Origin: an uncultured Acidobacteriota bacterium
Lineage (GTDB): Bacteria > Acidobacteriota > Thermoanaerobaculia > Multivoradales > UBA5704
Reading direction: 5' to 3'
Length of the DNA stretch: 64,000 bases
NCBI GenBank assembly: GCA_963700145.1
Contig: OY969474.1
Span: 544,001 to 608,000, forward strand
Part shown: positions 1 through 64,000 of the stretch, one piece after another
Position numbering within the stretch: position 1 is the first letter of the stretch
Layout: the number at the start of each line of letters is the position of its first letter
Position numbers and translations under genes: made by a program
The notes under the pieces: model-generated
Database searches by the model: none
What the model was told of the DNA's origin: nothing
Seen by the model: the letters and a program-made list of their open reading frames with translations, nothing else

Positions 1-692
1 AGATCGCCCTGGAGCCGATCGCGCTGCCAGAGCGCGAAGTCGGCGTACTGGATGGGGAGCTCCGGCAGCGGCGAGACGTGGCCCGCGTAGAAGGCCTGGT
101 AGAGAGCGGTCAGCTCCCACGTCCAGATGCCGCTCGACCATCCGTCACAGGCGATGTGATGCAGGACGGAGAGCAGGATGTGCTCCTGCGGACCGAGTCG
201 CAGCAGCAGGTTGCGCACGAGCGGTCCGCACGCCAGGTCGAAGGGCCGCCGCAGCTCCGCGTCGACGATCCGGCGCGCCTCGGTCTCGCGCTCAGAGGGC
301 GCCAGGAGCGAGAGATCGACGAAGGGGAGCCGCGCCGGGCGGAAAGGCTGCACGCTCTGCAGAGGTTCCTCGGCGTCGGAGCGGACGACGGTGCGCAGCG
401 CTTCGTGCCGGCGCACGATCTCGTCGAGGGCGCTCTTCAGGGCCGCCGGCGCGAGGCGGCCGGTCAAGCGGAAGGGCAGAGGCACCTGATAGACGCCGCT
501 GCCGGGCTCGAGCTGCTGGAGAAACCAGACGCGGCGCTGCGCGAACGAGAGCGGCATCTGGCCGGTGCCGGGAGCCCGCCGGGGGATCGGGAAGCGCGAC
601 AGATCGATACCCTTGTCGCGCAGGATCTGAGCGAGCCGCCGGTACTGGTCGGGAGGCAGCGCGGCGATGTCGGCGGGGAGCTGCTGGCTCAT
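1..692 (-). CDS. NRPS, N-terminal condensation domain (partial, continues past left edge)
   Basis: Manual translation from ATG 692 (ATGA overlap with the upstream NRPS stop): MSQQLPADIA...PLSFAQRRVWFLQQLEP...SVLHHIACDGWS...ELPIQYADFA. Absent from the ORF track because there is no stop in the window. Confidence 0.93.
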   Translation of the reverse strand, partial: MSQQLPADIAALPPDQYRRLAQILRDKGIDLSRFPIPRRAPGTGQMPLSFAQRRVWFLQQLEPGSGVYQVPLPFRLTGRLAPAALKSALDEIVRRHEALRTVVRSDAEEPLQSVQPFRPARLPFVDLSLLAPSERETEARRIVDAELRRPFDLACGPLVRNLLLRLGPQEHILLSVLHHIACDGWSSGIWTWELTALYQAFYAGHVSPLPELPIQYADFALWQRDRLQGD

Positions 693-3600
693 CGCAAGAG
701 CCCCTGGACCTCGTGGTCCAACTCCGACCTGGCCTCGGCCAGGATCTGCGCGATCGCGAGGTCCTCGTCGCGCACGGCGGCGCGCGACTCCTCCATCTGG
801 CGGGCGGTGGCGGCGATGGTGGGTGCTTCGAGGAAGCGTCGCAGCGGGATCTCGACGCCGTGGCGGCTGCGGAGGCGATTGAGCACCTGGGTGGCGAGCA
901 GGGAGTGACCGCCGAGATCGAAGAAGCTGTCGTGGCGGCCGGCCCGTTCGATGCGCAGGACGCCCTGCCAGACCTCGGCGACGGTCTGTTCGAGCTCTGT
1001 GCGGGGGGGCTCGAAGCTGTCGGCGGCGAGCGAGTGGAGCTCGGCGGGCTTCTCCAGGGCGTGGCGGTCGATCTTGCCGCTGACCGTGCGCGGCAGCGCC
1101 GCGAGCTGGACGAAGGCGGAGGGGACCATGGGCTCGGGCAGCCGGGCGCGCAGAAACTCCCCGAGCTGCGGCAGGGCGGCGGCGGCGAAGCCGCGCAGCG
1201 GCTTGTTGGTCAGCTCGCGCCGGTGCGCGGCGGGTGGCGGGGCAGGGAGGGCTACGGGCCGGGGGAGGGAGGGGGACTGGCCGGGTGGGCGGCTCTGCAG
1301 CACCAGGTCGAACGAGCCGTTCGCCGCGGCGCCCGTCCACAGCAGCTCGACGCTATAGGGGAGCTGTGCCGTCAGGTCCCAGAGGTTGGCAGGGTCCACC
1401 CAGTCCCGGGGAGGCGGCTGCGCGAGCGCCTGGCGCAGGTCGCCCACGGTCTCGGGGGCACCGTCGCCGTCGAGCCAGGCTGCGGTGCGCAGCGCCTCGG
1501 CCAGGCGGGCGTTGGGCACGCTGGTGAAGCCGAGCGCCTCGGGGCGGCCGTCGGCCAGGTGCCGGCGCAGGCTCTCGAGGTCCATGCCGGCCGCGCGCCA
1601 GTCGCGCCAGGCGACGTCGCGGCGCGCCGGCAGTGCCGGCTCGAGCAGCAGGATGGCGTCGTACTGGAAGCGGTTGATCTCGTTGGGAGAGCGCCCGCCC
1701 TTGGGCAGGATGCGCAGATGAGCGGGGCGCGGCAGCTCGCGCACGACCTCGGCAAACAGCGCCGGGTCGATCACCAGGTCCTTGTCCTGGAGCAGGCTGT
1801 CCTCGACGCGGCGCCGCAGCTCGGCGCGGCCGAGGCGCGGATCGGCGGCCTGCGCGAGCTGCACCGAGGCATGGAAGGCGCGCAGCAGCGGCAGGCTGCG
1901 CACGCCACCGACGAAGACGGCGCCGCCGGGGGCGGTGAGGCGCACCGCCTCGGCCACGGCGTCGCGCAGGTACTGCTCGTCGGGGAAGTGCTGTGTCACC
2001 AGGTTGAAGACCACGGTGTCGAACGAGCCATCGGGCAGATCGCCGAGCTCGTGGGCGGCGCGGCGCTCGACGGCGACGCCCGGCAACGGCGGGACGAGGG
2101 AGGCAAGCCGGCGGCGCAGGAAGCCCACCGCGGTCTCGGAGATGTCCGTTGCGAGATAGCTGGCGCAGTGCGGAGCGACGCGGAACAGCAAGAGCCCCGT
2201 GCCGGCGCCGATCTCGAGCACCCGCCCAGGACGCAGGGCGAGGATGCGTGCCACGGAGTCGTCGATGCTCTCGAGCACCTCCGCCTCGGGCAGCGCGCGG
2301 TGGGTGTAGCTGCTGGTCCAGGAGCGGGTATTGATGTTGTGATCGACCGCCGAGTAGGCCGGATCGAGGGCGTAAATCTCGTCGTAGAGGCTGCGGGTCT
2401 GCGCGATGTAGTCGGTGCGCAGGCCGGCGCCGTCCCCCGGACCGAGCGAGCCCAGCGAGTCCAGTGCCACGTAGGCCACCAGGCGCAAGTCGCCCTGGCC
2501 GTAGTCGTGGGCCGCCACCGCCGCCTCCTCGACCGCCGGATGGCAGCGCAGGGCGGTCTCGATCTCGCCCAGCTCGACGCGGTTGCCGCGCACCTTGACC
2601 TGCTGGTCGCGGCGGCGCAGGAAGACGAGACTGCTGTCGGGAAGCCAGCGTCCCAGGTCGCCGGTGCGGTAGAGCCGCCCGCCGGCGCCGCCCAGCGCGT
2701 CGGGCACGAAGCTCGCCGCCGTCTCGGCCGGCCGGTCGAGATAGCCGTCGGCCAGGTGCGCGCTGCGGATGTGGATCTCGCCCGGCACCCCGCGCGGGGC
2801 CGGTTGACCGTGGCGGTCGAGCAGCACGACGTGCCGGCCCTCGAACGCACGGCCCACCGGAACCGAGGCCTGGCGGCGGTCCGCCACCAGCACCGGATGC
2901 CAGGTGGCGAGCACGGTCTCCGATGGACCGTAGAGGTTGTACAGCCGCGGCGTCGCGGGGAAGCGCTCGAGCCAGGAGGCGGCTAGCTCGCCGCGCACCG
3001 CCTCACCCGCCAGCAGCAGGGCGGCGAGAGCGGGGAAGGGGTGATTGCCATCGTCCTCGCCCAGGCTCTGCAGCAGCTGCTGCGCGAAGCTCGGCACGAC
3101 CTGCAGCAGCGTCACCTGCTCGGCGCAGAGCCAGACCGCCAGGGCCGCCGGGTCGAACCGCAGCGACGGCTCGGCCATGCACAGCGTCGCCCCGAGGCAG
3201 AGCGCGCCGAAGATCTCGCAGTAGGACGCGTCATAGCCGCACGAGGCCCACTGTGCGAAGCGCTGGTGCGGCGCGATGGCGAAGGGCTTGCCCTGGCAGA
3301 GCACGAACTGACTGAAGCTGCGGTGGGACTCGACGATCCCCTTGGGCCGGCCGGTGGAGCCGGAGGTGTAGGCGACGTAGGCGGGCTGGGCCGGGTCGAC
3401 CTCCACCAGCGGCCGGGTCGCGGGCAGCGCATCGAACCCCGCGAGGTCCACGACTGGCCAGTCGCCGCCCTCGGCGAGCGCCGGGTGCTGGCGCAACGAC
3501 GAGGCGTCGGTCAGCAGCGCGCCGGCCGAGGCCTCGGCCAGCACCTGCGCGAGCCGCGCGGTGGGCTGGCGCGGGTCGAGGCAGACAAAGGCGCAGCCGG

Positions 3601-6600
3601 CCTTGAGGACGCCGAGCAGGGCGGCGACCTGCTGCGGCGCGCTCGGCAGCAGCACCGCGACGCGGCGGGCCGCCCCCAGCCCGAGCCCGAGCAGGCCGTG
3701 GGCCACGCGGTTGGCGCGCCGGTCGAGCTCGCCGTAGCTGACCTCCACCCCCTCGCAGCTCACCGCCACCACGTCTACCTGGCGGTCCACCCAGCTCTCG
3801 AAGAGGCGGTGCAGGCAGGTGTCGGGATAGAGCTCCGGCAGCCGGTGGTCCCACTGCGCGAGCAGCTGCCGCCTCTCCTCGGCATCGAGCAGCGCAACGT
3901 CCCAGAGGCGCTGATCTGGGTCCTCCACGATCCCTTCGAGCAGCAGGACGAAATGCCGGAGCATCTGCTCGATGGTCGATCTCTCAAACAGGTCCGCCGC
4001 GTACACCCCCTGGCACTCCAGCTCCTCCTCCCCAGGCGTCTCCCACAGATTGACCGTCAGGTCGAAGGTCGACATCCGATTGTCGATCTCCCAGACGCTC
4101 CAACGGACGCCGCCGGCCCGCTGCTCTCCCTCTTGGGTCGCCGGCTGGTGGAACAGCACTTGGATGAGCGGTTGTCGGCTGAGGTCGCGCTCGGGCCGCA
4201 ACGCCTCCACCAACCGCTCGAATGGCAGGTCCTGGTGGACATAGGCCTCGAAGGTAGTCTTCTTCGTCTGTGCGAGAAGCTCCCCAAAGCGAGGATGCCC
4301 GTCGAGCTGCACGCGCAACACCAGAGTGTTGACGAAGAAGCCGATCAGGGACTCGAGCTCGGGACGGTTGCGGTTGGCGATCGGACATCCCACCGCGAAG
4401 TCGTCCTGATCGGTGTACCGATGCAGCAGCGCCTCGAAGGCGGCGAGCAGCACGATGTAGAGCGTCGCTCCCGCGCGCCGCCCCAGCTCCCTCAGCCGCG
4501 CCACCAGCTCCCCGGACAGCGGCCGCGACAGCCGACCGCCGCGGTAGCTCTGCACCGCCGGCCGCGACCGGTCTGCCACCAGCTCGAGCCCCGGCAGCCC
4601 CGCGAGCTGCCCGCGCCAGTACTCGAGCTGCCTCGCCATTTCCGCCTCGCGCCCGTGCTGCCATTCGGCGAAGTCCGCGTACTGGATCGGCAGTGCCGCG
4701 AGCGGTGACGGCGCGCCCGCCACGAACGCCGCGTAGAGCGCCAGCAACTCGCCGTAGAGCACGCCGATCGACCAGCCGTCGGCCACCACGTGATGCATCG
4801 AAAGGATCAGGACGTGGTCCTCCGGCCCCAGGCGCAGGAGGAGAGAGCGGAAGAGCGGGCCACAGGTCAGAGCGAAGGGACGGCGCACCACGCCTTCGGC
4901 AACGCGGCGTGCCTCCGCCTCGCGCGCCGCACCGGACAGATCCCTCAGCTCCAACCGCGGGAGGCGCAGCGCAGCGTAGGGGGCGATTACCTGAACCGGC
5001 TGCCCGCCGGTTGCGTCGAAGGCGGTGCGTAGCACCTCATGCCGCCGGACGATCTCGTTTAGCGCACGCTCCAACGCCGCCACGTCGAGCGAGCCCCGCA
5101 GCCGCCGCGCCGTGTGCAAGTTGTACACGGCAGAGCCGGGCGCCAACTGGTCTAGGAACCACAGACGGACCTGGGCAAACGACGGGCGGGCGCGCTCTGC
5201 GGCCGGCCAGCGAGGGGCGATCGGCAACAGCGACGGATCCAGACCCTCCCGACGAAGCAGCTCCTCCGCTTGATGCGCGGTGGCGGCGATGGTGGGTGCT
5301 TCGAGGAAGCGTCGCAATGGGATCTCGACGCCGTGGCGGCTGCGGAGGCGATTGAGCACCTGGGTGGCGAGCAGGGAGTGACCGCCGAGGTCGAAGAAGT
5401 TGTCGTGGCGGCCGGCCCGTTCGATGCGCAGGACGCCCTGCCAGACCTCGGCGACGGTCTGTTCGAGCTCTGTGCGGGGGGGCTCGAAGCTGTCGGCGGC
5501 GAGCGAGTGGAGCTCGGCGGGCTTCTCCAGGGCGTGGCGGTCGATCTTGCCGCTGACCGTGCGCGGCAGCGCCGCGAGCTGGACGAAGGCGGAGGGGACC
5601 ATGGGCTCGGGCAGCCGGGCGCGCAGAAACTCCCCGAGCTGCGGCAGGGCGGCGGCGGCGAAGCCGCGCAGCGGCTTGTTGGTCAGCTCGCGCCGGTGCG
5701 CGGCGGGTGGCGGGGCAGGGAGGGCTACGGGCCGGGGGAGGGAGGGGGACTGGCCGGGTGGGCGGCTCTGCAGCACCAGGTCGAACGAGCCGTCCGCCGC
5801 GGCGCCCGTCCACAGCAACTCGACATCGTAGGGGAGCTGCGCCGCCAGGTCCCAGAGGTCGGCGGGATCGACCCAGGCCTGGGGCACCGGCTCGGCGAGC
5901 ATCTCGCGCAGGCCTCCCACGGCCTCGGGGGCACCGTCGCCGTCGAGCCAGGCCGCGGTGCGCAGCGCCTCGGCCAGGCGCGCGTTGGGCACGCCGGTGA
6001 AGCCGAGCGCCTCGGGGCGGTCGTCGACCAGGTGCCGGCGCAGGCTCTCGAGGTCCATGCCGGCGCGCCAATCGCGCCAGGCGACGTCGCGGCGCAGCGG
6101 CTGCGCCGGCTCGAGCAGCAGGATGGCGTCGTACTGGAAGCGGTTGATCTCGTTGGGGGAGTGCCCGCCCTTGGGCAGGACGCGCAGATGAGCGGGGCGC
6201 GACAGCTCGCGCACGACCTCGGCAAACAGCGCCGGGTCGATCACCAGGTCCTTGTCCTGGAGCAGGCTGTCCTCGACGCGGCGCCGCAGCTCGGCGCGGT
6301 CGAGGCGCGGGTCGGCGTGCGCGAGCTGCACCGAGGCGTGGAAGGCCCGCAGCAGCGGCAGGCTGCGCACGCCGCCGACGAAGACGGCGCCACCGGGAGC
6401 GGTAAGGCGCACCGCCTCGGCCACGGCCTCGCGCAGGTACTGCTCGTCGGGGAAGTGCTGCGTCACGAGATTGAAGACCACGGTATCGAACGAGCCGGCG
6501 GGCAGATCGCCGAGCTCGTGGGCGGCGCGGCGCTCGACGGCGACGCCCGGCAGCGGCGTCGCGAGCGCAGCGAGCCGGCGGCGCAGGAAGCCCACCGCGG

Positions 6601-9600
6601 TCTCGGAGATGTCCGTTGCGAGATAGCTGGCGCAGTGCGGAGCGACACGGAACAGCAGCAGCCCGGTGCCGGCGCCGATCTCGAGCACCCGACGGGGGCG
6701 TAGGGCGAGGATGCGCTCGACCGAGTCCTCGATACTCTCGAGCACCTCCGGCTCGGGCAGGGCGCGGTGCGTGTAGCTGCTGGTCCAGGAACGGGTGTTG
6801 ATATTGCCGTCGACCGCGGAATAGGCCGGATCGAGGGCGTAGATCTCGTCGTAGAGGCTGCGGGTCTGCTCGATGTAGTCGGCGCGCAGGCCGGCGCCGT
6901 CCCCCGGACCGAGCGAGCCCAGCGGGTCCAGCGCCACGTAGGCCACCAGACGCAGGTCGCCCTGGCCGTAGTCGTGGGCCGCCACCGCCGCCTCCTCGAC
7001 CGCTGGGTGGCAGCGCAGGGCGGTCTCGATCTCGCCCAGTTCGACGCGGTTGCCGCGCACCTTGACCTGCTGGTCGCGGCGGCGTAGGAAGACGAGACTG
7101 CCGTCGGGAAGCCAGCGTCCCAGGTCGCCGGTACGGTAGAGCCGCCCACCGGCACCGCCCAGCGCGTCGGGCACGAAGCTCGCCGCCGTCTCGGCCGGCC
7201 GGTCGAGATAGCCGTCGGCCAGGTGCGCGCTGCGGATGTGGATCTCGCCCGGCACCCCGCGCGGGGCCGGTTGGCCATGGCGGTCGAGCAGCACGACGTG
7301 CCGGCCCTCGAACGCACGGCCCACCGGAACCGAGGCCTGGCGGCGGTCCGCCACCAGCACCGGATGCCAGGTGGCGAGCACCGTCTCCGACGGACCGTAG
7401 AGGTTGAACAGGCGCGGCGTCGTGGGGAAGCGCTCGCGCCAAGAGATGGCCAGCTCGCCGCGCACTGCCTCGCCCGCCAGCAGCAGGGCGGCGAGAGCCG
7501 GGAAGGGATGACCGCCGCCGCCATCGCCCAGGCTCTGCAGGAGCTGCTGCGCGAAGCTCGGCACGACCTGCAGCAGCGTCACCTGCTCGGCGCAGAGCCA
7601 GACCGCCAGGGCCGCCGGGTCGAACCGCAGCGACGGCTCGGCCATGCACAGCGTCGCCCCGAGGCAGAGCGCGCCGAAGATCTCGCAGTAGGACGCGTCA
7701 TAGCCGCACGAGGCCCACTGTGCGAAGCGCTGGTGCGGCGCGATGGCGAAGGGCTTGCCCTGGCAGAGCACGAACTGACTGAAGCTGCGGTGGGACTCGA
7801 CGATCCCCTTGGGCCGGCCGGTGGAGCCGGAGGTGTAGGCGACGTAGGCGGGCTGGGCCGGGTCGACCTCCACCAGCGGCCGGGTCGCGGGCAGCGCATC
7901 GAACCCCGCGAGGTCCACGACTGGCCAGTCGCCGCCCTCGGCGAGCGCCGGGTGCTGGCGCAACGACGAGGCGTCGGTCAGCAGCGCGCCGGCCGAGGCC
8001 TCGGCCAACACCTGCGCGAGCCGCGCGGTGGGCTGGCGCGGGTCGAGGCAGACGAAGGCGCAGCCGGCCTTGAGGACGCCGAGCAGGGCGGCGACCTGCT
8101 GCGGCGCGCTCGGCAGCAGCACCGCGACGCGGCGGGCCGCCCCCAGCCCGAGCCCGAGCAGGCCGTGGGCCACGCGGTTGGCGCGCCGGTCGAGCTCGCC
8201 GTAGCTGACCTCCACCCCCTTGCAGCTCACCGCCACCACGTCTGCCTGGCGGTCGGCCCAGCTCTCGAAGAGGCGGTGCAGGCAGGTGTCGGGATAGAGC
8301 TCCGGCAGCCGGTGGTCCCACTGCGCGAGCAACTGCCGCGTCTCCTCGGCATCGAGCAGCGCAATCTCCCAGAGGCGCCGCTCCGGGTCCGCGACGATGC
8401 CCTCAAGCAGCAGGACGAAGTGCCGCAGCATCTGCTCGACCGTCGACCCCTCGTAGAGGTCCGCCGCGTACACCCCCTGGCACTCCAGCTCCTCCTCCCC
8501 AGGCGTCTCCCACAGATTGACCGTCAGGTCGAAGGTCGACATCCGATTGTCGATCTCCCAGACGCTCCAGGTGAGGCCCGCGGTTTGCCGTTCCTCCTGC
8601 GAAACGGACTGGAGGTGGAACAGCACCTGGACGAGCGGCTGACGGCTGAGGTCGCGCTCGGGCCGCAACGCCTCCACCAGCCGCTCGAACGGCAGGTCCT
8701 GGTGAGCGTAGGCCTCGAAGGTGGTCTTCTTGACCTCGTCGAGGAGCTCGGCGAACCGCGGGTGCCCCGCGAGCTGCGCGCGCAGGACGAGCGTGTTGAC
8801 GAAGAAGCCGATCAGGGGCTCGAGCTCGGGACGGTTGCGGTTGGCGATTGGACATCCCACCGCGAAGTCGTCCTGATCGGTGTACCGATGCAGCAGCGCC
8901 TCGAAGGCGGCGAGCAGCACGATGTAGAGCGTCGCTCCCGCGCGCCGCCCCAGCTCCCTCAGCCGCGCCACCAGCTCCCCGGACAGCGGCCGCGACAGCC
9001 GGCCGCCGCGGTAGCTCTGCACTGCCGGCCGCGAGCGGTCCGCCACCAGCTCCAGCCCGGGCAGCCCCGCGAGCTGCCCGCGCCAGTAGTCGAGCTGCGC
9101 CGCCATCTCCGCCTCGCGCCCGTGCTGCCACTCGGCGAAGTCCGCGTACTGGATCGGCAGCTCCCGGAGCGGTGACGGCGCGCCCACGACGAACGCCGCG
9201 TAGAGCGCCAGAAGCTCGCCGTACAGCACGCCGATCGACCAGCCGTCGGCCACGACGTGGTGCATTGCCAGGATCAGGACGTGGTCGTCCACCGCCAAGC
9301 GCAGCAGCAGAGGTCGGAACAACGGCCCGCGGCTCAGCGCGAAGGGACGCCGCACCGCGCCTTCGGCGACCCGCCGCGCCTCCGCCTCGCGCGCCCTGGC
9401 CGGGAGCCCCCAGAGGTCGAACCGCGGCAGGCGCAGCGCCGCGTGCGGCGCGACCACCTGCACCGGCTGCCCGCCGGTTGCATCGAACGCGGTGCGCAGG
9501 ACCTCGTGGCGCCGCACCACCTCGTCGAGGGCACGCTCCAACACCGCCACGTCGAGCGAGCCCCGCAGACACCGCGCCGTGTGCAGGTTGTACACCGGCG

Positions 9601-9805
9601 AGCCCGGCGCCAACTGATCCAGGAACCACAGACGGATCTGGGCAAAGGACGCCCGAGCACGCTCCCCGCCCGACTCCCGCCGCGGAATCGGCAGCAGCGA
9701 CGGATCCAGCCCCTCCCGACGCAGCAGCTCCTCCAGCAGGCGGCGCTTGTCGCCGGCAAGAGCGCTCGGGGTCGTCGGCGTTCGGTTGGTGAGCTCGCCG
9801 CGCAT
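689..9805 (-). CDS. Bimodular NRPS C-A-nMT-T-C-A-nMT-T (~3038 aa)
   Basis: Two copies each of HHVVADGWS, YTSGSTGRPKG, LYRTGDL, VLEIGAGTG (SAM-binding MT inserted in A), SGKIDR and FFDLGGHSLLA. True start is ATG 9805 (MRGELTNR), overlapping the MIO-gene stop (TGATG). Confidence 0.95.
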   Translation of the reverse strand: MRGELTNRTPTTPSALAGDKRRLLEELLRREGLDPSLLPIPRRESGGERARASFAQIRLWFLDQLAPGSPVYNLHTARCLRGSLDVAVLERALDEVVRRHEVLRTAFDATGGQPVQVVAPHAALRLPRFDLWGLPARAREAEARRVAEGAVRRPFALSRGPLFRPLLLRLAVDDHVLILAMHHVVADGWSIGVLYGELLALYAAFVVGAPSPLRELPIQYADFAEWQHGREAEMAAQLDYWRGQLAGLPGLELVADRSRPAVQSYRGGRLSRPLSGELVARLRELGRRAGATLYIVLLAAFEALLHRYTDQDDFAVGCPIANRNRPELEPLIGFFVNTLVLRAQLAGHPRFAELLDEVKKTTFEAYAHQDLPFERLVEALRPERDLSRQPLVQVLFHLQSVSQEERQTAGLTWSVWEIDNRMSTFDLTVNLWETPGEEELECQGVYAADLYEGSTVEQMLRHFVLLLEGIVADPERRLWEIALLDAEETRQLLAQWDHRLPELYPDTCLHRLFESWADRQADVVAVSCKGVEVSYGELDRRANRVAHGLLGLGLGAARRVAVLLPSAPQQVAALLGVLKAGCAFVCLDPRQPTARLAQVLAEASAGALLTDASSLRQHPALAEGGDWPVVDLAGFDALPATRPLVEVDPAQPAYVAYTSGSTGRPKGIVESHRSFSQFVLCQGKPFAIAPHQRFAQWASCGYDASYCEIFGALCLGATLCMAEPSLRFDPAALAVWLCAEQVTLLQVVPSFAQQLLQSLGDGGGGHPFPALAALLLAGEAVRGELAISWRERFPTTPRLFNLYGPSETVLATWHPVLVADRRQASVPVGRAFEGRHVVLLDRHGQPAPRGVPGEIHIRSAHLADGYLDRPAETAASFVPDALGGAGGRLYRTGDLGRWLPDGSLVFLRRRDQQVKVRGNRVELGEIETALRCHPAVEEAAVAAHDYGQGDLRLVAYVALDPLGSLGPGDGAGLRADYIEQTRSLYDEIYALDPAYSAVDGNINTRSWTSSYTHRALPEPEVLESIEDSVERILALRPRRVLEIGAGTGLLLFRVAPHCASYLATDISETAVGFLRRRLAALATPLPGVAVERRAAHELGDLPAGSFDTVVFNLVTQHFPDEQYLREAVAEAVRLTAPGGAVFVGGVRSLPLLRAFHASVQLAHADPRLDRAELRRRVEDSLLQDKDLVIDPALFAEVVRELSRPAHLRVLPKGGHSPNEINRFQYDAILLLEPAQPLRRDVAWRDWRAGMDLESLRRHLVDDRPEALGFTGVPNARLAEALRTAAWLDGDGAPEAVGGLREMLAEPVPQAWVDPADLWDLAAQLPYDVELLWTGAAADGSFDLVLQSRPPGQSPSLPRPVALPAPPPAAHRRELTNKPLRGFAAAALPQLGEFLRARLPEPMVPSAFVQLAALPRTVSGKIDRHALEKPAELHSLAADSFEPPRTELEQTVAEVWQGVLRIERAGRHDNFFDLGGHSLLATQVLNRLRSRHGVEIPLRRFLEAPTIAATAHQAEELLRREGLDPSLLPIAPRWPAAERARPSFAQVRLWFLDQLAPGSAVYNLHTARRLRGSLDVAALERALNEIVRRHEVLRTAFDATGGQPVQVIAPYAALRLPRLELRDLSGAAREAEARRVAEGVVRRPFALTCGPLFRSLLLRLGPEDHVLILSMHHVVADGWSIGVLYGELLALYAAFVAGAPSPLAALPIQYADFAEWQHGREAEMARQLEYWRGQLAGLPGLELVADRSRPAVQSYRGGRLSRPLSGELVARLRELGRRAGATLYIVLLAAFEALLHRYTDQDDFAVGCPIANRNRPELESLIGFFVNTLVLRVQLDGHPRFGELLAQTKKTTFEAYVHQDLPFERLVEALRPERDLSRQPLIQVLFHQPATQEGEQRAGGVRWSVWEIDNRMSTFDLTVNLWETPGEEELECQGVYAADLFERSTIEQMLRHFVLLLEGIVEDPDQRLWDVALLDAEERRQLLAQWDHRLPELYPDTCLHRLFESWVDRQVDVVAVSCEGVEVSYGELDRRANRVAHGLLGLGLGAARRVAVLLPSAPQQVAALLGVLKAGCAFVCLDPRQPTARLAQVLAEASAGALLTDASSLRQHPALAEGGDWPVVDLAGFDALPATRPLVEVDPAQPAYVAYTSGSTGRPKGIVESHRSFSQFVLCQGKPFAIAPHQRFAQWASCGYDASYCEIFGALCLGATLCMAEPSLRFDPAALAVWLCAEQVTLLQVVPSFAQQLLQSLGEDDGNHPFPALAALLLAGEAVRGELAASWLERFPATPRLYNLYGPSETVLATWHPVLVADRRQASVPVGRAFEGRHVVLLDRHGQPAPRGVPGEIHIRSAHLADGYLDRPAETAASFVPDALGGAGGRLYRTGDLGRWLPDSSLVFLRRRDQQVKVRGNRVELGEIETALRCHPAVEEAAVAAHDYGQGDLRLVAYVALDSLGSLGPGDGAGLRTDYIAQTRSLYDEIYALDPAYSAVDHNINTRSWTSSYTHRALPEAEVLESIDDSVARILALRPGRVLEIGAGTGLLLFRVAPHCASYLATDISETAVGFLRRRLASLVPPLPGVAVERRAAHELGDLPDGSFDTVVFNLVTQHFPDEQYLRDAVAEAVRLTAPGGAVFVGGVRSLPLLRAFHASVQLAQAADPRLGRAELRRRVEDSLLQDKDLVIDPALFAEVVRELPRPAHLRILPKGGRSPNEINRFQYDAILLLEPALPARRDVAWRDWRAAGMDLESLRRHLADGRPEALGFTSVPNARLAEALRTAAWLDGDGAPETVGDLRQALAQPPPRDWVDPANLWDLTAQLPYSVELLWTGAAANGSFDLVLQSRPPGQSPSLPRPVALPAPPPAAHRRELTNKPLRGFAAAALPQLGEFLRARLPEPMVPSAFVQLAALPRTVSGKIDRHALEKPAELHSLAADSFEPPRTELEQTVAEVWQGVLRIERAGRHDSFFDLGGHSLLATQVLNRLRSRHGVEIPLRRFLEAPTIAATARQMEESRAAVRDEDLAIAQILAEARSELDHEVQGLLR
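800..9735 (-). repeat. Tandem direct duplication of a whole NRPS module, period ~4.47 kb
   Basis: Same sequence at 808 and 5281 (offset 4473). Identical shadow ORFs 3112..3432 and 7579..7899 (offset 4467). EELLRREGLDPSLLPI occurs at both module starts. Confidence 0.93.
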
Positions 9806-11319
9806 CAAGACAGTTCCCGCACCCAACGACCCGCGCTCGCGCTGAACAGCTCCCGGGCGGCCTCGATGTCGGTGCTCATCACCCGGTCCTCTTCCAGGAA
9901 CGGGATACGCGCGCGCAGCTCGCGGAATACCTCTTCGGTGGCCGGCGAAAGCCGCAGTGGCTCGTTGAGATCGATGGCCTGGCAGGCGGTCATCAGCTCG
10001 ATGCTCATGACGTACTCGCAGTTGTCGAGGATCTGAGCCAGCTTGTGGGCGGAGGTCCCGCCCATGCTGACGTGGTCCTCCTGGAGCTGGCAGGTGGGAA
10101 TCGTGTCGACGCAGGCCGGCGTGGAGAGGACTTTGTTCTCGTTGACCAGCGCGGCCGACGTGTACTGGGAGATCATGAGCCCGGAGTTGATCCCTGGCCG
10201 CTTCACCAGGAAACTCGGTAGGCCGCGCTGTCCCGACAGGAGCTGATACGTCCGCCGCTCGGAAATGCTCGCCAGCTCGCTGATCGCCATGCAGGCAAAG
10301 TCGAGCACCAGCGCCGTCGACTCGCCGTGCAGGTTGCCGCCGAACAGAACCTCGTCCTGCTCGGGGAAGAACAGTGGGTTGTCGGAGACGCTGTTGCACT
10401 CCCGCTCGACCACCTCGCGGGCGAAGCCGACGGCTTGGCGTATGGCGCCGTGGATCTGGGGAATGCAGCGGAAGGAGTAGGGGTCCTGCATCGACTGGTT
10501 GCAGGTCGGCAGCTCGAAGTGGTTGCTTCCCGCCAGCAGCGAGCAGAGGTTGCCCGCCACCACCCGGCGCTCTTCGTGGAGAGAGGTGGTGTGGTAGAGC
10601 GGGTGATAGAAGGTGCGCGAGGCGCTGAACGCTTGGATGCTCAGTGCCGCCAGCAGGTCGGCGGCCTTGGACAGCAGCGCGCCGCGATCCAGGGCGTGGG
10701 CGGCCCAGCCGTTGATGTACTGCACGCCGTTGGTCAGGGCCAGACCCTCCTTGGGCCGCAGGCGCAAAGGCTCCCAACCCATGGCGGGCAGTACGTCACG
10801 GGCATCCTCGACGCGGCCTTGGAAGTGGACTCGCCCCAGTCCCAGCAGCGGCAACGCCATATGGGCCAGGGGCGCCAGATCGCCGCTGGCGCCGACGGTT
10901 CCCTTCTTCGGGATCGCCGGGATCACGCCGCGGTTCCAGTGCTCCAGCAGGCGCTCGACGGTCGGTCGCGAGATGCCGGTGTGACCGCTGCGGAAGGTGA
11001 GGAGCTTCACCAGCAGGACGAGGCGCGAGATCCTCTCGGGCACCAGCTCTCCGACCCCGCAGGCGTGGGACACCACGTGGTTGTACTGCAGCCGCTCCAT
11101 CTCCCCCGCCGGGACCCGGGTCTCGCAGAGCGAGCCGAAGCCGGTGTTGACGCCGTAGAGGTAACGGTCCTCCGCGGCCTTGGCGTCGACGAAGCGGGCA
11201 CCGCCGTCGATGCTGTCGGCGACCTCCGGGGAGAGCCGCAGCTCGGGCGGGTCCTCGGCGAGGCGGCAGAGCTCGTCGATCGAGTAGCGATGCAGATCGA
11301 TGAGATGAGTCGTGGCCAT
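9805..11319 (-). CDS. MIO-dependent aromatic amino acid lyase/aminomutase with histidine-type (HAL-like) signatures
   Basis: YGVNTGFG loop, GTVGASGDLAPL (ASG forms MIO), VVSHACGVG, QDPYSFRC, QEDHVSM. Start ATG 11319 (MATTHL). Confidence 0.9.
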   Translation of the reverse strand: MATTHLIDLHRYSIDELCRLAEDPPELRLSPEVADSIDGGARFVDAKAAEDRYLYGVNTGFGSLCETRVPAGEMERLQYNHVVSHACGVGELVPERISRLVLLVKLLTFRSGHTGISRPTVERLLEHWNRGVIPAIPKKGTVGASGDLAPLAHMALPLLGLGRVHFQGRVEDARDVLPAMGWEPLRLRPKEGLALTNGVQYINGWAAHALDRGALLSKAADLLAALSIQAFSASRTFYHPLYHTTSLHEERRVVAGNLCSLLAGSNHFELPTCNQSMQDPYSFRCIPQIHGAIRQAVGFAREVVERECNSVSDNPLFFPEQDEVLFGGNLHGESTALVLDFACMAISELASISERRTYQLLSGQRGLPSFLVKRPGINSGLMISQYTSAALVNENKVLSTPACVDTIPTCQLQEDHVSMGGTSAHKLAQILDNCEYVMSIELMTACQAIDLNEPLRLSPATEEVFRELRARIPFLEEDRVMSTDIEAARELFSASAGRWVRELS

Positions 11320-11335
11320 GAGCCCTGAGCTCCGT

Positions 11336-13594
11336 CTACGGCGCACCTTCGCCGCTCGTCACGGGCGCGTCGGCGTTCTCCGCTCGCTGTCCTTCGAGGA
11401 ACGCCTTGACCTCCTCCGCCGACAGTCTGGCGACCAGCTCGGCCAGCCGCTCGACGCGGCCGGCGTCGGCGACCGGTTTGCCCGTCGCCGCGAGGTGCCG
11501 GGCGAGCCGGGCCGGGCTCGGATGCTCGAAGAGACGGTGGGCATTGATCGAGACGTGCAGCCTCTGGCCCAGACGCGAGACGATCTGAGTCGCGAGCAAG
11601 GAGTCCCCGCTCAGCTCGACGAAGTCGTCGTGAACCCCGACCGGCGTGAAGCCGAAAACCTCCTGCCAGGCGGCGACGATCTGCGTCTCCATCTCGTTCC
11701 GAGGTGCCGTGTAGGGAGTCGACAGGGACGGGCGCGGGCGCGCTCCGGGCGCCGCGACGTTCGCCGCCACCGCGGTGGCATCCGGAGCGGAGCGCGCCGC
11801 GGGCGGGGACTGCACCTCGTAGCGCTGGCGCTGGAAAGGATAGGTGGGAAGCGGTATGCGCCGGCGGCGCCGGCCGGCATGGCGGCGCGCGAAATCGACG
11901 TCGGCTCCCGCGACCCAGAGATAGCCGAGGCTGGCGAGGTCCTCCGACGCCTCGGTGTCCGCGGGCAGCGTCGCGACGGCGACCGTGGCCTGGCCGAGGT
12001 CCTGCGCCAGGGCGGGCAGGTGCCGCGCTCTGACTTCGCCGTTCAGCATGCGAGCGGCGTCGTCGAGGACTGCGCCGAGGCCGGCGGTGTCGCGGTATAC
12101 CGCGGCGCGCCGGCGGCCGAAAGCCCGGCGCCCCGTCTGCAGCGTGTACGCGAGGTCCGACGGATCGACCTCCGGGTGAAGCTCCAGATGGCGCCGTAGA
12201 CGTCGCGTCATCTCTTCGAGGGCCGCGTCGTCGCGGGCCGACAGGACCAGGAGGTGCCATGAGTCCACGGCCGTCGCGGCCTGCTGCGCGGGAGCTTCTT
12301 CGAGGACGACGTGGGCGTTGGTGCCGCCGACGCCGAACGAGCTGACGCCGGCGCGGCGGGGAGAGGCGACGGCCGGCCATGCGGAAAGTCTCGCGTTGAC
12401 GAAGAACGGGCTGTCCTCGAGCGAGATGTCCGGGTGGAGGGACTCGAAGTGGAGGACGGGCGGCAGCTCGCGATGCTCGAGAGCGAGCGTGGCCTTGATG
12501 AGGCTGGCGATGCCCGCAGCCTCGTCCAGGTGTCCCACGTTGGGTTTGCTCGAGCTGAGGGCGCAGAACCCTCGCGCCGCGGTGGAAAGGCGGAACGCGC
12601 GGGTCAGGGCGGCGACCTCCATCGCGTCCCCGAGCGGTGTGCCGACGCCGTGCGCCTCGACGTAACCGATCGTCTCCGCGGGGATCCCGGCGGCGCCGAG
12701 CGCCAGGGTGACGACCTCCGCCTGGCCTTCGACGCACGGGGTGGTGAACCCCGGCTTGCCCGCCCCGTCGTTGTTCACGGCCGAGCCGCGGATGACGGCG
12801 CGTATCGGGTCGCCGTCGGCGACGGCGTCGGAGAGGCGCTTGAGGAGGACCAGCCCGGCCCCGTTGCCGTGGACGGTGCCCACCGCCCGCCGGTCGAAGG
12901 GGCGGCAGCGGCCGTCCGGCGAGAGGGAGAGACCCTCGCGGTAGAGATAGCCCCGCGGCTGCGGGAAGAAGATGGAGACACCTCCGGCCAAGGCCATGTC
13001 GCAGTGGTAGTCGAGCAGGCTCTGACACGCGAGGTGAACGGCGACCAGAGAGGTGGAGCAGGCGGACTGGAGGGCGATGCTGGGCCCCCGCAGGTCGAGC
13101 TTGTAGGAGAGGCGCGCCGTCAGGCTGCCGCCGTCCACCAGGGCCAGCGGTCCTTCCAGGAGCTCCAGCTTCTGCTCGAGCGACATCCGGCTCTCCAGGT
13201 AGGTACTCGGGCCTGCGCCGGCGAACACGCCGATGGCGCCCGCGTAAGCGGCGGGGTCGTAGCCGGCGCTCTCGAGCGCTTCCCAGGCGCACTCCAGGAT
13301 CAAGCGGTGCTGGGGATCGAGCATCTCCGCTTGGCGGGGCGGGATGCCGAAGAAGGGGGCGTCGAACAGAAGGGGGTCCTCGAGCACTCCTCCGGCTTTG
13401 ACGTAGTCGCTCCGCGCGAGCAGCTCGCGGCGGACGCCGGCCGCCGCCAGCTCGGAGTCGCTGAAGAAGCTGATGGACTCCACGCCGTCGCGCAGATTCC
13501 GCCAGAACGTCTCGGGGTCCGACGCTCCGGGGAAGCGGCAAGCCATGCCGATGATGGCCACGCCCTCCAGCGCCGCTTCCGAAGCGCTGTTCAT
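11336..13594 (-). CDS. Type I PKS module KS-ACP lacking an AT domain
   Basis: VAIIGMACRFPG, QSACSTSL (Cys), EAHGVGT and NVGHL (His, His), SSFGVGGTNAH, LPTYPFQRQRY linker, LSGDSLLA carrier. No GHSxG AT motif; only 752 aa. Confidence 0.9.
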   Translation of the reverse strand: MNSASEAALEGVAIIGMACRFPGASDPETFWRNLRDGVESISFFSDSELAAAGVRRELLARSDYVKAGGVLEDPLLFDAPFFGIPPRQAEMLDPQHRLILECAWEALESAGYDPAAYAGAIGVFAGAGPSTYLESRMSLEQKLELLEGPLALVDGGSLTARLSYKLDLRGPSIALQSACSTSLVAVHLACQSLLDYHCDMALAGGVSIFFPQPRGYLYREGLSLSPDGRCRPFDRRAVGTVHGNGAGLVLLKRLSDAVADGDPIRAVIRGSAVNNDGAGKPGFTTPCVEGQAEVVTLALGAAGIPAETIGYVEAHGVGTPLGDAMEVAALTRAFRLSTAARGFCALSSSKPNVGHLDEAAGIASLIKATLALEHRELPPVLHFESLHPDISLEDSPFFVNARLSAWPAVASPRRAGVSSFGVGGTNAHVVLEEAPAQQAATAVDSWHLLVLSARDDAALEEMTRRLRRHLELHPEVDPSDLAYTLQTGRRAFGRRRAAVYRDTAGLGAVLDDAARMLNGEVRARHLPALAQDLGQATVAVATLPADTEASEDLASLGYLWVAGADVDFARRHAGRRRRRIPLPTYPFQRQRYEVQSPPAARSAPDATAVAANVAAPGARPRPSLSTPYTAPRNEMETQIVAAWQEVFGFTPVGVHDDFVELSGDSLLATQIVSRLGQRLHVSINAHRLFEHPSPARLARHLAATGKPVADAGRVERLAELVARLSAEEVKAFLEGQRAENADAPVTSGEGAP

Positions 13595-16500
13595 GCAGGG
13601 CTCCGGGAGAGTTGCGGCGGGCGCCGGCGGAGCCTTGCCTCGCGCTGCCTGGCGGCCCTCGCCAGCGCCGCCGGGAGCTGCGAGCCGGCGAGTGCCCCCG
13701 GCGCCGGCGAAGCCTCCAGATAGGCGGCGAGGGACTCGATCGTCGGTTGCTCCAGCAGCTCCAGCATCGACAGCTTGCGGCCGAGCCTCGCGGCGATGTG
13801 GGACCGCACCCGGGCCAGGAGCAGAGAGTGACCGCCGAGGTCGAAGAAGCTCTCCGCCGTGCTCACCTCCGGCAGCTCCAGCACCTCCATCCAGATGCCG
13901 GCCAGCGCCGTCTCGACGGCGCCCTGCGGCGGCGAGGGGGGGCGCGCGTAGAGCGGGCGTGCACTCGCAACCGGTAGCGCGCGGCGGTCGACCTTGCCGT
14001 TAGGAGTCAGCGGCAAGGCGTCGAGCGGCACGAACAGCGCCGGCAGCATGTAGTGCGGCAACCGCTGCCGGAGGAAGTCCCGTAGCTCGTCGGTGGCCGG
14101 AGGCTCATCACCCTTCTCGGCGACCAGGTAGGCGATCAGGCGCCGACCGCCGCCCGCGTCGTCGGCGGTGACGACCGCGGCCTGGACGACAGCCGGATGC
14201 GCGACCAGGGCGGACTCGATCTCGCCGAGCTCGATGCGGAAGCCGCGGACCTTGACCTGGCGGTCCGTGCGGCCCAAGAACTCCAGCCTGCCGTTGGGCC
14301 GGTAGCGGGCTCGGTCACCGGTGCGATAGAGGCGCGCTCCGGGTTCGCCGCCGAGCGGGTGCGGGACGAACGCCGCCGCCGTCAGATCGCCACGCCCGAG
14401 ATAGCCTCGCGCCAGCCCCTGACCGCCGATGTAGAGCTCGCCCGGCACTCCCAGCGGCGCGAGCGCGAGCCCGTCGTCGAGAACGAGGAGGGAGGTGTTG
14501 GCGACGGGCCCCGCCACCGGCACCGGACCCGCGCCGCGCTCCACGCGGTGGGCCGCCGACCAGATCGTGGTTTCGGTGGGCCCGTAGAGGTTCCAGAGGC
14601 TCTCGCCGCGGCTCGCCAGCGCCTCGGCGAGCTCGCGCGGAAGCGCCTCACCGCCGCACAGCAGCCGCAGGCCTGGCCGGCCCGACCAGCCGGCCTCGAG
14701 GAGCAGGCGCCAGGTGGCGGGCGTACCCTGCAGGACCGTGGCGCCGCTCTCCTCGAGGAGAGCGGCGAGACGGCCGCCGTCGCCGGCTTCGTCGGCGCGG
14801 GCCAGCACCACGCGTGCCCCGACGCTCAGCGGGAGAAAGAGCTCCAGGCCGGCGATGTCGAAGCTCGGCGTCGTCACCGCCAGCAGGACGTCGCCAGGCG
14901 TGAGCCCCGGCCGCTCGGCCATCGAGCCGAGGAAGCTCACCACGGCGCGGTGCACGATCTCGACCCCCTTGGGCGTTCCCGTGGAGGCCGAGGTGTAGAT
15001 CACGTAGGCCCGGTGGTCGGCTCCCGCCCCACCGTCATGGTGGGAGTCGCTCCAGGCCGCCACGGCCGCGGCATCGGAGTCCAGGCAGACCCGGCGGTGT
15101 GCTCCGGGGAGGCCCGCGAGGCGGCTCTCGGTGATCAGGACGGCGTTGCGGGAGTCCACGAGCATGTGCTCGACGCGGTGCCGCGGATACCCGGGATCGA
15201 TGGGGACGTAGGCGCCTCCCGCCTTGAGCACGCCGAGCAGCGCCACGAGCAGCTCGAGGGAGCGCTCAAGGCAGACGCCGACGAGGACGTCCGGCCCGAC
15301 GCCGAGAGACCGTAGATGGCGTGCCAGCCGGTTGGCCCGGCGGTCCAGCTCACCGAAGGTGAGGCACGCGTCGGCACAGGCCGCGGCCACGGCGTCGGGG
15401 CGGCGGCGAGCCTGGTCCTCGAAGAGCTGATGCAGGCAGTCGGGCCGCGGTCCGACCACCGCGGTGTCGCTCCACTCCGTCAGGAGCTGGTGCTGCTCGG
15501 CCTGGCTCAGGAGCGCGAGCTCCTGGATGCTCACCTCCGGCTGGGCGATGGCGCTCTCCAGAAGGCGTTGGTACTGAGCCGCCAGGCGGGCGACGGTCGG
15601 CGGCGCAAAGAGATCGGTGCTGTACTCCCACTCGAGGAGGGTCTGCTCGTCCTCGGCCCGTGGGACACGGCCGATGCGCTGCTCCGAGCGCGGTGTCACG
15701 ATGACGTTGAGGTCGAACTTGGCCGAGCCGTTGTGCGGATATTCGATGCGTCCGCTCAGCTCCCCGAAGTCCAGGTCCGGCATCGGAGCGTCGTGGAAGC
15801 TGAACATCACCTGGAAGATCGGGTTGAAGCTCGCGTGACGCTCCGGCCGCAGCTCCTGGACCAGACGATCGAAGGGAAGGTCCTGGTGGGCGAAGGCCTC
15901 CAAGGTGACCTGGTGGACACGGGCCAGCACCTCACGGAACGAGGGGGTGCCCGACAGATCGACGCGCAAGGCCAGGTTGTTGATGATCATGCCGAGGATG
16001 CGCTCGGTCTCACGCCGCCGCCGTCCGGCGACCACCGTACCCACCACCAGGTCGGCGCTGCCGTTGTAGCGGTGGAGGAGGGCGTCGAACGCCGCCAGGA
16101 GCACCATGAACGGAGTGGCGCCGCAGCGGCGGCCGAGCTCGCGGGCCGACGTGAAGAGACCGGGTCGCATCGGTTCCTTGTGGACGGCGCCGCGGAAGCT
16201 CTGCGCCGCGGGCCGCGGGGCGTCGGAGGGGAGCTCGGTCACTCCCGGGATGCCTGCCAGCTTCCGTTTCCAGTACTCGAGCTGCAGGGCGGCGGCTGCG
16301 CTCTGGAGCCACTCCCGCTGCCAGACGGCGTAGTCGGCGAACTGCAACGGCAGCTCCGGCAGCGGAGAGGCGGAGCCGGAGGAGATGGCGCGATACAGCT
16401 CTTCGATCTCACCGAGCAGCAGAGCCATCGACCAGCCGTCGTGGAGAAAATGGTGCTCGACCTGGACCAGCAGGTGCTCGCGCGGGCCGAGGCGCAGCAG

Positions 16501-18822
16501 GCTCCAGCGCACGAGCGGCAGGCGCGTCACGTCGAAGCCGGAGCGGCAGTCCGCGCGGAGCAATCTCGTTTCCTCGGTCGCGCGCGCGGGCCCGGGCAGG
16601 CCCGCCAGGTCGACCACCGGCAGGCGCGGGAGCCACGGCGAGTGAAGGCGCTGGAAAGGCTGGCCGTCTTCGCTCGGGAACGAGGTGGCGAGGATCTCGT
16701 GCCGCGCCACGACCTCGGCCAGCGCCACGCGCAGCGCCGCCACGTTCAAGCCACCCGAGAGGCGCACCGTCACGTAGGCGTTGTAGGCGACGTTCGCGGG
16801 GGAGACCTGCTCGAGGAACCAGACGCGCTCCTGTGCGGACGACAGCGGCAGCCGGCCGGTGCGGGGAACGCGCCGCAGCGGCTGACCGTCCGCATGCTCC
16901 GGGGACTCCGGTGCCTGCGCTACGCGGGCGGCGAGCTCGGCCACCGTGGAGTTGCCCAGCAGGATCTCGGCGGGCAGCGCGACCGACAGGCGCTCCCGAA
17001 TCCGGCTCGCCACCTGGGCGGCCATCAGGGAGTGACCGCCCAGCTCCAGGAACCCGTCGTGGACGCCGACCGGACCGCAGCCGAGGAGGTCCTCCCAGAT
17101 CCCTGCCACCAGACTCTCCACCGGGGTCTCCGGCGCCAGGTAGGGGCGGCCGAGGTCACCTCGGGTCCGCGTTGGAGCGGGCAGCGCGCTGCGGTCGATC
17201 TTGCCTGCCGGCGTCAGGGGCAGCTCGTCGAGGAAGCGGAAGGACGCGGGCACCATGTAGGGCGGCAGCTCTCCGGCGACGAAAGCGCGCAGGTCGGCGA
17301 GGTCCGGCCGGCGCTCGCGCGCCACCAGATAGGCCACCAGGCGGAGCGAGCCCGGCACGTCCTCCCACCCGACCACCACCGACGCGGCCACGTTCGGGTG
17401 CCGTAGGAGGACCGACTCCACCTCCGCCGGCTCGATCCGGAAGCCGCGGATCTTGAGCTGGCGATCGGCGCGCCCGAGGAACTCGAGGTTGCCGTCGGGG
17501 AGGCGCCGTGCGAGGTCACCGCTGCGGAACAGCCGCGCCCCGGGGACGGTAGCGCGAGGATCGGGCACGAAGCTGGCGGCGGTGAGGTCGGGGCGGCGCA
17601 GGTAGCCCCGAGCGACACCGGCGCCGCCGAGGTAGAGCTCGCCCGTCGCGCCGTCAGGAAGCGGGTGCAGGTCGGCGTCCAGCACGTGCGCCGCGACGTT
17701 GGCGATCGGTCTGCCGATCGGGACGGATCGGCGGAGGCCTTCCGGTTCGCTCCCCTCCTCCTCCTCCCACACCGTGGCGGTGACCGTGCCCTCGGTGAGA
17801 CCGTAGGCGTTGAGCCAGCGGACGCGGTGCCCCACCGTGCGGCGCCAGAGCTCGAGCTGCTGCGGCAGCACGCGCTCGCTCCCCACGACGACCAGGCGCA
17901 GGCTCTCGGGCCAGGGCAGGGCGGTGCGCCCGATTTCCGAGGCCCAGCCGTGCCAGTACGGGGCAGGCAGGTTGAGGACGGTGAGCGCCTGCGCGCGGGC
18001 AAGCTCCACCATCGCCGCCACGGAAGTCGCCGCCGCGGCGGAGCGCAGTACGACGGCGCTGCCGCTCAGCCAGGAGGGGAAAATCTCTTCCACGGAGACG
18101 TCGAAGCCGATGGCGGCGAACTGAAGGACCCGATCGGCCGGAGAGAGGCAGTATCGGGTAGCGATGGCGTAGCTCAGGTTGAGGAGAGCCCGGTGGGGCA
18201 CCGCGACGCCTTTGGGCACGCCGGTGGAACCGGACGTGAAGATGACGTAGGCGAGGTTCGATGGGCCGGCACCCCCACTGGGCAAGCTGTCCGGACGTCC
18301 CGCGATCGCCTCCCGGTCCCAGTCGACGCGGACCAGAGGCGGCCCGCCCGTGCCGCCGGCCCACGTCGAGGCCGTGACGACCGCCGCCGGCTTCGCCTCG
18401 TCCAGGATCGCCGCGAGGCGTCGCGGCGGCATGGCAGGGTCCAGCGGCAGGTATGCCGCGCCCGCCGCGAGGATGCCGAGGATCGCGACGAAGAGCTGCG
18501 GCGAGGGAGGGAGGCAAACTCCGACCAAGGTCTCGGGGCCCACGCCGAGTGTTTGCAGATGGTGGGCCAGACGATTGGCGCGGCACACCAGCTCCGCATA
18601 GCTCAGGTGATGGTCGTCGCAGACCAGCGCGACGGCGTCGCCCGCCTCGGCCGCTAGAGCGGCGATGAGCTCGTGCACGCACCGGTCCGCAGGGACAGGG
18701 GTTGCCGGACCGTTCGAGAGGTTGGCCTGGTAATGGCCGGCACGCCGGGAAGCGGTCCGATGCTCGCCGCTGGGAAGTTGGGAGCTACCTTCCTCGAGCG
18801 TTCGCGAGCCATCTTGTTCCAC
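13591..18822 (-). CDS. Initiating NRPS A-T-C-A-T (A1 basic-residue-like, A2 Gly-like); start uncertain
   Basis: A1 FTSGSTGVPKG/FDVSVEE, T LGGHSLMA, C EHHFLHDGWS, A2 FDIAGLEL...YGPTETTIWS, T LGGHSLLL. In-frame GTG at 18822 follows a G-rich RBS-like tract; the ORF track extends to 18981. Confidence 0.9.
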   Translation of the reverse strand: MEQDGSRTLEEGSSQLPSGEHRTASRRAGHYQANLSNGPATPVPADRCVHELIAALAAEAGDAVALVCDDHHLSYAELVCRANRLAHHLQTLGVGPETLVGVCLPPSPQLFVAILGILAAGAAYLPLDPAMPPRRLAAILDEAKPAAVVTASTWAGGTGGPPLVRVDWDREAIAGRPDSLPSGGAGPSNLAYVIFTSGSTGVPKGVAVPHRALLNLSYAIATRYCLSPADRVLQFAAIGFDVSVEEIFPSWLSGSAVVLRSAAAATSVAAMVELARAQALTVLNLPAPYWHGWASEIGRTALPWPESLRLVVVGSERVLPQQLELWRRTVGHRVRWLNAYGLTEGTVTATVWEEEEGSEPEGLRRSVPIGRPIANVAAHVLDADLHPLPDGATGELYLGGAGVARGYLRRPDLTAASFVPDPRATVPGARLFRSGDLARRLPDGNLEFLGRADRQLKIRGFRIEPAEVESVLLRHPNVAASVVVGWEDVPGSLRLVAYLVARERRPDLADLRAFVAGELPPYMVPASFRFLDELPLTPAGKIDRSALPAPTRTRGDLGRPYLAPETPVESLVAGIWEDLLGCGPVGVHDGFLELGGHSLMAAQVASRIRERLSVALPAEILLGNSTVAELAARVAQAPESPEHADGQPLRRVPRTGRLPLSSAQERVWFLEQVSPANVAYNAYVTVRLSGGLNVAALRVALAEVVARHEILATSFPSEDGQPFQRLHSPWLPRLPVVDLAGLPGPARATEETRLLRADCRSGFDVTRLPLVRWSLLRLGPREHLLVQVEHHFLHDGWSMALLLGEIEELYRAISSGSASPLPELPLQFADYAVWQREWLQSAAAALQLEYWKRKLAGIPGVTELPSDAPRPAAQSFRGAVHKEPMRPGLFTSARELGRRCGATPFMVLLAAFDALLHRYNGSADLVVGTVVAGRRRRETERILGMIINNLALRVDLSGTPSFREVLARVHQVTLEAFAHQDLPFDRLVQELRPERHASFNPIFQVMFSFHDAPMPDLDFGELSGRIEYPHNGSAKFDLNVIVTPRSEQRIGRVPRAEDEQTLLEWEYSTDLFAPPTVARLAAQYQRLLESAIAQPEVSIQELALLSQAEQHQLLTEWSDTAVVGPRPDCLHQLFEDQARRRPDAVAAACADACLTFGELDRRANRLARHLRSLGVGPDVLVGVCLERSLELLVALLGVLKAGGAYVPIDPGYPRHRVEHMLVDSRNAVLITESRLAGLPGAHRRVCLDSDAAAVAAWSDSHHDGGAGADHRAYVIYTSASTGTPKGVEIVHRAVVSFLGSMAERPGLTPGDVLLAVTTPSFDIAGLELFLPLSVGARVVLARADEAGDGGRLAALLEESGATVLQGTPATWRLLLEAGWSGRPGLRLLCGGEALPRELAEALASRGESLWNLYGPTETTIWSAAHRVERGAGPVPVAGPVANTSLLVLDDGLALAPLGVPGELYIGGQGLARGYLGRGDLTAAAFVPHPLGGEPGARLYRTGDRARYRPNGRLEFLGRTDRQVKVRGFRIELGEIESALVAHPAVVQAAVVTADDAGGGRRLIAYLVAEKGDEPPATDELRDFLRQRLPHYMLPALFVPLDALPLTPNGKVDRRALPVASARPLYARPPSPPQGAVETALAGIWMEVLELPEVSTAESFFDLGGHSLLLARVRSHIAARLGRKLSMLELLEQPTIESLAAYLEASPAPGALAGSQLPAALARAARQREARLRRRPPQLSRSPA

Positions 18823-19028
18823 GCAAAAACCCCCTGGACGGAGCTTATCAACATCCTGCGATATTCGGAACGTTGGAGGAACGCAGCAACGCAGCACCTC
18901 ACTTGAGGGTAGGTGCGCCCCAGGATATTCTCGATAGCTGGGTGAAGAATCAGCGAGACCGGGTGGAGCAGATGCGGTCACCGGAGCCGATCGCCGACAT
19001 CGAACGAGCCGTCAAGGAGTGAGGAGCC

Positions 19029-19376
19029 GTGAACGAACTGGTACAGAGGTTGACGCAGGAGCAGTCCATCGTCGCGAGCCTTCGGCCGGAGCCCTCGTTA
19101 GATGCTCTCAAGGCCGCGCTGGACCGCGGCTATATACACGTCAAGTTCATCGAGACGCGTGGCGGCACCGAGCTTGGGATCCGTCTCGACCGGGAGAGCA
19201 GCGACCTTTCGGGGGCGAACTTCGAACAGGGCATCGGGAGCGTACGGATCGTCGGCAGTTTGGTCCTCGACTACGTGCCGGTCCGGTTCCGCGGGCATCT
19301 CGACCTGGAGAGCCTGAAGGGAACGGGCAGGCTCGAGCCCGAGGGGGAAGGCGATGAGAGCGGAGGCCGATCGTGA
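19029..19376 (+). CDS. NRPS-cluster accessory protein of the family often annotated 'MbtH domain protein' (not a canonical MbtH)
   Basis: GTG after GAGGAG. MNELVQRL...RGYIHVKFIETRGGTELGIRLD resembles, from recall, a small family found beside or fused to MbtH in NRPS clusters. Confidence 0.65.
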   Translation: MNELVQRLTQEQSIVASLRPEPSLDALKAALDRGYIHVKFIETRGGTELGIRLDRESSDLSGANFEQGIGSVRIVGSLVLDYVPVRFRGHLDLESLKGTGRLEPEGEGDESGGRS

Positions 19377-19416
19377 GCGATCGGAAGATCATCGAGGCCG
19401 TCGGGCCTGACGCCCC

Positions 19417-21111
19417 TCAGAACTTCGACGCCCCGATCCACGTCCCCCACTTGTTCACCCCGGCGGCGAACTTGGTGTAGCTCCAGATCGTGCTGTTGTC
19501 GACGGGGTCGTTGGCGATGCCGGCGTAGTCGCCCCAGCGGTTGCGGCCCTGGTTGTCGAGGCGGACGTAGCGGGCGGTGCCGTCCTTGAGCGGGGCGCTG
19601 GCCTGCAGGGCGCCGAGGGGGTCGGTGGCCAGACGGCCGCTGTAGCGGGCGCTGGCGTGCTCGGCGGCGCCGGAGCGGGAGAAGACCATCGTCATGTTGC
19701 CGTTGCCGTCCGGCATGACGGCGGGGAAGAAGTAGTGCCGGCCGCCGACGCCGAAGATCCCCTGCTGGGTCATCGCGCCGGTGCTCGCGTCGATCTGGAA
19801 CCAGTGGGCAACGGCCATGTTCTCGCCGCCGCTGGTCCAGGCGTGGCGCGAGGTCAGGGCCGCCCACACCGAGCCGCCGCGGAAGACGGCGTTGAGGACG
19901 CGCACGTCGCCGGTGTCGAGCCGCGTCGAGCTGCCCTTCTGGGTAGCATCCGGCGGCAGGCCGTAGGGACGGGTGCCGATGTTGCGGCGGGTCATCACCG
20001 GGTTGCCGAGCGGGTCGGTAAGGGACCAGAGCGAGAGCAAGGTCCGCGTCGGCGTCGTGGTGCTGGGGAAGAGCGAGTTGACGAAGTACTGCACCTGCGG
20101 CGCGCCGTAGGTGTGGCAGGGCTGGAGGGTGAAGGCCGTCGAGCCCTCCGCATTCTTGAAGTTGACCAGGTCGCGGAAGGTGATCGTGCCGCCGAAGTAG
20201 GCGCCGGTCGAGGGGGCGCTCCCCTTGGGCACGATCCGCACCTTCGCGTACTGGAAGCCGCCGCCGAAGCGGAACATGTTGGCGGTCAGATAGAGCGCCT
20301 GGGCGTCGACGCCGAGGCCCGGGTAGTCGGCCCAGTTGTTGGTCTGGGTCGAGCCGTCCTTGGTGGCGTCGAGCTTGTAGTTGAACCAGCCGCCGAGTGG
20401 ATCGGAGGTCTTGGAGATCGAGAGCAGGAAGAACGAGGTGTTGCCCGTCCCGAGCGCCACCGCCAGCAGCACCCAGCGGCCGGCGTGCTGGTCGTAGAGC
20501 GCCTTGGGATCGAAGATCTTGGCCTGTGAAATGACGTTGGCAAACCAGGACACCAGGGTCTTCTGGAGGACCGGCGCGCCGCCGGTCTTGCGGTAGACCT
20601 CGACCGAAGCGTTGACCGCCGCGAGCACGTGCTGCGGCCCGGCGGCGAGGGTGCAGTCGGCGGGGAACCACTGGGTGTCGGCGACGCCGCCGAAGGTGCC
20701 GACGGTGGCAGGAGCGGCGGCGAGCGGTGCACCGACCGCGCCGGCGACCGCCGCGGCAGTCAGGGGGGCCGTCGCCCGCCGCCCGCGGTCGACGGCAAGA
20801 GTGGCCGCCGCCCGCGCCCGCCCGGCGAGGGCGCGCAGGCGCGTGCGCGTCGCGGCGTTCTTGAGCTTGGCGAAGTCCTCGAGGTCGATGGGGTAGCGGG
20901 TGGTGGCCGGGCGCGGGCGGTCGAAGCGCAGGTCGGCCTCGGCGGCCAGCTCGTGCGTCAGCGGGGTCTGGCCGGGCTCGAAGTCGGCGCCGGCCGCCGC
21001 CCGGCCGCTGCGCGGCACGCTGCGGACGCGCTGGAGGCGAGGCGACGGCGCGGCGGCACGCGCCTTCGGGGTCTTCGTCCTGCGTCGCGCCGGCTTCCGT
21101 TTCGTGGCCAT
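19417..21111 (-). CDS. Hypothetical beta-sheet/propeller-like protein with basic N-terminus (564 aa)
   Basis: ATG 21111 after GGGAGA. Motifs PADCTLAAGPQHV, FDPKALYD, DYPGLGVD, RWGDY; GC3-biased coding. Confidence 0.75.
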   Translation of the reverse strand: MATKRKPARRRTKTPKARAAAPSPRLQRVRSVPRSGRAAAGADFEPGQTPLTHELAAEADLRFDRPRPATTRYPIDLEDFAKLKNAATRTRLRALAGRARAAATLAVDRGRRATAPLTAAAVAGAVGAPLAAAPATVGTFGGVADTQWFPADCTLAAGPQHVLAAVNASVEVYRKTGGAPVLQKTLVSWFANVISQAKIFDPKALYDQHAGRWVLLAVALGTGNTSFFLLSISKTSDPLGGWFNYKLDATKDGSTQTNNWADYPGLGVDAQALYLTANMFRFGGGFQYAKVRIVPKGSAPSTGAYFGGTITFRDLVNFKNAEGSTAFTLQPCHTYGAPQVQYFVNSLFPSTTTPTRTLLSLWSLTDPLGNPVMTRRNIGTRPYGLPPDATQKGSSTRLDTGDVRVLNAVFRGGSVWAALTSRHAWTSGGENMAVAHWFQIDASTGAMTQQGIFGVGGRHYFFPAVMPDGNGNMTMVFSRSGAAEHASARYSGRLATDPLGALQASAPLKDGTARYVRLDNQGRNRWGDYAGIANDPVDNSTIWSYTKFAAGVNKWGTWIGASKF

Positions 21112-21128
21112 CGCTTTCTCCCGCCCGG

Positions 21129-21344
21129 TCAGGGCTCTCCGTCCGGCGGCGGCCGGTCGGCCGGATCGTCCGGCCCGCCGCGGCGCGCCCGCTCCTTGAG
21201 ACGCTCGTACTCGCGGCGCGGCAGCGGCGTGCCGTGCGTCACTGCGCCCGGCCCGCCTTCGGCGGTCCGCTCTTTGCCGCCGCACTCGGGCGCGGTGGGA
21301 TCGAAGCCGTGCCCGGCCTCGCTCTCGCCGCGCTCGCTGGTCAT
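21129..21344 (-). CDS. Small hypothetical protein (71 aa; alternative start 21371)
   Basis: ATG after GAAGGAAA; co-oriented directly upstream of the 564-aa gene. Confidence 0.45.
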   Translation of the reverse strand: MTSERGESEAGHGFDPTAPECGGKERTAEGGPGAVTHGTPLPRREYERLKERARRGGPDDPADRPPPDGEP

Positions 21345-21375
21345 TCGCTCTGTTTCCTTCTTTCCTGACATCTTG

Positions 21376-21630
21376 TATATCCCGCCTTGCAGCTATCTGG
21401 TCGCGGCGCTGGGCGCGCCGCGGCGACTTTGCCTGGGGCTTAGGATCACGGCAGCTTTCCGGGGAAGGCCGTTGGTACGCCTGAGGCCACCGAGCCTGTG
21501 CGTTAGATCGGCCCCCCGCCCTCTTCGTCCAAGCCGTGGAGTCTCTGAGGCCCGGGAGCCTGCATCCACAAGCTGGGTTGGCGAAGGCGCAGGGTCGGGG
21601 GACCGGAAAGCCAGGATAGCCGAAAGGAGG
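21376..21630 (+). ncRNA. Candidate IS110 bridge RNA region
   Basis: ~260-nt non-coding left end upstream of the recombinase RBS (AAAGGAGG), the position of the bridge RNA in IS621-type elements. Boundaries not determined. Confidence 0.5.
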
Positions 21631-21635
21631 CCGCG

Positions 21636-22639
21636 GTGAAACCACTCGTCCAGCTCGCCGGCATCGACGTCAGCGCCCGCTCCCTCACCGTCGTGGTCGA
21701 GCCGCCCGGCAGCGGCCGCGAGCGTCTCGAGTTCGCCAATGACGCCGCCGGGCACCGTCAGCTCATCCGGCGCCTCGGCAAGCAGGGTCGGCACGCGCGC
21801 GTGGCTCTCGAGGCCAGCGGCATCTACAGCCTCGATCTGGCCATGGCTCTGCACCGCGCCCCCCGCATCGAGGTCATGGTGATCAATCCACGGGCCGCCC
21901 GCGACTTTGCCAAAGCCTTCCTGCAGCGCTCGAAGACCGACGCCCTCGATGCCGAGGTCCTGCTCGAGTTCGTCCGGCGCATGCCCTTCCAGCCCTGGCA
22001 GCCGCCACCCACCGAGGCTCTCGAGCTCCGGGCCGTCACCCGCCGCATGGCCGCCCTGATCAAGGCCCGGAGCCAGGAGAAAAACCGCCTCCACGCCGCC
22101 CGCCACTGTCATGAGCTGAGCGATCTCGTGCGCCACGACATCGAGGTCAATCTCCGTCATCTCGACCGCCGCATCGCACGCCTCGAAGAGCAGGCCGTCG
22201 ACTTGGTCTGGGAGCACCCTGAGCTGCGCCGGGATCTTCTCCACCTGACCTCGGTCCGCGGCATCGCCCGCACCAGCGCGGTCCAGATCCTCGCCGAGCT
22301 CAGCGTGCTGCCGCCGGACCTCTCGGCACGCCAGTTGGTGGCCCATGCCGGCATCGACCCGCGGGCTTCGAGTCCGGCGAGTCGGTCGCCAAACCGGCCC
22401 GGATCTCGCGCGTCGGCAACCGCTACCTGCGCGCCGCGCTCTACATGCCTGCCCTGGTCGCCTCGCGCTACGAGCCCCATGTCAAAGCCTTCTACGACAT
22501 GCTCATCGCCCGCGGCAAAAAACCGAAGCAGGCGCTGGTGGCGGTCATGCGCAAGCTCCTGCACTCGATCTACGGCATGCGCAAACACGGCTGCGATTTT
22601 CAGGGGGAGAAGTTCTTCGCCATGCCCCAGGAGGCTTGA
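21636..22639 (+). pseudogene. IS110 recombinase/transposase, frameshifted near 22365
   Basis: GIDVS, VALEASGIY, KTDALDA in one frame. After GIDPR the frame shifts to FESGESV...GNRYLRAALYMPA...GKKPKQALVAVMRKLL. May be a sequencing indel. Confidence 0.85.
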
Positions 22640-22661
22640 CTTGGAAGAGAGTATCTTACGT

Positions 22662-24590
22662 CTACGCCTCCTTGCGGCCGGCGGCCCCTTTCAGGTGGCG
22701 GTCCAGGAAGGCGAGGATGGCGCTGTAGGCCTTCTCCTGGTTCTCCTTCTTGGCGAAGCCGTGCCCCTCGTCGTCGAAGACGACGTACTCGACGGGCACG
22801 CCGCGCTTCCGCGCCGCGGCGACGATCTCGTCGGACTCGACCTTGAGGACGCGCGGGTCGTTCGCCCCCTGGAGGACGATGAGCGGCCGCTCGATCTTGT
22901 CGGCATGGAAGAGCGGCGAGATGCGGCGCAGGTACTCCTGGTCCACCGCCGGGTCGCCCAGCTCCTTGTAGATCGCCTGGCGCGCCGACTCCCACCAGGG
23001 GGGGATGCTCTCGAGCGTGCGCAGCCAGTTGGAGACGCCGAAGAGGTTGACGCCCACCTCGAACTCCCGCGGCCGGAAGGCCAGCGCCGCGAGCACCATG
23101 TAGCCGCCGTAGCTGCCGCCCATGATGCCGATCCGCTGCGGATCGACGGCGCCGGTCTCGACCAGCATCTTCTTGCTCGCCACGCAGTCGTCGAGGTCGG
23201 CGTTGCCGTGCTTGCGGTCGTCCATCCTGTAGAAGGTCTTGCCGTAGCCGCTGCTGCCGCGGTTGTTGATCGAGTAGACGACGTAGCCGTGGTTGACCAG
23301 GAACTGGGTGAGGCCGCTGTAGCCAAGGCGCGACTGGTCGCCCGGCCCGCCGTGCACCGAGACCAGCGCCGGGAGCTTGGCGCCGCCCCGCGCCTGGTGC
23401 GGCAGGTACAGGATGCCGGGGATCTCGACGCCGTCGTAGGAGCGGAAGCGGACGACCTTGCCCTCGACCAGGTGCTCCGGGTCGATCGCCGGGTTCAGGT
23501 TCTGGGTCAGCCGGCGCGGCTCCGCGGCCGCGCCCAGGTCGTGGACGTAGAGGTTGCGCGGCGAGCGGCTGGTGTCGGCGTAGAAGGCCATGTGCCGGCC
23601 GTCGCGCGAGATATTGACCGAGGTGATGTCGGCGTCCGGCAGCTTCGGCAGCCCGACCGGCTGCATGGTCGCCGCCTCGAACAGGCGCACCTCGGTCCTG
23701 GCGTCGGCGTTGATGCCGACGGTCAGGTAGAGGCCGTCGCGCGAGAAGGTGGCGTAGGTGACGTCCCAGTCGGGGCGCAGGACCTCCTGCCGCGCGCCGG
23801 TCGCGAGGTCGTGGCGCACCAGGTAGGCGAACTCAGTCCCCTCGTCGGTGGTGAAGAGGAAGGCCTTGCCGTCCGGCGTGAACTCCTGGGCGGCGGCGCT
23901 GACGCCGTCGCCGCCGGCGAGCTTCTTGGTCTCGCCGCTCGTGCGGTCGTGGAGGTAGAGCTCGACCTCGGAGGTGCCGACGGGCTTCGCCAGCGCCAGC
24001 CAGCGGCGGTCGGGGGAGATCGCCCCGACCTCGAGCGCCTGCTCGTTCTTGTAGAGCAGGGTGCGCCCGTAGCCGTCGAGGGTCACCTCGTAGAGGTCGA
24101 AGACCTTGGGGTCGCGCTCGTTGGTCTGCAGGAAGAGGGCGCGGTCGTCGCGCGAGTAGCCGACGAAGGCGGCCTTGAGCTTCTCGCCCGGTGTGAGGTC
24201 GCGCGCCGTGCCGTCGAGCTCGCGGACGTAGACGTGGGTGAGCTCGTTGCCTCCCTGGTCGCTCTCGTAGGCGAAGCGCTCGTCGGCGGGGAAGTAGCCG
24301 CGGACGAGGACGGCGTCGGCCGTCGAGCGGGTGAGCGGTTGCGGCTCGCCGCCGCCGACCGGCACGGCGTAGGCGTTGTAGACGCCGCTCTGGTTGCTGC
24401 TCACCAGGACCTTCGTGCCGTCCGGCGAGAAGGAGGAGCCGGTCATGTTGGTGGTGGCGAGGAACTGCTTGATGGTGTACTGGGGAGGTTGAGTAGAAAC
24501 GGCCGGCGTGGCGGCCGGCGAGCCGGCGGCGAGGAGCGCCAGGAGCAGCGCGGCGAGGCCGCCGAGGAAGCTGCGGAGCATGGTCGTCAT
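22662..24590 (-). CDS. S9 family (acylaminoacyl/dipeptidyl) peptidase with signal peptide
   Basis: VHGGP, GGSYGG nucleophile, GANDPRV, DEGHG triad; N-terminal propeller. Confidence 0.93.
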   Translation of the reverse strand: MTTMLRSFLGGLAALLLALLAAGSPAATPAVSTQPPQYTIKQFLATTNMTGSSFSPDGTKVLVSSNQSGVYNAYAVPVGGGEPQPLTRSTADAVLVRGYFPADERFAYESDQGGNELTHVYVRELDGTARDLTPGEKLKAAFVGYSRDDRALFLQTNERDPKVFDLYEVTLDGYGRTLLYKNEQALEVGAISPDRRWLALAKPVGTSEVELYLHDRTSGETKKLAGGDGVSAAAQEFTPDGKAFLFTTDEGTEFAYLVRHDLATGARQEVLRPDWDVTYATFSRDGLYLTVGINADARTEVRLFEAATMQPVGLPKLPDADITSVNISRDGRHMAFYADTSRSPRNLYVHDLGAAAEPRRLTQNLNPAIDPEHLVEGKVVRFRSYDGVEIPGILYLPHQARGGAKLPALVSVHGGPGDQSRLGYSGLTQFLVNHGYVVYSINNRGSSGYGKTFYRMDDRKHGNADLDDCVASKKMLVETGAVDPQRIGIMGGSYGGYMVLAALAFRPREFEVGVNLFGVSNWLRTLESIPPWWESARQAIYKELGDPAVDQEYLRRISPLFHADKIERPLIVLQGANDPRVLKVESDEIVAAARKRGVPVEYVVFDDEGHGFAKKENQEKAYSAILAFLDRHLKGAAGRKEA

Positions 24591-25777
24591 CGGATCTCCT
24601 TTTCCCTGTCCGTGTAGCCGGTGAGCTCGACGTAGCCGCGGCCGCCGATCGGCGCGCCGCCGGCGGTCCCCCGCACCGCCACCGCGCCCTCCCAGTAGCG
24701 GAAGACGCCGCGGTGCTCCTGGTCGACGACGAGGGGGCGAACCTCCAAGTCGAGCGCCGCCGATGGTACTCGCACCCGCCAGCGCGCCGGGTAGGAGCCG
24801 CCCGCGGGGCTCCGCCAGCGGGCTAGCTCGGCGACCGCGAAGTCGCCGCGTGCCAGGCGGCGCTTGGCGCCGTCCGCGGCGACCAGCGAGCCCGCGCTCG
24901 CGGGGTCGATGCCGCCGTCCTCCAAGCGCATCCGGTAGAGCATCAGCTCGCGGCCGTCGGCGAGCTGGAGGGCGAACCAGTCCCAGCCGACCTGGCCGGG
25001 CGACAGCGAGCTGGTGCTCCACTCGCGGTCCATCCAGGAGAGGCCGCGCACCGGGAGGTCCTCGCCCGCGAGTCGCAATCGGCCGGTGGTGGGCATGCGG
25101 GTGAGCGAATAGTAGTAGGAGGCCTGGCCCGGCGCCGCGCCCTTCTGCGAGAGGCCGTCCTCCCCTTGGAGGACCGGCGGCTTGCCGCGGGCGAGGCGAA
25201 GGTCGAGAGCGACCTCGCCTTCGGCGGCGCGGAGGGTGAGCGGACCCCAGGCCGCGGCAGCGGCCGTTGAATTCATCGCGCCGGAGGCCTCCCAGCGGTC
25301 CAGCCAGACGCGGAAGGGCGCGGCCTCGGCACCGGCGAGCCCGAGGGCGCCGCGCCGGATGCGCTCGAAGGCGTGGAAGCGGCGGCCTGCGACGTCGGTC
25401 AGCGCGAAGTGCGCGAGCCAGGCCTCGCGCGCTCCCCAGCGCGAGGCGCGCGCCACGGCGCCCGGCGCCAGCGCGTTGCGGAAGAAGGTGAGCTGGTAGC
25501 CGAAGCGCCGGCCGCCCGCGGCCTCCAGGTTGCCGGTGAAGTACCACCACTCGGTGCGGAAACCCGGATGCGGGCCGTGGTCGGCGGGGAAGACGAAGCC
25601 GCGGGGCGCCAGCGCCCGCGCGAAGCCCGCCTCCGACGACGCCTCCAGGACCGTCGCGACCGACAGCCGGGCCGCCACCGGCGGACGCTCCGGCTCGCGC
25701 AACAGGAGCCATGCGGCCCCTCCTGCGAGCAGGAGGACGGCCAGGAGGAGCGTCGCCCGGCGCAGCAACTCCATCAC
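24587..25777 (-). CDS. AttH/CrtC-like lipocalin-fold secreted protein
   Basis: [49 protein letters not shown]. Confidence 0.85.
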
Positions 25778-28326
25778 TCCTCCCGCAGCGCCTCGGCCGG
25801 GGGCGTGCGCGCCATGCGCCAGGCGGGGTAGAGGCCGGCGAGGAGCGCGGCGCCGAGGGCGAGGGCCAGGGGCTGGAGGAAGACTTCAGGGGCGAGGTCG
25901 AGGCGCACCGTCCAGCCGAAGGAGCGGCGGTTGACGACGTGGACCATGACCGCCGCCAGCGCCAACCCGAGCGGCAGCGACAGCAGGCCGGCGGCGAGGC
26001 CGAGGAGGCCGGTCTGGGCGGTCACCAGCCGCCAGAGCTGGCCGCGCGTCAGGCCGTTGGCGCGCAGCACGGCGAGCTCGCGGGCGCGCTCGAGCTGCAG
26101 GGCCATCAACGCCGACAGCACGCCGATGAAGGCGACGAGGCCGGCGAGCAGCCGGAGGACGGCGGTGATGCGGAAGGTGCGGTCGAAGACCTCCATCGAG
26201 TGCCGCCTGAGCTCGCGGTTGGGGTTGATCGCGAGCGCGCGGTCGGGCCCGGCGGCGCGGCGGAGAGCGCGCTCGACCGCCGCCTCGTCCGCCCCAGGCG
26301 CCAGATGGAGCGAGAAGCCCGAGAGGAAGGGGTCGCCCCAGAGTCGGCGGTAGTGGGGAAGGGCCATCAGCGCCGCGCCCTGCTCGCTGGCGTAGTCGTA
26401 GAAGACGCCGGCCACGACGAGGGTGCGCTCGCCGGCCGGCGACGACACGCGCAGCCGCGAGCCCACGCCAAGGTCCCAACGGCTGGCGAGCGGCTCCGAG
26501 ATCAGCACGCCGCGCCCGGCCGCCACCGCCCGCCACGCTTCCGCCGGCCGCCCCTGCCGCAGCTCGAAGCTCCGCCGGCCGCGCGGGCCGAGGTCCACGG
26601 CCAGCACGCGCAGCGGCCCGCGTTCGGAGGGGACCTCCGCCTGGCGGATGGCGTCGACGCGGGAGACGCCCGGGAGGGCGGCGGCGCGCGCCGCCAGGGC
26701 CGGGTCGAGCGGCGTGCCCGGCCGGCCGGCGGCGACCACGTAGAGGTCGGCGCCGAGCGAGGCGTCGAGCCAGCGCCGGACGGTGCCGCGGAAGCTGTCG
26801 ATCATCGTCCCGACCCCCACCGCCACCGAGACGGCCACGACCAGCGCCGCCACCGCCACGCCGGTGCGCGAGAGGGCGGCGACGACGCCCCCGGCGGCCA
26901 TCCGGCCGAGGAGGCCGAAGAGGGCGCCCGCGGCCGGGCGGAGGAGGCGCATCAGGAGCACGGTGGCCCCCGGCGTCAGGAGCGCGGCGCCCAGGAACAG
27001 CCCGAAGAGGCCGGCGAAGGAAACGAGGAGGGTGCCCGGCAGCGCCAGCAGGAGGGCGCCGAGCGCCAGGAGCGCCAAGCCGAGCGCCGCCGCCCGCGGC
27101 AGGGCGCGTCGTGCGGCGCTCTCCAGCGAGGAACGGATCAGGACCGCGCGCGGCGGCGCGGCGGTCGCCTCGCGCGCCGGCGCCAGGGCGGCGAGGAGGG
27201 TCGCCGCCGTCCCCAGCAGCGCCCCCTTGACCAGCACCGCCGGGGGCACCGCCAGCTCGCGCACCGCGAGGACGAAGTAGAGGTCGTTGATCGTCTGCGT
27301 CACCAGGCCGACCAGGCCGCGGCCGAGGAGGACGCCGGCGGCGAGCCCGAGGAGCGAGCCGGCGAGCCCGACGGCCAGGGCCTCGCCGAGCACCAGGGCG
27401 AAGACCTCGCCGCGGGTGACGCCGAGCGCGCGGAGGGTGCCCAGCAGCGTGCGGCGCTGGACGACCGAGAAGGTCATGGCGTTGTAGATCAGGAAGACGC
27501 CGCAGATCAGGGCGAGGAGCGAGAGGGCCGTCAGGTTGACGCGGAAGGCGCGGGTCATCTCCTCGGTGCGGGCGGCGCGCGCGCCCGCCGGTGCGACGGT
27601 CGCGCCCGGCGGCAGGGCGCGGCGGGCGCGCGCCAGGAGCGCCGCTCCAGCCGCGCCGTCCGGCAGGCGCAGGTCGATGCGGTCGAGGCGGCCGACCCGG
27701 CCGAGCAGCTCCTGAGCGGTGGCGACGTCGACGACGAGAAGGTCGGCGAGCGCCCGGCCGGCGGTCTCGTCGTCCGGCTCCAGCACGCCGACCAGCTCGA
27801 CGCGTCGGCGCTGCCCGGCAGCGAGGATCGCGAAGCTCCCGCCCGGCGCGACGCCCAGCTCGCGCGCCGTCCCCGCGGCCAGCACCGCCGCGCCGGGACG
27901 GGTGAGGAACGCGGCGATGTCGGTGCCGGCGGCGCCCGGCGCGAGGTAGGGGCGGAAGGGCGCTTCGGTGAAAGGGTCGACGCCGAGGAGGTGCAGCACG
28001 CGCGGTGCATCAGGAGCTGCTCCCGCCCGTCGCTCGACCGTCACCCAGTCCTCGACGACCGGTGCGGCCTCGTCGATCCCCGCGGCCAGCACGAGGCGCC
28101 GGTAGGTTTCCTCCGGCAGCCCTCCCGGCCCGCCGGTCACCTGGTGCGTCGTGCGGCCCACCACCGCCTCGGTCGAGAGCGTAAAGGCGCGTTGAGCGCT
28201 GGCGTTGGCGAGGTCGATCGCCACCACGACTGCCACGCCGAGGGCCACGCCGACCACCGAGAGCCCGGCCTGCCAGGGGTGGCGGGCCAGGTGGCGGAGG
28301 CCGGAGCGGCGGAGCAGCGGCGTCAC
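25774..28326 (-). CDS. FtsX/MacB-like ABC permease (AttF/G-like)
   Basis: GTG 28326 ([19 protein letters not shown]); duplicated TM/periplasmic layout; [26 protein letters not shown]. Confidence 0.88.
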
Positions 28327-29048
28327 GGGACGGTGACCGCCCGCTCCGCGGCGGCGCGGGCGGCGGGCCGCTCCACCAGCCGTCCGTCCTCGATCCGGAA
28401 CACCCGGTCGGCGCGCCCCACCACCTCCGGGCTGTGGGTGACCATCAGCATCGTCTTGCCGGCGCGGCGAGTGAGGCGGTCGAGGAGGTCGAGCACCGCG
28501 AGGCCGGTTTCGAGGTCGAGATTGCCGGTCGGCTCGTCGGCGAGCACCAGCGTCGGGTCGTGTGCCAAGGCGCGCGCCACCGCCACGCGCTGCTGCTCTC
28601 CGCCCGAGAGCCGGTCGGGGAAGCTGGCGGCGCGGTCGCCGAGCCCCACCTCGTCGAGCAGGTCGAGCGCCGCCCGCCGCCGCGCCGGTGTCGCCCGCCC
28701 CTGGAGCTCCAGCGGCAGGAGCAGGTTCTCGCCGACGGTGAGGGTCGGGATCAGGTTGTAGAACTGGAAGACGAAGCCGACGTGCCGGCGGCGGAAGAGG
28801 GTGCGGTCGCGCTCGGAGAGGCTGGAGAGGGCGATGCCGTCGACCAGCACCTCGCCGGCGGTGGGGAGGTCGATCCCGGCCACCAGGTTGAGCAGAGTGG
28901 ACTTCCCCGAGCCGCTCTTGCCGACCAGCACCGCCAGCTCGCCGCGCCGGACCACGGCGTCGGCGTCGCGCAGCACCACCCGCTCCCGCTCCCCTTCGCG
29001 GAAGGCGCGCGTGAGCTCGCGCAGCTCGAGAAGGGGCGGCTCGGCCAT
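28323..29048 (-). CDS. ABC transporter ATP-binding protein (LolD/AttE-like)
   Basis: [26 protein letters not shown]; ATG 29048. Confidence 0.93.
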
Positions 29049-29118
29049 GGCGCGGCATCGTACCGCGCGGTCGCCGGGGCCCTCGTCGGGCGCCATGTGC
29101 GAAGATCGACGACGGAGC

Positions 29119-31725
29119 ATGAGACAGAGCGCGCGGTGGCCGTCGATCTGGCCGGTCCTGGCCCTCCTCGGCGCCCTGGCAGCCTTCGGGCTCGGGGCGC
29201 TCGTCGGGGTCACGGGGCCGAGCGAGACGGAGATCTGGGAGCGCCACGAGCAGGTGACGGCGGCGCTCGACGGCGTCATCCTCCACCTGCGCGAGGCCGA
29301 GGAGGCGCAGCACGCCTACCTCCTGCGCGGCCGTCAGGAGGACCTCGCGCGCGCCGGCGCCGCCGCGGCACGCGCCCGTACCGCCGCGGCGATGCTCCGC
29401 GTCCTCGCCTCCGAGCAGCCGGAGCAGCGGCGCCGCGTCGAACGGCTGCAGGCCCTGATCGGCGGGCGGCTCGGGCAGCTCGAGCGGGAGATCGCGCTGC
29501 GCCGGGCGCGGCCCCAGGTGCGGCTGAGCGGCGCCAGCAGCGACGAGCTCGTCGCCCTCCGCGAGCTCGCCACAGAGATCCGCCGCGAGGAACGGCGCAT
29601 GCTGCGCCGGCGGCTCGACGAGGTCGAGGCCGGCCGGGAGGTCTTCGCCTTCGTCAGCGGCGGCGCCGGGCTGCTCCTCTTCGGGCTCCTCCCGATCGCC
29701 CTCTGGCTCACCCGCCGCGGCCGCCGCCAGCTCGCCGATGCCGCCGAGGTGTTGAACCAGGCGCTGGAGGCCTCGGGCGCCGCCGCCTGGCGCTGGGAGG
29801 AGGGGACCGGGCGGCTCACCTGGTCGCAGCAGGCCGCGGACCTCTTCGGCGTGGAGCCCGCACGGGCTGGTACGGTGCGCGAGTTCCTGCAGCTGATCCA
29901 TCCGGACGACCGCGAGCCTTTCCGCCGCGTCCTCGAGCAGGCCCGGGCCGGCGCCCGCGAGATCCGCCACGAGTTCCGGGTGGTGCGCCCGGACGGCACT
30001 GTCGTCTGGCTGGCCGGCTCCGGCCGCTCCCTCCGCCACTCCCTCCGTCCGACCGGCGAGGAGCAGCGCATGGCGGGCACCGTCCTCGACGTCAGCGAGC
30101 GGCGGCGGGCGGAGGAGTCCCTGCGCTTCCTCGCCGAGGCGGGCAACCTCCTCGCGGCCAGCCTCGACTACGACACGACGCTGCGCAACGTCGCGCGGCT
30201 GGCGGTCGAGACGATCGCCGACGTCTGCTTCATCGATCTCTTCGGCGAGGACGGCGTCGAGCGAGTGGCCTGGGCCCACCGCGACCCGGTGGGCGAGGAG
30301 GAGCTCGACGCGAGCATGGGAGCGCACGACCGCTTCCTGCTGGCGCGCGACCTTCATGCCGTGATCACCGCGCCGGTCGTGGCGCAGGGGCGGACGCTCG
30401 GCACCCTGACGTTCTGCCGCACCAGCGACCACCCGCGGCGCTTCGACGAGGACGACCGCGAGCTGGCCGCGGAGCTGGGGCGACGGGCCGGCGTGGCGGT
30501 CGAGAACGCCCGCCTCTACCAGGAGACGCAGCGCGCCAACGCCGCCAAGGACCAGTTCCTCGCCACCCTGAGCCACGAGCTGCGCACGCCGCTGACGCCG
30601 GTGCTGGCGGTGGTCTCGGCGCTCGAGGAGGACGGCCGCCTCCCCGGCGACGTGCGCGACCGCCTGGCGATGGTGCGGCGCAACACCGAGCTGGAGGCGC
30701 GGCTCATCGACGACCTCCTCGACCTGACGCGCATCGAGCGCGGCAAGCTCGACCTCCGCCGCGAGGTGACCGACGTGCTGCCGCTCCTCGCCCACGCCGT
30801 CGAGGCCACCCGCACGCCGGAGATCGAGGCCTACGGCCTGCGCCTGGTCAGCGAGCTGGCGGCGGACGACCACCGCGTCTGGGCCGACGGACCGCGGCTC
30901 TCCCAGGTCTTCTGGAACCTGATCAAGAACTCCCTCAAGTTCACCCCCGCGGGCGGCACCATCCGCGTGCGCTCGTTCAACGAAGGGGAGGACGGCGCGC
31001 CGGCGCGCTGGCTGGTCGTCGAGGTGTCCGACACCGGGATCGGCATCGAGCCGGAGGTGCTGCCGCGCATCTTCGACGCCTTCGAGCAAGGGCAGCGGCG
31101 GATCACCCGGCAGTTCGGCGGTCTGGGGCTGGGGCTGGCGATCAGCCGCCGGATCGTCGAGCTGCACGGCGGCTCGCTCACCGCCGCCAGCGAAGGCAAG
31201 GGGAAGGGGGCGACCTTCACGGTGCGGCTGCCGGTCGGGGTGCCGGTGGAGGCCGCGGCCGCCGCGCCGTCGCGGACCGCCGCCGGAGCGGCGGCGGAGG
31301 AGGCCGCGGCGCCGGCGCCTGCCCGCCCGCTCCACATCCTGCTCGTCGAGGACCACGCCGACACCGCCGCGGCGATGGCCGACCTGCTACGCGGCATCGG
31401 CCACCGGGTGACGACGGCGGCGAGCGTCGAGGCGGCGCTCGCCGCCGCGGCGGCCGTCGAGCGGCAGGGAGGCAACGGAGGGGGCGGCCGCGGCATCGAC
31501 CTGGTGGTGAGCGACCTCGGGCTCCCGGACGGCAGCGGCTACGACCTGATGCGCGAGCTGGCCCGGCGCCACGGCCTGCGCGGCATCGCCCTCTCCGGCT
31601 ACGGCATGGAGGACGACGTGCAGCAGAGCCGGGAGGCCGGCTTCGAGCGCCACCTGACCAAGCCGGTCGACCTGCGCTCGCTCGACGCCGCGATCCGCGA
31701 CGCCTCCCAAGTCCCCGTCCCCTGA
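29119..31725 (+). CDS. Hybrid sensor histidine kinase (TM/CHASE3-like, PAS, GAF, HisKA, HATPase, REC)
   Basis: [37 protein letters not shown]...SDLGLPD...TKP. Confidence 0.92.
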
Positions 31726-31782
31726 GCCGATTTCGGCGCCGGGCTGAACCTTTTTGAGGGAACGCTGTCTCTTCTACCGTCT

Positions 31783-32783
31783 ATGTCCTACGAGGGGCGG
31801 ACGGTGGAACATCGGCTTGGGTCGACCTGTCGCGACGTGCGGCGGCTGCAGGAGCGGCTGCGCGAGCTGGAGCTCTACCGCGGGCCGCTCGAGGGAGCCT
31901 ACGGCGGCGGCACGGAGGCCGCCGTCCGCGCCTTCCAGGAGCGCGAGGAGCTGCCCGCCAACGGGATGGTGGACGAGGCCACCTGGGAGCGGCTCTTCGG
32001 CACCCCGCCGCCCGCCCCCTGGTTCACCGGTCTGCCTCTCTTCGAGCGCGCCTTCGCGCTCTGCGCCCTCTTCGAGACCGGCGCCGGCCCGCCGGGGTGC
32101 TACGCGTCGGTCGCCGGCGACGCCGACGGCCAGGGGCTCTCCTGGGGAGCGCTGCAGTGGAGCTTCGGCAACGGCTCGCTGGCGCCGCTGCTGCGCCGCC
32201 TGCTCGACGAGCACCCCGACACGATGGGCATCGCCTTCCACGGCCATCTGCCGGAGCTGGCGGAGCTGCTCGACGCCGAGATCGACGAGCAGCTCCGCTT
32301 CGCCCGCTCGATCCAGCATCCGGTGCGCCATTACGTCTACGAGCCCTGGCGCGGCCGTTTCGCCGCCCTCGGGCGGACGGCCGCGGCGCAGCACGTGCAG
32401 CGGGCGGAGGCCAAGGTGCTCTGGAAGCGCGCCGAGCGGCTGGCCGCGGACCTCGGTCTCGCCAGCGAGCGCGGCGTGGTGCTGATGATGGACGCCGAGG
32501 TGCAGAGCGGCGGGGTGCCCGACCTGGTGCGCCGGCGGCTCGCCGCCGACTTCGCGGCCCTGCCCGCCGAGCGGCCGCCGGAGGCGGCGGAGGTCGAGCG
32601 GCTGCGCCTCCTCGCCGACCGCTTCGCCGCAGCGGCGCCGCCGCGCTGGGCCGACGACGTGCGGCAGCGCAAGCTGACGATCGCCGAGGGCGCCGGCCGG
32701 GTGCACGGCATCCGGCTCGACCTGGAAGAGCAGTTCGGGATCGGGCTGGAGCGGTTCTGCTGCCGGGAATCCGGCGCGAGAGA

Positions 32784-32787
<4 letters not shown>
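31783..32787 (+). CDS. Peptidoglycan-binding-domain protein with putative lytic domain
   Basis: DVRRLQERL...TEAAVRAFQ...[10 protein letters not shown]-binding motif, followed by FETG...GLSWGALQW. Confidence 0.7.
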
Positions 32788-34298
<1,511 letters not shown>

Positions 34299-34415
34299 TT
34301 GAGCGGCCGAGGATAGCAGAGGCACCTCGATGGGCGCCGTCCAGCTCTGGCGCAATCGCGGCGTAAGTGCTAGACTCCTGGGTCTACCCGGATGCGGGAG
34401 AAAGGAGAATGTCGC

Positions 34416-35042
34416 ATGGAGATGCGCAACTTCATGAGGGGAGCGGCGGCCGCGTTGCTGCTGACGGCATGGGCCGCGGTTCCGGCCCTGGCGAACGGCG
34501 ATCAGCAGCAGGCGGCCGAGCCGCCGGCGATGTCGGCCGAGGAGCAGGCGATGATGGCGGCCTGGCAGAAGGCGATGACCCCCGGACCGCAGCACCAGCA
34601 GCTGGCCAGCTCGGCCGGCACCTGGAACTTCACCGGCAAGTTCTGGATGGGCGGCCCGGACAAGCCGCCGACCGAGGCCACCGGCACCGCCGAGCGGTCG
34701 GTGATCCACGGCGGCCGCGCGCTGGTCGAGAACGTCAAGAGCAGCATGTTCGGCCAGCCCTTCGAGGGGCACGGCATGACCGGCTACGACAACGTCGCGC
34801 AGAAGTACTGGACGACCTGGACCGACAACATGTCCACCGGCGTCATGATCGGCTACGGCACCTGCGATGCCTCCGGCACCTGCACCTTCACCAACGAGCA
34901 CTACGATCCGATGACCGGCCAGAAGAAGACCAGCCGGACGGTGCTGCGGCACGAGGGCGGCAAGGAGATCTACGAGGCGTACGACGTCGGGCCCGACGGC
35001 AAGGAGTTCAAGGCGATGGAGCTGGTCTTCACCCGGGCGTGA
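34416..35042 (+). CDS. DUF1579-like secreted protein
   Basis: Signal peptide; [30 protein letters not shown]; RBS AAGGAG. Confidence 0.8.
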
Positions 35043-35068
35043 CGGCGTAACGCGGCTGGCCGGTGGGG

Positions 35069-37786
<2,718 letters not shown>

Positions 37787-37822
37787 CGGGTTTCAGTCCG
37801 CGGGGTATGGCAGGGGAGGGCC

Positions 37823-37864
37823 GGAGCGCTTGCCGTCGCGCGACCAGCGCGACGGGCTCCTAGG
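37823..37864. repeat. REP-like hairpin element, copy 1
   Basis: GGAGCG-N4-CCGTCGCGC-GACCA-GCGCGACGG-GCTCCTAGG; 32 bp identical to 55828-55859. Confidence 0.75.
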
Positions 37865-37945
37865 TCAACGCGGCAGTGTAGCAGAAAGATTTCAGCGCCC
37901 CGGGGGAGGTGCGGCACCCCGGGGGGACTCCTCACGTCCGAGGAT

Positions 37946-40450
37946 TCACCGCCGCCCGGACGCCTGGACGGCCTCCACCATCCACGCCACGGGGTCTTTG
38001 CCCGGCGGCCGCGGCTGGTCGAGCTTCCAGTACCCGCGAGGCTCGGGGAACTGGAAGTCGCCGGCCGGCGCCAGGAACAGCGGGCGTGGCTCGGGCGTCA
38101 GCTCGAAATCGTCGAGCCGATAGCCCAGCAGGTAGAGCGAGGCCTGGTAGATGCTCTCGACGGCCGGAGCCTGCTCGAAGTACGCGCGCCGGTCAGAGCC
38201 GCCTTGCTCGCCGGGGGTGACGTCCCAGAGGCGGACGCTCCTGTCGTCCGCACCCGAGGCCAGGCGAGTTCCGTCGGGGCTGAACGCCACGGTCCGGATG
38301 CGGTCCCTATGGCCCTGGAGGCGGGCGATCTCCTTGCCGGAGTCGACGTCCCAGAGGCGGATGCTCCGATCTTCCGAGGCCGCGGCCACGCGGCGGCCGC
38401 CGGGGCCGACCGCCACGCTCCAGAACGGAGCCGCGCTCTCGCTCCGCAGACGGGCGATCTCTTTCGCCGCGGCGACGTCCCAGACGCGGACGGTCCCATC
38501 TTCCGAGGCCGAGGCGATGCGGGCGCCGTCGGGACTGAACGCCACGCTCAGGATCCGGCGCTCATGCCCCTGGAGGCGGGCGACCGGCTGGCGCGAGGCG
38601 ACGTCCCACAGCATCACGCTCCGGTCGGGCGCGGCCGCGGCCAGGCGGTGGCTGTCCGGGGAAAACGCCACGCTGAAGAACCCGGTGGCCTCCTGAATGA
38701 ACTGCTCCTCCGTCTGCTCGAAGTCGCGGGCCCCGGCCGGAGCGCCCTGACCCTGGCCTCCGCCGTGATGAGCGTGGCCTCCGCCCTGACCGCGGCCCCC
38801 GCCTCCGCCCCCGCCGGCCCCGCGCCCTCCAGGGCCTTGCAGCGCGGCGATCTGCCCGCCGGAGGCGATGTCCCACAGGCGGACGGTCTTGTCGGACGAG
38901 CCGGAGGCCAGGTGCCTGCCGTCGGGGGAGAACGCCACGCTCCAGATCCGCTCCTTGTGGCCCACGAAGCGGGCGATCTCCACGTTCTCGGTGAGGTCCC
39001 AGAGCCGGACGCTCTTGTCGTCCGAGCCCGACACCAGACGGGTGCCGTCGGAGCTGAACGCCACGCTCCTGACTCTCCCCTCATGGCCGTGGAGGCGGGC
39101 GATCTCCTCGCCCGCGGCGAGGTCCCACAGACGGATGCTCTGATCGTCCGAGCCGGAGGCCAGGCGCTTGCCGTCGGGGCTGAACGCCACGCTCCACACC
39201 CGCTCCGGATGGCCTGGGAGGCGGGCGAGCTCCTTGCGCGCGGCAAGGTCCCACAGGCGGATGGTCCGGTCGTCCGAGCCGGAGACCAGGCGCTTGCTGT
39301 CGGGGGAGAACGCCACGCTTCTGACCAGCGCCTCATGGCGCATCAGGCGGAAGAGCTCCTTGCCCGAGGGAATCTCCCACAGCCGGATGCTGCGATCCGT
39401 CGAGCCCGAGGCGAGGCGGGCGCCGTCGGGTGAGAACGCCACAGTCCACACGCGGCCCATATGCCCCTCGAGGCGGGCGACCTCCACGCCCGTCGAGACG
39501 TCCCAGAGCCGGATGGTCTGATCCTCCGCGCCCCCGGCCAGGCGGCGGCCGTCGGGGCTGAACGCCACGCTCCAGACCCGCGGCCCGTTGCTCTCCTTGC
39601 GCAGGAAGCGGGCGATCTCCTTGCTCGAAGCGACATCCCAGAGGCGGAGGGTCTTGTCGGGCGAGCTCGAGGCCAGGCGGGCGCCGTCGGGGCTGAGCGC
39701 CACGCTGACGACGCTCCCCTCGTGGCCTCTGAGCAGGGCGATCTCCGAGCCCGAGGCGAACTCGAAGACGCGGATGACCTTGTCGACCGACCCCGCGGCC
39801 ATGTACCGGCCGTCGGAGCTGAACGCGAGGGAGACGACGCTCCCGCCGAAGCCGTGGAAGCGGCGGATCTCCGCGCCGGCGCCGACGTCCCACAGGCGGA
39901 CGCTCTGGTCGTCCGAGCCCGAGGCCAGGCGGGTGCCGTCGGGGCTGAACACCACGGTCGAGACCCGCGCCTCGTGGCCCACGAGACGGGCGACCTCTTC
40001 GCCCGAGGCGAGGTCCCACAGGCGGACGAGCCCGTCGTCCGAGGCCGAGGCCAAGCGGCGGCCGTCGGAGCTGTAGGCCACGCTGCGAACAGACCTCAAG
40101 GCCTCCGGCGAGCGCCAGATCTCGCGGAAGACGTCGGCGGCGATCTCCGGAGACGGCAGGCTCTCCGCGGAGACCGGGCGCCGCTCGGCGGCCCCGAGGT
40201 CCCGCCGCAGGGCCGCCAGCGCGTAGAGCCAGGCTTGCCGGGAGCTCTCCGGCGAGCCGCCGTTCGCGGCGGCGCGCAACGCCTCTTGCGCTTTCGCCGC
40301 GAACACCTGGGACCGGTCGTTGCCGGCGGCCTGGGTGCCGAGGGTCTCGGAGCCCGCCGCCGCCGGGGCCGCCGCCTTCGCGGCGACGCCGAAGCCGAGG
40401 AGGATGACGAGGATGGCGAGGCTCGAAATGCCGGGTCGCCCCTTGATCAT
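37946..40450 (-). CDS. Secreted WD40-repeat protein (14 repeats)
   Basis: Signal peptide; 14 GH...SVAFSPDG...LWD-type units; Gly/His-rich insert between repeats 10 and 11. Confidence 0.92.
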   Translation of the reverse strand: MIKGRPGISSLAILVILLGFGVAAKAAAPAAAGSETLGTQAAGNDRSQVFAAKAQEALRAAANGGSPESSRQAWLYALAALRRDLGAAERRPVSAESLPSPEIAADVFREIWRSPEALRSVRSVAYSSDGRRLASASDDGLVRLWDLASGEEVARLVGHEARVSTVVFSPDGTRLASGSDDQSVRLWDVGAGAEIRRFHGFGGSVVSLAFSSDGRYMAAGSVDKVIRVFEFASGSEIALLRGHEGSVVSVALSPDGARLASSSPDKTLRLWDVASSKEIARFLRKESNGPRVWSVAFSPDGRRLAGGAEDQTIRLWDVSTGVEVARLEGHMGRVWTVAFSPDGARLASGSTDRSIRLWEIPSGKELFRLMRHEALVRSVAFSPDSKRLVSGSDDRTIRLWDLAARKELARLPGHPERVWSVAFSPDGKRLASGSDDQSIRLWDLAAGEEIARLHGHEGRVRSVAFSSDGTRLVSGSDDKSVRLWDLTENVEIARFVGHKERIWSVAFSPDGRHLASGSSDKTVRLWDIASGGQIAALQGPGGRGAGGGGGGGRGQGGGHAHHGGGQGQGAPAGARDFEQTEEQFIQEATGFFSVAFSPDSHRLAAAAPDRSVMLWDVASRQPVARLQGHERRILSVAFSPDGARIASASEDGTVRVWDVAAAKEIARLRSESAAPFWSVAVGPGGRRVAAASEDRSIRLWDVDSGKEIARLQGHRDRIRTVAFSPDGTRLASGADDRSVRLWDVTPGEQGGSDRRAYFEQAPAVESIYQASLYLLGYRLDDFELTPEPRPLFLAPAGDFQFPEPRGYWKLDQPRPPGKDPVAWMVEAVQASGRR

Positions 40451-40476
40451 GGCGCTACTCCTTCGCAAGAAAGCAC

Positions 40477-40502
40477 GAGGGCGGCCCTTTCGGGTCGCCC
40501 TC
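40477..40502 (-). terminator. Stem-loop after the multicopper oxidase (putative intrinsic terminator)
   Basis: Minus strand GAGGGCGACCC-GAAA-GGGCCGCCCTC followed by GTGCTTTCTT (weak U tract). Confidence 0.5.
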
Positions 40503-40548
40503 CGAGGCCTCCGCCCGCCGCCCAGGCGGCGGGTGCTACCCCTCCCGC

Positions 40549-42933
40549 TCAGGGGATGGGCTGGTAAATGTTCTCATCGACGTCGATCTTACAGGCCGAC
40601 GCGTCGGAGTCGCCCTCCGGCGCGATGCAGAAATCGGTCATCATGCCCAGGCCCGCGTGGTGCAGGATGTGGCAGTGCATCAGCCAACGGCCCAGTCCGC
40701 CGCCGAACTCGGCGTCGGTGCCCGGCAGGTCCCCTGCGCCGCCGAACGGCGCGTCCTGGTCGTAGGGGAACTTGGCCTGCAACTGGTTGACGGTGAATAG
40801 CGTTGCGTCGGGGATCTTGAACCGGTCGGTGATCTTCACCCGGTACTTCAGGGCCAGCGCCGGCTGGATGCCCTCGACGTCCAGGAACTCGTTGTAGTCG
40901 TACGTGTAGACCGGGGGCTCGATGAGCGTGGCCGAGTCGACGACCTGCGGGTCCGGTCCAGGGACCAAGTTGACATTGTTGAACCTGTAGAGGGCGATCG
41001 GCTGGAACGAGAAGCCGTGCGCGTGGAACGGGTGATGCGCGGCGCCGGTGTTGTTGGCGACGACGAACTCCAGCACGTCGCCGATGTGCGCGTACCGCGT
41101 GGCGAGCTGGGTCGGCACCTCGTCGCCGCTGACCTCGTCCCCTTCGTACTCTCCCTTGACGGCGTTGATCGAGGGGAACCGCCGGTTGTCTTCGATACGG
41201 TTGCTGAGCACGAGGGACTGATCCACGTCGCGCCCCTGGAACGGGGTACCGAGGAACGGATCCAGCGCCTGCGGCACCGGCGAGAACGGCACGACGGTGG
41301 CGTTCCGCAAGTCCTCCGACGGCCGGTTGATCTCCGGATGCGCCATCAGGGGGTCGCCCTCGGCGAGGTCGAAGTCTGGCAGCCCGAGGGTGTCCGCGAT
41401 GATCTTGATGCGGACCAGCTTGCGGGCGGCGATGTCGCGGTTGCTGATGTCGCCGGTGCCGATGAGGTTGTCGAACTTCGGCGCGAAGGCGCCGTGTGGA
41501 TAGTCGATGGTCCAGATGTACATGCTCTCGCCGGGATCGAGGTAGTTGCCGTCGCGATCCTTGGTCACGACGACGAACTCGGTCCGCTCGGAGACGCCGA
41601 TGAAGTCCTCGCCTCTGCGGATGAGCGTGTCGAAGGCGCGCGGCACGAACGGATTGGCCGGCGGGAGCTCGGGCTGACCCTCGAGGCGCACGTGGTCGAG
41701 CAGGCCGTTCTGGCCGCCGATGCGGTACAGGGGGAGGCCCTGGTCGCAGGAGAGCGGGTCGGCGCCGGAGAACTTGACGCTGCTGCCGGGCGCGTAGCAC
41801 TGGCCGGTGGTCGCCCCACCCCTCTGCACCGCCGGGCCGAAAGGCGGCGTTTCACCCTCGAGCAGGAGACGGAAGCGGTAGAAGCGCTCGTTCGAGGAGT
41901 TGACGAACGAGATGCGCACGCCCTGGCCCTGCCGGACGGAGATCGTAAGAATGTCGGTGTCGCTCGTGGGGACCTTGCCGTTGACGAAGACCAGCTCGCC
42001 TTCGCGGACGATGCAATCGCCGGTGATCACGCCACGGTCGCACTGGCCGTCACCGTTGGTGTCGGGCGAGATGTCCGGCATCAGCTTGTTGTTCACTTCC
42101 TCGTCGGAGTAAACATTGAATTGGACGTTGTTTCTCCACTGAAACCGGTTGGTCTGGTTGGCGACCAGGGAGTCGTGGAGCTGGATGGCCTGCCTCTGCG
42201 CCGGCAGGACGCCGAGCTCTTCCAGGTCGTCTTCCTCGTAGGCTTTGACGGTGAGCTTGCCGATCATGCCGCGGTGCTCGCTGAGCAGCGGCAGGATGTG
42301 CGGGTGGAACCAGTAGTTGCCCGGACGATAGAGCCGGAACTGGTACAGGCGCTGCTCCCCCGTCTCGATGCCGAACTCGCTCACGGGAGTGCCGTCGCTC
42401 TCGTTGTCCAGCTCCATGCCGTGCCAGTGGACGATCTGCCGGTTGTCGGCCGGCGCGTAGAACCCGGTCCCGACCGCCTCGCCGTTGACCGCCTCCGGCA
42501 GCTCGTTCTTGACCGTGAGCTGCACGATGTCGCCCACTTTGCCGATGACCTCGATGTGGTCGGGCGTGCCGTTGTAGGCGGTGGCGTTCGGCGTGGTGAC
42601 GGTGGTGGCCTTCTTGAGATAGCCGTTCTGGAACACGAGCTGGGCCTGCAGGCGGCAGAGGTCGGCATCCTGCGCCGGGCCCTCCTTCTTGGTGCCGCCG
42701 CAGGCCACGCTGTTCGAAGCGTTCTTGAAGTTGCCGAGGACGTCGACGAACACGTAGGTGGGCACCGGCAGCTTGAGAGAGATCTCCGACATCACGATCT
42801 CTTTCTGGATGACGTGGAACTGATTGGGCGGCGGCGAAAAGTCTGACGCGGACAGAGGGGGAGCGGCGAGCAGGAGGCTGACTGCGATTGCCAGGGCGAT
42901 CGATGGCGGAAGCGAATGGCTCGGCGAGGACAT
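40549..42933 (-). CDS. Large secreted multicopper oxidase
   Basis: All four Cu motifs: HWHG, WFHPH, HPFHAHG, HCHILHHAGLGMM; signal peptide. Confidence 0.92.
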   Translation of the reverse strand: MSSPSHSLPPSIALAIAVSLLLAAPPLSASDFSPPPNQFHVIQKEIVMSEISLKLPVPTYVFVDVLGNFKNASNSVACGGTKKEGPAQDADLCRLQAQLVFQNGYLKKATTVTTPNATAYNGTPDHIEVIGKVGDIVQLTVKNELPEAVNGEAVGTGFYAPADNRQIVHWHGMELDNESDGTPVSEFGIETGEQRLYQFRLYRPGNYWFHPHILPLLSEHRGMIGKLTVKAYEEDDLEELGVLPAQRQAIQLHDSLVANQTNRFQWRNNVQFNVYSDEEVNNKLMPDISPDTNGDGQCDRGVITGDCIVREGELVFVNGKVPTSDTDILTISVRQGQGVRISFVNSSNERFYRFRLLLEGETPPFGPAVQRGGATTGQCYAPGSSVKFSGADPLSCDQGLPLYRIGGQNGLLDHVRLEGQPELPPANPFVPRAFDTLIRRGEDFIGVSERTEFVVVTKDRDGNYLDPGESMYIWTIDYPHGAFAPKFDNLIGTGDISNRDIAARKLVRIKIIADTLGLPDFDLAEGDPLMAHPEINRPSEDLRNATVVPFSPVPQALDPFLGTPFQGRDVDQSLVLSNRIEDNRRFPSINAVKGEYEGDEVSGDEVPTQLATRYAHIGDVLEFVVANNTGAAHHPFHAHGFSFQPIALYRFNNVNLVPGPDPQVVDSATLIEPPVYTYDYNEFLDVEGIQPALALKYRVKITDRFKIPDATLFTVNQLQAKFPYDQDAPFGGAGDLPGTDAEFGGGLGRWLMHCHILHHAGLGMMTDFCIAPEGDSDASACKIDVDENIYQPIP

Positions 42934-43037
42934 TGTCGAAGGCTCCTTTCCTAACGGGTCCCCTCAGGCGCCCAGACCCCCACCAAAGCGGCAGGCTGCG
43001 GGCGAGTTTGAACGTCTACTGCTTGGTCGCTGGAATG

Positions 43038-43053
43038 AGCAACGCATGTGCCA
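43038..43053 (-). promoter_or_regulatory. sigma54 (-24/-12) promoter of the multicopper oxidase
   Basis: Minus strand TGGCAC-ATGCG-TTGCT, correct spacing, ~105 nt upstream of ATG 42933. Confidence 0.8.
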
Positions 43054-43449
43054 CGGGAAGGCGGCGCGCAGCGCTGCGCCGCGCCGGCGATTCACGAACG
43101 CGATCCAACTCTTTCGGTGTCGGCGGTTTACGCGGGCCAGCCCCGGTCTCTCCCGCGGCTCCGCGGAGGTCGTCGCAGCCGTCTTCGCCGGCTGAAAGGA
43201 GCGCTCCGCCGTCCAGATCCTGAATCGGTTCCGGCGCCGCTTCCAGAATTTGGAAGGACTCGACCCCCGAGTGGCGGACGAGCCCGTCGGCTCGTCCCCC
43301 TCCCGCCTGCGGCGCGCACTGTGCTTGTGACTCGGTCAAGGCTATGCCGTCCCGCGAGCCTTCGAGGCTCCGCCCGCCGTTCCCCCCGCAAGGCGTATCC
43401 CTTTCGCCCCGAGGACGAGCCGCGTAATCCCAGCGATCCGAGGAGACCG

Positions 43450-44820
43450 ATGAACGCACGCATTACCGACCTCACGCTCGTCGCCCTCGCCCTCGCCGCC
43501 GCGCTCGCGGCCGGCTGCCGCGCGGCCCCGGGGGAGGTTCTCCAGGACTCGGTGCGCGAGGGCGCGGCGAGTACCGGCGCCGCCGCCGGGGACGAGATCG
43601 CCCACTACACTTGCTCGATGCACGCCTCGGTCCGCAACGCCGGGCCCGGGAGCTGCCCGATCTGCTCGATGGAGCTGGTGCCGGTGTTCCGGCGGGAGAT
43701 CGCGAGCGGGGAGATCGTGCTCGACGCCGGGCGGCGCCAGCAGATCGGCGTCACCACCGCCCGGGCGGAGCTGCGGACGCTCGCCGTGCCGGTGCGCGCG
43801 GTCGGCAAGGTGACCTACGACGAGACCGGTCTGACCGACGTGACGCTCAAGGTGGGCGGCTGGATCGACGAGCTCCACGTCGACCGCCTCGGCCAGCCGG
43901 TGCGCCAGGGTGAGCCGCTGTTCACGCTCTACAGCCCGGAGCTCTTCGAGGCCCAGCAGGAGTTCCTCACCGCGGCCAACAACCAGCGCATGGCGCGCAA
44001 GGTCGGCTCCTCCGAGAGCACCGTGTTCCTGGCCGAGGCGCGGCGCCAACGCCTGCGCCTGTTGGACCTGGTGCCGGACCAGATCAAGGACCTGGAAGCG
44101 CGCCGCGCGCCGCTCGAGCGCGTCCCGATCCTGTCACCGGCCTCCGGTCACGTGATCGAAAAAAACGTGGTCGCCGGCGCCGCGGTCGAACCCGGGATGC
44201 GCCTGCTGCGCATCGCCGCCCTTGACCGGGTGTGGGTGGAGGCCGAGGTCTACGAGTCGGAGCTGGCGCTGCTCGCGGTCGGCACCCCGGCGAAGGTCAC
44301 TCTCCCTTACCTCCCGGGACGGAGCTTCAGGGGCCGCATCGCGTTCGTCTACCCCTGGCTCGACGGCGCTACCCGCACCGGCCGGGTGCGCATCGAGCTG
44401 GCCAATCCCGGCCTCGTGCTCAAGCCGGAGATGTACGCCGAGGTCGCCTTCGAGCGCGCCCTCGGCAAGCGGCTGGCGGTGCCCGAGGAGGCGGTCCTCT
44501 ACGCCGGCGACCGCCGCTACGTCTTCCTCGACCTGGGCAGCGGGCGACTGCGGCCGCAGGCGGTGACCCTCGGCCAGTGGGCCGGCGAGTGGGTGGAGAT
44601 CCTCGACGGGCTGGAGCCCGGCGACGTGGTAGTCACCTCGGGCAACTTCCTGATCGCCGCCGAGGCCCGCCTCAAGCTGGCGCTCGATCACTGGACTCCG
44701 GAGACGACCGCGGCCGAAGGCGCCGCGCCCGCGGCGCCCGGCCGGCCGGCCGGGCACGACGCCCACGCCGGCCATAGCGGACACGGCGGACACGGCGGGC
44801 ACGAGCCAGAGGACCACTGA
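43450..44820 (+). CDS. cusB: CusB-type RND periplasmic adaptor with heavy-metal-binding domain
   Basis: RBS AGGAGA; YTCSMH...CPICSMEL, GWIDEL, LYSPEL, LKPEMYA; His-rich tail. Confidence 0.85.
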   Translation: MNARITDLTLVALALAAALAAGCRAAPGEVLQDSVREGAASTGAAAGDEIAHYTCSMHASVRNAGPGSCPICSMELVPVFRREIASGEIVLDAGRRQQIGVTTARAELRTLAVPVRAVGKVTYDETGLTDVTLKVGGWIDELHVDRLGQPVRQGEPLFTLYSPELFEAQQEFLTAANNQRMARKVGSSESTVFLAEARRQRLRLLDLVPDQIKDLEARRAPLERVPILSPASGHVIEKNVVAGAAVEPGMRLLRIAALDRVWVEAEVYESELALLAVGTPAKVTLPYLPGRSFRGRIAFVYPWLDGATRTGRVRIELANPGLVLKPEMYAEVAFERALGKRLAVPEEAVLYAGDRRYVFLDLGSGRLRPQAVTLGQWAGEWVEILDGLEPGDVVVTSGNFLIAAEARLKLALDHWTPETTAAEGAAPAAPGRPAGHDAHAGHSGHGGHGGHEPEDH

Positions 44821-47800
44821 TGCACCCGCCCTCGGACGCGCCGCGCGCCGGCTGGATCGCGCGCGCGATCGCGGTCTCGGCGGCCAACCCGTGGCTGACC
44901 GTGCTGTTCGTCGCCGCGCTCGCGGTCTGGGGCTGGTATGCGCTCGCCCGCTCGCCGCTCGACGCCATCCCCGACCTCTCCGACGTCCAGGTCATCGTCT
45001 TCACCGAGTGGCCGGGGCAGAGCCCGGACATCGTCGAGGACCAGGTCACCTACCCGCTCGCCGCCGCGCTGCTCGCGGCGCCGCGGGTGGCCTTCGTGCG
45101 CGGCCAGTCGATGTTCGGGATGTCGTTCCTCTACGTCATCTTCGACGACGGCACCGACCTCTACTGGGCGCGTTCGCGCGTGCTCGAGTACCTCGACGAG
45201 GCGCGGGCGCGGCTGCCCGAAGGGGTGACGCCGACCCTCGGCCCCGACGCCACCGGCGTCGGCTGGGTCTACCAGTACGCGCTCGTCGACAAGAGCGGCC
45301 GCCTCGACCTCCAGGAGCTGCGCAGCCTCCAGGACTGGAACGTCCGCTTCGCCCTCGAGAGCGTCCCCGGCGTCGCCGAGGTCGCCTCGGTCGGCGGCTT
45401 CGTCAAGGAGTACCAGATCGTCGTCGACCCATTGAAGCTCGAGGCGTTCGGGATCCCGATCCAGGAGGTGGTGCGCGCGGTCCGCGAGTCCAATCAGGAG
45501 GTCGGCGGCCAGGTGCTCGAGCTGGCCGAGCACGAGGTGATGGTGCGCGGTCGCGGCTACGTCCGCGACCGGCGCGACCTCGAGCTGGTGGTGCTGCGGG
45601 CGACCGAGGCCGGCGCCCCGGTGCGCATCGCCGACATCGCCGAGGTGCGGCTCGGACCGGCGCCGCGCCGCGGGTTCGGCGAGCTGGACGGCTTGGGCGA
45701 GGCGGTCGGCGGCATCGTCGTCATGCGCTACGGCGAGAACGCGCTGGCGGTGATCGACGCCGTCGAGGAGCGCCTCGAAGAGGTGCGCGCGAGCCTCCCC
45801 GAGGGGGTCGAGCTGGTCGTCACCTACGACCGCTCGGGGCTGATCCGCGAGTCGATCGACACCCTTACCCGCACCCTGGTCGAGCAGATGCTGGTGGTCT
45901 CGCTGGTGATCGTCGCCTTCCTCCTCCACGCCAGGAGCTCCTTGGTGGCGATCGTCACCCTGCCGGTGGCGGTGCTGGTCTCGTTCATCCCGATGTCGTA
46001 TCAGGGGCTGACTATCAACATCATGTCTCTCGGCGGCATCGCCGTCGCCATCGGCGAGCTGGTCGACGCCTCGATCATCGTCATCGAGAACGTCCACAAG
46101 CGGCTCGAACGCTGGGAGGCGGGCGGCCGCGGCGAGCCGCGGCAGGCGGTGGTCGTCGCCGCGATGCAGGAGGTCGGGCCGTCGCTCTTCTTCTCGCTGC
46201 TGGTGATGACGGTCTCGTTCCTGCCGGTCTTCACGCTCCAGGGGGTCGAAGGGCGGCTGTTCCAGCCGCTCGCGTTCACCAAGTCCTACTCGATGGGCTT
46301 CGGCGCCCTGCTCGCGGTGACCCTGACCCCGGCGCTCGCCGTGCTCTTCATCCGCGGCCGCATCCGCCGCGAGGACGCGAGCCCGGTCAACCGCTGGCTG
46401 ATCCGTCTCTACACACCGGTGGTGCGCTTCGTCGTCCGCTGGCGCTGGCCAGTGGTGGCCGCGGCGGCGCTGGCGACGATCGCGACCGTCCCGGCCTTCC
46501 TCGCGCTGGAGAGCGAGTTCATGCCGCCGCTCCACGAGGGGGCGATCCTCTACATGCCGACCGCGCCGCCGGGGATGGGATCGAGCGAGGCGGTGCGCGT
46601 GCTCCAGGACATGGACCGCAAGCTCCGCGCGTTCCCCGAAGTGGTCTCGGTGTTCGGCAAGATGGGCCGCGCCGAGACCGCCACCGACCCGGCGCCGATC
46701 GGCATGGTCGAGACCGTGGTCGTGCTGAAGCCGCGGGAGGAGTGGCGCCCTGGGCTGACCTGGGACGGCCTGATCGCCGAGATGGACGCCAAGCTCTCCT
46801 ACCCCGGGATGCCCAACATCTGGTGGATGCCGATCCAGACCCGCACCGAGATGCTCTCCACCGGCATCCGCGCGCCGCTCGGGATCAAGGTGTTCGGCGA
46901 CGACCTCGCCACCATCGAGCGCGCCGCGATCGAGATCGAGGGGGTAGTCGCCGGCGTCCCGGGCACCCGCAGCGCCTTCGCCGACCGCTCGACCGGCGGC
47001 TTTTACCTCGACCTCGAGGTCGACCGCGAGGCGGCGGCGCGCTACGGCGTCCGGGTGGCCGACGTCCAGGACGCGGTCGTGACCGCGATCGGCGGCCTGG
47101 CGATCGCCGAGACCATCGAGGGGCGCCAGCGCTACCCGATCGCGGTCCGCTACGCCCGCGGCTTCCGCGACGACCCGCGCTGGCTCGAGCGCGTGCTGGT
47201 CGCCGCCCCGTCGGGTGCCCAGGTGGCGCTGCGTCAGGTGGCGCGGATCACCTTCGCCACCGGGCCGCCGATGATCCGCAGCGAGGACGGCCGGCTGGTC
47301 GGCTACGTCTTCGTCGACCCCGGCGAGCGCCCGCTCGGCGCCTATGTCGAGGAGGCGCGCCGGGCCGTGGCCGAGCGGGTGGCGCTGCCCTCCGGCGTGC
47401 GCATCGAGTGGGCCGGGCAGTTCCGCAACTACGAGCGCGCCCGTGAGCGGCTCAAGGCCGTGGTGCCGGTGACCCTGTTCCTGATCGTGCTGCTGCTCTA
47501 CCTCAACACCCGCTCGGTGGTCGAGGTCGGGATCGTGCTGCTGGCGGTGCCCTTCTCGCTGATCGGTGCGGTGTGGCTGCTCTGGCTGCTCGACTACCAC
47601 CTGAGCGTCGCGGTCTGGGTCGGGCTGATCGCACTCGCCGGGCTCGACGCCGAGACCGGAGTGGTGATGCTGCTCTACCTGAAGCTCGCCTGGCGGCGGA
47701 GGCGCGAGGAAGGACGCCTCGCGAGCTCCGAGGACCTGCGCGAGGCGATCGTCGAGGGCGCGGCGCAGCGCATCCGGCCCAAGCTGATGACCATGTTGAC

Positions 47801-48005
47801 GACGATAGTCGGCCTGCTGCCGGTCATGTGGTCCTCCGGCGCCGGTGCCGACGTGATGAAGCGGATCGCGGCGCCGATGTTCGGCGGCATCGTCACCTCG
47901 TTCCTGCTCGAGCTGACGGTCTATCCGGCGATCTTCGCGCTCTGGAAGCGGCCAGAATCCCCGGGGACCCCGGCGGCGCTCGCCGCAGCCGAGGAGGCGG
48001 CGTGA
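44820..48005 (+). CDS. cusA: CusA-type Cu/Ag RND efflux pump
   Basis: LDAIPDLSDVQVIV, GPDATGVGWVYQY, WWMPIQTRTEML, RIRPKLMT. Confidence 0.92.
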   Translation: MHPPSDAPRAGWIARAIAVSAANPWLTVLFVAALAVWGWYALARSPLDAIPDLSDVQVIVFTEWPGQSPDIVEDQVTYPLAAALLAAPRVAFVRGQSMFGMSFLYVIFDDGTDLYWARSRVLEYLDEARARLPEGVTPTLGPDATGVGWVYQYALVDKSGRLDLQELRSLQDWNVRFALESVPGVAEVASVGGFVKEYQIVVDPLKLEAFGIPIQEVVRAVRESNQEVGGQVLELAEHEVMVRGRGYVRDRRDLELVVLRATEAGAPVRIADIAEVRLGPAPRRGFGELDGLGEAVGGIVVMRYGENALAVIDAVEERLEEVRASLPEGVELVVTYDRSGLIRESIDTLTRTLVEQMLVVSLVIVAFLLHARSSLVAIVTLPVAVLVSFIPMSYQGLTINIMSLGGIAVAIGELVDASIIVIENVHKRLERWEAGGRGEPRQAVVVAAMQEVGPSLFFSLLVMTVSFLPVFTLQGVEGRLFQPLAFTKSYSMGFGALLAVTLTPALAVLFIRGRIRREDASPVNRWLIRLYTPVVRFVVRWRWPVVAAAALATIATVPAFLALESEFMPPLHEGAILYMPTAPPGMGSSEAVRVLQDMDRKLRAFPEVVSVFGKMGRAETATDPAPIGMVETVVVLKPREEWRPGLTWDGLIAEMDAKLSYPGMPNIWWMPIQTRTEMLSTGIRAPLGIKVFGDDLATIERAAIEIEGVVAGVPGTRSAFADRSTGGFYLDLEVDREAAARYGVRVADVQDAVVTAIGGLAIAETIEGRQRYPIAVRYARGFRDDPRWLERVLVAAPSGAQVALRQVARITFATGPPMIRSEDGRLVGYVFVDPGERPLGAYVEEARRAVAERVALPSGVRIEWAGQFRNYERARERLKAVVPVTLFLIVLLLYLNTRSVVEVGIVLLAVPFSLIGAVWLLWLLDYHLSVAVWVGLIALAGLDAETGVVMLLYLKLAWRRRREEGRLASSEDLREAIVEGAAQRIRPKLMTMLTTIVGLLPVMWSSGAGADVMKRIAAPMFGGIVTSFLLELTVYPAIFALWKRPESPGTPAALAAAEEAA

Positions 48006-48051
48006 GGAACCCGAACGCCTTCGCTCTTGGATTCACACAAAGGAGAACCGC

Positions 48052-48582
48052 ATGATCCGACGACTTGCCGGCCCCCTCTTCGTGTTCCTGCTGGTCGCGC
48101 TCCCGGCTGCCCGCGGCCACGCTCAGACCGCCCGCTCCAGCGGCCCCTTCCAAGGCCTCGATCAAATACGTCTTTCGACCGCGGTCGGCGGTCCCCTGGA
48201 TAAGCGGGGAGGCACGGAACCGCAACTGTTCGCGGGCGATCTGAACCGTTTCAATCGCTTCGAGCTGGCCCTGACGACCGCCGTGACCGCCAAGCTGGAC
48301 TCCTGCGGGATCTTTGTGTATTCGGAAGCGCCCGACGAGCTCTCGGTCGAGGTGTTCGGGCGCCTCGAAGAGCTCCGGCAATGTACGCCGCGATACGTCT
48401 ACATGATCCAGGCCAAGGTCCTCAAGTCGAACCCGAGAGCCCCCCAGGCAGAGCGCGAGACCGTCACCCTTCGCCCGGTCATCGGTCTCGCCGACGAGGC
48501 CGGGCTCGAGCGAGCCTTGATCGACGCCGCCGTCGCCGCCGTCGCCGGCGAGCTTCGGGGCTGTCGTCGCAAGCCCGGATAG
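48052..48582 (+). CDS. Hypothetical exported protein
   Basis: RBS AAGGAG, signal-peptide-like N-terminus. Confidence 0.6.
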   Translation: MIRRLAGPLFVFLLVALPAARGHAQTARSSGPFQGLDQIRLSTAVGGPLDKRGGTEPQLFAGDLNRFNRFELALTTAVTAKLDSCGIFVYSEAPDELSVEVFGRLEELRQCTPRYVYMIQAKVLKSNPRAPQAERETVTLRPVIGLADEAGLERALIDAAVAAVAGELRGCRRKPG

Positions 48583-48689
48583 TCGCGCCTCCGTCCCGGT
48601 TAAGCCCCGTGCGAGCACTCGAGAATAGAAGCGGAAGTCTTGGTGTGTGAAGCCTGCCGCAGCAGGCGAATCGCGGGCGCGATGCTGCG

Positions 48690-50153
48690 ATGGCCACAGA
48701 AGCTACTCGTATTCCCAGCAACCGAGCCTTAGGCGAGGGCTCGAGCGCGCCTTCCCGGTCCCAGCCGGAAGCGGTGGGCGCTCGCTCGGCCACGGGGCGT
48801 GTCCTGGTCGTGGACGACGACCCGGGGACCTGTTGCACGCTGCAGGCGCTGCTGGAGAGCGAGGGTTACCGTGTCGCCACGGCGGGTAACGCCTTCCGGG
48901 GACTGGAGCGGCTGGGCGCGTTCCGCCCGCAGGTCGTTCTCACCGAGCTGCGCCTGCCCGGCCTCGACGGCCTGGCTTTCATGGAGAAGGTCAACGCCGC
49001 CTCGCCGGCGACCCAGGTGGTGGTGATGACCGGGCACGGGTCGGTCGCCGTGGCCGTCGAAGCGATGAAGCGCGGCGCCGACGATTTTCTGGAGAAGCCG
49101 TTCGACCTGAAGGTGCTGGGCCGCACGCTGCGCGACGCGATGGAGCGAGCCTCCCTGCTCGAGGAGGCCGGGGCTGGCGCGGGGCTCGACGGCGGCGCCG
49201 CGGCGCGCCTCGGGGTGGTCGGCGATCACGCGTCGATGGGCGCCGTCCTCCACCGGGCGGAGCAGGTCGCCCGGAGCCGGGCCACCGTCCTGCTCACCGG
49301 CGAGAGCGGCACCGGCAAGAGCCTCCTGGCGGAGACCATTCATCGCCTCTCCGGACGCACCAAGGCGCCCTTCGTGGAGGTGAGCTGCGCGGCCCTCTCC
49401 GAGTCGCTCTTGGAGTCGGAGCTGTTCGGCCACGAGCGGGGCGCCTTCACCGGCGCCATCTCCCGTCACGAGGGGCGCTTCAAGCGCGCCGACGGCGGGA
49501 CCCTGTTCCTCGACGAGATCGGGGCGTGCTCCCTGGCCACGCAGGTGAAGCTGTTGGGATTCCTCCAGACCCGGCGGTTCGAGCGCGTCGGCGGCCGCGA
49601 GATGCTGAGCGTCGACGTGCGGCTGATGGCGGCGACCAACCGCGACCTGCGCGAAGAGGTGGCGGCAGGCCGTTTCCGCGAGGACCTCTACTACCGTCTC
49701 AACGTCTTCTGCATCCAGCTCCCGTCTCTGCGGCTCCGGCGCAGCGACATCCCGGCCCTGGCGTCGAGCTTCCTGACGCGGTTCGCCGCCGAGAACGAGC
49801 GGCGGATCGACGGGTTCTCCCGCCGGGCGCTGGAGCGGCTGCTGGCCTACGACTGGCCGGGCAACGTGCGAGAGCTCGAGCACGCCGTCGAGCACGCCAC
49901 CGTCGTGGCGCGAGGTCGCCTGGTGATGCCGCAGGACCTGCCGGATTGGGTGGGCTCGGTGCCTCGCGACCCGCTGGAGGTGACGATCCCCGGCAGCACG
50001 CTGGCCGATATCGAGCGGGCCGCGATCCTCAAGAGCATGTTGGCCGCCGGGGGGAGGGCGGCCGACGCGGCCGCAATGTTGGGCATCTCCAAGAGCAAGA
50101 TCTACTCCCGCCTCCACGACTATGGCCGCGGGGACTCGGCCGGGGACAGCTAG
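48690..50153 (+). CDS. NtrC-family sigma54-dependent activator (REC-AAA-HTH), atypical receiver
   Basis: VLVVDDD, GESGTGKS, ESELFGHERGAFTGA, LFLDEIG, WPGNVREL, Fis-type HTH. Confidence 0.93.
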   Translation: MATEATRIPSNRALGEGSSAPSRSQPEAVGARSATGRVLVVDDDPGTCCTLQALLESEGYRVATAGNAFRGLERLGAFRPQVVLTELRLPGLDGLAFMEKVNAASPATQVVVMTGHGSVAVAVEAMKRGADDFLEKPFDLKVLGRTLRDAMERASLLEEAGAGAGLDGGAAARLGVVGDHASMGAVLHRAEQVARSRATVLLTGESGTGKSLLAETIHRLSGRTKAPFVEVSCAALSESLLESELFGHERGAFTGAISRHEGRFKRADGGTLFLDEIGACSLATQVKLLGFLQTRRFERVGGREMLSVDVRLMAATNRDLREEVAAGRFREDLYYRLNVFCIQLPSLRLRRSDIPALASSFLTRFAAENERRIDGFSRRALERLLAYDWPGNVRELEHAVEHATVVARGRLVMPQDLPDWVGSVPRDPLEVTIPGSTLADIERAAILKSMLAAGGRAADAAAMLGISKSKIYSRLHDYGRGDSAGDS

Positions 50154-50154
50154 G

Positions 50155-52413
50155 GTGTACCGCGGAGCTCCCGTTCGGGAACTGATCGTGTGCCTGGCCA
50201 TCGCGGTGCTGGCGCCGGGCGGAACGGCCGCGGCGGCGGTCGGCGGCGGGGGAGTGCGACTACGGGGTGCCGTCGTCGACCCGGTCGGGGGCGCGATCGG
50301 CGGCGCGGTGGTCACCGCGGTGGAGCTCGCGACCGGGAAGCAAACCGCCGCGACCGCGGACGAGCGCGGCCGCTACCGGCTCGAGCTGGCTCCGGGCCGC
50401 TACCGGGTGGAGGCGGTGGCGGCGCACTTCGCGCCGGCGGCCCAGGAGGTCGTCCTCGCCGGCGACGAGGTGCTCGACTTCAAGCTCCCGCTCGCCCGGA
50501 TCTACGACTCGGTCCAGGTCGTCGAGCGCTCGCGCGGCGAGCTGCTGGCCGTGCCCGGCGGTGTCGCCGACGTCGGCGCGGCGGACATCGAGGAAGCCGG
50601 CTACGGCAACGTCTCTGAGGCGCTCAGGCTGCAGCCCGGGGTGATGGCGCGGTCGCGCTTCGGCGCCGACGAGGTGCAGCTCAGCGTGCGCGGCTCCGGG
50701 CTGCGCAACAACTTCCACACGCGGGGCGTCAACCTGCTGTTCAACGGGCGCCCGTACATGGACGCCGACGGCTTCGGCGACTTCGAGTCGCTCGACCTGA
50801 TGGCGACCGAGCGGATCGAGCTGTGGAAGGGGGCCAACGCACTGCGCTTCGGCGGCAACCAGGCCGGCGGCGCGATCAACTTCGTCACTCCGACCGGCGA
50901 GACCGCGCCCGAGCTGACGGTGCGGGCGCTCGGCGGATCGTTCGGCCTGCTCAAGGCCCAGGTCGCGTCGGGCGGCGTGCGGGGACCGCTCGGCTACTAT
51001 GCCAGCTTCAGCACCACCAAGAGCGACGGCTACCGCGACCACTCGGCCCAGCAGCGCCGCCGGCTGTTCTCGAACCTCGAGTGGGAGCTGTCGGCGGACA
51101 CCGACCTGCGCTTCGACCTGGTCTACGCCGGCGTCTCCGAGCAGCTGCCGGGCGCGCTGACGCGGGCGGAGTTCGCGGCCGATCCGCGCCAGGCCGACCC
51201 CGGCAACCGGGCCAACCGGTTCGGGCGCGACTACGACTTCGTCCACGCCGCCTTCGCCCTCGACCACCGGCTGGACGACGAGAACGTCATCGCGGTCAGC
51301 GTCCACGGCCACGTCCGCGACGTCGTCCATCCGATCTTCCAGATCCTCGACCAGGACCAGCGGACGGTGGGAGCCGACGTCGCCTGGCGGCGCACCGGCG
51401 GGCGCACGCGCCTCCTGCTCGGCATCGCGCCCCAGGGCGGCGGCAACCAGGAGGAGCGCTTCGCCAACCTCGGCGGCGAGCGCGGCGCGCCGACCGCGCG
51501 GTTCGCGACCGACGTCGTCAACCTCGGCGCCTACGGCGAGCTGCAGCTCGACGTCACCGAGCGGCTGGCGCTGGTCGCCGGCGGGCGCTGGGACTCGTCG
51601 CGGCGGGAGTTCGACGATCGCTTCCTCGCCGACGGCGACCGCTCGGACGTGCGCACCTTCGAGGCGCTCTCGCCCAAGCTCGGCGCGGTCTGGACCTCGG
51701 GGTCGGGGATCCAGGTCTTCGGCAACGTCAGCCGGGCCTACGAGCCGCCGCTGCTGCTCGAGCTGACGAGCTTCGGCAGCAACGCCGGCTTCATCGACCT
51801 CGAGGCCCAGGACGTCCGGCAGGTCGAGCTCGGCACCCGCGGGGCGCATGGGTCGGTGGTGTGGGACGTGGCGCTGTTCGACTGGGAGGTCGGCAACGAG
51901 ATCGTCAACGTCAACCTCCAGCCGTTCCCGGGGGCGCCGTTCACGATCCCGTCGTACCGCAACGCCGAGCGGACCCGCCATCTCGGGCTCGAGGTCGGCG
52001 GCGCGGTCGCCTTGGGCGACGTCACCTGGCGCGGCGCCTACACCTGGTCGCGCTTCACCTACGTCGGCGATCCCGAGTTCGGCGACAACGACCTGCCGGG
52101 GGCGCCGGAGCACGCCCTCTACACCGAGCTGCGCTGGCAGCACTCGTCGGGCTTCTGGATCGCGCCCAACCTCGACGCCAGCCTCTCGCCCTACTACGTC
52201 GACTCGGCCAACACCACCGAGAACGACCGCTTCGTCCTGCTCGGCTTGAAGGCCGGCGTCCCCATCGGCCGCGTGGAGCTGTCGTTGGAGGCGTCGAACC
52301 TGACAGGTGAGGCCTACTCGGGCTCGGTCCAGGTCGACAACGCGCTCGGACGCTACCTCGAGCCGGGCAACGAACGGGCGCTCCACGTCGGGCTCGGCTG
52401 GTGGCATGACTAG
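50155..52413 (+). CDS. TonB-dependent receptor (start uncertain)
   Basis: N-terminal CarboxypepD_reg-like domain, plug LSVRGSG...GVNLLFNG...IELWKGANA, beta-barrel with aromatic C-terminus. Confidence 0.88.
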   Translation: MYRGAPVRELIVCLAIAVLAPGGTAAAAVGGGGVRLRGAVVDPVGGAIGGAVVTAVELATGKQTAATADERGRYRLELAPGRYRVEAVAAHFAPAAQEVVLAGDEVLDFKLPLARIYDSVQVVERSRGELLAVPGGVADVGAADIEEAGYGNVSEALRLQPGVMARSRFGADEVQLSVRGSGLRNNFHTRGVNLLFNGRPYMDADGFGDFESLDLMATERIELWKGANALRFGGNQAGGAINFVTPTGETAPELTVRALGGSFGLLKAQVASGGVRGPLGYYASFSTTKSDGYRDHSAQQRRRLFSNLEWELSADTDLRFDLVYAGVSEQLPGALTRAEFAADPRQADPGNRANRFGRDYDFVHAAFALDHRLDDENVIAVSVHGHVRDVVHPIFQILDQDQRTVGADVAWRRTGGRTRLLLGIAPQGGGNQEERFANLGGERGAPTARFATDVVNLGAYGELQLDVTERLALVAGGRWDSSRREFDDRFLADGDRSDVRTFEALSPKLGAVWTSGSGIQVFGNVSRAYEPPLLLELTSFGSNAGFIDLEAQDVRQVELGTRGAHGSVVWDVALFDWEVGNEIVNVNLQPFPGAPFTIPSYRNAERTRHLGLEVGGAVALGDVTWRGAYTWSRFTYVGDPEFGDNDLPGAPEHALYTELRWQHSSGFWIAPNLDASLSPYYVDSANTTENDRFVLLGLKAGVPIGRVELSLEASNLTGEAYSGSVQVDNALGRYLEPGNERALHVGLGWWHD

Positions 52414-53155
52414 CGTTCGCCCGCTGCTCCTGCTGCTCTCCCTCGCCGCACCGGCCGCCGCCGAGGAGGTAGTCGTCGCCGTCGCCGCCAACTTCACCGA
52501 GGTCGTGGAGCGGCTCGAAGCCGACTTCGAGCGCGACAGCGGGCACACTTTGTCCGTCGTGGCCGGGTCCACCGGCAAGCTCTACGCCCAGATCGCCAAC
52601 GGCGCCCCGTTCGACGTCTTCCTCTCCGCCGACCAGGAGAGGCCCGAGCGGCTGGAGAAGGAACGCCTGGCGGTTGCCGGCTCGCGCTTCACCTACGCCA
52701 CCGGGCGCCTAGCGCTGTGGAGCTCCGAGCCCGGCCGCGTCGGCGGCGACGGCGCGGCCACGCTGCGTCAGGGGGAGTTCCGCCGGCTGGCGATCGCCAA
52801 TCCCGCCCTGGCTCCCTACGGCGCGGCGGCGAAGGAGACGCTCGAGAAGCTCGGCCTCTGGGAGCGCTTCAAGGAGAGGATCGTCATGGGCGAGACGATC
52901 GGTCAGGCGCACACCCTCGTCGCCTCCGGCAACGCGGAGCTCGGCTTCGTCGCGCTCTCCTCCCTGCTCAGTCCGCGGAGCGAGGCCAAGGGCAGTCGCT
53001 GGGACGTGCCTCCCGGGCTGCACGCGCCGATTCACCAGGACGCCGTCCTGCTCACCAGAGCCGCCGGCAACGCCGCGGCACGGGGCTTCCTCGACTTGCT
53101 GCGCAGCGAGAAGGCCAAGGCCGTCATCCGCAGCTACGGCTACAGGATCGATTGA
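52406..53155 (+). CDS. modA: Molybdate ABC transporter substrate-binding protein
   Basis: VAVAANF, GSTGKLYAQIANGAPFDVFLSAD, ANPALAPYG. Confidence 0.93.
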   Translation: MTSVRPLLLLLSLAAPAAAEEVVVAVAANFTEVVERLEADFERDSGHTLSVVAGSTGKLYAQIANGAPFDVFLSADQERPERLEKERLAVAGSRFTYATGRLALWSSEPGRVGGDGAATLRQGEFRRLAIANPALAPYGAAAKETLEKLGLWERFKERIVMGETIGQAHTLVASGNAELGFVALSSLLSPRSEAKGSRWDVPPGLHAPIHQDAVLLTRAAGNAAARGFLDLLRSEKAKAVIRSYGYRID

Positions 53156-53157
53156 CG

Positions 53158-53844
53158 ATGGAGCTGCGGCACCTGCCGGACCTCGGTCCGCTCTGGCTCA
53201 CCCTGCGCCTGGCCGCCTCGGCGACCGGCATCCTCCTGCTCGTCGGCACCCCGATCGCGTGGTGGCTGGTGAGGACGAGGTCCCGCTTTCGGCCGGCCTT
53301 CGAGGCGGTCATCGCGCTGCCGCTCGTGCTGCCGCCGACGGTGCTCGGCTTCTATCTGCTGCTGCTTCTCGGGCCGAGGTCCACGCTGGGCGGCCTCTGG
53401 GTGCGGCTGACCGACAGCACCCTGACGTTTTCGTTCGGCGGGCTGCTCATCGCCTCGGTGCTCTACTCGATGCCGTTCATGGTGCAGCCGCTGCAGAGCG
53501 CGTTCGAGACCGTCAGCCGCGAGCCGATGGAAGCGGCGGCCACTCTCCGCGCCGCGCCGCTCGACGCCTTCTTCACCGTCGTGGTGCCGCTGTCGATCCG
53601 CGGCTTCCTCACCGCGGCGGTGCTCACCTTCGCCCACACGCTCGGCGAGTTCGGTGTCGTGCTCATGGTGGGCGGCAACATCCCGGGCAAGACGCGGGTG
53701 ATCTCGATCGCCATCTACGAGCACGTGGAGACCCTCCGCTATGCAGACGCGCACGCTCTCTCGGCCATTCTCCTGGTCTTCTCGTTCGTGGTCCTGGCCG
53801 TGGTCTATACCGTCAATCGCACCCTCCCCCTCCACCTCCGATGA
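53158..53844 (+). CDS. modB: Molybdate ABC permease
   Basis: LPLVLPPTVLGFYLL, FAHTLGEFGVVLMVGGNIPGKT. Confidence 0.95.
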   Translation: MELRHLPDLGPLWLTLRLAASATGILLLVGTPIAWWLVRTRSRFRPAFEAVIALPLVLPPTVLGFYLLLLLGPRSTLGGLWVRLTDSTLTFSFGGLLIASVLYSMPFMVQPLQSAFETVSREPMEAAATLRAAPLDAFFTVVVPLSIRGFLTAAVLTFAHTLGEFGVVLMVGGNIPGKTRVISIAIYEHVETLRYADAHALSAILLVFSFVVLAVVYTVNRTLPLHLR

Positions 53845-54934
53845 CGCGCTGGTCTTCGACCTGCGGGTGCGCCTCGGCGACTTCGAGCTCGACGTCGCCG
53901 GCGAGATCGACACCGGCCGGGTGACCGCGATCTTCGGGCCGAGCGGCAGCGGCAAGAGCACTCTCCTGCGCATCCTGGCCGGCCTCGAGCGGAGCGCCAG
54001 CGGACGTCTGTCGCTCGGCCGCGAGGTCTGGCTCGACAGCGCTCGCGGGCTCGACGTCCCGGCGCACCGCCGGCCGGTCGGCTACATGTTCCAGGAGGCG
54101 CGGCTGTTCCCTCACCTGACCGCGGAAGGCAACCTCCGCTATGCTGCGCGCAGGGCGAGATGCGAACGGCAGGTCGTCACCTTCGACGAGGTGGTGGACG
54201 CTCTGGACCTCGAGCCGCTTCTGCCGCGGCGGACGTCGAGCCTGTCGGGAGGGGAGCGCCAGCGGGTCGCCCTCGGCCGCACGCTGCTCGCTCAGCCGCG
54301 GCTGCTCCTGCTCGACGAGCCCATATCCGCGCTCGACACCTCACGCAAGATGGAGATCCTGCCGTACCTCGAAGCGCTCCACCCCCGTTTCGGCATCCCC
54401 ACTCTCTACGTGAGCCACTCCGTCGACGAAGTCGCCCTGTTGGCGGACCGCATTCTCGTCCTGGCCGGAGGGCGGGTGGCGGCGAAAGGCCGCACCGCCG
54501 AGATCTTCGAGCGTCTCGACCTCGGGTCGATCGCCGACCGCCGCGGCGCCGCCACCGTCGTCGAGGCGAGGGTCATGCGCCACGACCCCGAGTATCGCCT
54601 GACGTGGCTCGATCTGGCGGGGCAGACGTTGGTGGTTCCGCAGCGCGAGCACTTCGCCGAGGGCGAGGAGGCGTGCGTGGTCATCCGCGCGCGCGACGTC
54701 TCGCTGGCGACCGTTCGCCCGCAGCGCGTGAGCATCCAGAACATCCTCCAGGGTCGAGTGTGCGAGGTGCGAGAGCGCGAGGGCTCGGCATTCGCCGAGG
54801 TCTCGGTCGAGCTCGGGCCGCACCGCCTCCTCGCCCGCATCACGCGCCTGTCGCTGCGCGAGCTCGAGCTCGGCGTCGGCTCGCCGGTCTTCGCCCTGTT
54901 GAAAAGCGTGAGTCTCTCGAAACAGCGGGCGTAG
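53741..54934 (+). CDS. modC: Molybdate ABC ATPase with TOBE domain (start uncertain; homology begins ~53840)
   Basis: GPSGSGKST, FQEARLFPHL, LSGGERQRV, SIQNILQG, VFALLKSV. Confidence 0.92.
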   Translation: MQTRTLSRPFSWSSRSWSWPWSIPSIAPSPSTSDDALVFDLRVRLGDFELDVAGEIDTGRVTAIFGPSGSGKSTLLRILAGLERSASGRLSLGREVWLDSARGLDVPAHRRPVGYMFQEARLFPHLTAEGNLRYAARRARCERQVVTFDEVVDALDLEPLLPRRTSSLSGGERQRVALGRTLLAQPRLLLLDEPISALDTSRKMEILPYLEALHPRFGIPTLYVSHSVDEVALLADRILVLAGGRVAAKGRTAEIFERLDLGSIADRRGAATVVEARVMRHDPEYRLTWLDLAGQTLVVPQREHFAEGEEACVVIRARDVSLATVRPQRVSIQNILQGRVCEVREREGSAFAEVSVELGPHRLLARITRLSLRELELGVGSPVFALLKSVSLSKQRA

Positions 54935-54952
54935 CCGCCCCGAAAGGAAACG

Positions 54953-55777
54953 ATGAAAGCAGAGTGGCAGGGCGAGCTCCTGAGCGAGCTGGGTCGCAAC
55001 CTGGTCGCAGGGTCTCTGACCGACCCCGAGCTCCTCCGCCAGACGGCCGGCCCGGTGCACCAGATCCTGCCCGAGGCCAACGTCGTCAAGATCGGCGGCC
55101 AGAGCATCATCGACCGGGGCGGGAAGGCGGTGTTCCCGCTGATCGAGGAGATCGTCGCCAACCTGCCGCGCCACCAGATCATCCTCGGCACCGGCGCCGG
55201 CACCCGGGCGCGCCAGGCCTACAGCGTGGCATTGGACCTCGGCCTGCCGATCGGGGTGATGAGCGTCCTCGGCACCTTCGTATCGATGCAGAACGCCCGC
55301 ATGATCCACTACCTGCTCGCCAAGCACGGCATCCCGTTCATCGAGCCGGCCCAGTTCCCCCAGCTTCCGCTCTATCTCGTCGAGCGCCGGGCGGTGATCT
55401 TCTTCGGCATGCCGCCCTACACCTTCTGGCAGGAGAACCCGGCGGTGGGGCGCATCCCTCCCCACCGCACGGACACCGGTGCCTACCTGGTCAGCGAGGT
55501 CTTCGGGACGCGTTCGATGATCTACGTCAAGGACGAGGACGGCCTCTACACCGCCGATCCGAAGAAGGACAAGCAGGCGCGCTTCATCCCGAAGATCACC
55601 GTCGCCGAGCTGGAGGCGATGGACTTGAAGGACGTGGTGGTGGAGCGGGCGGTCCTCGAGCTGATGAAGAACGCCCAGCACCGGCGCTCGATCCGCGTGA
55701 TCAACGGCCTGGTGCCCGGCAACCTCACCCGCGCCCTCGAGGGCGAGGACGTCGGCACGCTGATCACGGCGGACTGA
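54953..55777 (+). CDS. mosB: Molybdenum storage protein beta subunit-like
   Basis: SLTDPEL, ILPEANVVKIGGQSIIDRG, GTGAGTRAR, GMPPY, VKDEDGLYTADP, NGLVPGNLTRAL match my recall of Azotobacter MosB; follows modABC. Confidence 0.85.
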   Translation: MKAEWQGELLSELGRNLVAGSLTDPELLRQTAGPVHQILPEANVVKIGGQSIIDRGGKAVFPLIEEIVANLPRHQIILGTGAGTRARQAYSVALDLGLPIGVMSVLGTFVSMQNARMIHYLLAKHGIPFIEPAQFPQLPLYLVERRAVIFFGMPPYTFWQENPAVGRIPPHRTDTGAYLVSEVFGTRSMIYVKDEDGLYTADPKKDKQARFIPKITVAELEAMDLKDVVVERAVLELMKNAQHRRSIRVINGLVPGNLTRALEGEDVGTLITAD

Positions 55778-55817
55778 TAGGCGCGAAAGCCTTCGCGCCC
55801 GTGTCTGATTGCTACCA

Positions 55818-55859
55818 GGAGCGCCGTCCGTCGCGCGACCAGCGCGACGGGCTCCTAGG
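55818..55859. repeat. REP-like hairpin element, copy 2
   Basis: Same element and orientation as 37823-37864; preceded by hairpin GGCGCGAA-AGCC-TTCGCGCC (55780-55799). Confidence 0.75.
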
Positions 55860-55868
55860 AGGAACGCG

Positions 55869-56702
55869 ATGAAAGAGATCCGTCCCGGGGACGGGCGCCA
55901 CCACGTCGACTCGCTGCTGATGCGCGAGAGCCTGCTCGACAGAGACCTCGAGGCCGCCACCGACGACCACCGGCCGCTGGTGCGGATGCTCCCCGACGCC
56001 TGCGTGCTCAAGATCGGCGGGCGCTCGATCATCGACCGCGGGCGGCACGCCCTCTTCCCCCTCGTCGAGGCCGTCGGCAAGGCCCTCGCCGGCCGCACCC
56101 TGATCATCGGCACCGGCGGCGGCGTGCGCAGCCGTCACGTCTTCTCGATCGGCCTCGACCTCGGGATGCCGACCGGGGTCCTCGCCCAGCTCGCCATCGC
56201 CGACGCCCTCGGCAACGCCCACATCCTCGGCACCCTGCTCTCCCCGTACGGGGTGGTGGCGATCCCGCCCGAGATCTTCGGCCACCTGCTGCCGTTCTTC
56301 GTCAAGGCCGCGCCGGGAGTCATCTTCAACGGCGATCCGCCGTACTCGATCTGGGAGCACCCGCCCCCGATGGGGCGGATCCCGCGCCACCGCACCGACG
56401 CCGGCAGCTACTTGACCGCCGAGTGCTTCGGCTGCAAGTCGTTCACGCTGGTCAAGGACGTCGACGGTCTCTACGACGCCGACCCGAAGGACCACCCGTC
56501 GGCGAGCCTGATCCGGGAGATCAGCGTCTCCGAGCTGCGCGCCCGCCGCCTGCCCTCGCTCCCCTTCGACGAGATCCTGCTCGACCTGCTGGAACGGGCG
56601 CGGCTGGTCGACCGCTTCCAGATCGTCAACGGTCTCAAGCCGGAGCTGCTCGCGCCGGCGCTCGACGGCGAGCACGTCGGCACGATCGTCTGGGCGGGGT
56701 GA
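55869..56702 (+). CDS. mosA: Molybdenum storage protein alpha subunit-like
   Basis: HVDSLLMRESLLDRDL, KIGGRSIIDRG, RSRHVFSIGLDLG, GEHVGT match my recall of MosA; RBS AGGAGG. Confidence 0.82.
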   Translation: MKEIRPGDGRHHVDSLLMRESLLDRDLEAATDDHRPLVRMLPDACVLKIGGRSIIDRGRHALFPLVEAVGKALAGRTLIIGTGGGVRSRHVFSIGLDLGMPTGVLAQLAIADALGNAHILGTLLSPYGVVAIPPEIFGHLLPFFVKAAPGVIFNGDPPYSIWEHPPPMGRIPRHRTDAGSYLTAECFGCKSFTLVKDVDGLYDADPKDHPSASLIREISVSELRARRLPSLPFDEILLDLLERARLVDRFQIVNGLKPELLAPALDGEHVGTIVWAG

Positions 56703-56833
56703 GACGGTTCCGGAGACTTGAGAGACGAGAAGCCGACCGCGAGGGTGACCGCATAGGCCACGCCAAGGACCACGACGCCCACCGCCGAGAAGATTCCGAG
56801 GCGACGAGCCGTCGCGCTGAACTCAACGGCCAC
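56700..56833 (-). pseudogene. 5' fragment of a membrane-protein gene, cut at the mosA end
   Basis: GTG with GGGGAGA RBS; AVEFSATARRLGIFSAVGVVVLGVAYAVTLAVGFSSLKSPEP (one TM helix), then runs into the mosA antisense strand. Confidence 0.45.
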
Positions 56834-57863
56834 TGCTCTCCCCGGACGCCGCCAACTTATCCAAGCAATTCTCAAAGGCTCCGGGAGTCCAAAGACACTG
56901 TTTAGTCGCCACGGCCGTCGGGCTAAGAACCCTCTCCACGATCGGCCTAATCCACCTGTCCCAACTCACAAAGATGTCGGAATGGGCGAGGGGAGCGGTC
57001 ATGAGCTCAATGTCAAAAAAGTAGCTCGCCTTATCCTTTCGTCCCGGATCCTGGCCTATGACAAGGAACACATTGACATACTGGGTAATGGAGGGCATCG
57101 ATTTCAAAAGGTGACCCGCAGCTCCACGATAACGATCTCTGGGCAACTCTTCCACGCGCCGCAGCATCTCCAGGTGAGCCGGGAGCGGAAGCGACCGACT
57201 CAGCTCGATAAAGCGAGGGGTCACAAAGTTCCTGAGCGCCGCCTCTTCCTCGATTCGCCGTGCCTTCTCTTTGCTTCCCCCGGCAATCTCCTTGCGCCGG
57301 AGCGAAGTCGCGGCAAGAGCTGGCACCGGACCCTCCTCCATGGAGAACGCCTGACGAGTCATTTTGCAAAGCTCAACCAAGCCGATACCCTTTAGTGCCT
57401 GACCGGCAATTGCTTGATCGGTTCGCATCAGCAACCGCGTCGAGAAGGGAAGCTCGGCTATATGGGCGATGACGGGCACGAAGAGTACAGAGGGATCCAC
57501 TGCTGGGCGGCTACCACGCCGAATCTCTTCAAAGACGGCATCAACTTCCGCGGTGAATATCTCCTCGGTGGAGGCAAACGATATGTTGAGACTGAATTCC
57601 TCCATCAGCGCTGCAACGCGGAGGGCAGAAGAAAATGACTGCCTGTAGAGCTCCCAGATGAGGGACGCTGTGAGGGGACAGAAGACCATTGCCCCGCTTA
57701 CAAGGTCCTGGAGCTTCTCGCGGAGCCGCGCTCCTTGCTCGGTGCTGGCTTCCGCGAGATCAATCCAGACGTTCATGTCCATCAGGACGACGAGACGCCC
57801 TTCAACCTTCTTGGAGATTTCCGGGTCTCGTAACTTCATTGGAATGACCTGCTCTTCATTCAT
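56823..57863 (-). CDS. Hypothetical protein, possible PIN-fold nuclease; lower GC
   Basis: LMDMNVWIDL at the N-terminus, WELY, FFDIE...DIFVSWD acidic pattern; visibly more AT-rich than its flanks. Confidence 0.55.
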   Translation of the reverse strand: MNEEQVIPMKLRDPEISKKVEGRLVVLMDMNVWIDLAEASTEQGARLREKLQDLVSGAMVFCPLTASLIWELYRQSFSSALRVAALMEEFSLNISFASTEEIFTAEVDAVFEEIRRGSRPAVDPSVLFVPVIAHIAELPFSTRLLMRTDQAIAGQALKGIGLVELCKMTRQAFSMEEGPVPALAATSLRRKEIAGGSKEKARRIEEEAALRNFVTPRFIELSRSLPLPAHLEMLRRVEELPRDRYRGAAGHLLKSMPSITQYVNVFLVIGQDPGRKDKASYFFDIELMTAPLAHSDIFVSWDRWIRPIVERVLSPTAVATKQCLWTPGAFENCLDKLAASGESSGR

Positions 57864-57903
57864 TCTCGAATCTACTTGGCGAATCCCCGTTGGATGAGTG
57901 GCT

Positions 57904-58485
57904 CTAGTCCCTTTGGAATGTTACAGAGGTAACCTTGACTTCAACCCCTCTTGTCCAGCTCAACGGTGCGTCATCCATCTTGGCACCAAAGATGCGACTC
58001 TGACCTGGTTTCAGCGGCTCCTGGTCTGCACTGAGGGATAGCTCGGTTACCAGCACAGGGTGATATCTCTTCTCAAATACCGGCCTGCCAAATTCACCCA
58101 AGCAGTAGATCGTAATCTCCACCTTCCTAAGCGTGCGGTCGCCTGTATTCGTGATCTCACCAAAGACAGCAATCTGGTCAAGTACATCGGGGGCGACGCG
58201 GACATTACTTACTACCACTCGGCTTATATACGCCTCTGCGGTTTTATCGTCGCCTTGATCTGAATCTGATGCTGCAGCAGGAATGTTCTGCTTGAAGTTC
58301 GTTAGAGCGGAGCCGAACGTTGCTAGCGCGCCCAGCAGAAGTCCCCAGAACAGGGCAGCAGCAAAGGTGATGATGAAGACTGCGGGTATCGCAGCAATGG
58401 CCCATTTGACCATGAAGCGGACCATGGATAGAAAAGGCATATCGAAGTCCGTGACAGCAACACGATTGGCGCTCGGCTCCGCCAT
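57904..58485 (-). CDS. Membrane-anchored FxLYD-like domain protein; lower GC
   Basis: VTDFDMPFLSMVRFMVKWAIAAIPA TM segment; GEITNTGDRTLRKVEITIY, PLKPGQSRIF; RBS AAGGAG. Confidence 0.7.
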   Translation of the reverse strand: MAEPSANRVAVTDFDMPFLSMVRFMVKWAIAAIPAVFIITFAAALFWGLLLGALATFGSALTNFKQNIPAAASDSDQGDDKTAEAYISRVVVSNVRVAPDVLDQIAVFGEITNTGDRTLRKVEITIYCLGEFGRPVFEKRYHPVLVTELSLSADQEPLKPGQSRIFGAKMDDAPLSWTRGVEVKVTSVTFQRD

Positions 58486-58755
58486 AAGGTCTCCTTCGCC
58501 ATCAAGGCCTGATTTTAATCTTGAGCGATTATAGCCGGCGAAGCGCTGCTTCGCACTGCGGGGGACTGCCCCTCCCATGGCGTCATTCGAGGTCTCTAGC
58601 TGAGGAGTACACTTCTGCCGGTCGGCGGCGGGAGAGCCCTCAGGGCGTGGGCACGAGTGCGATGGGTCCACCTAAGTTCGCGGAAGGTGGCCTCCCGCAG
58701 CCTTCGGACAGTTTGCCCTTGCCCGCGTACATCCACCACCCCATCCCAGCAGGAA

Positions 58756-59031
58756 TTGAATCTCTCGGAGTTTCTCGAAGGCGCGGCGGGCCGCGCTCTC
58801 GCTGCGGCGCTGGAGCGGAAGGCGCGGGGGAAGCGGAAGAGAGACAGGGCCCGGAAGGCTCGCGCCGCGGGGCGGCGCTCAGGGACGGTCTGCGGCCGCT
58901 GGAGTGGGGACGGAGAGGTTCCCGGATCTGCGGCTCTCGGGGCGGTGGCTGCGGGCGGCAGGCTTCGACTTAGGACATGCGTACGAAGTGGAGGTGCACG
59001 CCGGAAGGCTGGTCGTCCGGGCGGTTTCTGA
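58756..59031 (+). pseudogene. symE: SymE-family type I toxin, frameshifted at ~58920
   Basis: RRSGTVCGRWSGDGEV in one frame joins PDLRLSGRWLRAAGFDLGHAYEVEVHAGRLVVRAV in the next (GAG GTT C CCG). P.LRL.G.WL..AGF..G is the SymE motif. Confidence 0.7.
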
Positions 59032-59048
59032 CAAGGCGGGACGACCGG

Positions 59049-59372
59049 GAAGCCCCGCCAGGCGTTCGGGAAGCTCCGCTCTTCAAGACGGAAGCTTCCC
59101 CACCCGAAAGCGAAGCCTAGCTTTTCAAAAGCGAAGCTTCGCCAACGGAAAGGCAAGCTTCGCTTTTCGAGGGGGAAGCTTCGCTACCCGGAAGGGAAGC
59201 TTAGCTTTTCAAAAGGGAAGCTTCCCCGTCCGAAGGGGAAGCTTCACCTTTCAAGAGGGAAGCTTCGGTACCGGAAAGGGAAGCCTCGCTTTTCAAAAGC
59301 GAAGCTTCCCCAAGCGAAAGGAAGGCTTAGCTTTTCAAGTGGGAAGCTTCCTTTTTCGCTGGGGAAGCTTCC
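59049..59372. repeat. 21-bp tandem array (16 units) with palindromic GAAGCTTC core
   Basis: Units start at 59049, 59070, 59091 ... 59343, 59364; alternate units share an (a/c)GCTTTTCAAAAG-like tail (42-bp super-period). Confidence 0.92.
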
Positions 59373-59486
59373 TGGCGACCTGCGGAGGTGACACCCGCGA
59401 CATTCTGCCGCACTTCTAGGCGATCATCCGCGTCAGCTACCGGGAAATTGGGGAACGCTCCCCGCGAGCGGGGGAATGCTCCCGAC

Positions 59487-60347
59487 CTAGTCGAGGATAT
59501 AGGCGATCGGGTTGACGGCGTTGCCGTCGATCCGCACCTCGTAGTGGAGGTGCGAGCCGGTCGAGCGGCCGGTGCTGCCCACCAGGCCGAGGACGTCGCC
59601 GCGCTGCACCCGCTGGCCGGGCCGGACGTCGACGCGGGCGAGGTGCCCGTAGCGGCTGCTGAGGCCGAAGCCGTGCGCCAGGTAGACGGCGTTGCCGAGG
59701 CCGCCGAGGGTGCCGGCGCGGAGCACGATGCCGTCGGCGCTCGCCCGCACCGGCTGGCCGGCGGCGGCGGCGATGTCTACTCCCTGGTGGTCGCCGCGGC
59801 CGTGAGTCAGCGGATCGCTGCGGTAGCCGAAGCCGCTGGTCAGGATGCCTTGGACGGGGGCGATGGCGGGGGTGGCGGAGATCCAGCGTAGGCGCTGCTC
59901 GAGCTTGGCGTCGACCCGGTCGAGCTGGCCGGCGATCGCCTCGGCCCGCCGCGTCAGCTCGCCGAAGCCGCCCGCGCCCGGCTCGTCGAGCGGCGCGCTG
60001 CCGCCGATCCCGGCTTCGCTGCCGTTGTCCACCCCGTCGAGGCCGGCCACGATGGCGAGCTGCCGGGTGCGGTCCTCGTAGTCGGCGAGCTGCCGCTGGA
60101 TCTCTTGCAAGTCCTGCTCGAAGGCGCCGTTGACCTGCCGCAGCGCACGGTTCTCGGCCTCGAGGCGGGCGAGCTCGGTGGGGCTGACGTGGCTGTGGAA
60201 GTAGGCCCAGGTGACGGCGGCGGAGGCGGCGGTGAGGACGAGCAGGAGCGCGACGGCGAGGCCGATCTGGAGGTTGGTGACCCGCCACTTGCGGAGCCGG
60301 GCCCGCGCGTGCGGGACGAAGATGACGGTGTGGTGTGATCTGGCCAT
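59487..60347 (-). CDS. M23 family peptidoglycan endopeptidase
   Basis: TM plus coiled coil; HQGVD, YGHL, GSTGRSTGSHLHYEV. Confidence 0.93.
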   Translation of the reverse strand: MARSHHTVIFVPHARARLRKWRVTNLQIGLAVALLLVLTAASAAVTWAYFHSHVSPTELARLEAENRALRQVNGAFEQDLQEIQRQLADYEDRTRQLAIVAGLDGVDNGSEAGIGGSAPLDEPGAGGFGELTRRAEAIAGQLDRVDAKLEQRLRWISATPAIAPVQGILTSGFGYRSDPLTHGRGDHQGVDIAAAAGQPVRASADGIVLRAGTLGGLGNAVYLAHGFGLSSRYGHLARVDVRPGQRVQRGDVLGLVGSTGRSTGSHLHYEVRIDGNAVNPIAYILD

Positions 60348-60475
60348 GCGGACGATACGGGCAGAGCCCGGAGACGGCCCGCTCCGGGGCACGCGCGTGT
60401 TCAGCGACGGCAAAAATGGACCCGCGTATTGTGGTGACCGGCCCCTGCCGTGTCAACCCCTGCCGATCGTCAGAG

Positions 60476-60504
60476 TTGACAAATACCCCCTAGGGGTAAA
60501 TGGT
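60476..60504 (+). promoter_or_regulatory. sigma70 promoter overlapped by a CsoR operator
   Basis: TTGACA (60476-60481) followed by TACCCCC-T-AGGGGTA (60484-60498), the G/C-tract inverted repeat typical of CsoR/RcnR sites. Confidence 0.8.
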
Positions 60505-60511
60505 TCGCGCC

Positions 60512-60808
60512 ATGACGAACCAGACCCCAGCCCAGGGCGAGGCCGGCAAAGCGGAGCTGCGGCGGCGGCTCGCCCGCATCGAGGGACAGGTGCGTGGAAT
60601 CGCCCGCATGCTCGAGGAGGACCGCTACTGCGTCGAGGTGCTGACCCAGCTCGCGGCGGTCCACCAGGGGCTGCGCGAGGTGGCGCGCGAGCTCCTCTCC
60701 CAGCACATGCAGACCTGCGTCCGCCGCGCCTTCAGCGCCGGCGACGCCGCCCAGCAGGCGCGGGTGGTCGAGGAGCTGGCCGAGCTGGCGTTCAAGTACA
60801 GCCGCTAG
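60512..60808 (+). CDS. csoR: CsoR-family metal-sensing repressor
   Basis: RRLARIEGQVRGIARM, RYCVEVL, HMQTCV (Cys-His-Cys ligand set). Confidence 0.9.
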   Translation: MTNQTPAQGEAGKAELRRRLARIEGQVRGIARMLEEDRYCVEVLTQLAAVHQGLREVARELLSQHMQTCVRRAFSAGDAAQQARVVEELAELAFKYSR

Positions 60809-61040
60809 ATCATCTCCGGGCGCTCCGGGAAGATCTCGGAGAGCGGGCGATAGATCTCCATGCATGGGAGATTCATCCCGGGGCGTCGGAGATAGATCTC
60901 CATGCATGGAAGACTCTTTGTCGGACCGCGAAGATAGATCACCGTCTATAGAAGAGATGTCTCCGGGGCGCCGAGATGAACCTCGGGAGACGCGAGATCT
61001 TCATGCGGGCGCTCCCGGAAGCCCGCCGGCGCTCCCGAGA
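60808..61040. repeat. Second, degenerate 21/42-bp tandem array
   Basis: GATAGATCTCCATGCATGG at 60849 and 60891, GATAGATC at 60933; GA-starting 21-mers at 60870, 60912, 60954, 60975, 60996. Confidence 0.7.
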
Positions 61041-61086
61041 CATGGGTCGCCTGCCGCGACGCCTGCGCCCGCTGGTGGCCGCCTGC

Positions 61087-61782
61087 CTAGCGGCAGCGCG
61101 CGGCCAGGGCCTCGGCGTCGAGGACGGTGATCCGCGGCCCCGGCTGGACGGCGATCGCCCCCCGCCCCTTGAGGTCCGCCACCGCGTGGTTCACCCGCTC
61201 GCGCGAGGCGCCGACGAGCCCCGCCAGGTCGCTCTGGGAGAGCTTGAACGGGATGCGCGCGCCGCCGTCGGGCGCCGGGCGGCCGTGCTGCTGGGCGAAG
61301 GCGAGGAGCTGGCGCGCCACCCGTCCCTCGACGTCGAGGGTAGCGATCGCCTGGAGCTGCTCGTTGGCCTGGCGGAGCCGGCGGCAGAGCAGCTTGAAGA
61401 GGTTGAAGCCGAGCGCCGGCATCTCGCGCAGGCTGCGGTGGAAGGCGGCACGGTCGAGCCAGAGGCAGGTGGCCCGCTCGACGACCACGACGTCGGCCGA
61501 GCGGCCGGCGCTGTCGAAGAGGCTCATCTCGCCCACCGTGTCGCCGGCGGCGAGGAAGGCGAGCACGACCTCGGTGCCGTCCGCCTGCTCGACGGAGATC
61601 TTGGCCGTGCCGTCGAGGAGCACGAAGACCACTTCGCCCGGCTGCTCGGCGGTCATCAGGCTGGCGCCGGCGGGGAAGGTGCGCCGCCGCAGCAGCTCGT
61701 TGAGCCGCTCGAGCTCGGGGGCGGCGAGCTCGGCGAAGAGCGGGATCGCGGCGAGCTCCGCGGGGTCGGCGACGGCGGGCAC
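61087..61782 (-). CDS. Crp/Fnr-family transcriptional regulator
   Basis: LAAIPLFAEL, GEMSLFD...RSADV, LSQSDLAGLVGASRERVN HTH; probable GTG 61782. Confidence 0.9.
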   Translation of the reverse strand: MPAVADPAELAAIPLFAELAAPELERLNELLRRRTFPAGASLMTAEQPGEVVFVLLDGTAKISVEQADGTEVVLAFLAAGDTVGEMSLFDSAGRSADVVVVERATCLWLDRAAFHRSLREMPALGFNLFKLLCRRLRQANEQLQAIATLDVEGRVARQLLAFAQQHGRPAPDGGARIPFKLSQSDLAGLVGASRERVNHAVADLKGRGAIAVQPGPRITVLDAEALAARCR

Positions 61783-61821
61783 GGCGACTGACTCTACAAT
61801 CGCAATTGACTGGAGCCCGCC

Positions 61822-62778
61822 ATGAGCCAGGTCCACGGCATCCACCACGTCACCGCCATCTGCGGCGACGCCCAGGAGAACCTCGACTTCTACACCGGCG
61901 TCCTCGGCCTCCGCCTGGTCAAGCGCTCGGTCAACCAGGACGCGCCCGACACCTACCACCTCTTCTACGCCGACGCCGAGGGACACCCCGGCACCGACAT
62001 GACGTTCTTCCCCTGGCCGGGAATGCCGCCCGGCCGCAAGGGAGTGGGCTTGGCGGTGGAGGTCGGCTTCGCGGTGCCCGCGGGGAGCCTCGCCTTCTGG
62101 GCCGAGCGGCTGGCCGGGGCCGGCGCCGAGGTCGGCGGCCGCGTCAGCCGCTTCGGCGAGACGGCGCTGCGCCTGCGCGACCCGCACGGGCTGGAGCTGG
62201 CGCTGACCGAGACCGCCGAGCCGCGCGAGCTCGCGCCCTGGGCGCAGGGCCCGGTCCCCGAGCGGCACCAGATCCGCGGCTTCCACGCGGTGCGTCTCTG
62301 GGAGTGGAACCTGGGGGTGACCGGTCCCTTCCTCGAACAGGCGCTGGGCTGCGAGCGGGTGGGGGAGGAGGGAGGGTGGCACCGCTTCGGCACCGACGGC
62401 GGCGGCTCCGGCCGCTGGGTCGAGGTGCGCGAGCTGCCGGCGGAGCGCCGCGGCGCCTGGGGGGTCGGCACGGTGCACCACGTCGCCTTCCAGGTCGCCG
62501 ACGACGAGGAGCAGCTCGCGGTCCGGCAGCGGGTGGCGGCGGCGGGCGCGCACCCGACGCCGGTCATCGACCGCTTCTGGTTCCGCTCGGTCTACTTCAA
62601 GGAGCCCGGCGGCGTTCTCTTCGAGCTGGCGACGCTCGGCCCGGGGTTCGCGGTGGACGAGGACCCTGCCCACCTCGGCGAGCGGCTGATCCTGCCCCCC
62701 TGGCTGGAGCCGCGGCGGCGCGAGATCGAGGCCGCCCTGCCGCCGCTGCGCGTTCACGTACCGGCGGGCGGCGAGTGA
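61822..62778 (+). CDS. Ring-cleaving dioxygenase/glyoxalase (MhqO-like VOC family)
   Basis: GIHHVTAI, LGLRLVKRSVNQD, GTVHHVAF, DRFWFRSVYFKEPGGVLFELAT. Confidence 0.92.
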   Translation: MSQVHGIHHVTAICGDAQENLDFYTGVLGLRLVKRSVNQDAPDTYHLFYADAEGHPGTDMTFFPWPGMPPGRKGVGLAVEVGFAVPAGSLAFWAERLAGAGAEVGGRVSRFGETALRLRDPHGLELALTETAEPRELAPWAQGPVPERHQIRGFHAVRLWEWNLGVTGPFLEQALGCERVGEEGGWHRFGTDGGGSGRWVEVRELPAERRGAWGVGTVHHVAFQVADDEEQLAVRQRVAAAGAHPTPVIDRFWFRSVYFKEPGGVLFELATLGPGFAVDEDPAHLGERLILPPWLEPRRREIEAALPPLRVHVPAGGE

Positions 62779-62785
62779 GACGCCT

Positions 62786-63463
62786 CTGAAGGTCACCCGC
62801 CTCTACCTCGTCCGCCACGGCGCCACGCAGCTGACCGCCGAGGACCGCTTCGCCGGCACGGTGGGCGTCGAGCTGTCGGACGAGGGGCGGTGGCAGGCCG
62901 CCCGCCTCGGCGAGCGTCTGCGCGGCGAGGGCATCACCTCGGTCTACTCGAGCCCGCTGTCGCGCGCCCTGGAGACGGCGCGTATCGTCGCCGGCGCCTG
63001 CGGCCTCGAGCCGATCCCGCGCGACGGGCTGCGCGAGATCGGCCACGGCCGCTGGGAGGGGCTGACCCGTGCCGAAGTCGAGGCACGCTTCGCCGACGAG
63101 TACGCCGCCTGGGAGGAGGATCCCTTCACCTTCGCGCCGGAGGGGGGCGAGTCGGGCGTCGCCGTCCTCGCCCGCGCCCTGCCGGTCCTGCGCGAGATCG
63201 TCACCGGCCACCCGCGCGAGTGCGTGCTCGTCGTCTCGCACAAGGCGACGCTGCGCCTCCTCCTGAGCAGCCTCCTCGGCTTCGACGCCCGCGGCTACCG
63301 CGACCGTCTCGACCAGGCGCCGGCGAGCCTGAACGTGGTGGACTTCAAGGACCCGGTCCGCGCCCGTCTCATGCTCTTCAACGACACGTCGCATTACGCG
63401 GCGCGCCCGCGCACTGCCGACCAGAGCCTGTCGCGGTGGTGGGACGGCGCGGACCCGCGGTGA
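62786..63463 (+). CDS. Histidine phosphatase (phosphoglycerate mutase-like); start non-canonical or uncertain
   Basis: In-frame LKVTRLYLVRHGAT lies upstream of the ORF-track start; YSSPLSRA, LREIGHGRWEG, GGES, VVSHK. Confidence 0.88.
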   Translation: MKVTRLYLVRHGATQLTAEDRFAGTVGVELSDEGRWQAARLGERLRGEGITSVYSSPLSRALETARIVAGACGLEPIPRDGLREIGHGRWEGLTRAEVEARFADEYAAWEEDPFTFAPEGGESGVAVLARALPVLREIVTGHPRECVLVVSHKATLRLLLSSLLGFDARGYRDRLDQAPASLNVVDFKDPVRARLMLFNDTSHYAARPRTADQSLSRWWDGADPR

Positions 63464-63472
63464 GAGGGCGCG

Positions 63473-64000
63473 TCAGCCGCAAGCCCGCCGGTCGAGGGTA
63501 CGGTACTGGATCGCCTCGGCGAGGTGGGCCGGGCGGAGGGGGCCGCCTCCGGCCAGGTCGGCGATCGTGCGGGCGACCTTGAGGACGCGGTCGTGGGCGC
63601 GGGCGGAGAGGCCGAGGGCTTCGAAAGCGCGATCCAGGAGGGCGCGGCCGGCGCCGTCGAGGGCGCAGAAGCGGCGCACCTCGTCGGGGACCATCGCGGC
63701 GTTGACCGGTGTCGAGGCGGCGTCGCCGAAGCGCGCGCGCTGCAGGTCGCGGGCGGCGGACACCCGCGCCGCCACCGCGGCGCTCGACTCGCCGCGCGCG
63801 CCGCGCAGCTCTCGCACCGTCAGCGACGGCACCTCGATCTGGAGGTCGATGCGGTCGAGGAGCGGCCCGGAGATGCGCGCCCGGTAGCGGTCGACGAGCG
63901 GCGGCGGACAGCGGCATTCGAAGCGAGGGTCGCCTAAATGCCCGCAAGGACAGGGGTTGGCCGAGGCAAGGAGGGCGAAACGGGCGGGGAAGGTGAAGCG
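63473..64000 (-). CDS. comM: YifB/ComM Mg-chelatase-like AAA ATPase (3' part)
   Basis: FPARFALLASANPCPCG...ISGPLLDRIDL...LSARAHDRVLKVARTIADL...EAIQYR; open to the right edge. Confidence 0.93.
   Translation of the reverse strand, partial: RFTFPARFALLASANPCPCGHLGDPRFECRCPPPLVDRYRARISGPLLDRIDLQIEVPSLTVRELRGARGESSAAVAARVSAARDLQRARFGDAASTPVNAAMVPDEVRRFCALDGAGRALLDRAFEALGLSARAHDRVLKVARTIADLAGGGPLRPAHLAEAIQYRTLDRRACG

Follow-up and report, generated by a model that had tools for sequence, protein, structure and literature searches.

The window analysed here, a stretch of 64,000 nucleotides, carries five translationally coupled genes (G1 to G5) at positions 1–18981 of the minus strand. Pfam searches and a domain map built from in-cluster seeds gave the domain order A-T-C(EHHFLHDG)-A-T for G1, KS-ACP without an AT for G2, a MIO enzyme for G3, two successive C-A-MT-T modules for G4 and the start of a C-A-T gene for G5. 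The first-pass annotation had described five co-oriented genes with overlapping stop and start codons at three of the four junctions; both statements were confirmed, with the strand added as a correction. The overlaps are ATGA at the G1/G2 and G4/G5 junctions and TGATG at the G3/G4 junction. G3 starts either at a GTG overlapping G2 by 11 nt or at an ATG located 16 nt past the G2 stop and preceded by GGAG, and the ATG is favoured because the homologues have a length of 504 aa. Three GTG codons (18981, 18897 and 18822) are start candidates for G1, and the operon begins at 18981 at the latest. A plus-strand ORF of 117 aa (19023–19376) gave a weak and implausible Pfam match.

In the genome, the operon extends 28 kb beyond the left end of the window. 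It is a hybrid NRPS/PKS operon spanning about 47 kb, with nine genes and 12 modules, and G1 to G5 are the first five of these genes. G5 (1–692 in the window, minus strand) runs leftwards from ATG 692 to genome position 541249 and encodes a C-A-T protein of 1147 aa with the adenylation code DPAQLALVAK. The operon ends with a thioesterase and an MFS exporter, in agreement with the earlier statement that the 3′ end and the release domain lie beyond the window. The part originally annotated amounts to less than half of the cluster length. Outside the window, G6 is a second MIO gene of the operon and encodes a tyrosine 2,3-aminomutase (TIGR03832, 511.6 bits versus a cut-off of 501), and in G7 KS-AT-ACP precedes a class-III aminotransferase domain, after which comes a C domain. 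Modules of the type KS-AT-ACP-aminotransferase occur in the iturin/mycosubtilin and microcystin synthetases. G7 resembles these, but it would extend a peptidyl-Ala, whereas the known modules act on a fatty acyl or polyketide chain. Two extra C-like domains were read as epimerisation domains from the motifs HHxxxD..SW and EGHGRE, which we take to be marks of such domains. The Gly-coded module 9 bears an epimerisation domain, a feature not explained by the pathway proposed below.

Among sequencing runs, the sequence is contained in soil metagenome DNA from two studies, and the best of these runs may be the source sample; no RNA sequencing runs with it were listed. The host is a soil bacterium with a SecA most similar to those of Thermoanaerobaculia (Acidobacteriota) MAGs, and near relatives of its lineage, as judged from SecA source names, are represented by MAGs only.

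The ureido-type starter and the KS-ACP module

According to Pfam and the domain map, G1 (13591–18981, minus strand, 1796 aa) consists of a loading A1-T didomain, a ureido-type C domain, an A2 domain and a T domain. All Stachelhaus codes were hand-read with GrsA anchors, whose positions we assume to apply. For A2 (13993–15423, minus strand) the code DILQLGLIWK was obtained, presumably a glycine code, which fits the earlier assignment of glycine as the second residue. The C domain (15481–16854, minus strand) carries EHHFLHDG at 16435–16458 (aa 842–849 of G1). EHHXXHDG is described as the signature of ureido C domains following an A-T loading didomain (PMC11212132). The C domain of G1 is indeed the first one after the A-T loading didomain and has this signature instead of xHHxxxDG; EHHXXHDG was absent from the other eight cluster C domains with a motif read. 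The A-T-C(EHHxxHDG)-A-T architecture was confirmed, and its ureido reading is supported as a prediction, not as chemistry.

A basic starter residue, also proposed by the first-pass annotation, is plausible. The A1 domain (17200–18660, minus strand) has the code DVENVGAVTK, alike in 7 of 10 positions to the Arg code DVEDIGAVEK (Table 2 in PMC5311044), and among solved single A domains in the PDB it matches the anabaenopeptin starter ApnA A1 best (4d4g, 419.7 bits); on the other side, A1 differs from ApnA in being devoid of Glu331. The ApnA layout is likewise A-T-C(urea)-A-T. The anabaenopeptins themselves are hexapeptides cyclised through Lys; their pathways are not known to contain a PKS or a MIO enzyme or to introduce beta-residues. 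Three ureido-type starters are present in the host genome, and the first seven positions of the A1 code (DVENVGA) were found again at a second ureido-type cluster.

A comparable organisation is described for the threopeptin (sna) pathway of Stackebrandtia nassauensis, where SnaA (A-T-C(urea)-A-T) is accompanied by SnaB (KS-AT-T) (PMC11212132). Both systems share the bimodular starter, the EHHXXHDG-bearing C domain and a single PKS module directly afterwards. However, SnaB contains an AT and both Sna A domains load Arg, whereas here the second residue is Gly-coded and the KS-ACP protein is AT-less. In addition, the sna pathway leads to a short bis-arginyl ureidopeptide that a PEARL enzyme extends, while ten more modules follow here and the annotated cluster genes contained no lantibiotic-dehydratase-like ORF.

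G2 (11336–13594, minus strand, 752 aa) contains, according to Pfam, a KS (12260–13567), a KS-AT linker and an ACP (11483–11692), without AT or KR. A non-elongating KS was ruled out, as the Cys-His-His residues are intact. No free-standing AT was found in or near the cluster; the genome contains seven AT matches, six in very large open frames and one at 1.397 Mb that looks FabD-like. The description as an AT-less PKS holds for G2, but not for the line as a whole, since the second PKS module, in G7, has its own AT. With this cis-AT in G7 and no discrete AT encoded in the cluster, the assembly line does not qualify as a trans-AT PKS.

The combination of these elements had been called unfamiliar from any characterised cluster, and this assessment stood. 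No close relative of the cluster was found in the species genomes, where the best relatives of G2 in species-representative genomes are 46–61% identical, and a literature search, with most subscription journals outside its scope, found no matching paper. The cluster looks like an orphan, and it is very improbable that it or a close homologue has already been characterised and went unrecognised.

G3 and the NRPS-associated clade of MIO enzymes

G3 (9805–11346, minus strand; likely start ATG 11319, 504 aa) encodes a HAL-like MIO enzyme. It matches PF00221 with 554.8 bits over profile positions 2–465 of 466, and its GASGDL motif aligns with the ASG triad of Pseudomonas putida HAL. With HutH (TIGR01225; P. 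putida HAL, 1B8F/1GKM) it shares the fold family, this triad and equivalents of Tyr53, Ser82-His83, Asn195, Tyr280, Arg283 and Glu414. We assume that the roles of these residues in imidazole and substrate binding and in catalysis apply to the G3 positions; the imidazole-binding residues agree with the original description of a His-type MIO enzyme. Phe329 of P. putida HAL is replaced by Leu. This F329L exchange is one of nine clade-fixed substitutions, six of which, including F329L itself and L282F, adjoin active-site motifs.

G3 further differs from HutH in having no hut neighbours and only 42% identity to the HutH of its own host. That G3 is a housekeeping HutH located here by chance was ruled out by this identity, by the translational coupling and by the second HutH, which is encoded elsewhere in the genome with hutU (302294–303928, far from G3). 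G3 thus appears to be a dedicated paralogue of the host HutH. Its TIGR01225 score of 535.2 bits falls below the cut-off of 539.15, compared to 697.1 for the host HutH; eight other clade members scored 535.4–560.6 bits, with one of the eight below the cut-off. The NF006871 subfamily model was passed.

G3 groups with a separate clade of proteins annotated as histidine ammonia-lyase, to which it is 53–73% identical, two proteins reaching 90%. A quick tree separates the clade from the remaining sequences by a branch with SH-aLRT support of 100; this tree was midpoint-rooted, contains artefactual long branches derived from stop-to-stop ORFs (N_L124, N_L128, N_L129) and places its single TAM row unreliably. 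NRPS neighbours were found at 30 of 43 clade loci and hutU at none, compared to 0 and 10, respectively, of 18 ordinary HutH loci; near-duplicate clade loci (L126/L127 and L128/L129) make these counts overstate independence. Among 301 genomes of another phylum, four clade members were detected, all in PKS/NRPS clusters. The source names of the clade comprise Acidobacteriota, Chloroflexota, Myxococcota and Actinomycetota. A count of one other genome among 200 depends in part on G024 and G152, which gave ordinary HutH-level matches (42% and 41%). At clade loci without NRPS neighbours, Pfam analysis of ten flanking ORFs detected no hut genes; the same ORFs encode gamma-glutamyltranspeptidase, TPR proteins and a TauD-type dioxygenase, and the MIO gene mostly sits at a contig end there. 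No characterised member of the clade was found.

The clade-fixed changes around the active site would also suit enzymes that act on a histidine analogue or yield another histidine-derived amino acid, which would then be loaded by the DACQ-type A domains described below. A more distant subclade (59–62% identity), paired with the code DAPH[LF]AL, likewise suggests a varying substrate or product. Against this, the His83 and Glu414 equivalents are retained and the recurrent neighbours recorded are NRPS/PKS genes, the TauD-type dioxygenase occurring at one locus (L144); we consider such a deviating activity quite unlikely.

N-methylating modules and the DACQ pocket code

G4 (689–9805, minus strand, 3038 aa) comprises, according to Pfam and the domain map, two tandem C-A(MT)-T modules, which recur approximately every 4.47 kb at 89–97% nucleotide identity. 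Module 1 contains C at 8327–9661, A at 5546–8269 with MT at 6188–6826, and T at 5261–5467; module 2 contains C at 3860–5194, A at 1073–3802 with MT at 1718–2359, and T at 785–994 (all minus strand). In both, the MT (aa 994–1206 and 2483–2696) is inserted between the A core and the C-terminal part of the A domain, as the earlier reading of two C-A-nMT-T modules had implied. Both A domains (A3 and A4) carry the code DACQLALLAK. They are nearest to A5, the A domain beside the aminomutase G6 (42–44% identity), with 22–35% identity to the other A domains, a likeness that speaks for a beta-amino acid as their substrate. A PDB search with A3 retrieved generic NRPS A domains only, and no residue suited to binding imidazole is obvious in the pocket.

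Among the 40 A cores of the host genome, the code D[AV]C[QIE] occurs in the two G4 modules only. It is carried by 17 of the 24 G3-clade loci having an A core, always by the nearest A domain on its side and on the same strand. At four of the 24, D[AV]C[QIE] and the variant DAPH.. were both absent. In G347, a domain with D[AV]C[QIE] belongs to a C-A module at a distance of 10.4 kb. In 80 control NRPS/PKS loci none of 134 A cores carried D[AV]C[QIE], the control flanks being shorter (about 1.5 kb).

These A domains bear on the alternative that the clade consists of genuine histidine ammonia-lyases co-opted for secondary metabolism, with urocanate loaded by the DACQ domain or another loader. The HAL catalytic and imidazole-binding residues, kept apart from F329L, the TIGR01225 scores at threshold and the NF006871 match would all agree with lyase activity, and at two clade loci (L125 and L141) the DACQ domain is situated in a loading module, where no amine is needed. 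According to the imidacin study (PMC11301661), HAL-derived urocanate is a proven starter unit, and a MIO-made histidine-derived unit thus enters an assembly line there as well; however, the imidacin HAL gene lies far from its own cluster and provides a PKS starter acid, whereas G3 is encoded in the operon and paired with elongation-type NRPS modules. Both DACQ domains here are located mid-chain; each is preceded by a C domain and contains an N-methyltransferase, and both of these functions require an amine that urocanate does not have. In other clusters, too, the DACQ domains belong mostly to elongation modules, and all DACQ-type domains keep Asp235, which we take to be the amine-binding residue. 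From this residue, the mid-chain C-A-MT-T modules of this cluster and the elongation modules of the others we infer that the DACQ substrate is an amino acid and not urocanate. Recruited lyases are therefore doubtful, and a histidine 2,3-aminomutase is the reading we prefer.

The MIO aminomutase SgcC4 and the A domain SgcC1 of C-1027 represent an NRPS line fed in this way. We assume a likeness of the pocket codes to the beta-Tyr code of SgcC1, for which no confirmation was found in the literature. To examine DPAQ.. as a beta-Tyr code at other tyrosine aminomutase loci, 151 genomes sampled from the order to which G201 belongs were searched, but none matched TIGR03832 at E ≤ 1e-140; G201 itself showed a match below threshold only. 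Further MIO aminomutases feeding NRPS lines are CmdF of chondramide and MxvJ of myxovalargin (PMC9853869) as well as HabB of habitasporin (PMC9802438). In all these cases, the MIO gene is located within or next to the NRPS genes, and a dedicated A domain receives the beta-aryl amino acid that its enzyme makes; G6 and A5 conform directly to this arrangement. CmdF, MxvJ, HabB and SgcC4 act on Tyr or Phe, whereas the residues with which HAL binds His are present in G3.

Proposed pathway and implications

The sequence itself establishes the order of the domains, the intact catalytic motifs, the ureido signature, both MIO genes and the clade and gene context of G3. To our knowledge, no sequence rule distinguishes MIO lyases from aminomutases, which yield the beta-amino acid instead of the acrylate, and we infer the aminomutase function of G3 from the NRPS context only. 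On balance, we lean slightly towards G3 being a dedicated histidine 2,3-aminomutase that feeds the N-methyl-beta-histidine modules of a ureido hybrid line; the retained imidazole-binding residues point to His as substrate, and the nine clade-fixed changes to a remodelled active site. A1 would load an Arg-like residue, and the EHHxxHDG-bearing C domain would link its amine to Gly via a carbonyl, as ureido-forming C domains build a urea out of two amines plus bicarbonate. The AT-less KS-ACP protein G2, loaded in trans, would add one malonate and leave a beta-keto group. G3 would convert free L-His to beta-histidine, which the duplicated DACQLALLAK domains may load and which would be N-methylated and incorporated twice. 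The module following G4 would add beta-tyrosine provided by G6. Extension by Ala, then by KS-AT-ACP, and subsequent transamination would generate a beta-amine. Four further residues are predicted before release by the thioesterase, perhaps with lactam closure onto the new beta-amine, and export by the MFS pump; two of their modules are Gly-coded, two epimerisation domains occur among them, and the last module has no A domain of its own.

As orphan NRPS/PKS clusters are common, the cluster alone is of moderate interest, which is raised by the testable pairing of an enzyme with an A domain. Many genes are automatically named histidine ammonia-lyase at threshold scores; the subset located in assembly lines travels with one rare A-domain pocket, and its enzymes probably feed these lines a histidine-derived building block. 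Whether the clade represents the missing MIO-dependent histidine 2,3-aminomutase, which together with the DACQ A domain would make beta-histidine a widespread, hitherto unseen building block of soil-bacterial nonribosomal peptides, appears to us evenly balanced. If the clade members are aminomutases, they would answer the question published in 2022 why MIO aminomutases exist for Phe and Tyr but seemingly not for His. They would also extend the repertoire of peptide natural products by a new beta-amino acid and provide a two-gene genome-mining marker for beta-histidine.

Architecture and extent of the operon

The window has a G+C content of 72%, and genuine reading frames were recognised by their third-position G+C. 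The first five genes of the operon, G1 to G5, occupy positions 18981 to 1 and are all encoded on the minus strand. Pfam searches identified two AMP-binding domains, two carriers and one condensation (C) domain in G1; a ketosynthase (KS), a KS-AT linker and a carrier in G2, with acyltransferase (AT) absent; a full-length aromatic amino acid lyase domain in G3; two condensation, adenylation (A), methyltransferase (MT) and carrier (T) domains each in G4; and only the beginning of a condensation domain in that part of G5 which lies inside the window. A phmmer map with in-cluster seeds gave the order A-T-C-A-T / KS-ACP / MIO / C-A(MT)-T-C-A(MT)-T / C... Stop and start codons overlap as ATGA at the G1/G2 and G4/G5 junctions and as TGATG at G3/G4. 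Between G2 and G3 the reading frames allow either a GTG overlap or an ATG 16 nt further on preceded by GGAG, the 16-nt gap with the ATG start being more likely. As Pfam, the phmmer map and the stop/start overlaps agree, they confirm the five co-oriented genes, three overlapping junctions and module order proposed in the first-pass annotation. In G4, both C-A(MT)-T modules belong to a tandem duplication (window 785–9661, period ~4.47 kb); four stretches of 255–300 nt were reported with 89–97% nucleotide identity, and the A-core proteins share 95% identity.

The window represents positions 544001–608000 of one 5.46-Mb contig, on which the operon continues leftward. The full G5 gene reads C-A-T. 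Outside the window, G6 encodes a second MIO enzyme that passed the tyrosine 2,3-aminomutase equivalog (511.6 bits vs a cut-off of 501), G7 reads C-A-T-KS-AT-ACP-aminotransferase-C-A-T-E, G8 reads C-A-T, and G9 (516267–523697) reads C-A-T-E-C-A-T-TE with only the C-terminal part of its second A domain. The start of an MFS transporter gene coincides with the stop of G9. The whole cluster comprises twelve modules in ~47 kb (genome 516267–562981).

SecA of the host is 80–92% identical to proteins source-named as Thermoanaerobaculia or Acidobacteriota MAGs, and the DNA runs containing the window stretch are soil metagenomes. Beyond 19 kb, the genes are unrelated to the cluster: S9 peptidase, CrtC-like protein, hybrid kinase, SecA, WD40 protein, multicopper oxidase with Cus-type efflux, sigma-54 activator, TonB receptor and others. 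At 40549–48005, the multicopper oxidase adjoins an AcrB-family pump and a CusB-like membrane-fusion protein that includes a heavy-metal-binding domain; this group resembles an island for copper efflux and has no apparent relation to the cluster. A 742-aa open frame on the minus strand (19417–21645) had no Pfam or NCBIfam match; distant paralogues occur elsewhere in the host genome, and its true start is probably an internal Met near residue 178. Its first 44–90 codons match genome positions 5251300–5251571 at 57–91%, perhaps a repeated intergenic element.

Predicted starter unit and later modules

Stachelhaus positions were read by hand using motif anchors which we assume from GrsA. The second A domain of the cluster, A2, reads DILQLGLIWK, which we take to be a Gly code. 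Among single solved A domains, the best match of A1 was the anabaenopeptin loading domain ApnA A1 (419.7 bits); the same entry scored 230.9 bits against A3, the first A domain of G4. The A1 code DVENVGAVTK has seven of ten positions in common with the Arg genotype DVEDIGAVEK (Table 2, PMC5311044). The C domain of G1 carries EHHFLHDG; according to Yu and van der Donk, ureido-forming C domains are marked by EHHXXHDG, no other MIBiG C domain has this motif, and their SnaA/SnaB pair is A-T-C-A-T followed by KS-AT-T (PMC11212132). The front end of this cluster would work like SnaA/SnaB and ApnA. On the basis of the C-domain signature, the likeness of A1 and the A1 and A2 codes, it can fairly be predicted to build an Arg-like residue, a urea, Gly and one ketide, the first residue being the weakest part.

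Both KS domains of the cluster retain Cys-His-His. G2 lacks an AT, and the single candidate for a free-standing AT in the genome is FabD-like and distant from the cluster; therefore, the G2 carrier would have to be loaded in trans, with the FabD-like enzyme and the AT of G7 as candidates.

EHHxxHDG occurs in three of the 43 Pfam C-domain matches of the host genome, at contig positions 423474 (+), 560458 (−; window 16458) and 1515734 (+). The cluster at 421–456 kb opens with a loading A domain whose first seven code positions, DVENVGA, are those of A1. In the NRPS region at ~1.515–1.545 Mb, C-domain matches are in short pieces, two of them with internal TGA stops, and this region is possibly a decayed cluster.

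Further downstream, A6 reads DLFNNALTYK, presumably an Ala code, the A7 and A8 codes read Gly-like, and A9 reads DSGLLGCVLK. Two additional C-like domains bear epimerase motifs; module 9 is Gly-coded, yet has an epimerisation domain. Like the aminotransferase modules in synthetases of iturin type and of microcystin, G7 would add one malonate, here to peptidyl-Ala, and then convert the beta-keto group to an amine by transamination; this free amine may be the nucleophile with which the thioesterase closes a ring. As the last module, in G9, is C-T-TE and retains of its A domain only the C-terminal subdomain, an A domain from elsewhere must load its carrier.

G3 and its NRPS-associated relatives

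The host genome encodes three PF00221 proteins: G3, G6 and one at 1.34 Mb. The latter reached 697.1 bits with the hutH equivalog and shares only 42% identity with G3, which itself scored 535.2 bits, slightly below the cut-off of 539.15; hutU is located at 0.30 Mb. G3 is not the housekeeping histidine ammonia-lyase (HutH) of the host. Its nearest relatives are two proteins at 90% identity followed by a large set at 63–73%, source-named histidine ammonia-lyase and assigned to Chloroflexota, Acidobacteriota, myxobacteria and one actinomycete; a Stigmatella, a Polyangium and an Allonocardiopsis are among the cultured strains named. Among 200 other sampled genomes of the host phylum (including the unpublished G024 and G152), one, G124, has a relative at 66%, the other matches being at 38–47%.

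Compared with Pseudomonas putida HAL, G3 keeps Tyr53, Ser82-His83, the ASG triad, Asn195, Tyr280, Arg283 and Glu414, while Phe329 is replaced by Leu. Alignment of 62 members of the clade formed by G3 and its NRPS-associated look-alikes with 19 ordinary HutH rows revealed nine nearly fixed clade changes (L79H, L107F, S112T, S139T, S264N, L282F, T311S, V316F and F329L, numbered as in HAL via the G3–P. putida HAL alignment), six of which adjoin known active-site motifs. A quick IQ-TREE search of these rows with G6, rooted at the midpoint only and containing three rows with artefactual long branches, separated the clade from the other rows by a branch with an SH-aLRT of 100.

The genomic context was analysed for 43 clade loci, 42 from a metagenome scan with G3 plus L089 from G124, by comparing ORFs of at least 100 aa with the cluster proteins and with HutH and HutU of the host. 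NRPS neighbours were found at 30 loci (27 of the 37 whose flank reaches 1 kb or more on one side) and a hutU neighbour at none in either set; of 18 ordinary HutH loci of the host phylum, with flanks of ~1.5 kb, none had an NRPS neighbour and ten had hutU as a neighbour. The NRPS genes usually lie on both sides of the MIO gene and share its strand in 29 of 30 loci. At loci without them, the MIO gene is mostly at a contig end, and Pfam detected no hut genes among ten flanking ORFs. In the phylum of genome G201, four of 301 sampled genomes hold a clade member (62–69%), surrounded by PKS/NRPS genes in all four. At L123, two separate frames cover the MIO gene (G3 residues 8–247 and 250–485), which is probably broken or mis-assembled. 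L156 (G347:C1:4162000–4181900), L155, L158 and L110 show a further type of context: after the MIO gene come C-A(Gly-like)-T, with a luciferase-like monooxygenase inserted in the A domain, and an acyl-CoA dehydrogenase, and KS-AT-KR-ACP genes lie on the flanks.

A cognate adenylation domain and the proposed role of G3

Both A domains of G4, A3 and A4, read DACQLALLAK. For comparison, all nine A domains in the cluster were used to build an A4–A5 core HMM, and each match was read at the first seven positions of the code, leaving out the last two columns, which were mis-registered in other rows. Among 35 clade loci (near-duplicate pairs L126/L127 and L128/L129 included), 24 had at least one A core and 17 carried D[AV]C[QIE].., 15 of them as strict D[AV]CQ. 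The code was absent from 134 A cores of 80 control NRPS/PKS loci chosen by likeness to G2 (1.30 Mb; 60 with A cores), none of which contained an MIO gene, and in the host genome it occurred in two of 40 A cores, both in G4. In all 17 loci no other A domain on that side lies closer to the MIO gene, and the two share a strand at a distance of 50–3940 nt. Immediately upstream of the MIO gene, L131, L133 and L135 have DAPH[LF]AL, their MIO subclade being more distant (59–62% to G3); four of the 24 loci have neither code. In the G201 phylum, DACQMAL was present within 10 kb in one cluster; wider flanks, read for G347 with G541 and G537 kept at the narrower ones, revealed DACQLSL in a C-A-T-C-A-T gene of G347 at 10.4 kb from the MIO gene. 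At L121, L125 and L141, the next A domain after the DACQ module has the code VAWLTSL and no Asp235, which suggests a recurrent second cluster type building in a non-amino acid.

The DACQ domains retain Asp235. Since a C domain stands upstream and a methyltransferase is embedded, the substrate in this cluster must have both an amine and a carboxylate. The nearest in-cluster relative of A3 and A4 is A5 of G5 (42–44% in the core vs 22–35% for others), which adjoins the tyrosine aminomutase G6 and carries DPAQLAL, found once in the host genome; its code resembles what we take to be that of the beta-tyrosine enzyme SgcC1. The G6/A5 pair would work like the known aminomutase-fed lines for myxovalargin (MxvJ, PMC9853869) and habitasporin (HabB, PMC9802438).

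The simplest reading of this context is that G3 turns L-His into beta-histidine. G3 would still bind L-His and, like Tyr and Phe aminomutases, put ammonia back at C-3; the beta-histidine would be loaded, N-methylated and used twice. To our knowledge, sequence cannot separate MIO lyases from mutases. G3 may instead be a lyase supplying urocanate, as described for imidacins (PMC11301661), the main point for this being that the DACQ domain serves as loader in two loci. No close homologue of G2 was found among species-representative genomes (best 46–61%), and neither such a cluster nor a histidine aminomutase was found in published full text, mostly outside subscription journals. The MIO enzyme and its cognate A domain may together represent a new activity.

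What the first reader, a model, noticed from the sequence alone, without database searches (positions are those of the whole stretch)
2890..7420. Both duplicated A domains carry a one-residue deletion typical of beta-amino-acid adenylation
Seen: YGPSET-VLAT (~2905-2935 and ~7370-7400) versus YGLTEGTVTAT and YGPTETTIWSA in the other two A domains here. My hand-read pocket is about D-A-C-Q-L-A-L-V/L-K, which I cannot match to a standard code. Known: beta-amino-acid A enzymes such as VinN have a loop one residue shorter at this position. This independently supports the aminomutase idea.
Basis: partly seen in the sequence, partly recalled or inferred. Interest (0 to 1): 0.75.

Follow-up and report, generated by a model that had tools for sequence, protein, structure and literature searches.

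The report
Likely beta-histidine peptide assembly modules
Two copies of a peptide-building enzyme module have the shortened pocket loop of enzymes that load beta-amino acids, and they sit beside an altered histidine-processing enzyme, so this cluster probably makes and inserts beta-histidine, a building block we could not find described.

Summary
The deletion is real. Both A domains read YGPSE-TVLATW. A one-residue gap is favoured by 34 bits, and 1 of 881 background domains scores as high. The code is DACQLALVLK. The same gap, at the same place, is in the C-1027 beta-tyrosine enzyme (SgcC1), which groups with these domains (93/96 support, loop columns removed).

The gap alone is not diagnostic. 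Pro-type domains are also short. The second VinN hallmark, bulky residues at 236/301, is absent (Ala/Ala). The two copies are one duplication.

The stronger evidence is context. The upstream MIO enzyme belongs to a distinct clade of 123 sequences. It keeps the histidine-lyase residues (Ser-His, Met382, Glu414), replaces an otherwise invariant Phe, and fails the TAM and PAM models. It travels with this A clade: 10 of 58 contig-length matches versus 0 of 177, and direct adjacency in a second genome. The embedded methyltransferase is a variant that groups with those on His-code domains.

Best reading: a histidine 2,3-aminomutase supplies two methylated beta-His units. Beta-amino acid about 0.85, beta-His about 0.55. 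Nothing was tested biochemically.

The parts
7370..7399 (-). YGPSETVLAT, short beta13-beta14 loop, A domain copy 1
2903..2932 (-). YGPSETVLAT, short loop, A domain copy 2
689..9805 (-). NRPS of 3038 aa, [C-A(MT)-T] x2; ATG overlaps the lyase stop codon
6923..8269 (-). A core 1, code DACQLALVLK (Asp235 codon at 7699)
5678..6922 (-). methyltransferase inserted between a8 and a9, variant of type I (RSW, NLVTQHFP, GGVR, FQY)
2465..3802 (-). A core 2, same code (Asp235 codon at 3232)
1208..2464 (-). methyltransferase copy 2, 90% identical to copy 1
9805..11319 (-). MIO enzyme (ASG at 10882-10890) of a HAL-derived clade; proposed histidine 2,3-aminomutase
11336..13594 (-). KS-ACP without an AT domain; catalytic Cys, His, His present
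13591..18822 (-). starter NRPS A(DVENVGAVTK, Arg-like)-T-C-A(DILQLGLIWK, Gly type, label recalled)-T; start codon approximate; full-length loops
1..692 (-). next NRPS, beginning with a C domain and running off the window

Best explanation
The co-transcribed MIO enzyme moves the amino group of L-histidine from C2 to C3, giving beta-histidine (inferred). Each duplicated A domain binds the beta-amine with Asp235 and uses the shortened loop to fit the extra carbon, as SgcC1 does for beta-tyrosine (loop and kinship shown; activity inferred). The inserted methyltransferase methylates the tethered unit, on the imidazole or on the beta-amine (site undecided). The chain would run Arg-like, Gly, a possible ketide unit, methyl-beta-His, methyl-beta-His, and continue beyond the window. 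Probability that the substrate is some beta-amino acid: about 0.85; that it is beta-His: the figure given.
For: Gap favoured by 34.3 bits; SgcC1 38.4 at the same position. 45% identity to SgcC1 with a shared AQW motif before Asp235. One clade with SgcC1 at 92.7/96 in a 34-taxon tree without the loop columns. Asp235 kept and modules internal, so an amine is needed. Lyase clade: 123 sequences, support 1.0, long branch; Ser84-His85, Met382 and Glu414 in 123 of 123, like ordinary HALs (His85, Met382, Glu414 in 78 of 78; Ser84 in 75 of 78), whereas SgcC4 has Ala and Gln at the last two; Leu330 in 123 of 123 where 78 of 78 HALs have Phe. TAM model 341 against cut-off 501, PAM 329 against 800. Lyase directly upstream of a DACQLALVLK module in L001; no A domain in the flanks of 78 ordinary HAL loci, 49 of which carry urocanase. 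Contig-length matches to lyase hits: 10 of 58 clade proteins against 0 of 177 other NRPS hits. The methyltransferase falls in a 21-member group (0.958) with three domains attached to the His code DSALIAEVWK.
Against: Ala236 and Ala301 instead of bulky residues; engineered beta-Phe TycA always had A236V (PMC11253843 passage). Pro-type domains also have a short loop. FastTree support for the clade with SgcC1 was only 0.67 on 129 taxa. SgcC4 also has Ser-His and the same Tyr, so that switch does not separate His from Tyr. The pocket has no acidic residue, unlike the His code with Glu322. Residues cannot separate lyase from mutase; loop dynamics decide (PMC9002059 passage). 48 of 58 clade proteins had no contig match (only 119 lyase lengths were compared). 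One His-code domain among 77 carries the ordinary methyltransferase. Co-occurrence counts are not corrected for relatedness.
Confidence: 0.55

Rival explanations
1. The modules load beta-Tyr or beta-Phe made by an aminomutase that arose separately from a HAL ancestor.
For: The only characterised relative in hand is SgcC1 (beta-Tyr, label recalled); Gln278, Leu299 and Leu322 are shared. Ser-His and Tyr386 are shared with SgcC4. The pocket lacks an acidic residue.
Against: Met382 and Glu414 are invariant in the clade and HAL-like, not TAM-like. TAM and PAM models are missed by wide margins. The methyltransferase lacks the O-Tyr (type III) motifs.
Confidence: 0.17
2. The MIO enzyme is a true ammonia-lyase that makes urocanate for another step, and the modules load a different beta-amino acid made elsewhere.
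For: The PRK09367 HAL model is passed (557.6 against 524) and the best PDB matches are HALs. Ten DARNL-type and six DA[V/A]Q-type clade members, and three actinomycete plasmid loci, show no link to the lyase, so the clade handles several substrates.
Against: All contig matches are to Cys239-Gln278 codes. No urocanate-type ligase was seen in the window; all four A domains keep Asp235.
Confidence: 0.13
3. The domains load an alpha-amino acid (for example L-His), and the short loop serves another purpose, as in Pro-type domains.
For: Ala236 and Ala301 are the alpha-type residues. 18 of 20 Pro-type domains have a short loop. Recalled and not found in print here: replacing SgcC1's Pro at 236 by Ala relaxes beta-selectivity.
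Against: Not in the Pro clade and no His322. The code is unlike the known His code. A dedicated MIO enzyme would be left without a role.
Confidence: 0.12

Closest known systems
SgcC1 with SgcC4, C-1027 enediyne cluster (record NZ_CP013739.1, locus L081; gene names and beta-Tyr specificity recalled, the record says AMP-binding protein and tyrosine 2,3-aminomutase)
   Same: Same gap (YGPTE-TIAATWH), 45% identity, same clade, A enzyme next to an MIO enzyme.
   Different: Stand-alone enzyme, code DPAQLMLIAK with Pro236 and Met301, no methyltransferase; its MIO partner has Ala and Gln where this one has Met382 and Glu414.
VinN, IdnL1, CmiS6, HitB and engineered TycA (PMC11253843, passages seen)
   Same: Asp235 kept; beta13-beta14 loop one residue shorter; the Xaa-Leu-Val tripeptide of engineered TycA resembles T-V-L in size and character.
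   Different: They have bulky residues opposite the loop; here both are Ala. The natural ones are stand-alone starters; here the domains are internal and interrupted by a methyltransferase.
Histidine ammonia-lyase HutH (PDB 1GKM)
   Same: MIO triad, Tyr53, His83, Asn195, Tyr280, Arg283, Met382 and Glu414 equivalents are kept.
   Different: Phe329 is Leu, Leu79 is His in 113 of 123; sits in NRPS operons without urocanase in the three loci seen.
Corramycin module 3 (PMC10099666, passages seen)
   Same: Precedent for an NRPS-embedded N-methyltransferase proposed to methylate the histidine side chain.
Habitasporin and chondramide lines (PMC9802438, passages seen)
   Same: MIO aminomutase next to a modular NRPS that inserts an aromatic beta-amino acid.
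   Different: They use beta-Phe or beta-Tyr; no methylated beta unit is described in the passages seen.

Membership tests
VinN-type beta-amino-acid A enzyme | Asp235 binds the amine | tested here: met
VinN-type beta-amino-acid A enzyme | beta13-beta14 loop one residue shorter | tested here: met
   34.3 bits; MSA
VinN-type beta-amino-acid A enzyme | bulky residues at 236 and 301 | tested here: not met
   Ala and Ala against F231 and S299; so not filed as VinN type
VinN-type beta-amino-acid A enzyme | loop superposes on beta-type structures | tested here: inconclusive
   model pLDDT 87; fold search gives no residue-level view; alpha and beta enzymes tie at Z 44-48
VinN-type beta-amino-acid A enzyme | measured beta over alpha preference | not testable with these tools
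   needs an assay
SgcC1-containing A-domain clade | one clade with SgcC1 when the loop is excluded | tested here: met
   92.7/96 on 34 taxa; FastTree 0.67 on 129 taxa
Pro-type short-loop A domain (label recalled) | His322 and a DVQ-type code | tested here: not met
   Leu322, DACQ; separate clade
Histidine ammonia-lyase HutH | curated model cut-off | tested here: inconclusive
   PRK09367 557.6 against 524 passed; hutH equivalog 535.3 against 539.15 narrowly missed
Histidine ammonia-lyase HutH | Ser-His switch, Met382, Glu414 | tested here: met
Histidine ammonia-lyase HutH | active-site Phe329 | tested here: not met
   Leu in 123 of 123 clade members, Phe in 78 of 78 HALs
Histidine ammonia-lyase HutH | hut-operon context (urocanase nearby) | tested here: not met
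   absent in L001 and L002 and among the window ORFs scanned; present in 49 of 78 control loci
Tyrosine or phenylalanine aminomutase (TIGR03832, TIGR04475) | curated model cut-off | tested here: not met
   341 against 501; 329 against 800
Type I backbone N-methyltransferase (PMC8341866) | a8-a9 insertion, about 390 aa, SAM motif | tested here: met
Type I backbone N-methyltransferase (PMC8341866) | motifs i (GWxS), iv (NSxxQYFP) and vi (NELxxxRY) | tested here: not met
   RSW, NLVTQHFP, NEINRFQY; a variant subgroup
Type III O-Tyr methyltransferase (PMC8341866) | GxGxxA and WLPV motifs | tested here: not met
   not in the sequence

The most novel reading that the evidence does not exclude
This is a widespread, unrecognised histidine 2,3-aminomutase family, derived from histidine ammonia-lyase, paired with a beta-His-specific adenylation code (DACQLALVLK) and a variant embedded methyltransferase; together they build peptides with tandem methylated beta-histidine in Acidobacteria, Chloroflexi, myxobacteria and actinomycetes.
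Probability: 0.5. Interest if true: 0.86.

Novelty: new variant of a known kind. Interest (0 to 1): 0.72.

Why it matters
MIO aminomutases are known for Phe and Tyr; a 2022 review says there is no genome evidence of one for histidine (PMC9002059, passage). This locus names a specific candidate, with more than 120 relatives, and a matching adenylation code, so the question can be settled with two purified enzymes. If true, it adds a biocatalytic route to beta-His, a new nonribosomal code, evidence that beta-selectivity can be reached without bulky 236/301 residues, and a correction for many genes now labelled histidine ammonia-lyase. The deletion by itself is a known feature.

Tried and rejected
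PDB sequence searches listed PheA, engineered TycA and IdnL1 (CmiS6 only) but printed alignments only for LgrA; the Val module shows the gap, the second module was aligned without one. VinN was not among the 60 rows shown in either. A 67-residue query found nothing.

The AlphaFold model and fold comparison gave no residue-level view of the loop. The profile-library search returned long multi-domain proteins; it was used only as background. The first IQ-TREE run timed out and was repeated on 34 taxa. The Atlas gave generic lyase clusters. Source names and cluster members of the hits could not be looked up.

Literature: no paper held DACQLAL or DACQLALVLK. 'Beta-His' with 'aminomutase' gave only PMC9002059. 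Searches on SgcC1, on HAL in NRPS clusters and on partial codes (all noise) gave nothing relevant. The VinN paper is not held. The one supplement of PMC12283262 gave no hit for six code prefixes, possibly because its tables are pictures. Most subscription papers are outside the library, so absence from print is not established.

Rejected: assembly artefact (synonymous differences); decayed methyltransferase (the same changes recur in 8 other short-loop modules); Pro specificity.
Full report
Anatomy. The finding lies in a minus-strand NRPS-PKS operon: a starter NRPS A-T-C-A-T (13591 to about 18822), a KS-ACP without AT (11336-13594), an aromatic amino acid lyase (9805-11319), a 3038-aa NRPS of two C-A(MT)-T modules (689-9805) and a further NRPS leaving the window. 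Neighbouring genes overlap or nearly touch. The two modules are 92.5% identical in DNA; A cores 96.7%, methyltransferases 90%, C domains 86% in protein. They are one recent duplication.

Observation. I scored gap against no gap with a matrix for positions 328-337 built from 820 of 881 background A domains (from the 150 proteins; 2 of 883 domains lacked the anchor Glu). The gap is favoured by 34.3 bits in both copies; 1 of 881 scores as high, and it belongs to the same clade. The window's other A domains score -12.9 and -10.0. The best placement is 328; V330 and L331 do not depend on it. The code is DACQLALVLK. A control tempers the claim: 44 of 881 background domains favour a gap by at least 5 bits, including 18 of 20 domains with the DVQ/His322 pattern that I recall as proline-specific. 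A short loop therefore does not by itself mean beta.

Relatives of the A domain. Among the 120 best hits, 53 carry the same short loop, with codes DACQLAL, DVCQLVV, DA[V/A]Q and DARNL. A plasmid search found the C-1027 cluster. Its A enzyme beside the tyrosine 2,3-aminomutase (SgcC1; name and beta-Tyr specificity recalled) has the same gap, 45% identity, code DPAQLMLIAK and the same AQW motif before Asp235. With the loop columns removed, 16 short-loop domains including SgcC1 form one clade at 92.7/96 in a 34-taxon IQ-TREE run; FastTree on 129 taxa recovered the same clade at only 0.67. Pro-type domains lie elsewhere. Against the reading: a review (PMC11253843, passages) gives two hallmarks for VinN, the short loop and bulky residues at 236/301, and notes A236V in all engineered beta-Phe TycA variants. 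Here both positions are Ala. I therefore say that it works like a beta-amino-acid enzyme and belongs to the SgcC1 clade, but do not file it as VinN type. The predicted structure (pLDDT 87) and fold comparison could not resolve the loop.

The lyase. It is closer to solved HALs (348 bits) than to the tyrosine aminomutase (258). It passes one HAL model, narrowly misses the hutH equivalog and clearly misses the TAM and PAM models. Its 120 best hits are 63-90% identical and, with the window enzyme and two genome loci, form a clade of 123 with support 1.0 on a long branch, apart from 78 ordinary HALs. The MIO triad and catalytic Tyr, Asn and Arg are intact. Ser84-His85, Met382 and Glu414 are present in 123 of 123; SgcC4 has Ala and Gln at the last two. 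These residues are described as HAL features in PMC11432326 (passages). The clade differs from HAL at the active site: Leu for Phe329 in 123 of 123 against Phe in 78 of 78, His for Leu79 in 113 of 123. SgcC4 shares Ser-His and Tyr386, so those do not exclude tyrosine.

Co-occurrence. In L001 (Ca. Leptofilum) the lyase is directly upstream of an NRPS whose first domain reads DACQLALVLK. L002 has the lyase inside an NRPS-PKS cluster on a contig of the same length as that of clade member P0031. None of 78 ordinary HAL loci has an A domain in its flanks, while 49 have urocanase. Exact contig-length matches to the 119 lyase hits with a length: 8 of 52 clade proteins against 0 of 66 other hits; with the hits, 10 of 58 against 0 of 177 (Fisher p 4e-7, not corrected for kinship). 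All ten have Cys239-Gln278; none of 16 DARNL or DA[V/A]Q members matched. Phaselicystis flava supplies both an A hit and a lyase hit. Length matching is indirect; the contigs themselves were not seen.

The methyltransferase. It is an a8-a9 insertion whose best solved relative is 5WMM (TioS, recalled), but it departs from type I motifs i, iv and vi of PMC8341866 (abstract and passages) and has GGVR for the usual GDVR. Of 151 domains, 14 without a readable loop were set aside. All 10 that follow a short-loop A have the Gly form, against 26 of 127 others. The Gly form otherwise goes with DSALIAEVWK, DVYYLGG and DIWE-type codes, and the window copies fall in a 21-member group (0.958) that includes three DSALIAEVWK domains. 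That code is His-specific (PMC12283262, passage). One of 77 ordinary-form domains also has it. Corramycin gives a proposed precedent for side-chain methylation of His by an embedded domain (PMC10099666, passages). This points to a nitrogen other than the alpha-amine: imidazole or beta-amine.

Mechanism. Shown: the gap, the code, the kinship with SgcC1, the HAL-type but altered lyase, and their co-occurrence. Inferred: the lyase is a mutase on histidine; the A domains load beta-His; the unit is methylated. Internal modules with Asp235 need an amine, which excludes urocanate as extender. I put beta-amino acid at about 0.85 and beta-His at 0.55; rivals are beta-Tyr/Phe (0.17), a true lyase plus another beta unit (0.13) and an alpha substrate (0.12). 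The product would begin Arg-like (code close to the Arg consensus), Gly (label recalled), then a possible ketide unit if an AT acts in trans.

Novelty. The short loop is known. The combination is not described in the library searched, and a 2022 review states that there is no genome evidence for a histidine aminomutase (PMC9002059, passages). Subscription journals and picture-based supplements were not searchable. Papers PMC11284099 and PMC9802438 were seen as passages. Verdict: observation confirmed, interpretation partly supported and sharpened; new variant of a known kind; interest 0.72.

Noticed in passing
window 11336-13594: KS-ACP with an intact catalytic triad but no AT domain; no stand-alone AT among the window ORFs scanned, so it needs a trans-AT elsewhere or only passes the chain on.
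   Followed up: partly
window 16455 (minus): The starter NRPS C domain has the unusual motif EHHFLHDGWS, after an Arg-like module.
   Followed up: no
window about 7030 and 2570 (minus): Both duplicated A domains read FLRRRDQQVK in motif A8, with Arg where Gly is usual; the Gly-type domain has TSASTG in motif A3.
   Followed up: no
L001:11652-17393 and about 25 proteins: A short-loop domain followed by a Val235 domain of beta-Ala type (label recalled), joined by a C domain lacking HHxxxDG: tandem beta-amino-acid modules, several from Chloroflexi. A subset has an Asp-like short-loop code (DARNL).
   Followed up: partly
L082:10897-13503, L083:8206-16491, L084:8866-13101: Streptomyces and Kitasatospora plasmid clusters with short-loop domains (DASGQAL, DATQLAL) and no MIO enzyme in the stretch fetched; substrate unknown.
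   Followed up: partly
proteins: The GGVR methyltransferase subgroup (37 domains, support 0.996) pairs with His, DVYYLGG and DIWE-type codes; possibly an uncatalogued side-chain N-methylating type.
   Followed up: partly
window 19029-19376 (+): Small divergent ORF at the head of the cluster, with only a weak CBF_beta Pfam match.
   Followed up: no
window 21657-22097 (+): IS110-family transposase domain about 3 kb upstream of the cluster.
   Followed up: no
window 40549-48005 and 60500-60808: Multicopper oxidase, CusB/CusA-type efflux genes and a metal-sensing repressor lie 20-40 kb away; any link to a His-rich product is untested.
   Followed up: no

Follow-up and report, generated by a model that had tools for sequence, protein, structure and literature searches.

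The MIO-dependent aminomutases known to us act on phenylalanine, tyrosine and close analogues. Beta-histidine has not, to our knowledge, been found in any natural product. Nor is a sequence signature known to us by which MIO mutases could be told from lyases, and one study reportedly deals with the thermal bifunctionality of PAM and PAL from bacteria. The tyrosine aminomutase (TAM) SgTAM is paired with the adenylation enzyme SgcC1, which is dedicated to beta-tyrosine activation. The lack of a known histidine aminomutase has been a subject of discussion (PMC9002059). In the habitasporin clusters, a lone aminomutase gene, HabB, beside the NRPS gene HabA supplies beta-Phe to an internal module (PMC9802438), and these clusters provide a precedent for the gene-beside-NRPS logic of beta-amino-acid supply. 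In imidacin biosynthesis of Stigmatella aurantiaca, urocanate primes the PKS through a loading A domain, and the gene for the histidine ammonia-lyase (HAL) is remote from the cluster (PMC11301661). The active-site residues of HAL in P. putida numbering are Tyr53, His83, Asn195, Gln277, Tyr280, Arg283, Phe329 and Glu414; the Phe329 to Ala substitution in P. putida HAL caused a 100- to 2200-fold loss of activity, and G. kaustophilus HAL mutants at the positions equivalent to Glu414 and His85 (numbering of the enzyme described below) were inactive on histidine (PMC11432326).

The gene examined here is located in a 64,000-nucleotide stretch of DNA (the window; C1:544001-608000). The features of its operon are as follows, in window coordinates.

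13591..18981, minus strand: NRPS gene A, A-T-C-A-T, with a loading A domain of code DVENVGATA and a second of Gly-like code (domains and pocket codes)
11336..13594, minus strand: PKS gene B, KS-ACP without an AT domain (stop 16 nt before the MIO gene)
9805..11319, minus strand: HAL-type MIO enzyme gene, 504 aa (ORF, motif, profile, alignment and tree evidence)
10882..10890, minus strand: codons of the MIO-forming triad Ala144-Ser145-Gly146 (coordinates computed from residue numbers)
689..9805, minus strand: NRPS gene D, 3038 aa, C-A(N-MT)-T-C-A(N-MT)-T (domain search; start shares one base with the MIO stop)
7181..7864, minus strand: pocket core of A domain D-A1, code DACQLALLA, Asp235 kept (pocket-residue alignment)
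2714..3397, minus strand: pocket core of A domain D-A2, code DACQLALLA (pocket-residue alignment)
1..692, minus strand: 5' part of NRPS gene E, C-A-T, A code DPAQLAL.. (ATG overlaps the D stop, ATGA)

The MIO gene starts with ATG at 11319..11317, preceded by GGAG 10-13 nt upstream, and stops with TGA at 9807..9805, while the TAG of the upstream gene lies at 11338..11336. The one-nucleotide overlap with the NRPS reported earlier was found as TGATG, in which base 9805 is common to the TGA and the ATG of gene D. NRPS A is probably the first gene of the assembly line. NRPS D consists of exactly two modules, which are near duplicates with 97.8% identical A cores, and NRPS E continues past the window start to C1:541249. 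The observed order in the operon is the HAL-type MIO gene, two DACQ modules, one DPAQ module and a TAM gene (C1:539639-541225; L005:15639-17225), whose product exceeds the TIGR03832 cut-off (516.6 bits vs 501). This true TAM gene lies 2.8 kb outside the window start and was invisible to the original prediction.

Membership of the MIO enzyme in the PF00221 superfamily is evident from a full-length match to Pfam Lyase_aromatic (554.9 bits; residues 13-469 aligned to positions 2-465 of the 466-position profile), which rules out a chance motif match; formation of the MIO group itself is inferred from the sequence. The translation contains all three motifs reported earlier, namely ASG (residues 144-146, inside GTVGASGDLAPLAH), VVSHACG (82-88) and QEDHVSM (413-419). 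The kept residues are Tyr55, which is the catalytic lid-loop Tyr in YGVNTGFG, Ser84-His85, Ala144-Ser145-Gly146, Asn197, Gln278, Tyr281, Arg284 and Glu414. The enzyme passes the cut-off of the NF006871 'histidine ammonia-lyase' subfamily (557.6 bits vs 524), stays below that of the HutH equivalog TIGR01225 (534.9-535.3 bits vs 539.15) and does not reach that of the tyrosine 2,3-aminomutase family TIGR03832 (341.4 bits vs 501). Its top PDB matches are the HAL structures 1gkm/1b8f and 6v6h (348 bits, full length), and the tyrosine aminomutase 2ohy scored only 257.6 bits. The original prediction took both the 'SH' pair and QEDHVSM as marks of HALs. The former is not HAL-specific because the solved tyrosine aminomutase SgTAM (2ohy/2rjr) also has it (..RSHSAG..); the latter stands, since QEDHVSM vs NQDVVSM separates the HAL from the TAM type in the rows aligned, and the enzyme is not of the NQD type.

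The proposed phylogeny placed the enzyme not among the canonical HutH proteins but in a separate clade derived from HAL. All 52 NRPS-linked rows form this one clade (SH-aLRT 100; stem of 1.4 changes per column) within the HAL lineage; canonical HAL is the sister lineage, and the TAMs fall outside both. In the alignment, the clade was observed to follow HAL at every motif that differs between HAL and TAM (QDPYS, M-I and QEDHVSM). The MIO triad, lid-loop Tyr, S-H pair, Asn, Gln/Tyr/Arg and Q-E-D-H-V-S-M are shared with canonical HutH (1gkm/1b8f, 6v6h and TIGR01225). Unlike canonical HutH, the enzyme has Leu for Phe329, NGVQ for NGTQ, a lid-loop Cys and C-Q-L before Q-E-D; the clade-specific residues are Cys65, Thr196, Val199, Leu330 and Cys410-Gln411-Leu412. 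Leu330 corresponds to Phe329 of P. putida HAL, so that seven of the eight HAL active-site residues are kept and the list is not complete. Leu occupies this site in the relatives of all 51 loci and in 116 of the 120 database relatives, and NGVQ was found in 120/120 of the latter. The relatives in the 51 loci span at least 10 phyla, which include Chloroflexota, Acidobacteriota, Gemmatimonadota, Myxococcota, Actinomycetota and Pseudomonadota, among others. This widespread NRPS-linked branch of HAL origin is apparently undescribed.

The enzyme is not the housekeeping HutH, because its own genome has a canonical hutH and the MIO gene scores below the equivalog cut-off. The canonical hutH is located at C1:1344449 (about 696.5-696.9 bits vs the cut-off of 539.15), and its product is 45% identical to the MIO enzyme. 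Outside the window lie the single strong hutU match (C1:302294), the one hutI match to exceed its cut-off (C1:3722827) and the best hutG-like match (C1:1181472; 68.7 bits, under cut-off); the window itself has no hut gene, as had been stated. A sole hutH nested among catabolic genes is thereby ruled out. Canonical hutH is also present in 4 of 5 other genomes with a clade member (677-703 vs 513-556 bits), and, unlike canonical hutH, the clade genes reside in NRPS operons and not with hut genes. Specifically, for 50/51 relatives an NRPS A domain is encoded no more than 10 kb away, and hutU or hutI was found beside none of the 51. Since the loci were found with peptide patterns drawn from the query, clade members in other contexts were possibly missed. 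The biosynthetic role proposed originally is strongly supported by the separate hutH, hutU and hutI, the distinct NRPS-linked clade and these counts. That the gene is a redundant catabolic hutH paralogue among NRPS genes by chance is barely conceivable: high similarity to the HAL families speaks for it, but the one-base translational coupling to NRPS D, the NRPS linkage of relatives across phyla, the co-inheritance with one A-domain clade and the long stem of a separate clade contradict it already at the level of context. Moreover, no orthologue was found in 40 relatives of the source genome, in which the best matches are 40-45% identical.

The predicted supply of the two downstream modules is supported by their A domains. 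Both modules carry the code DACQLALLA, and the same nine pocket residues recur in 23/51 loci. Together with related codes, an A domain of one clade was observed near the HAL-type gene in 47/51 loci (retrieved flanks), which answers the suggested examination of co-occurrence in other genomes. A Chromobacterium locus (L039) is a 48th with the partner A domain, farther upstream; in two of the remaining three loci the contig breaks off right behind the gene, and in the third the upstream flank amounts to only 4.4 kb. DACQLALLA is identical between A domains that share only about 50% overall identity. In a control set of 262 A domains from 79 unrelated metagenomic NRPS loci, the code occurred once, in the only locus with a HAL-type gene. 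One criterion for the aminomutase class, a location in a biosynthetic cluster that also provides an activating domain of its own for the product, is fulfilled by the 47/51 loci and the control. Pocket positions are numbered according to what we take to be the GrsA convention; the last two are one out of register in some rows, as seen on Gly-like codes. Asp235 is kept in all partner codes, and there are other A domains in the same loci that lack it (VAWLTSLN., IDTLISSAG), and Lys517 is kept in the DACQLALLA domains of NRPS D. The partner A domains share a branch with three TAM-adjacent A domains, from gene E of the present operon, G213 and G767, although with an SH-aLRT of 91-92, below the star level of the tool (35 against 63 rows). 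The code of the G767 domain, DAAQLALLA, is one residue off DACQLALLA. Cys occupies position 239 in the partner codes of 40/47 loci vs Ala in 3/3 TAM-linked A domains. That these three anchors take beta-tyrosine is inferred from adjacency only, and no A domain was present in the flanking DNA retrieved for the TAM loci G300, G181 and G891.

We propose, with a probability of roughly 0.55 and without enzymology, that the MIO enzyme is a histidine 2,3-aminomutase which supplies beta-histidine for the two DACQLALLA modules. The analysis establishes family, clade, residues, gene order, co-occurrence and domain order; the histidine substrate, the product beta-histidine and not urocanate, and the accepting A domains are inferred, not shown. 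That the clade travels with one special A domain suggests beta-histidine synthesis. NRPS logic, though no biochemistry, favours this product over urocanate because C domains stand upstream, Asp235 and Lys517 are kept and the partner A domains belong to the clade of the TAM-linked ones. SgTAM (2ohy) is proposed as a working analogy, being likewise a biosynthetic-cluster MIO enzyme with the S-H pair and an A domain of the same clade; unlike SgTAM, the enzyme has QEDHVSM instead of NQDVVSM and its partner pocket has Cys, not Ala, at 239. The single conserved MIO gene adjoining an NRPS resembles habitasporin, but HabB is of PAM type with Phe as its substrate (PMC9802438).

The enzyme may instead be a dedicated HAL whose urocanate is taken into the assembly line as an acyl unit, in the manner of imidacin biosynthesis, where a histidine-derived imidazole unit is similarly fed by HAL chemistry into secondary metabolism. 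The imidacins are proof that urocanate can act as a starter in a myxobacterium (PMC11301661), and a Stigmatella sp. has a clade member with 68% identity; since the HAL paralogue that formed urocanate in vitro is not named in the accessible text, this member leaves room for lyase activity within the clade. The HAL catalytic residues other than Phe329 and the NF006871 score suit a lyase, and a urocanate starter is chemically possible in the 29/49 partner A domains that occupy a loading position without a C domain. In the other 20/49, both D modules and 18 further cases, the observed domain order has a C domain directly before the partner A domain, and the substrate would have to carry an amine, a point against urocanate. 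Two identical modules in a row cannot both load an acid without an amine, the Asp235 kept in all partner codes is against it, and the minimal clusters have no conserved stand-alone acyl ligase. The imidacin HAL is encoded away from its cluster (PMC11301661), unlike the present gene, which belongs to the operon itself and has elongation-type C-A-T modules as partners. The Phe329 whose mutation to Ala lowers the activity of P. putida HAL (PMC11432326) is replaced by Leu across the clade. On balance, we consider a dedicated lyase unlikely without dismissing it.

That the clade, whether mutase or lyase, has switched to another aromatic or heteroaromatic amino acid (Tyr, Phe, or a His that is methylated or modified in some other way) appears improbable. 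The invariant substitutions around the active site, the S-H pair of 2ohy and the partner pocket one residue off a TAM-linked one are compatible with such a change. However, the clade follows HAL wherever HAL and TAM differ in the alignment, including at Glu414 and His85, the equivalents of which abolished activity on His when mutated in G. kaustophilus HAL (PMC11432326). A second Tyr enzyme would be redundant because the operon holds a bona fide TAM with its own A domain, and Cys239 sets most partner codes apart from the TAM-linked ones. A deep actinomycete subclade pairs with A domains having Glu at 278 and 322, and these two pocket residues would fit a basic ring.

For the preferred histidine aminomutase, free L-histidine would be taken up by the HAL-derived enzyme, and the MIO group would move the amine from C-alpha to C-beta of a bound urocanate intermediate to give beta-histidine. 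The product may be adenylated by the two dedicated A domains (DACQLALLA with Lys517) of the translationally coupled NRPS D, N-methylated by the embedded methyltransferases and incorporated at two successive positions of a hybrid peptide-polyketide; the TAM and the sister A domain of the same operon would serve beta-tyrosine. Whether the branch as a whole, gene-transferred across at least 10 phyla, consists of histidine 2,3-aminomutases that define with the co-inherited A domain (D-A/V-C-Q...) a large and unstudied class of beta-histidine nonribosomal peptides is, in our estimate, evenly balanced. If so, the clade would bring a new enzyme activity and, with beta-histidine, a non-proteinogenic building block that is likewise new, binds metals and responds to pH; even if the enzyme proves to be a lyase, its close pairing with a single type of A domain would be a new use of histidine in assembly lines. 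A HAL-type gene that has Leu in place of Phe329, combined with an A domain with a D-A-C-Q pocket, would then offer a simple genome-mining handle that marks a family of uncharacterised peptides across several bacterial phyla. Three-gene clusters, such as that of Kangiella sp., would allow direct testing in E. coli. Apart from NRPS genes, the operons of Kangiella (L031) and Ardenticatenaceae (L014) contain only the HAL-type gene, and housekeeping genes lie on either side.

The genome that carries the histidine ammonia-lyase (HAL)-type gene is a single contig (C1) of 5.46 Mb, of which the window covers C1:544001-608000, and the cluster is a translationally coupled series of minus-strand genes. 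Its members are listed below in window positions, unless C1 or L005 (the locus itself) is indicated.

18981-13591, minus: first NRPS gene, A-T-C-A-T
13594-11336, minus: KS-ACP gene, between the A-T-C-A-T gene and the MIO gene
11319-9805, minus: HAL-type MIO gene, ATG at 11319 and TGA at 9807-9805, 504 residues
9805-689, minus: NRPS D, C-A(MT)-T-C-A(MT)-T, directly after the MIO gene
692, running out of the window, minus: NRPS E, C-A-T, after NRPS D
C1:539639-541225 (= L005:15639-17225), ~2.8 kb beyond window base 1, minus: second MIO gene, after NRPS E
L005:2967-15626, outside the window, minus: gene G, 4220-aa NRPS/PKS with a KS-AT-ACP-aminotransferase module, after the second MIO gene
After gene G, minus: two further NRPS genes, the final one with a terminal thioesterase

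In NRPS D, the interrupted A domains align over their full length with 5wmm, an N-methylating A domain, and retain the A10-motif Lys. Both modules have the N-methyltransferase inserted in the A domain, and they are near-identical (97.8% protein identity between the A-domain cores), which points to a putative recent tandem module duplication. The second MIO protein passes the tyrosine 2,3-aminomutase (TAM) equivalog (516.6 versus 501 bits), has 2ohy/2rjr as its top PDB match and carries the motifs T-H and NQDVVSM. The order in the cluster is thus HAL-type gene, two DACQ modules (named after their pocket code), a DPAQ module (NRPS E, DPAQLAL..) and TAM. The aminotransferase of gene G is of class III, and its KS-AT-ACP-aminotransferase module is flanked by NRPS modules. 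This layout would produce a beta-amino acyl unit in-line, and the cluster would then have three different beta-amino acid routes. Immediately upstream of the first NRPS gene is a 742-aa ORF without Pfam match (19417-21645, minus), followed by a gene for a 1016-aa protein that combines a beta-propeller with a prolyl-oligopeptidase (S9) domain (22662-25712, minus). Either could be a cluster member and have a role in, for instance, product processing or resistance.

In the HAL-type enzyme, the MIO triad is formed by residues 144-146, within GTVGASGDLAPLAH, and VVSHACG and QEDHVSM occupy residues 82-88 and 413-419. Base 9805 belongs both to its stop codon and to the start codon of the following gene (TGATG). 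The ASG triad, the two motifs and the 1-nt overlap with the NRPS gene that the original prediction had described were therefore all confirmed. The prediction had also taken the “SH” pair as a mark of HALs. This criterion does not discriminate HAL from TAM because the solved tyrosine aminomutase 2ohy/2rjr also has S-H at the equivalent place, whereas QEDHVSM (HAL) versus NQDVVSM (TAM) does discriminate in the rows aligned here. The protein matches Pfam Lyase_aromatic with 554.9 bits, and its closest solved structures are the histidine ammonia-lyases 6v6h and 1gkm (348 bits; 257.6 bits for the tyrosine aminomutase 2ohy). Among NCBIfam models, it passes the HAL subfamily (557.6 bits, cut-off 524) and misses both the hutH equivalog (535.3 bits, cut-off 539.15) and tyrosine aminomutase (341 bits, cut-off 501). 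Judged by its sequence, this is a histidine-type enzyme.

When one genome per species was scanned with query-derived patterns, 51 loci were obtained. Their HAL-type proteins are 52-91% identical to the query, and the loci belong to Acidobacteriota, Chloroflexota, Gemmatimonadota, Myxococcota, Actinomycetota, Pseudomonadota, Bacteroidota, Rhodothermota, Calditrichota, KSB1 and Eremiobacterota. The closest relative (91%) belongs to an Acidobacteriota MAG and has the same neighbouring genes. In a 67-row tree, 52 NRPS-linked sequences form a single clade (SH-aLRT 100; stem 1.4 changes per column), with the canonical HutH proteins from four genomes as its sister group. At a node supported by 98, the clade is united with all five canonical HutH rows and two Streptomycetaceae rows (59 rows), and the tyrosine aminomutases fall outside it. 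The tree was computed by a quick search without bootstrap, and omits loci L072-L076, as these repeat the genes of L042, L036, L015, L039 and L031. The phylogeny proposed as a check thus gave a distinct NRPS-linked clade inside the HAL lineage, and the enzyme differs from the TAM lineage in its descent from HAL. It does not qualify as HutH proper on four counts (equivalog score, the Phe329 residue, position in the tree and gene context), and it also fails the criteria of TAM membership.

Tyr53, His83, Asn195, Gln277, Tyr280, Arg283 and Glu414 (Pseudomonas putida numbering) are kept across the clade, and their substitution is reported to cripple HAL (PMC11432326). The clade has fixed changes of its own, namely Leu for Phe329, Thr and Val flanking Asn195 (LALTNGVQ), a lid-loop Cys (GFGSLC) and C-Q-L ahead of Q-E-D. 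Among the best 120 database relatives, Leu at the Phe329 site and GFGxLC were each found in 116, and NGVQ in all 120. The lid-loop site eight residues past the catalytic Tyr, a Glu in SgTAM, was considered as a mutase signature, but it is uninformative: it is occupied by Ser or Ala in the clade and varies among the canonical HutH rows.

A deep-branching member (L053) is located on Scaffold_003 of Amycolatopsis sp. PS_44_ISF1 and adjoins stand-alone A domains with Glu-rich pockets (DACEMSELA). This strain has been studied for pachycephalamides and demiguisin, and the searched passages of that paper contain no mention of histidine, lyase, MIO or the L053 gene (PMC11446937). It is a cultured strain at hand for testing the deep HAL-type subclade. 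In a Streptomyces genome with a clade member, a third and highly divergent MIO gene (L077, G003:C8:349897-351471) encodes a protein that scores 451 bits to hutH, has the motifs Y-H and NQDKVSM and forms a very long branch in the tree.

The enzyme is separate from the housekeeping HutH. Canonical hutH (C1:1344449, 696.9 bits), hutU (C1:302294) and hutI (C1:3722827) lie elsewhere in the genome and no hutG-type match was detected in the window, in agreement with the absence of hutU, hutI and hutG from the window reported in the original prediction. The HAL-type protein is 45% identical to the canonical HutH of its own genome and 63-90% identical to the best 120 database proteins, from many phyla. 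No orthologue was found in any of 40 relatives of the genome (same genus to same order), in which the top matches had 40-45% identity. Four of five genomes tested combine a canonical hutH (677-703 bits) with the paralogue (513-556 bits), and Mycolicibacterium neoaurum has only the latter. The prediction would have been refuted by a sole hutH nested among catabolic enzymes. A sole or catabolic hutH was ruled out by the separate hut genes and by the absence of hutU and hutI from the loci of the relatives.

An NRPS A domain is present within 10 kb in 50 of the 51 loci, and hutU or hutI in none, in support of the biosynthetic role that had been inferred. In the lone exception (L037), the DNA ends ~300 bases past the HAL-type gene. 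The Kangiella operon has three genes (L031:9989-20231), namely the HAL-type gene and two NRPS genes (A-T-C-A-T and C-A-T), and its neighbours are tyrS, a peptidase gene and anmK. The operon of an Ardenticatenaceae locus, downstream of cell-wall genes, contains only NRPS genes after the HAL-type gene. The HAL-type gene is consequently the sole conserved non-NRPS gene, and the enzyme must supply a substrate of the NRPS.

The nine pocket positions, presumably those of the GrsA convention, were read for every A domain in the 51 loci. Gly-like and Ala-like codes were recognisable, and some rows had their last two positions displaced by one. DACQLALLA is the code of both A domains of NRPS D and is found beside the HAL-type gene in 23 of the 51 loci. 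DVCQ.V.AA occurs in 11 actinomycete and gammaproteobacterial loci, DA(C/S)EMSEL. in 8 Streptosporangiaceae and Amycolatopsis loci and other related codes in 5. In total, 47 of 51 loci contain such a partner A domain. Among the remaining four, a Chromobacterium vaccinii locus has DACQLALLA farther upstream in the same operon, two are cut by a contig end and in one the upstream DNA spans only 4.4 kb. The A domains of this cluster and of Kangiella share 50.7% identity over the core and identical nine pocket residues. A metagenome scan by A domain, with partly generic peptide patterns, returned mostly unrelated A domains (36-47% identity) and was used as a negative control instead of the reciprocal test first intended. 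It was concordant: the 79 NRPS loci (1.22 Mb, 262 A domains) contained one DACQLALLA domain, in the only locus with a HAL-type gene (69% identity).

The partner A domains keep Asp235 and Lys517. Asp235 is absent from other A domains of the same loci, with the codes VAWLTSLN. (15 loci) and IDTLISSAG (two). The VAWLTSLN. domain belongs to a C-A-T module after the DACQ module, ~5.3-6.7 kb past the HAL-type gene (L008-L011, L013, L014, L016, L017, L019, L020, L023, L025, L029, L031 and L035), and falls together with the IDTLISSAG domains found in two Mycolicibacterium loci. Its substrate may be a beta- or omega-amino acid.

A domains were present in the fetched DNA at three of six TAM loci (the present one, G213, G300, G181, G767 and G891, the last five named by genome), as follows.

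NRPS E, this cluster: DPAQLAL..
Streptomycetaceae genome: DPAQLML.A
Another genome of the same phylum as this one: DAAQLALLA

These three are found with the partner A domains on the same side of one branch (35 versus 63 rows; SH-aLRT 91-92), which has moderate support. Position 239 is Cys in 40 of 47 HAL-linked loci and Ala in all three TAM-linked pockets. For the A-domain trees, 42 near-duplicate rows from 17 loci were removed (139 to 97 rows). A TAM match in genome G171 was excluded as it is at a contig end, and no additional anchor was found at E <= 1e-148 in 301 Myxococcota-sample genomes. The assignment of beta-tyrosine to the three anchors rests on adjacency only, and the three other TAM loci have no nearby A domain in the fetched DNA.

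It is very likely that the HAL-type gene has a biosynthetic role, in the service of the DACQ modules. A mutase is not distinguishable from a lyase by sequence alone; the logic of the assembly line can help. In the simplest reading, each MIO enzyme would feed its own beta-aryl-beta-amino acid, TAM giving beta-tyrosine and the HAL-type enzyme beta-histidine. The latter would then work like the TAM and A-domain pairs of enediyne and other pathways, and habitasporin biosynthesis is reported to follow the same scheme with beta-Phe (PMC9802438). It is possible that the enzyme is a lyase giving urocanate, which would be feasible for the 29 of 49 partner A domains located in loading modules. Imidacins of Stigmatella are described as products of a urocanate-primed assembly line, with the HAL encoded away from the cluster (PMC11301661). 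However, the other 20 partner A domains, including both in the window, directly follow a C domain and therefore need an amine on their substrate, and two successive identical modules cannot both accept an amine-free acid. Beta-histidine is thus the product that we favour, with a probability of about 0.55. The original interpretation is supported as an inference only, with the C domains and the A-domain clade as indirect support for a beta-amino acid product, and without reaction data.

Searches limited to open PMC papers and bioRxiv, without subscription journals or supplements, gave no account of a histidine aminomutase, of a natural product containing beta-histidine, of HAL genes linked to an NRPS or of the pairing with this A domain. 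In the turnagainolide paper, a HAL-annotated gene is proposed to act on Phe (PMC12094020).

Positions 26-64 kb of the window contain housekeeping genes. Gene calls are uncertain at 25700-31400, with a GC content of 0.76-0.78 and long overlapping open frames on both strands, including a 1016-aa plus-strand frame without Pfam match (25711-28758); a hybrid histidine kinase is clear from 28801 on. Positions 40549-48005 encode a multicopper oxidase, a membrane-fusion protein that resembles CusB and contains a heavy-metal-binding domain, and an RND pump of the AcrB/CusA type, and look like a copper or silver efflux locus not related to the NRPS cluster.
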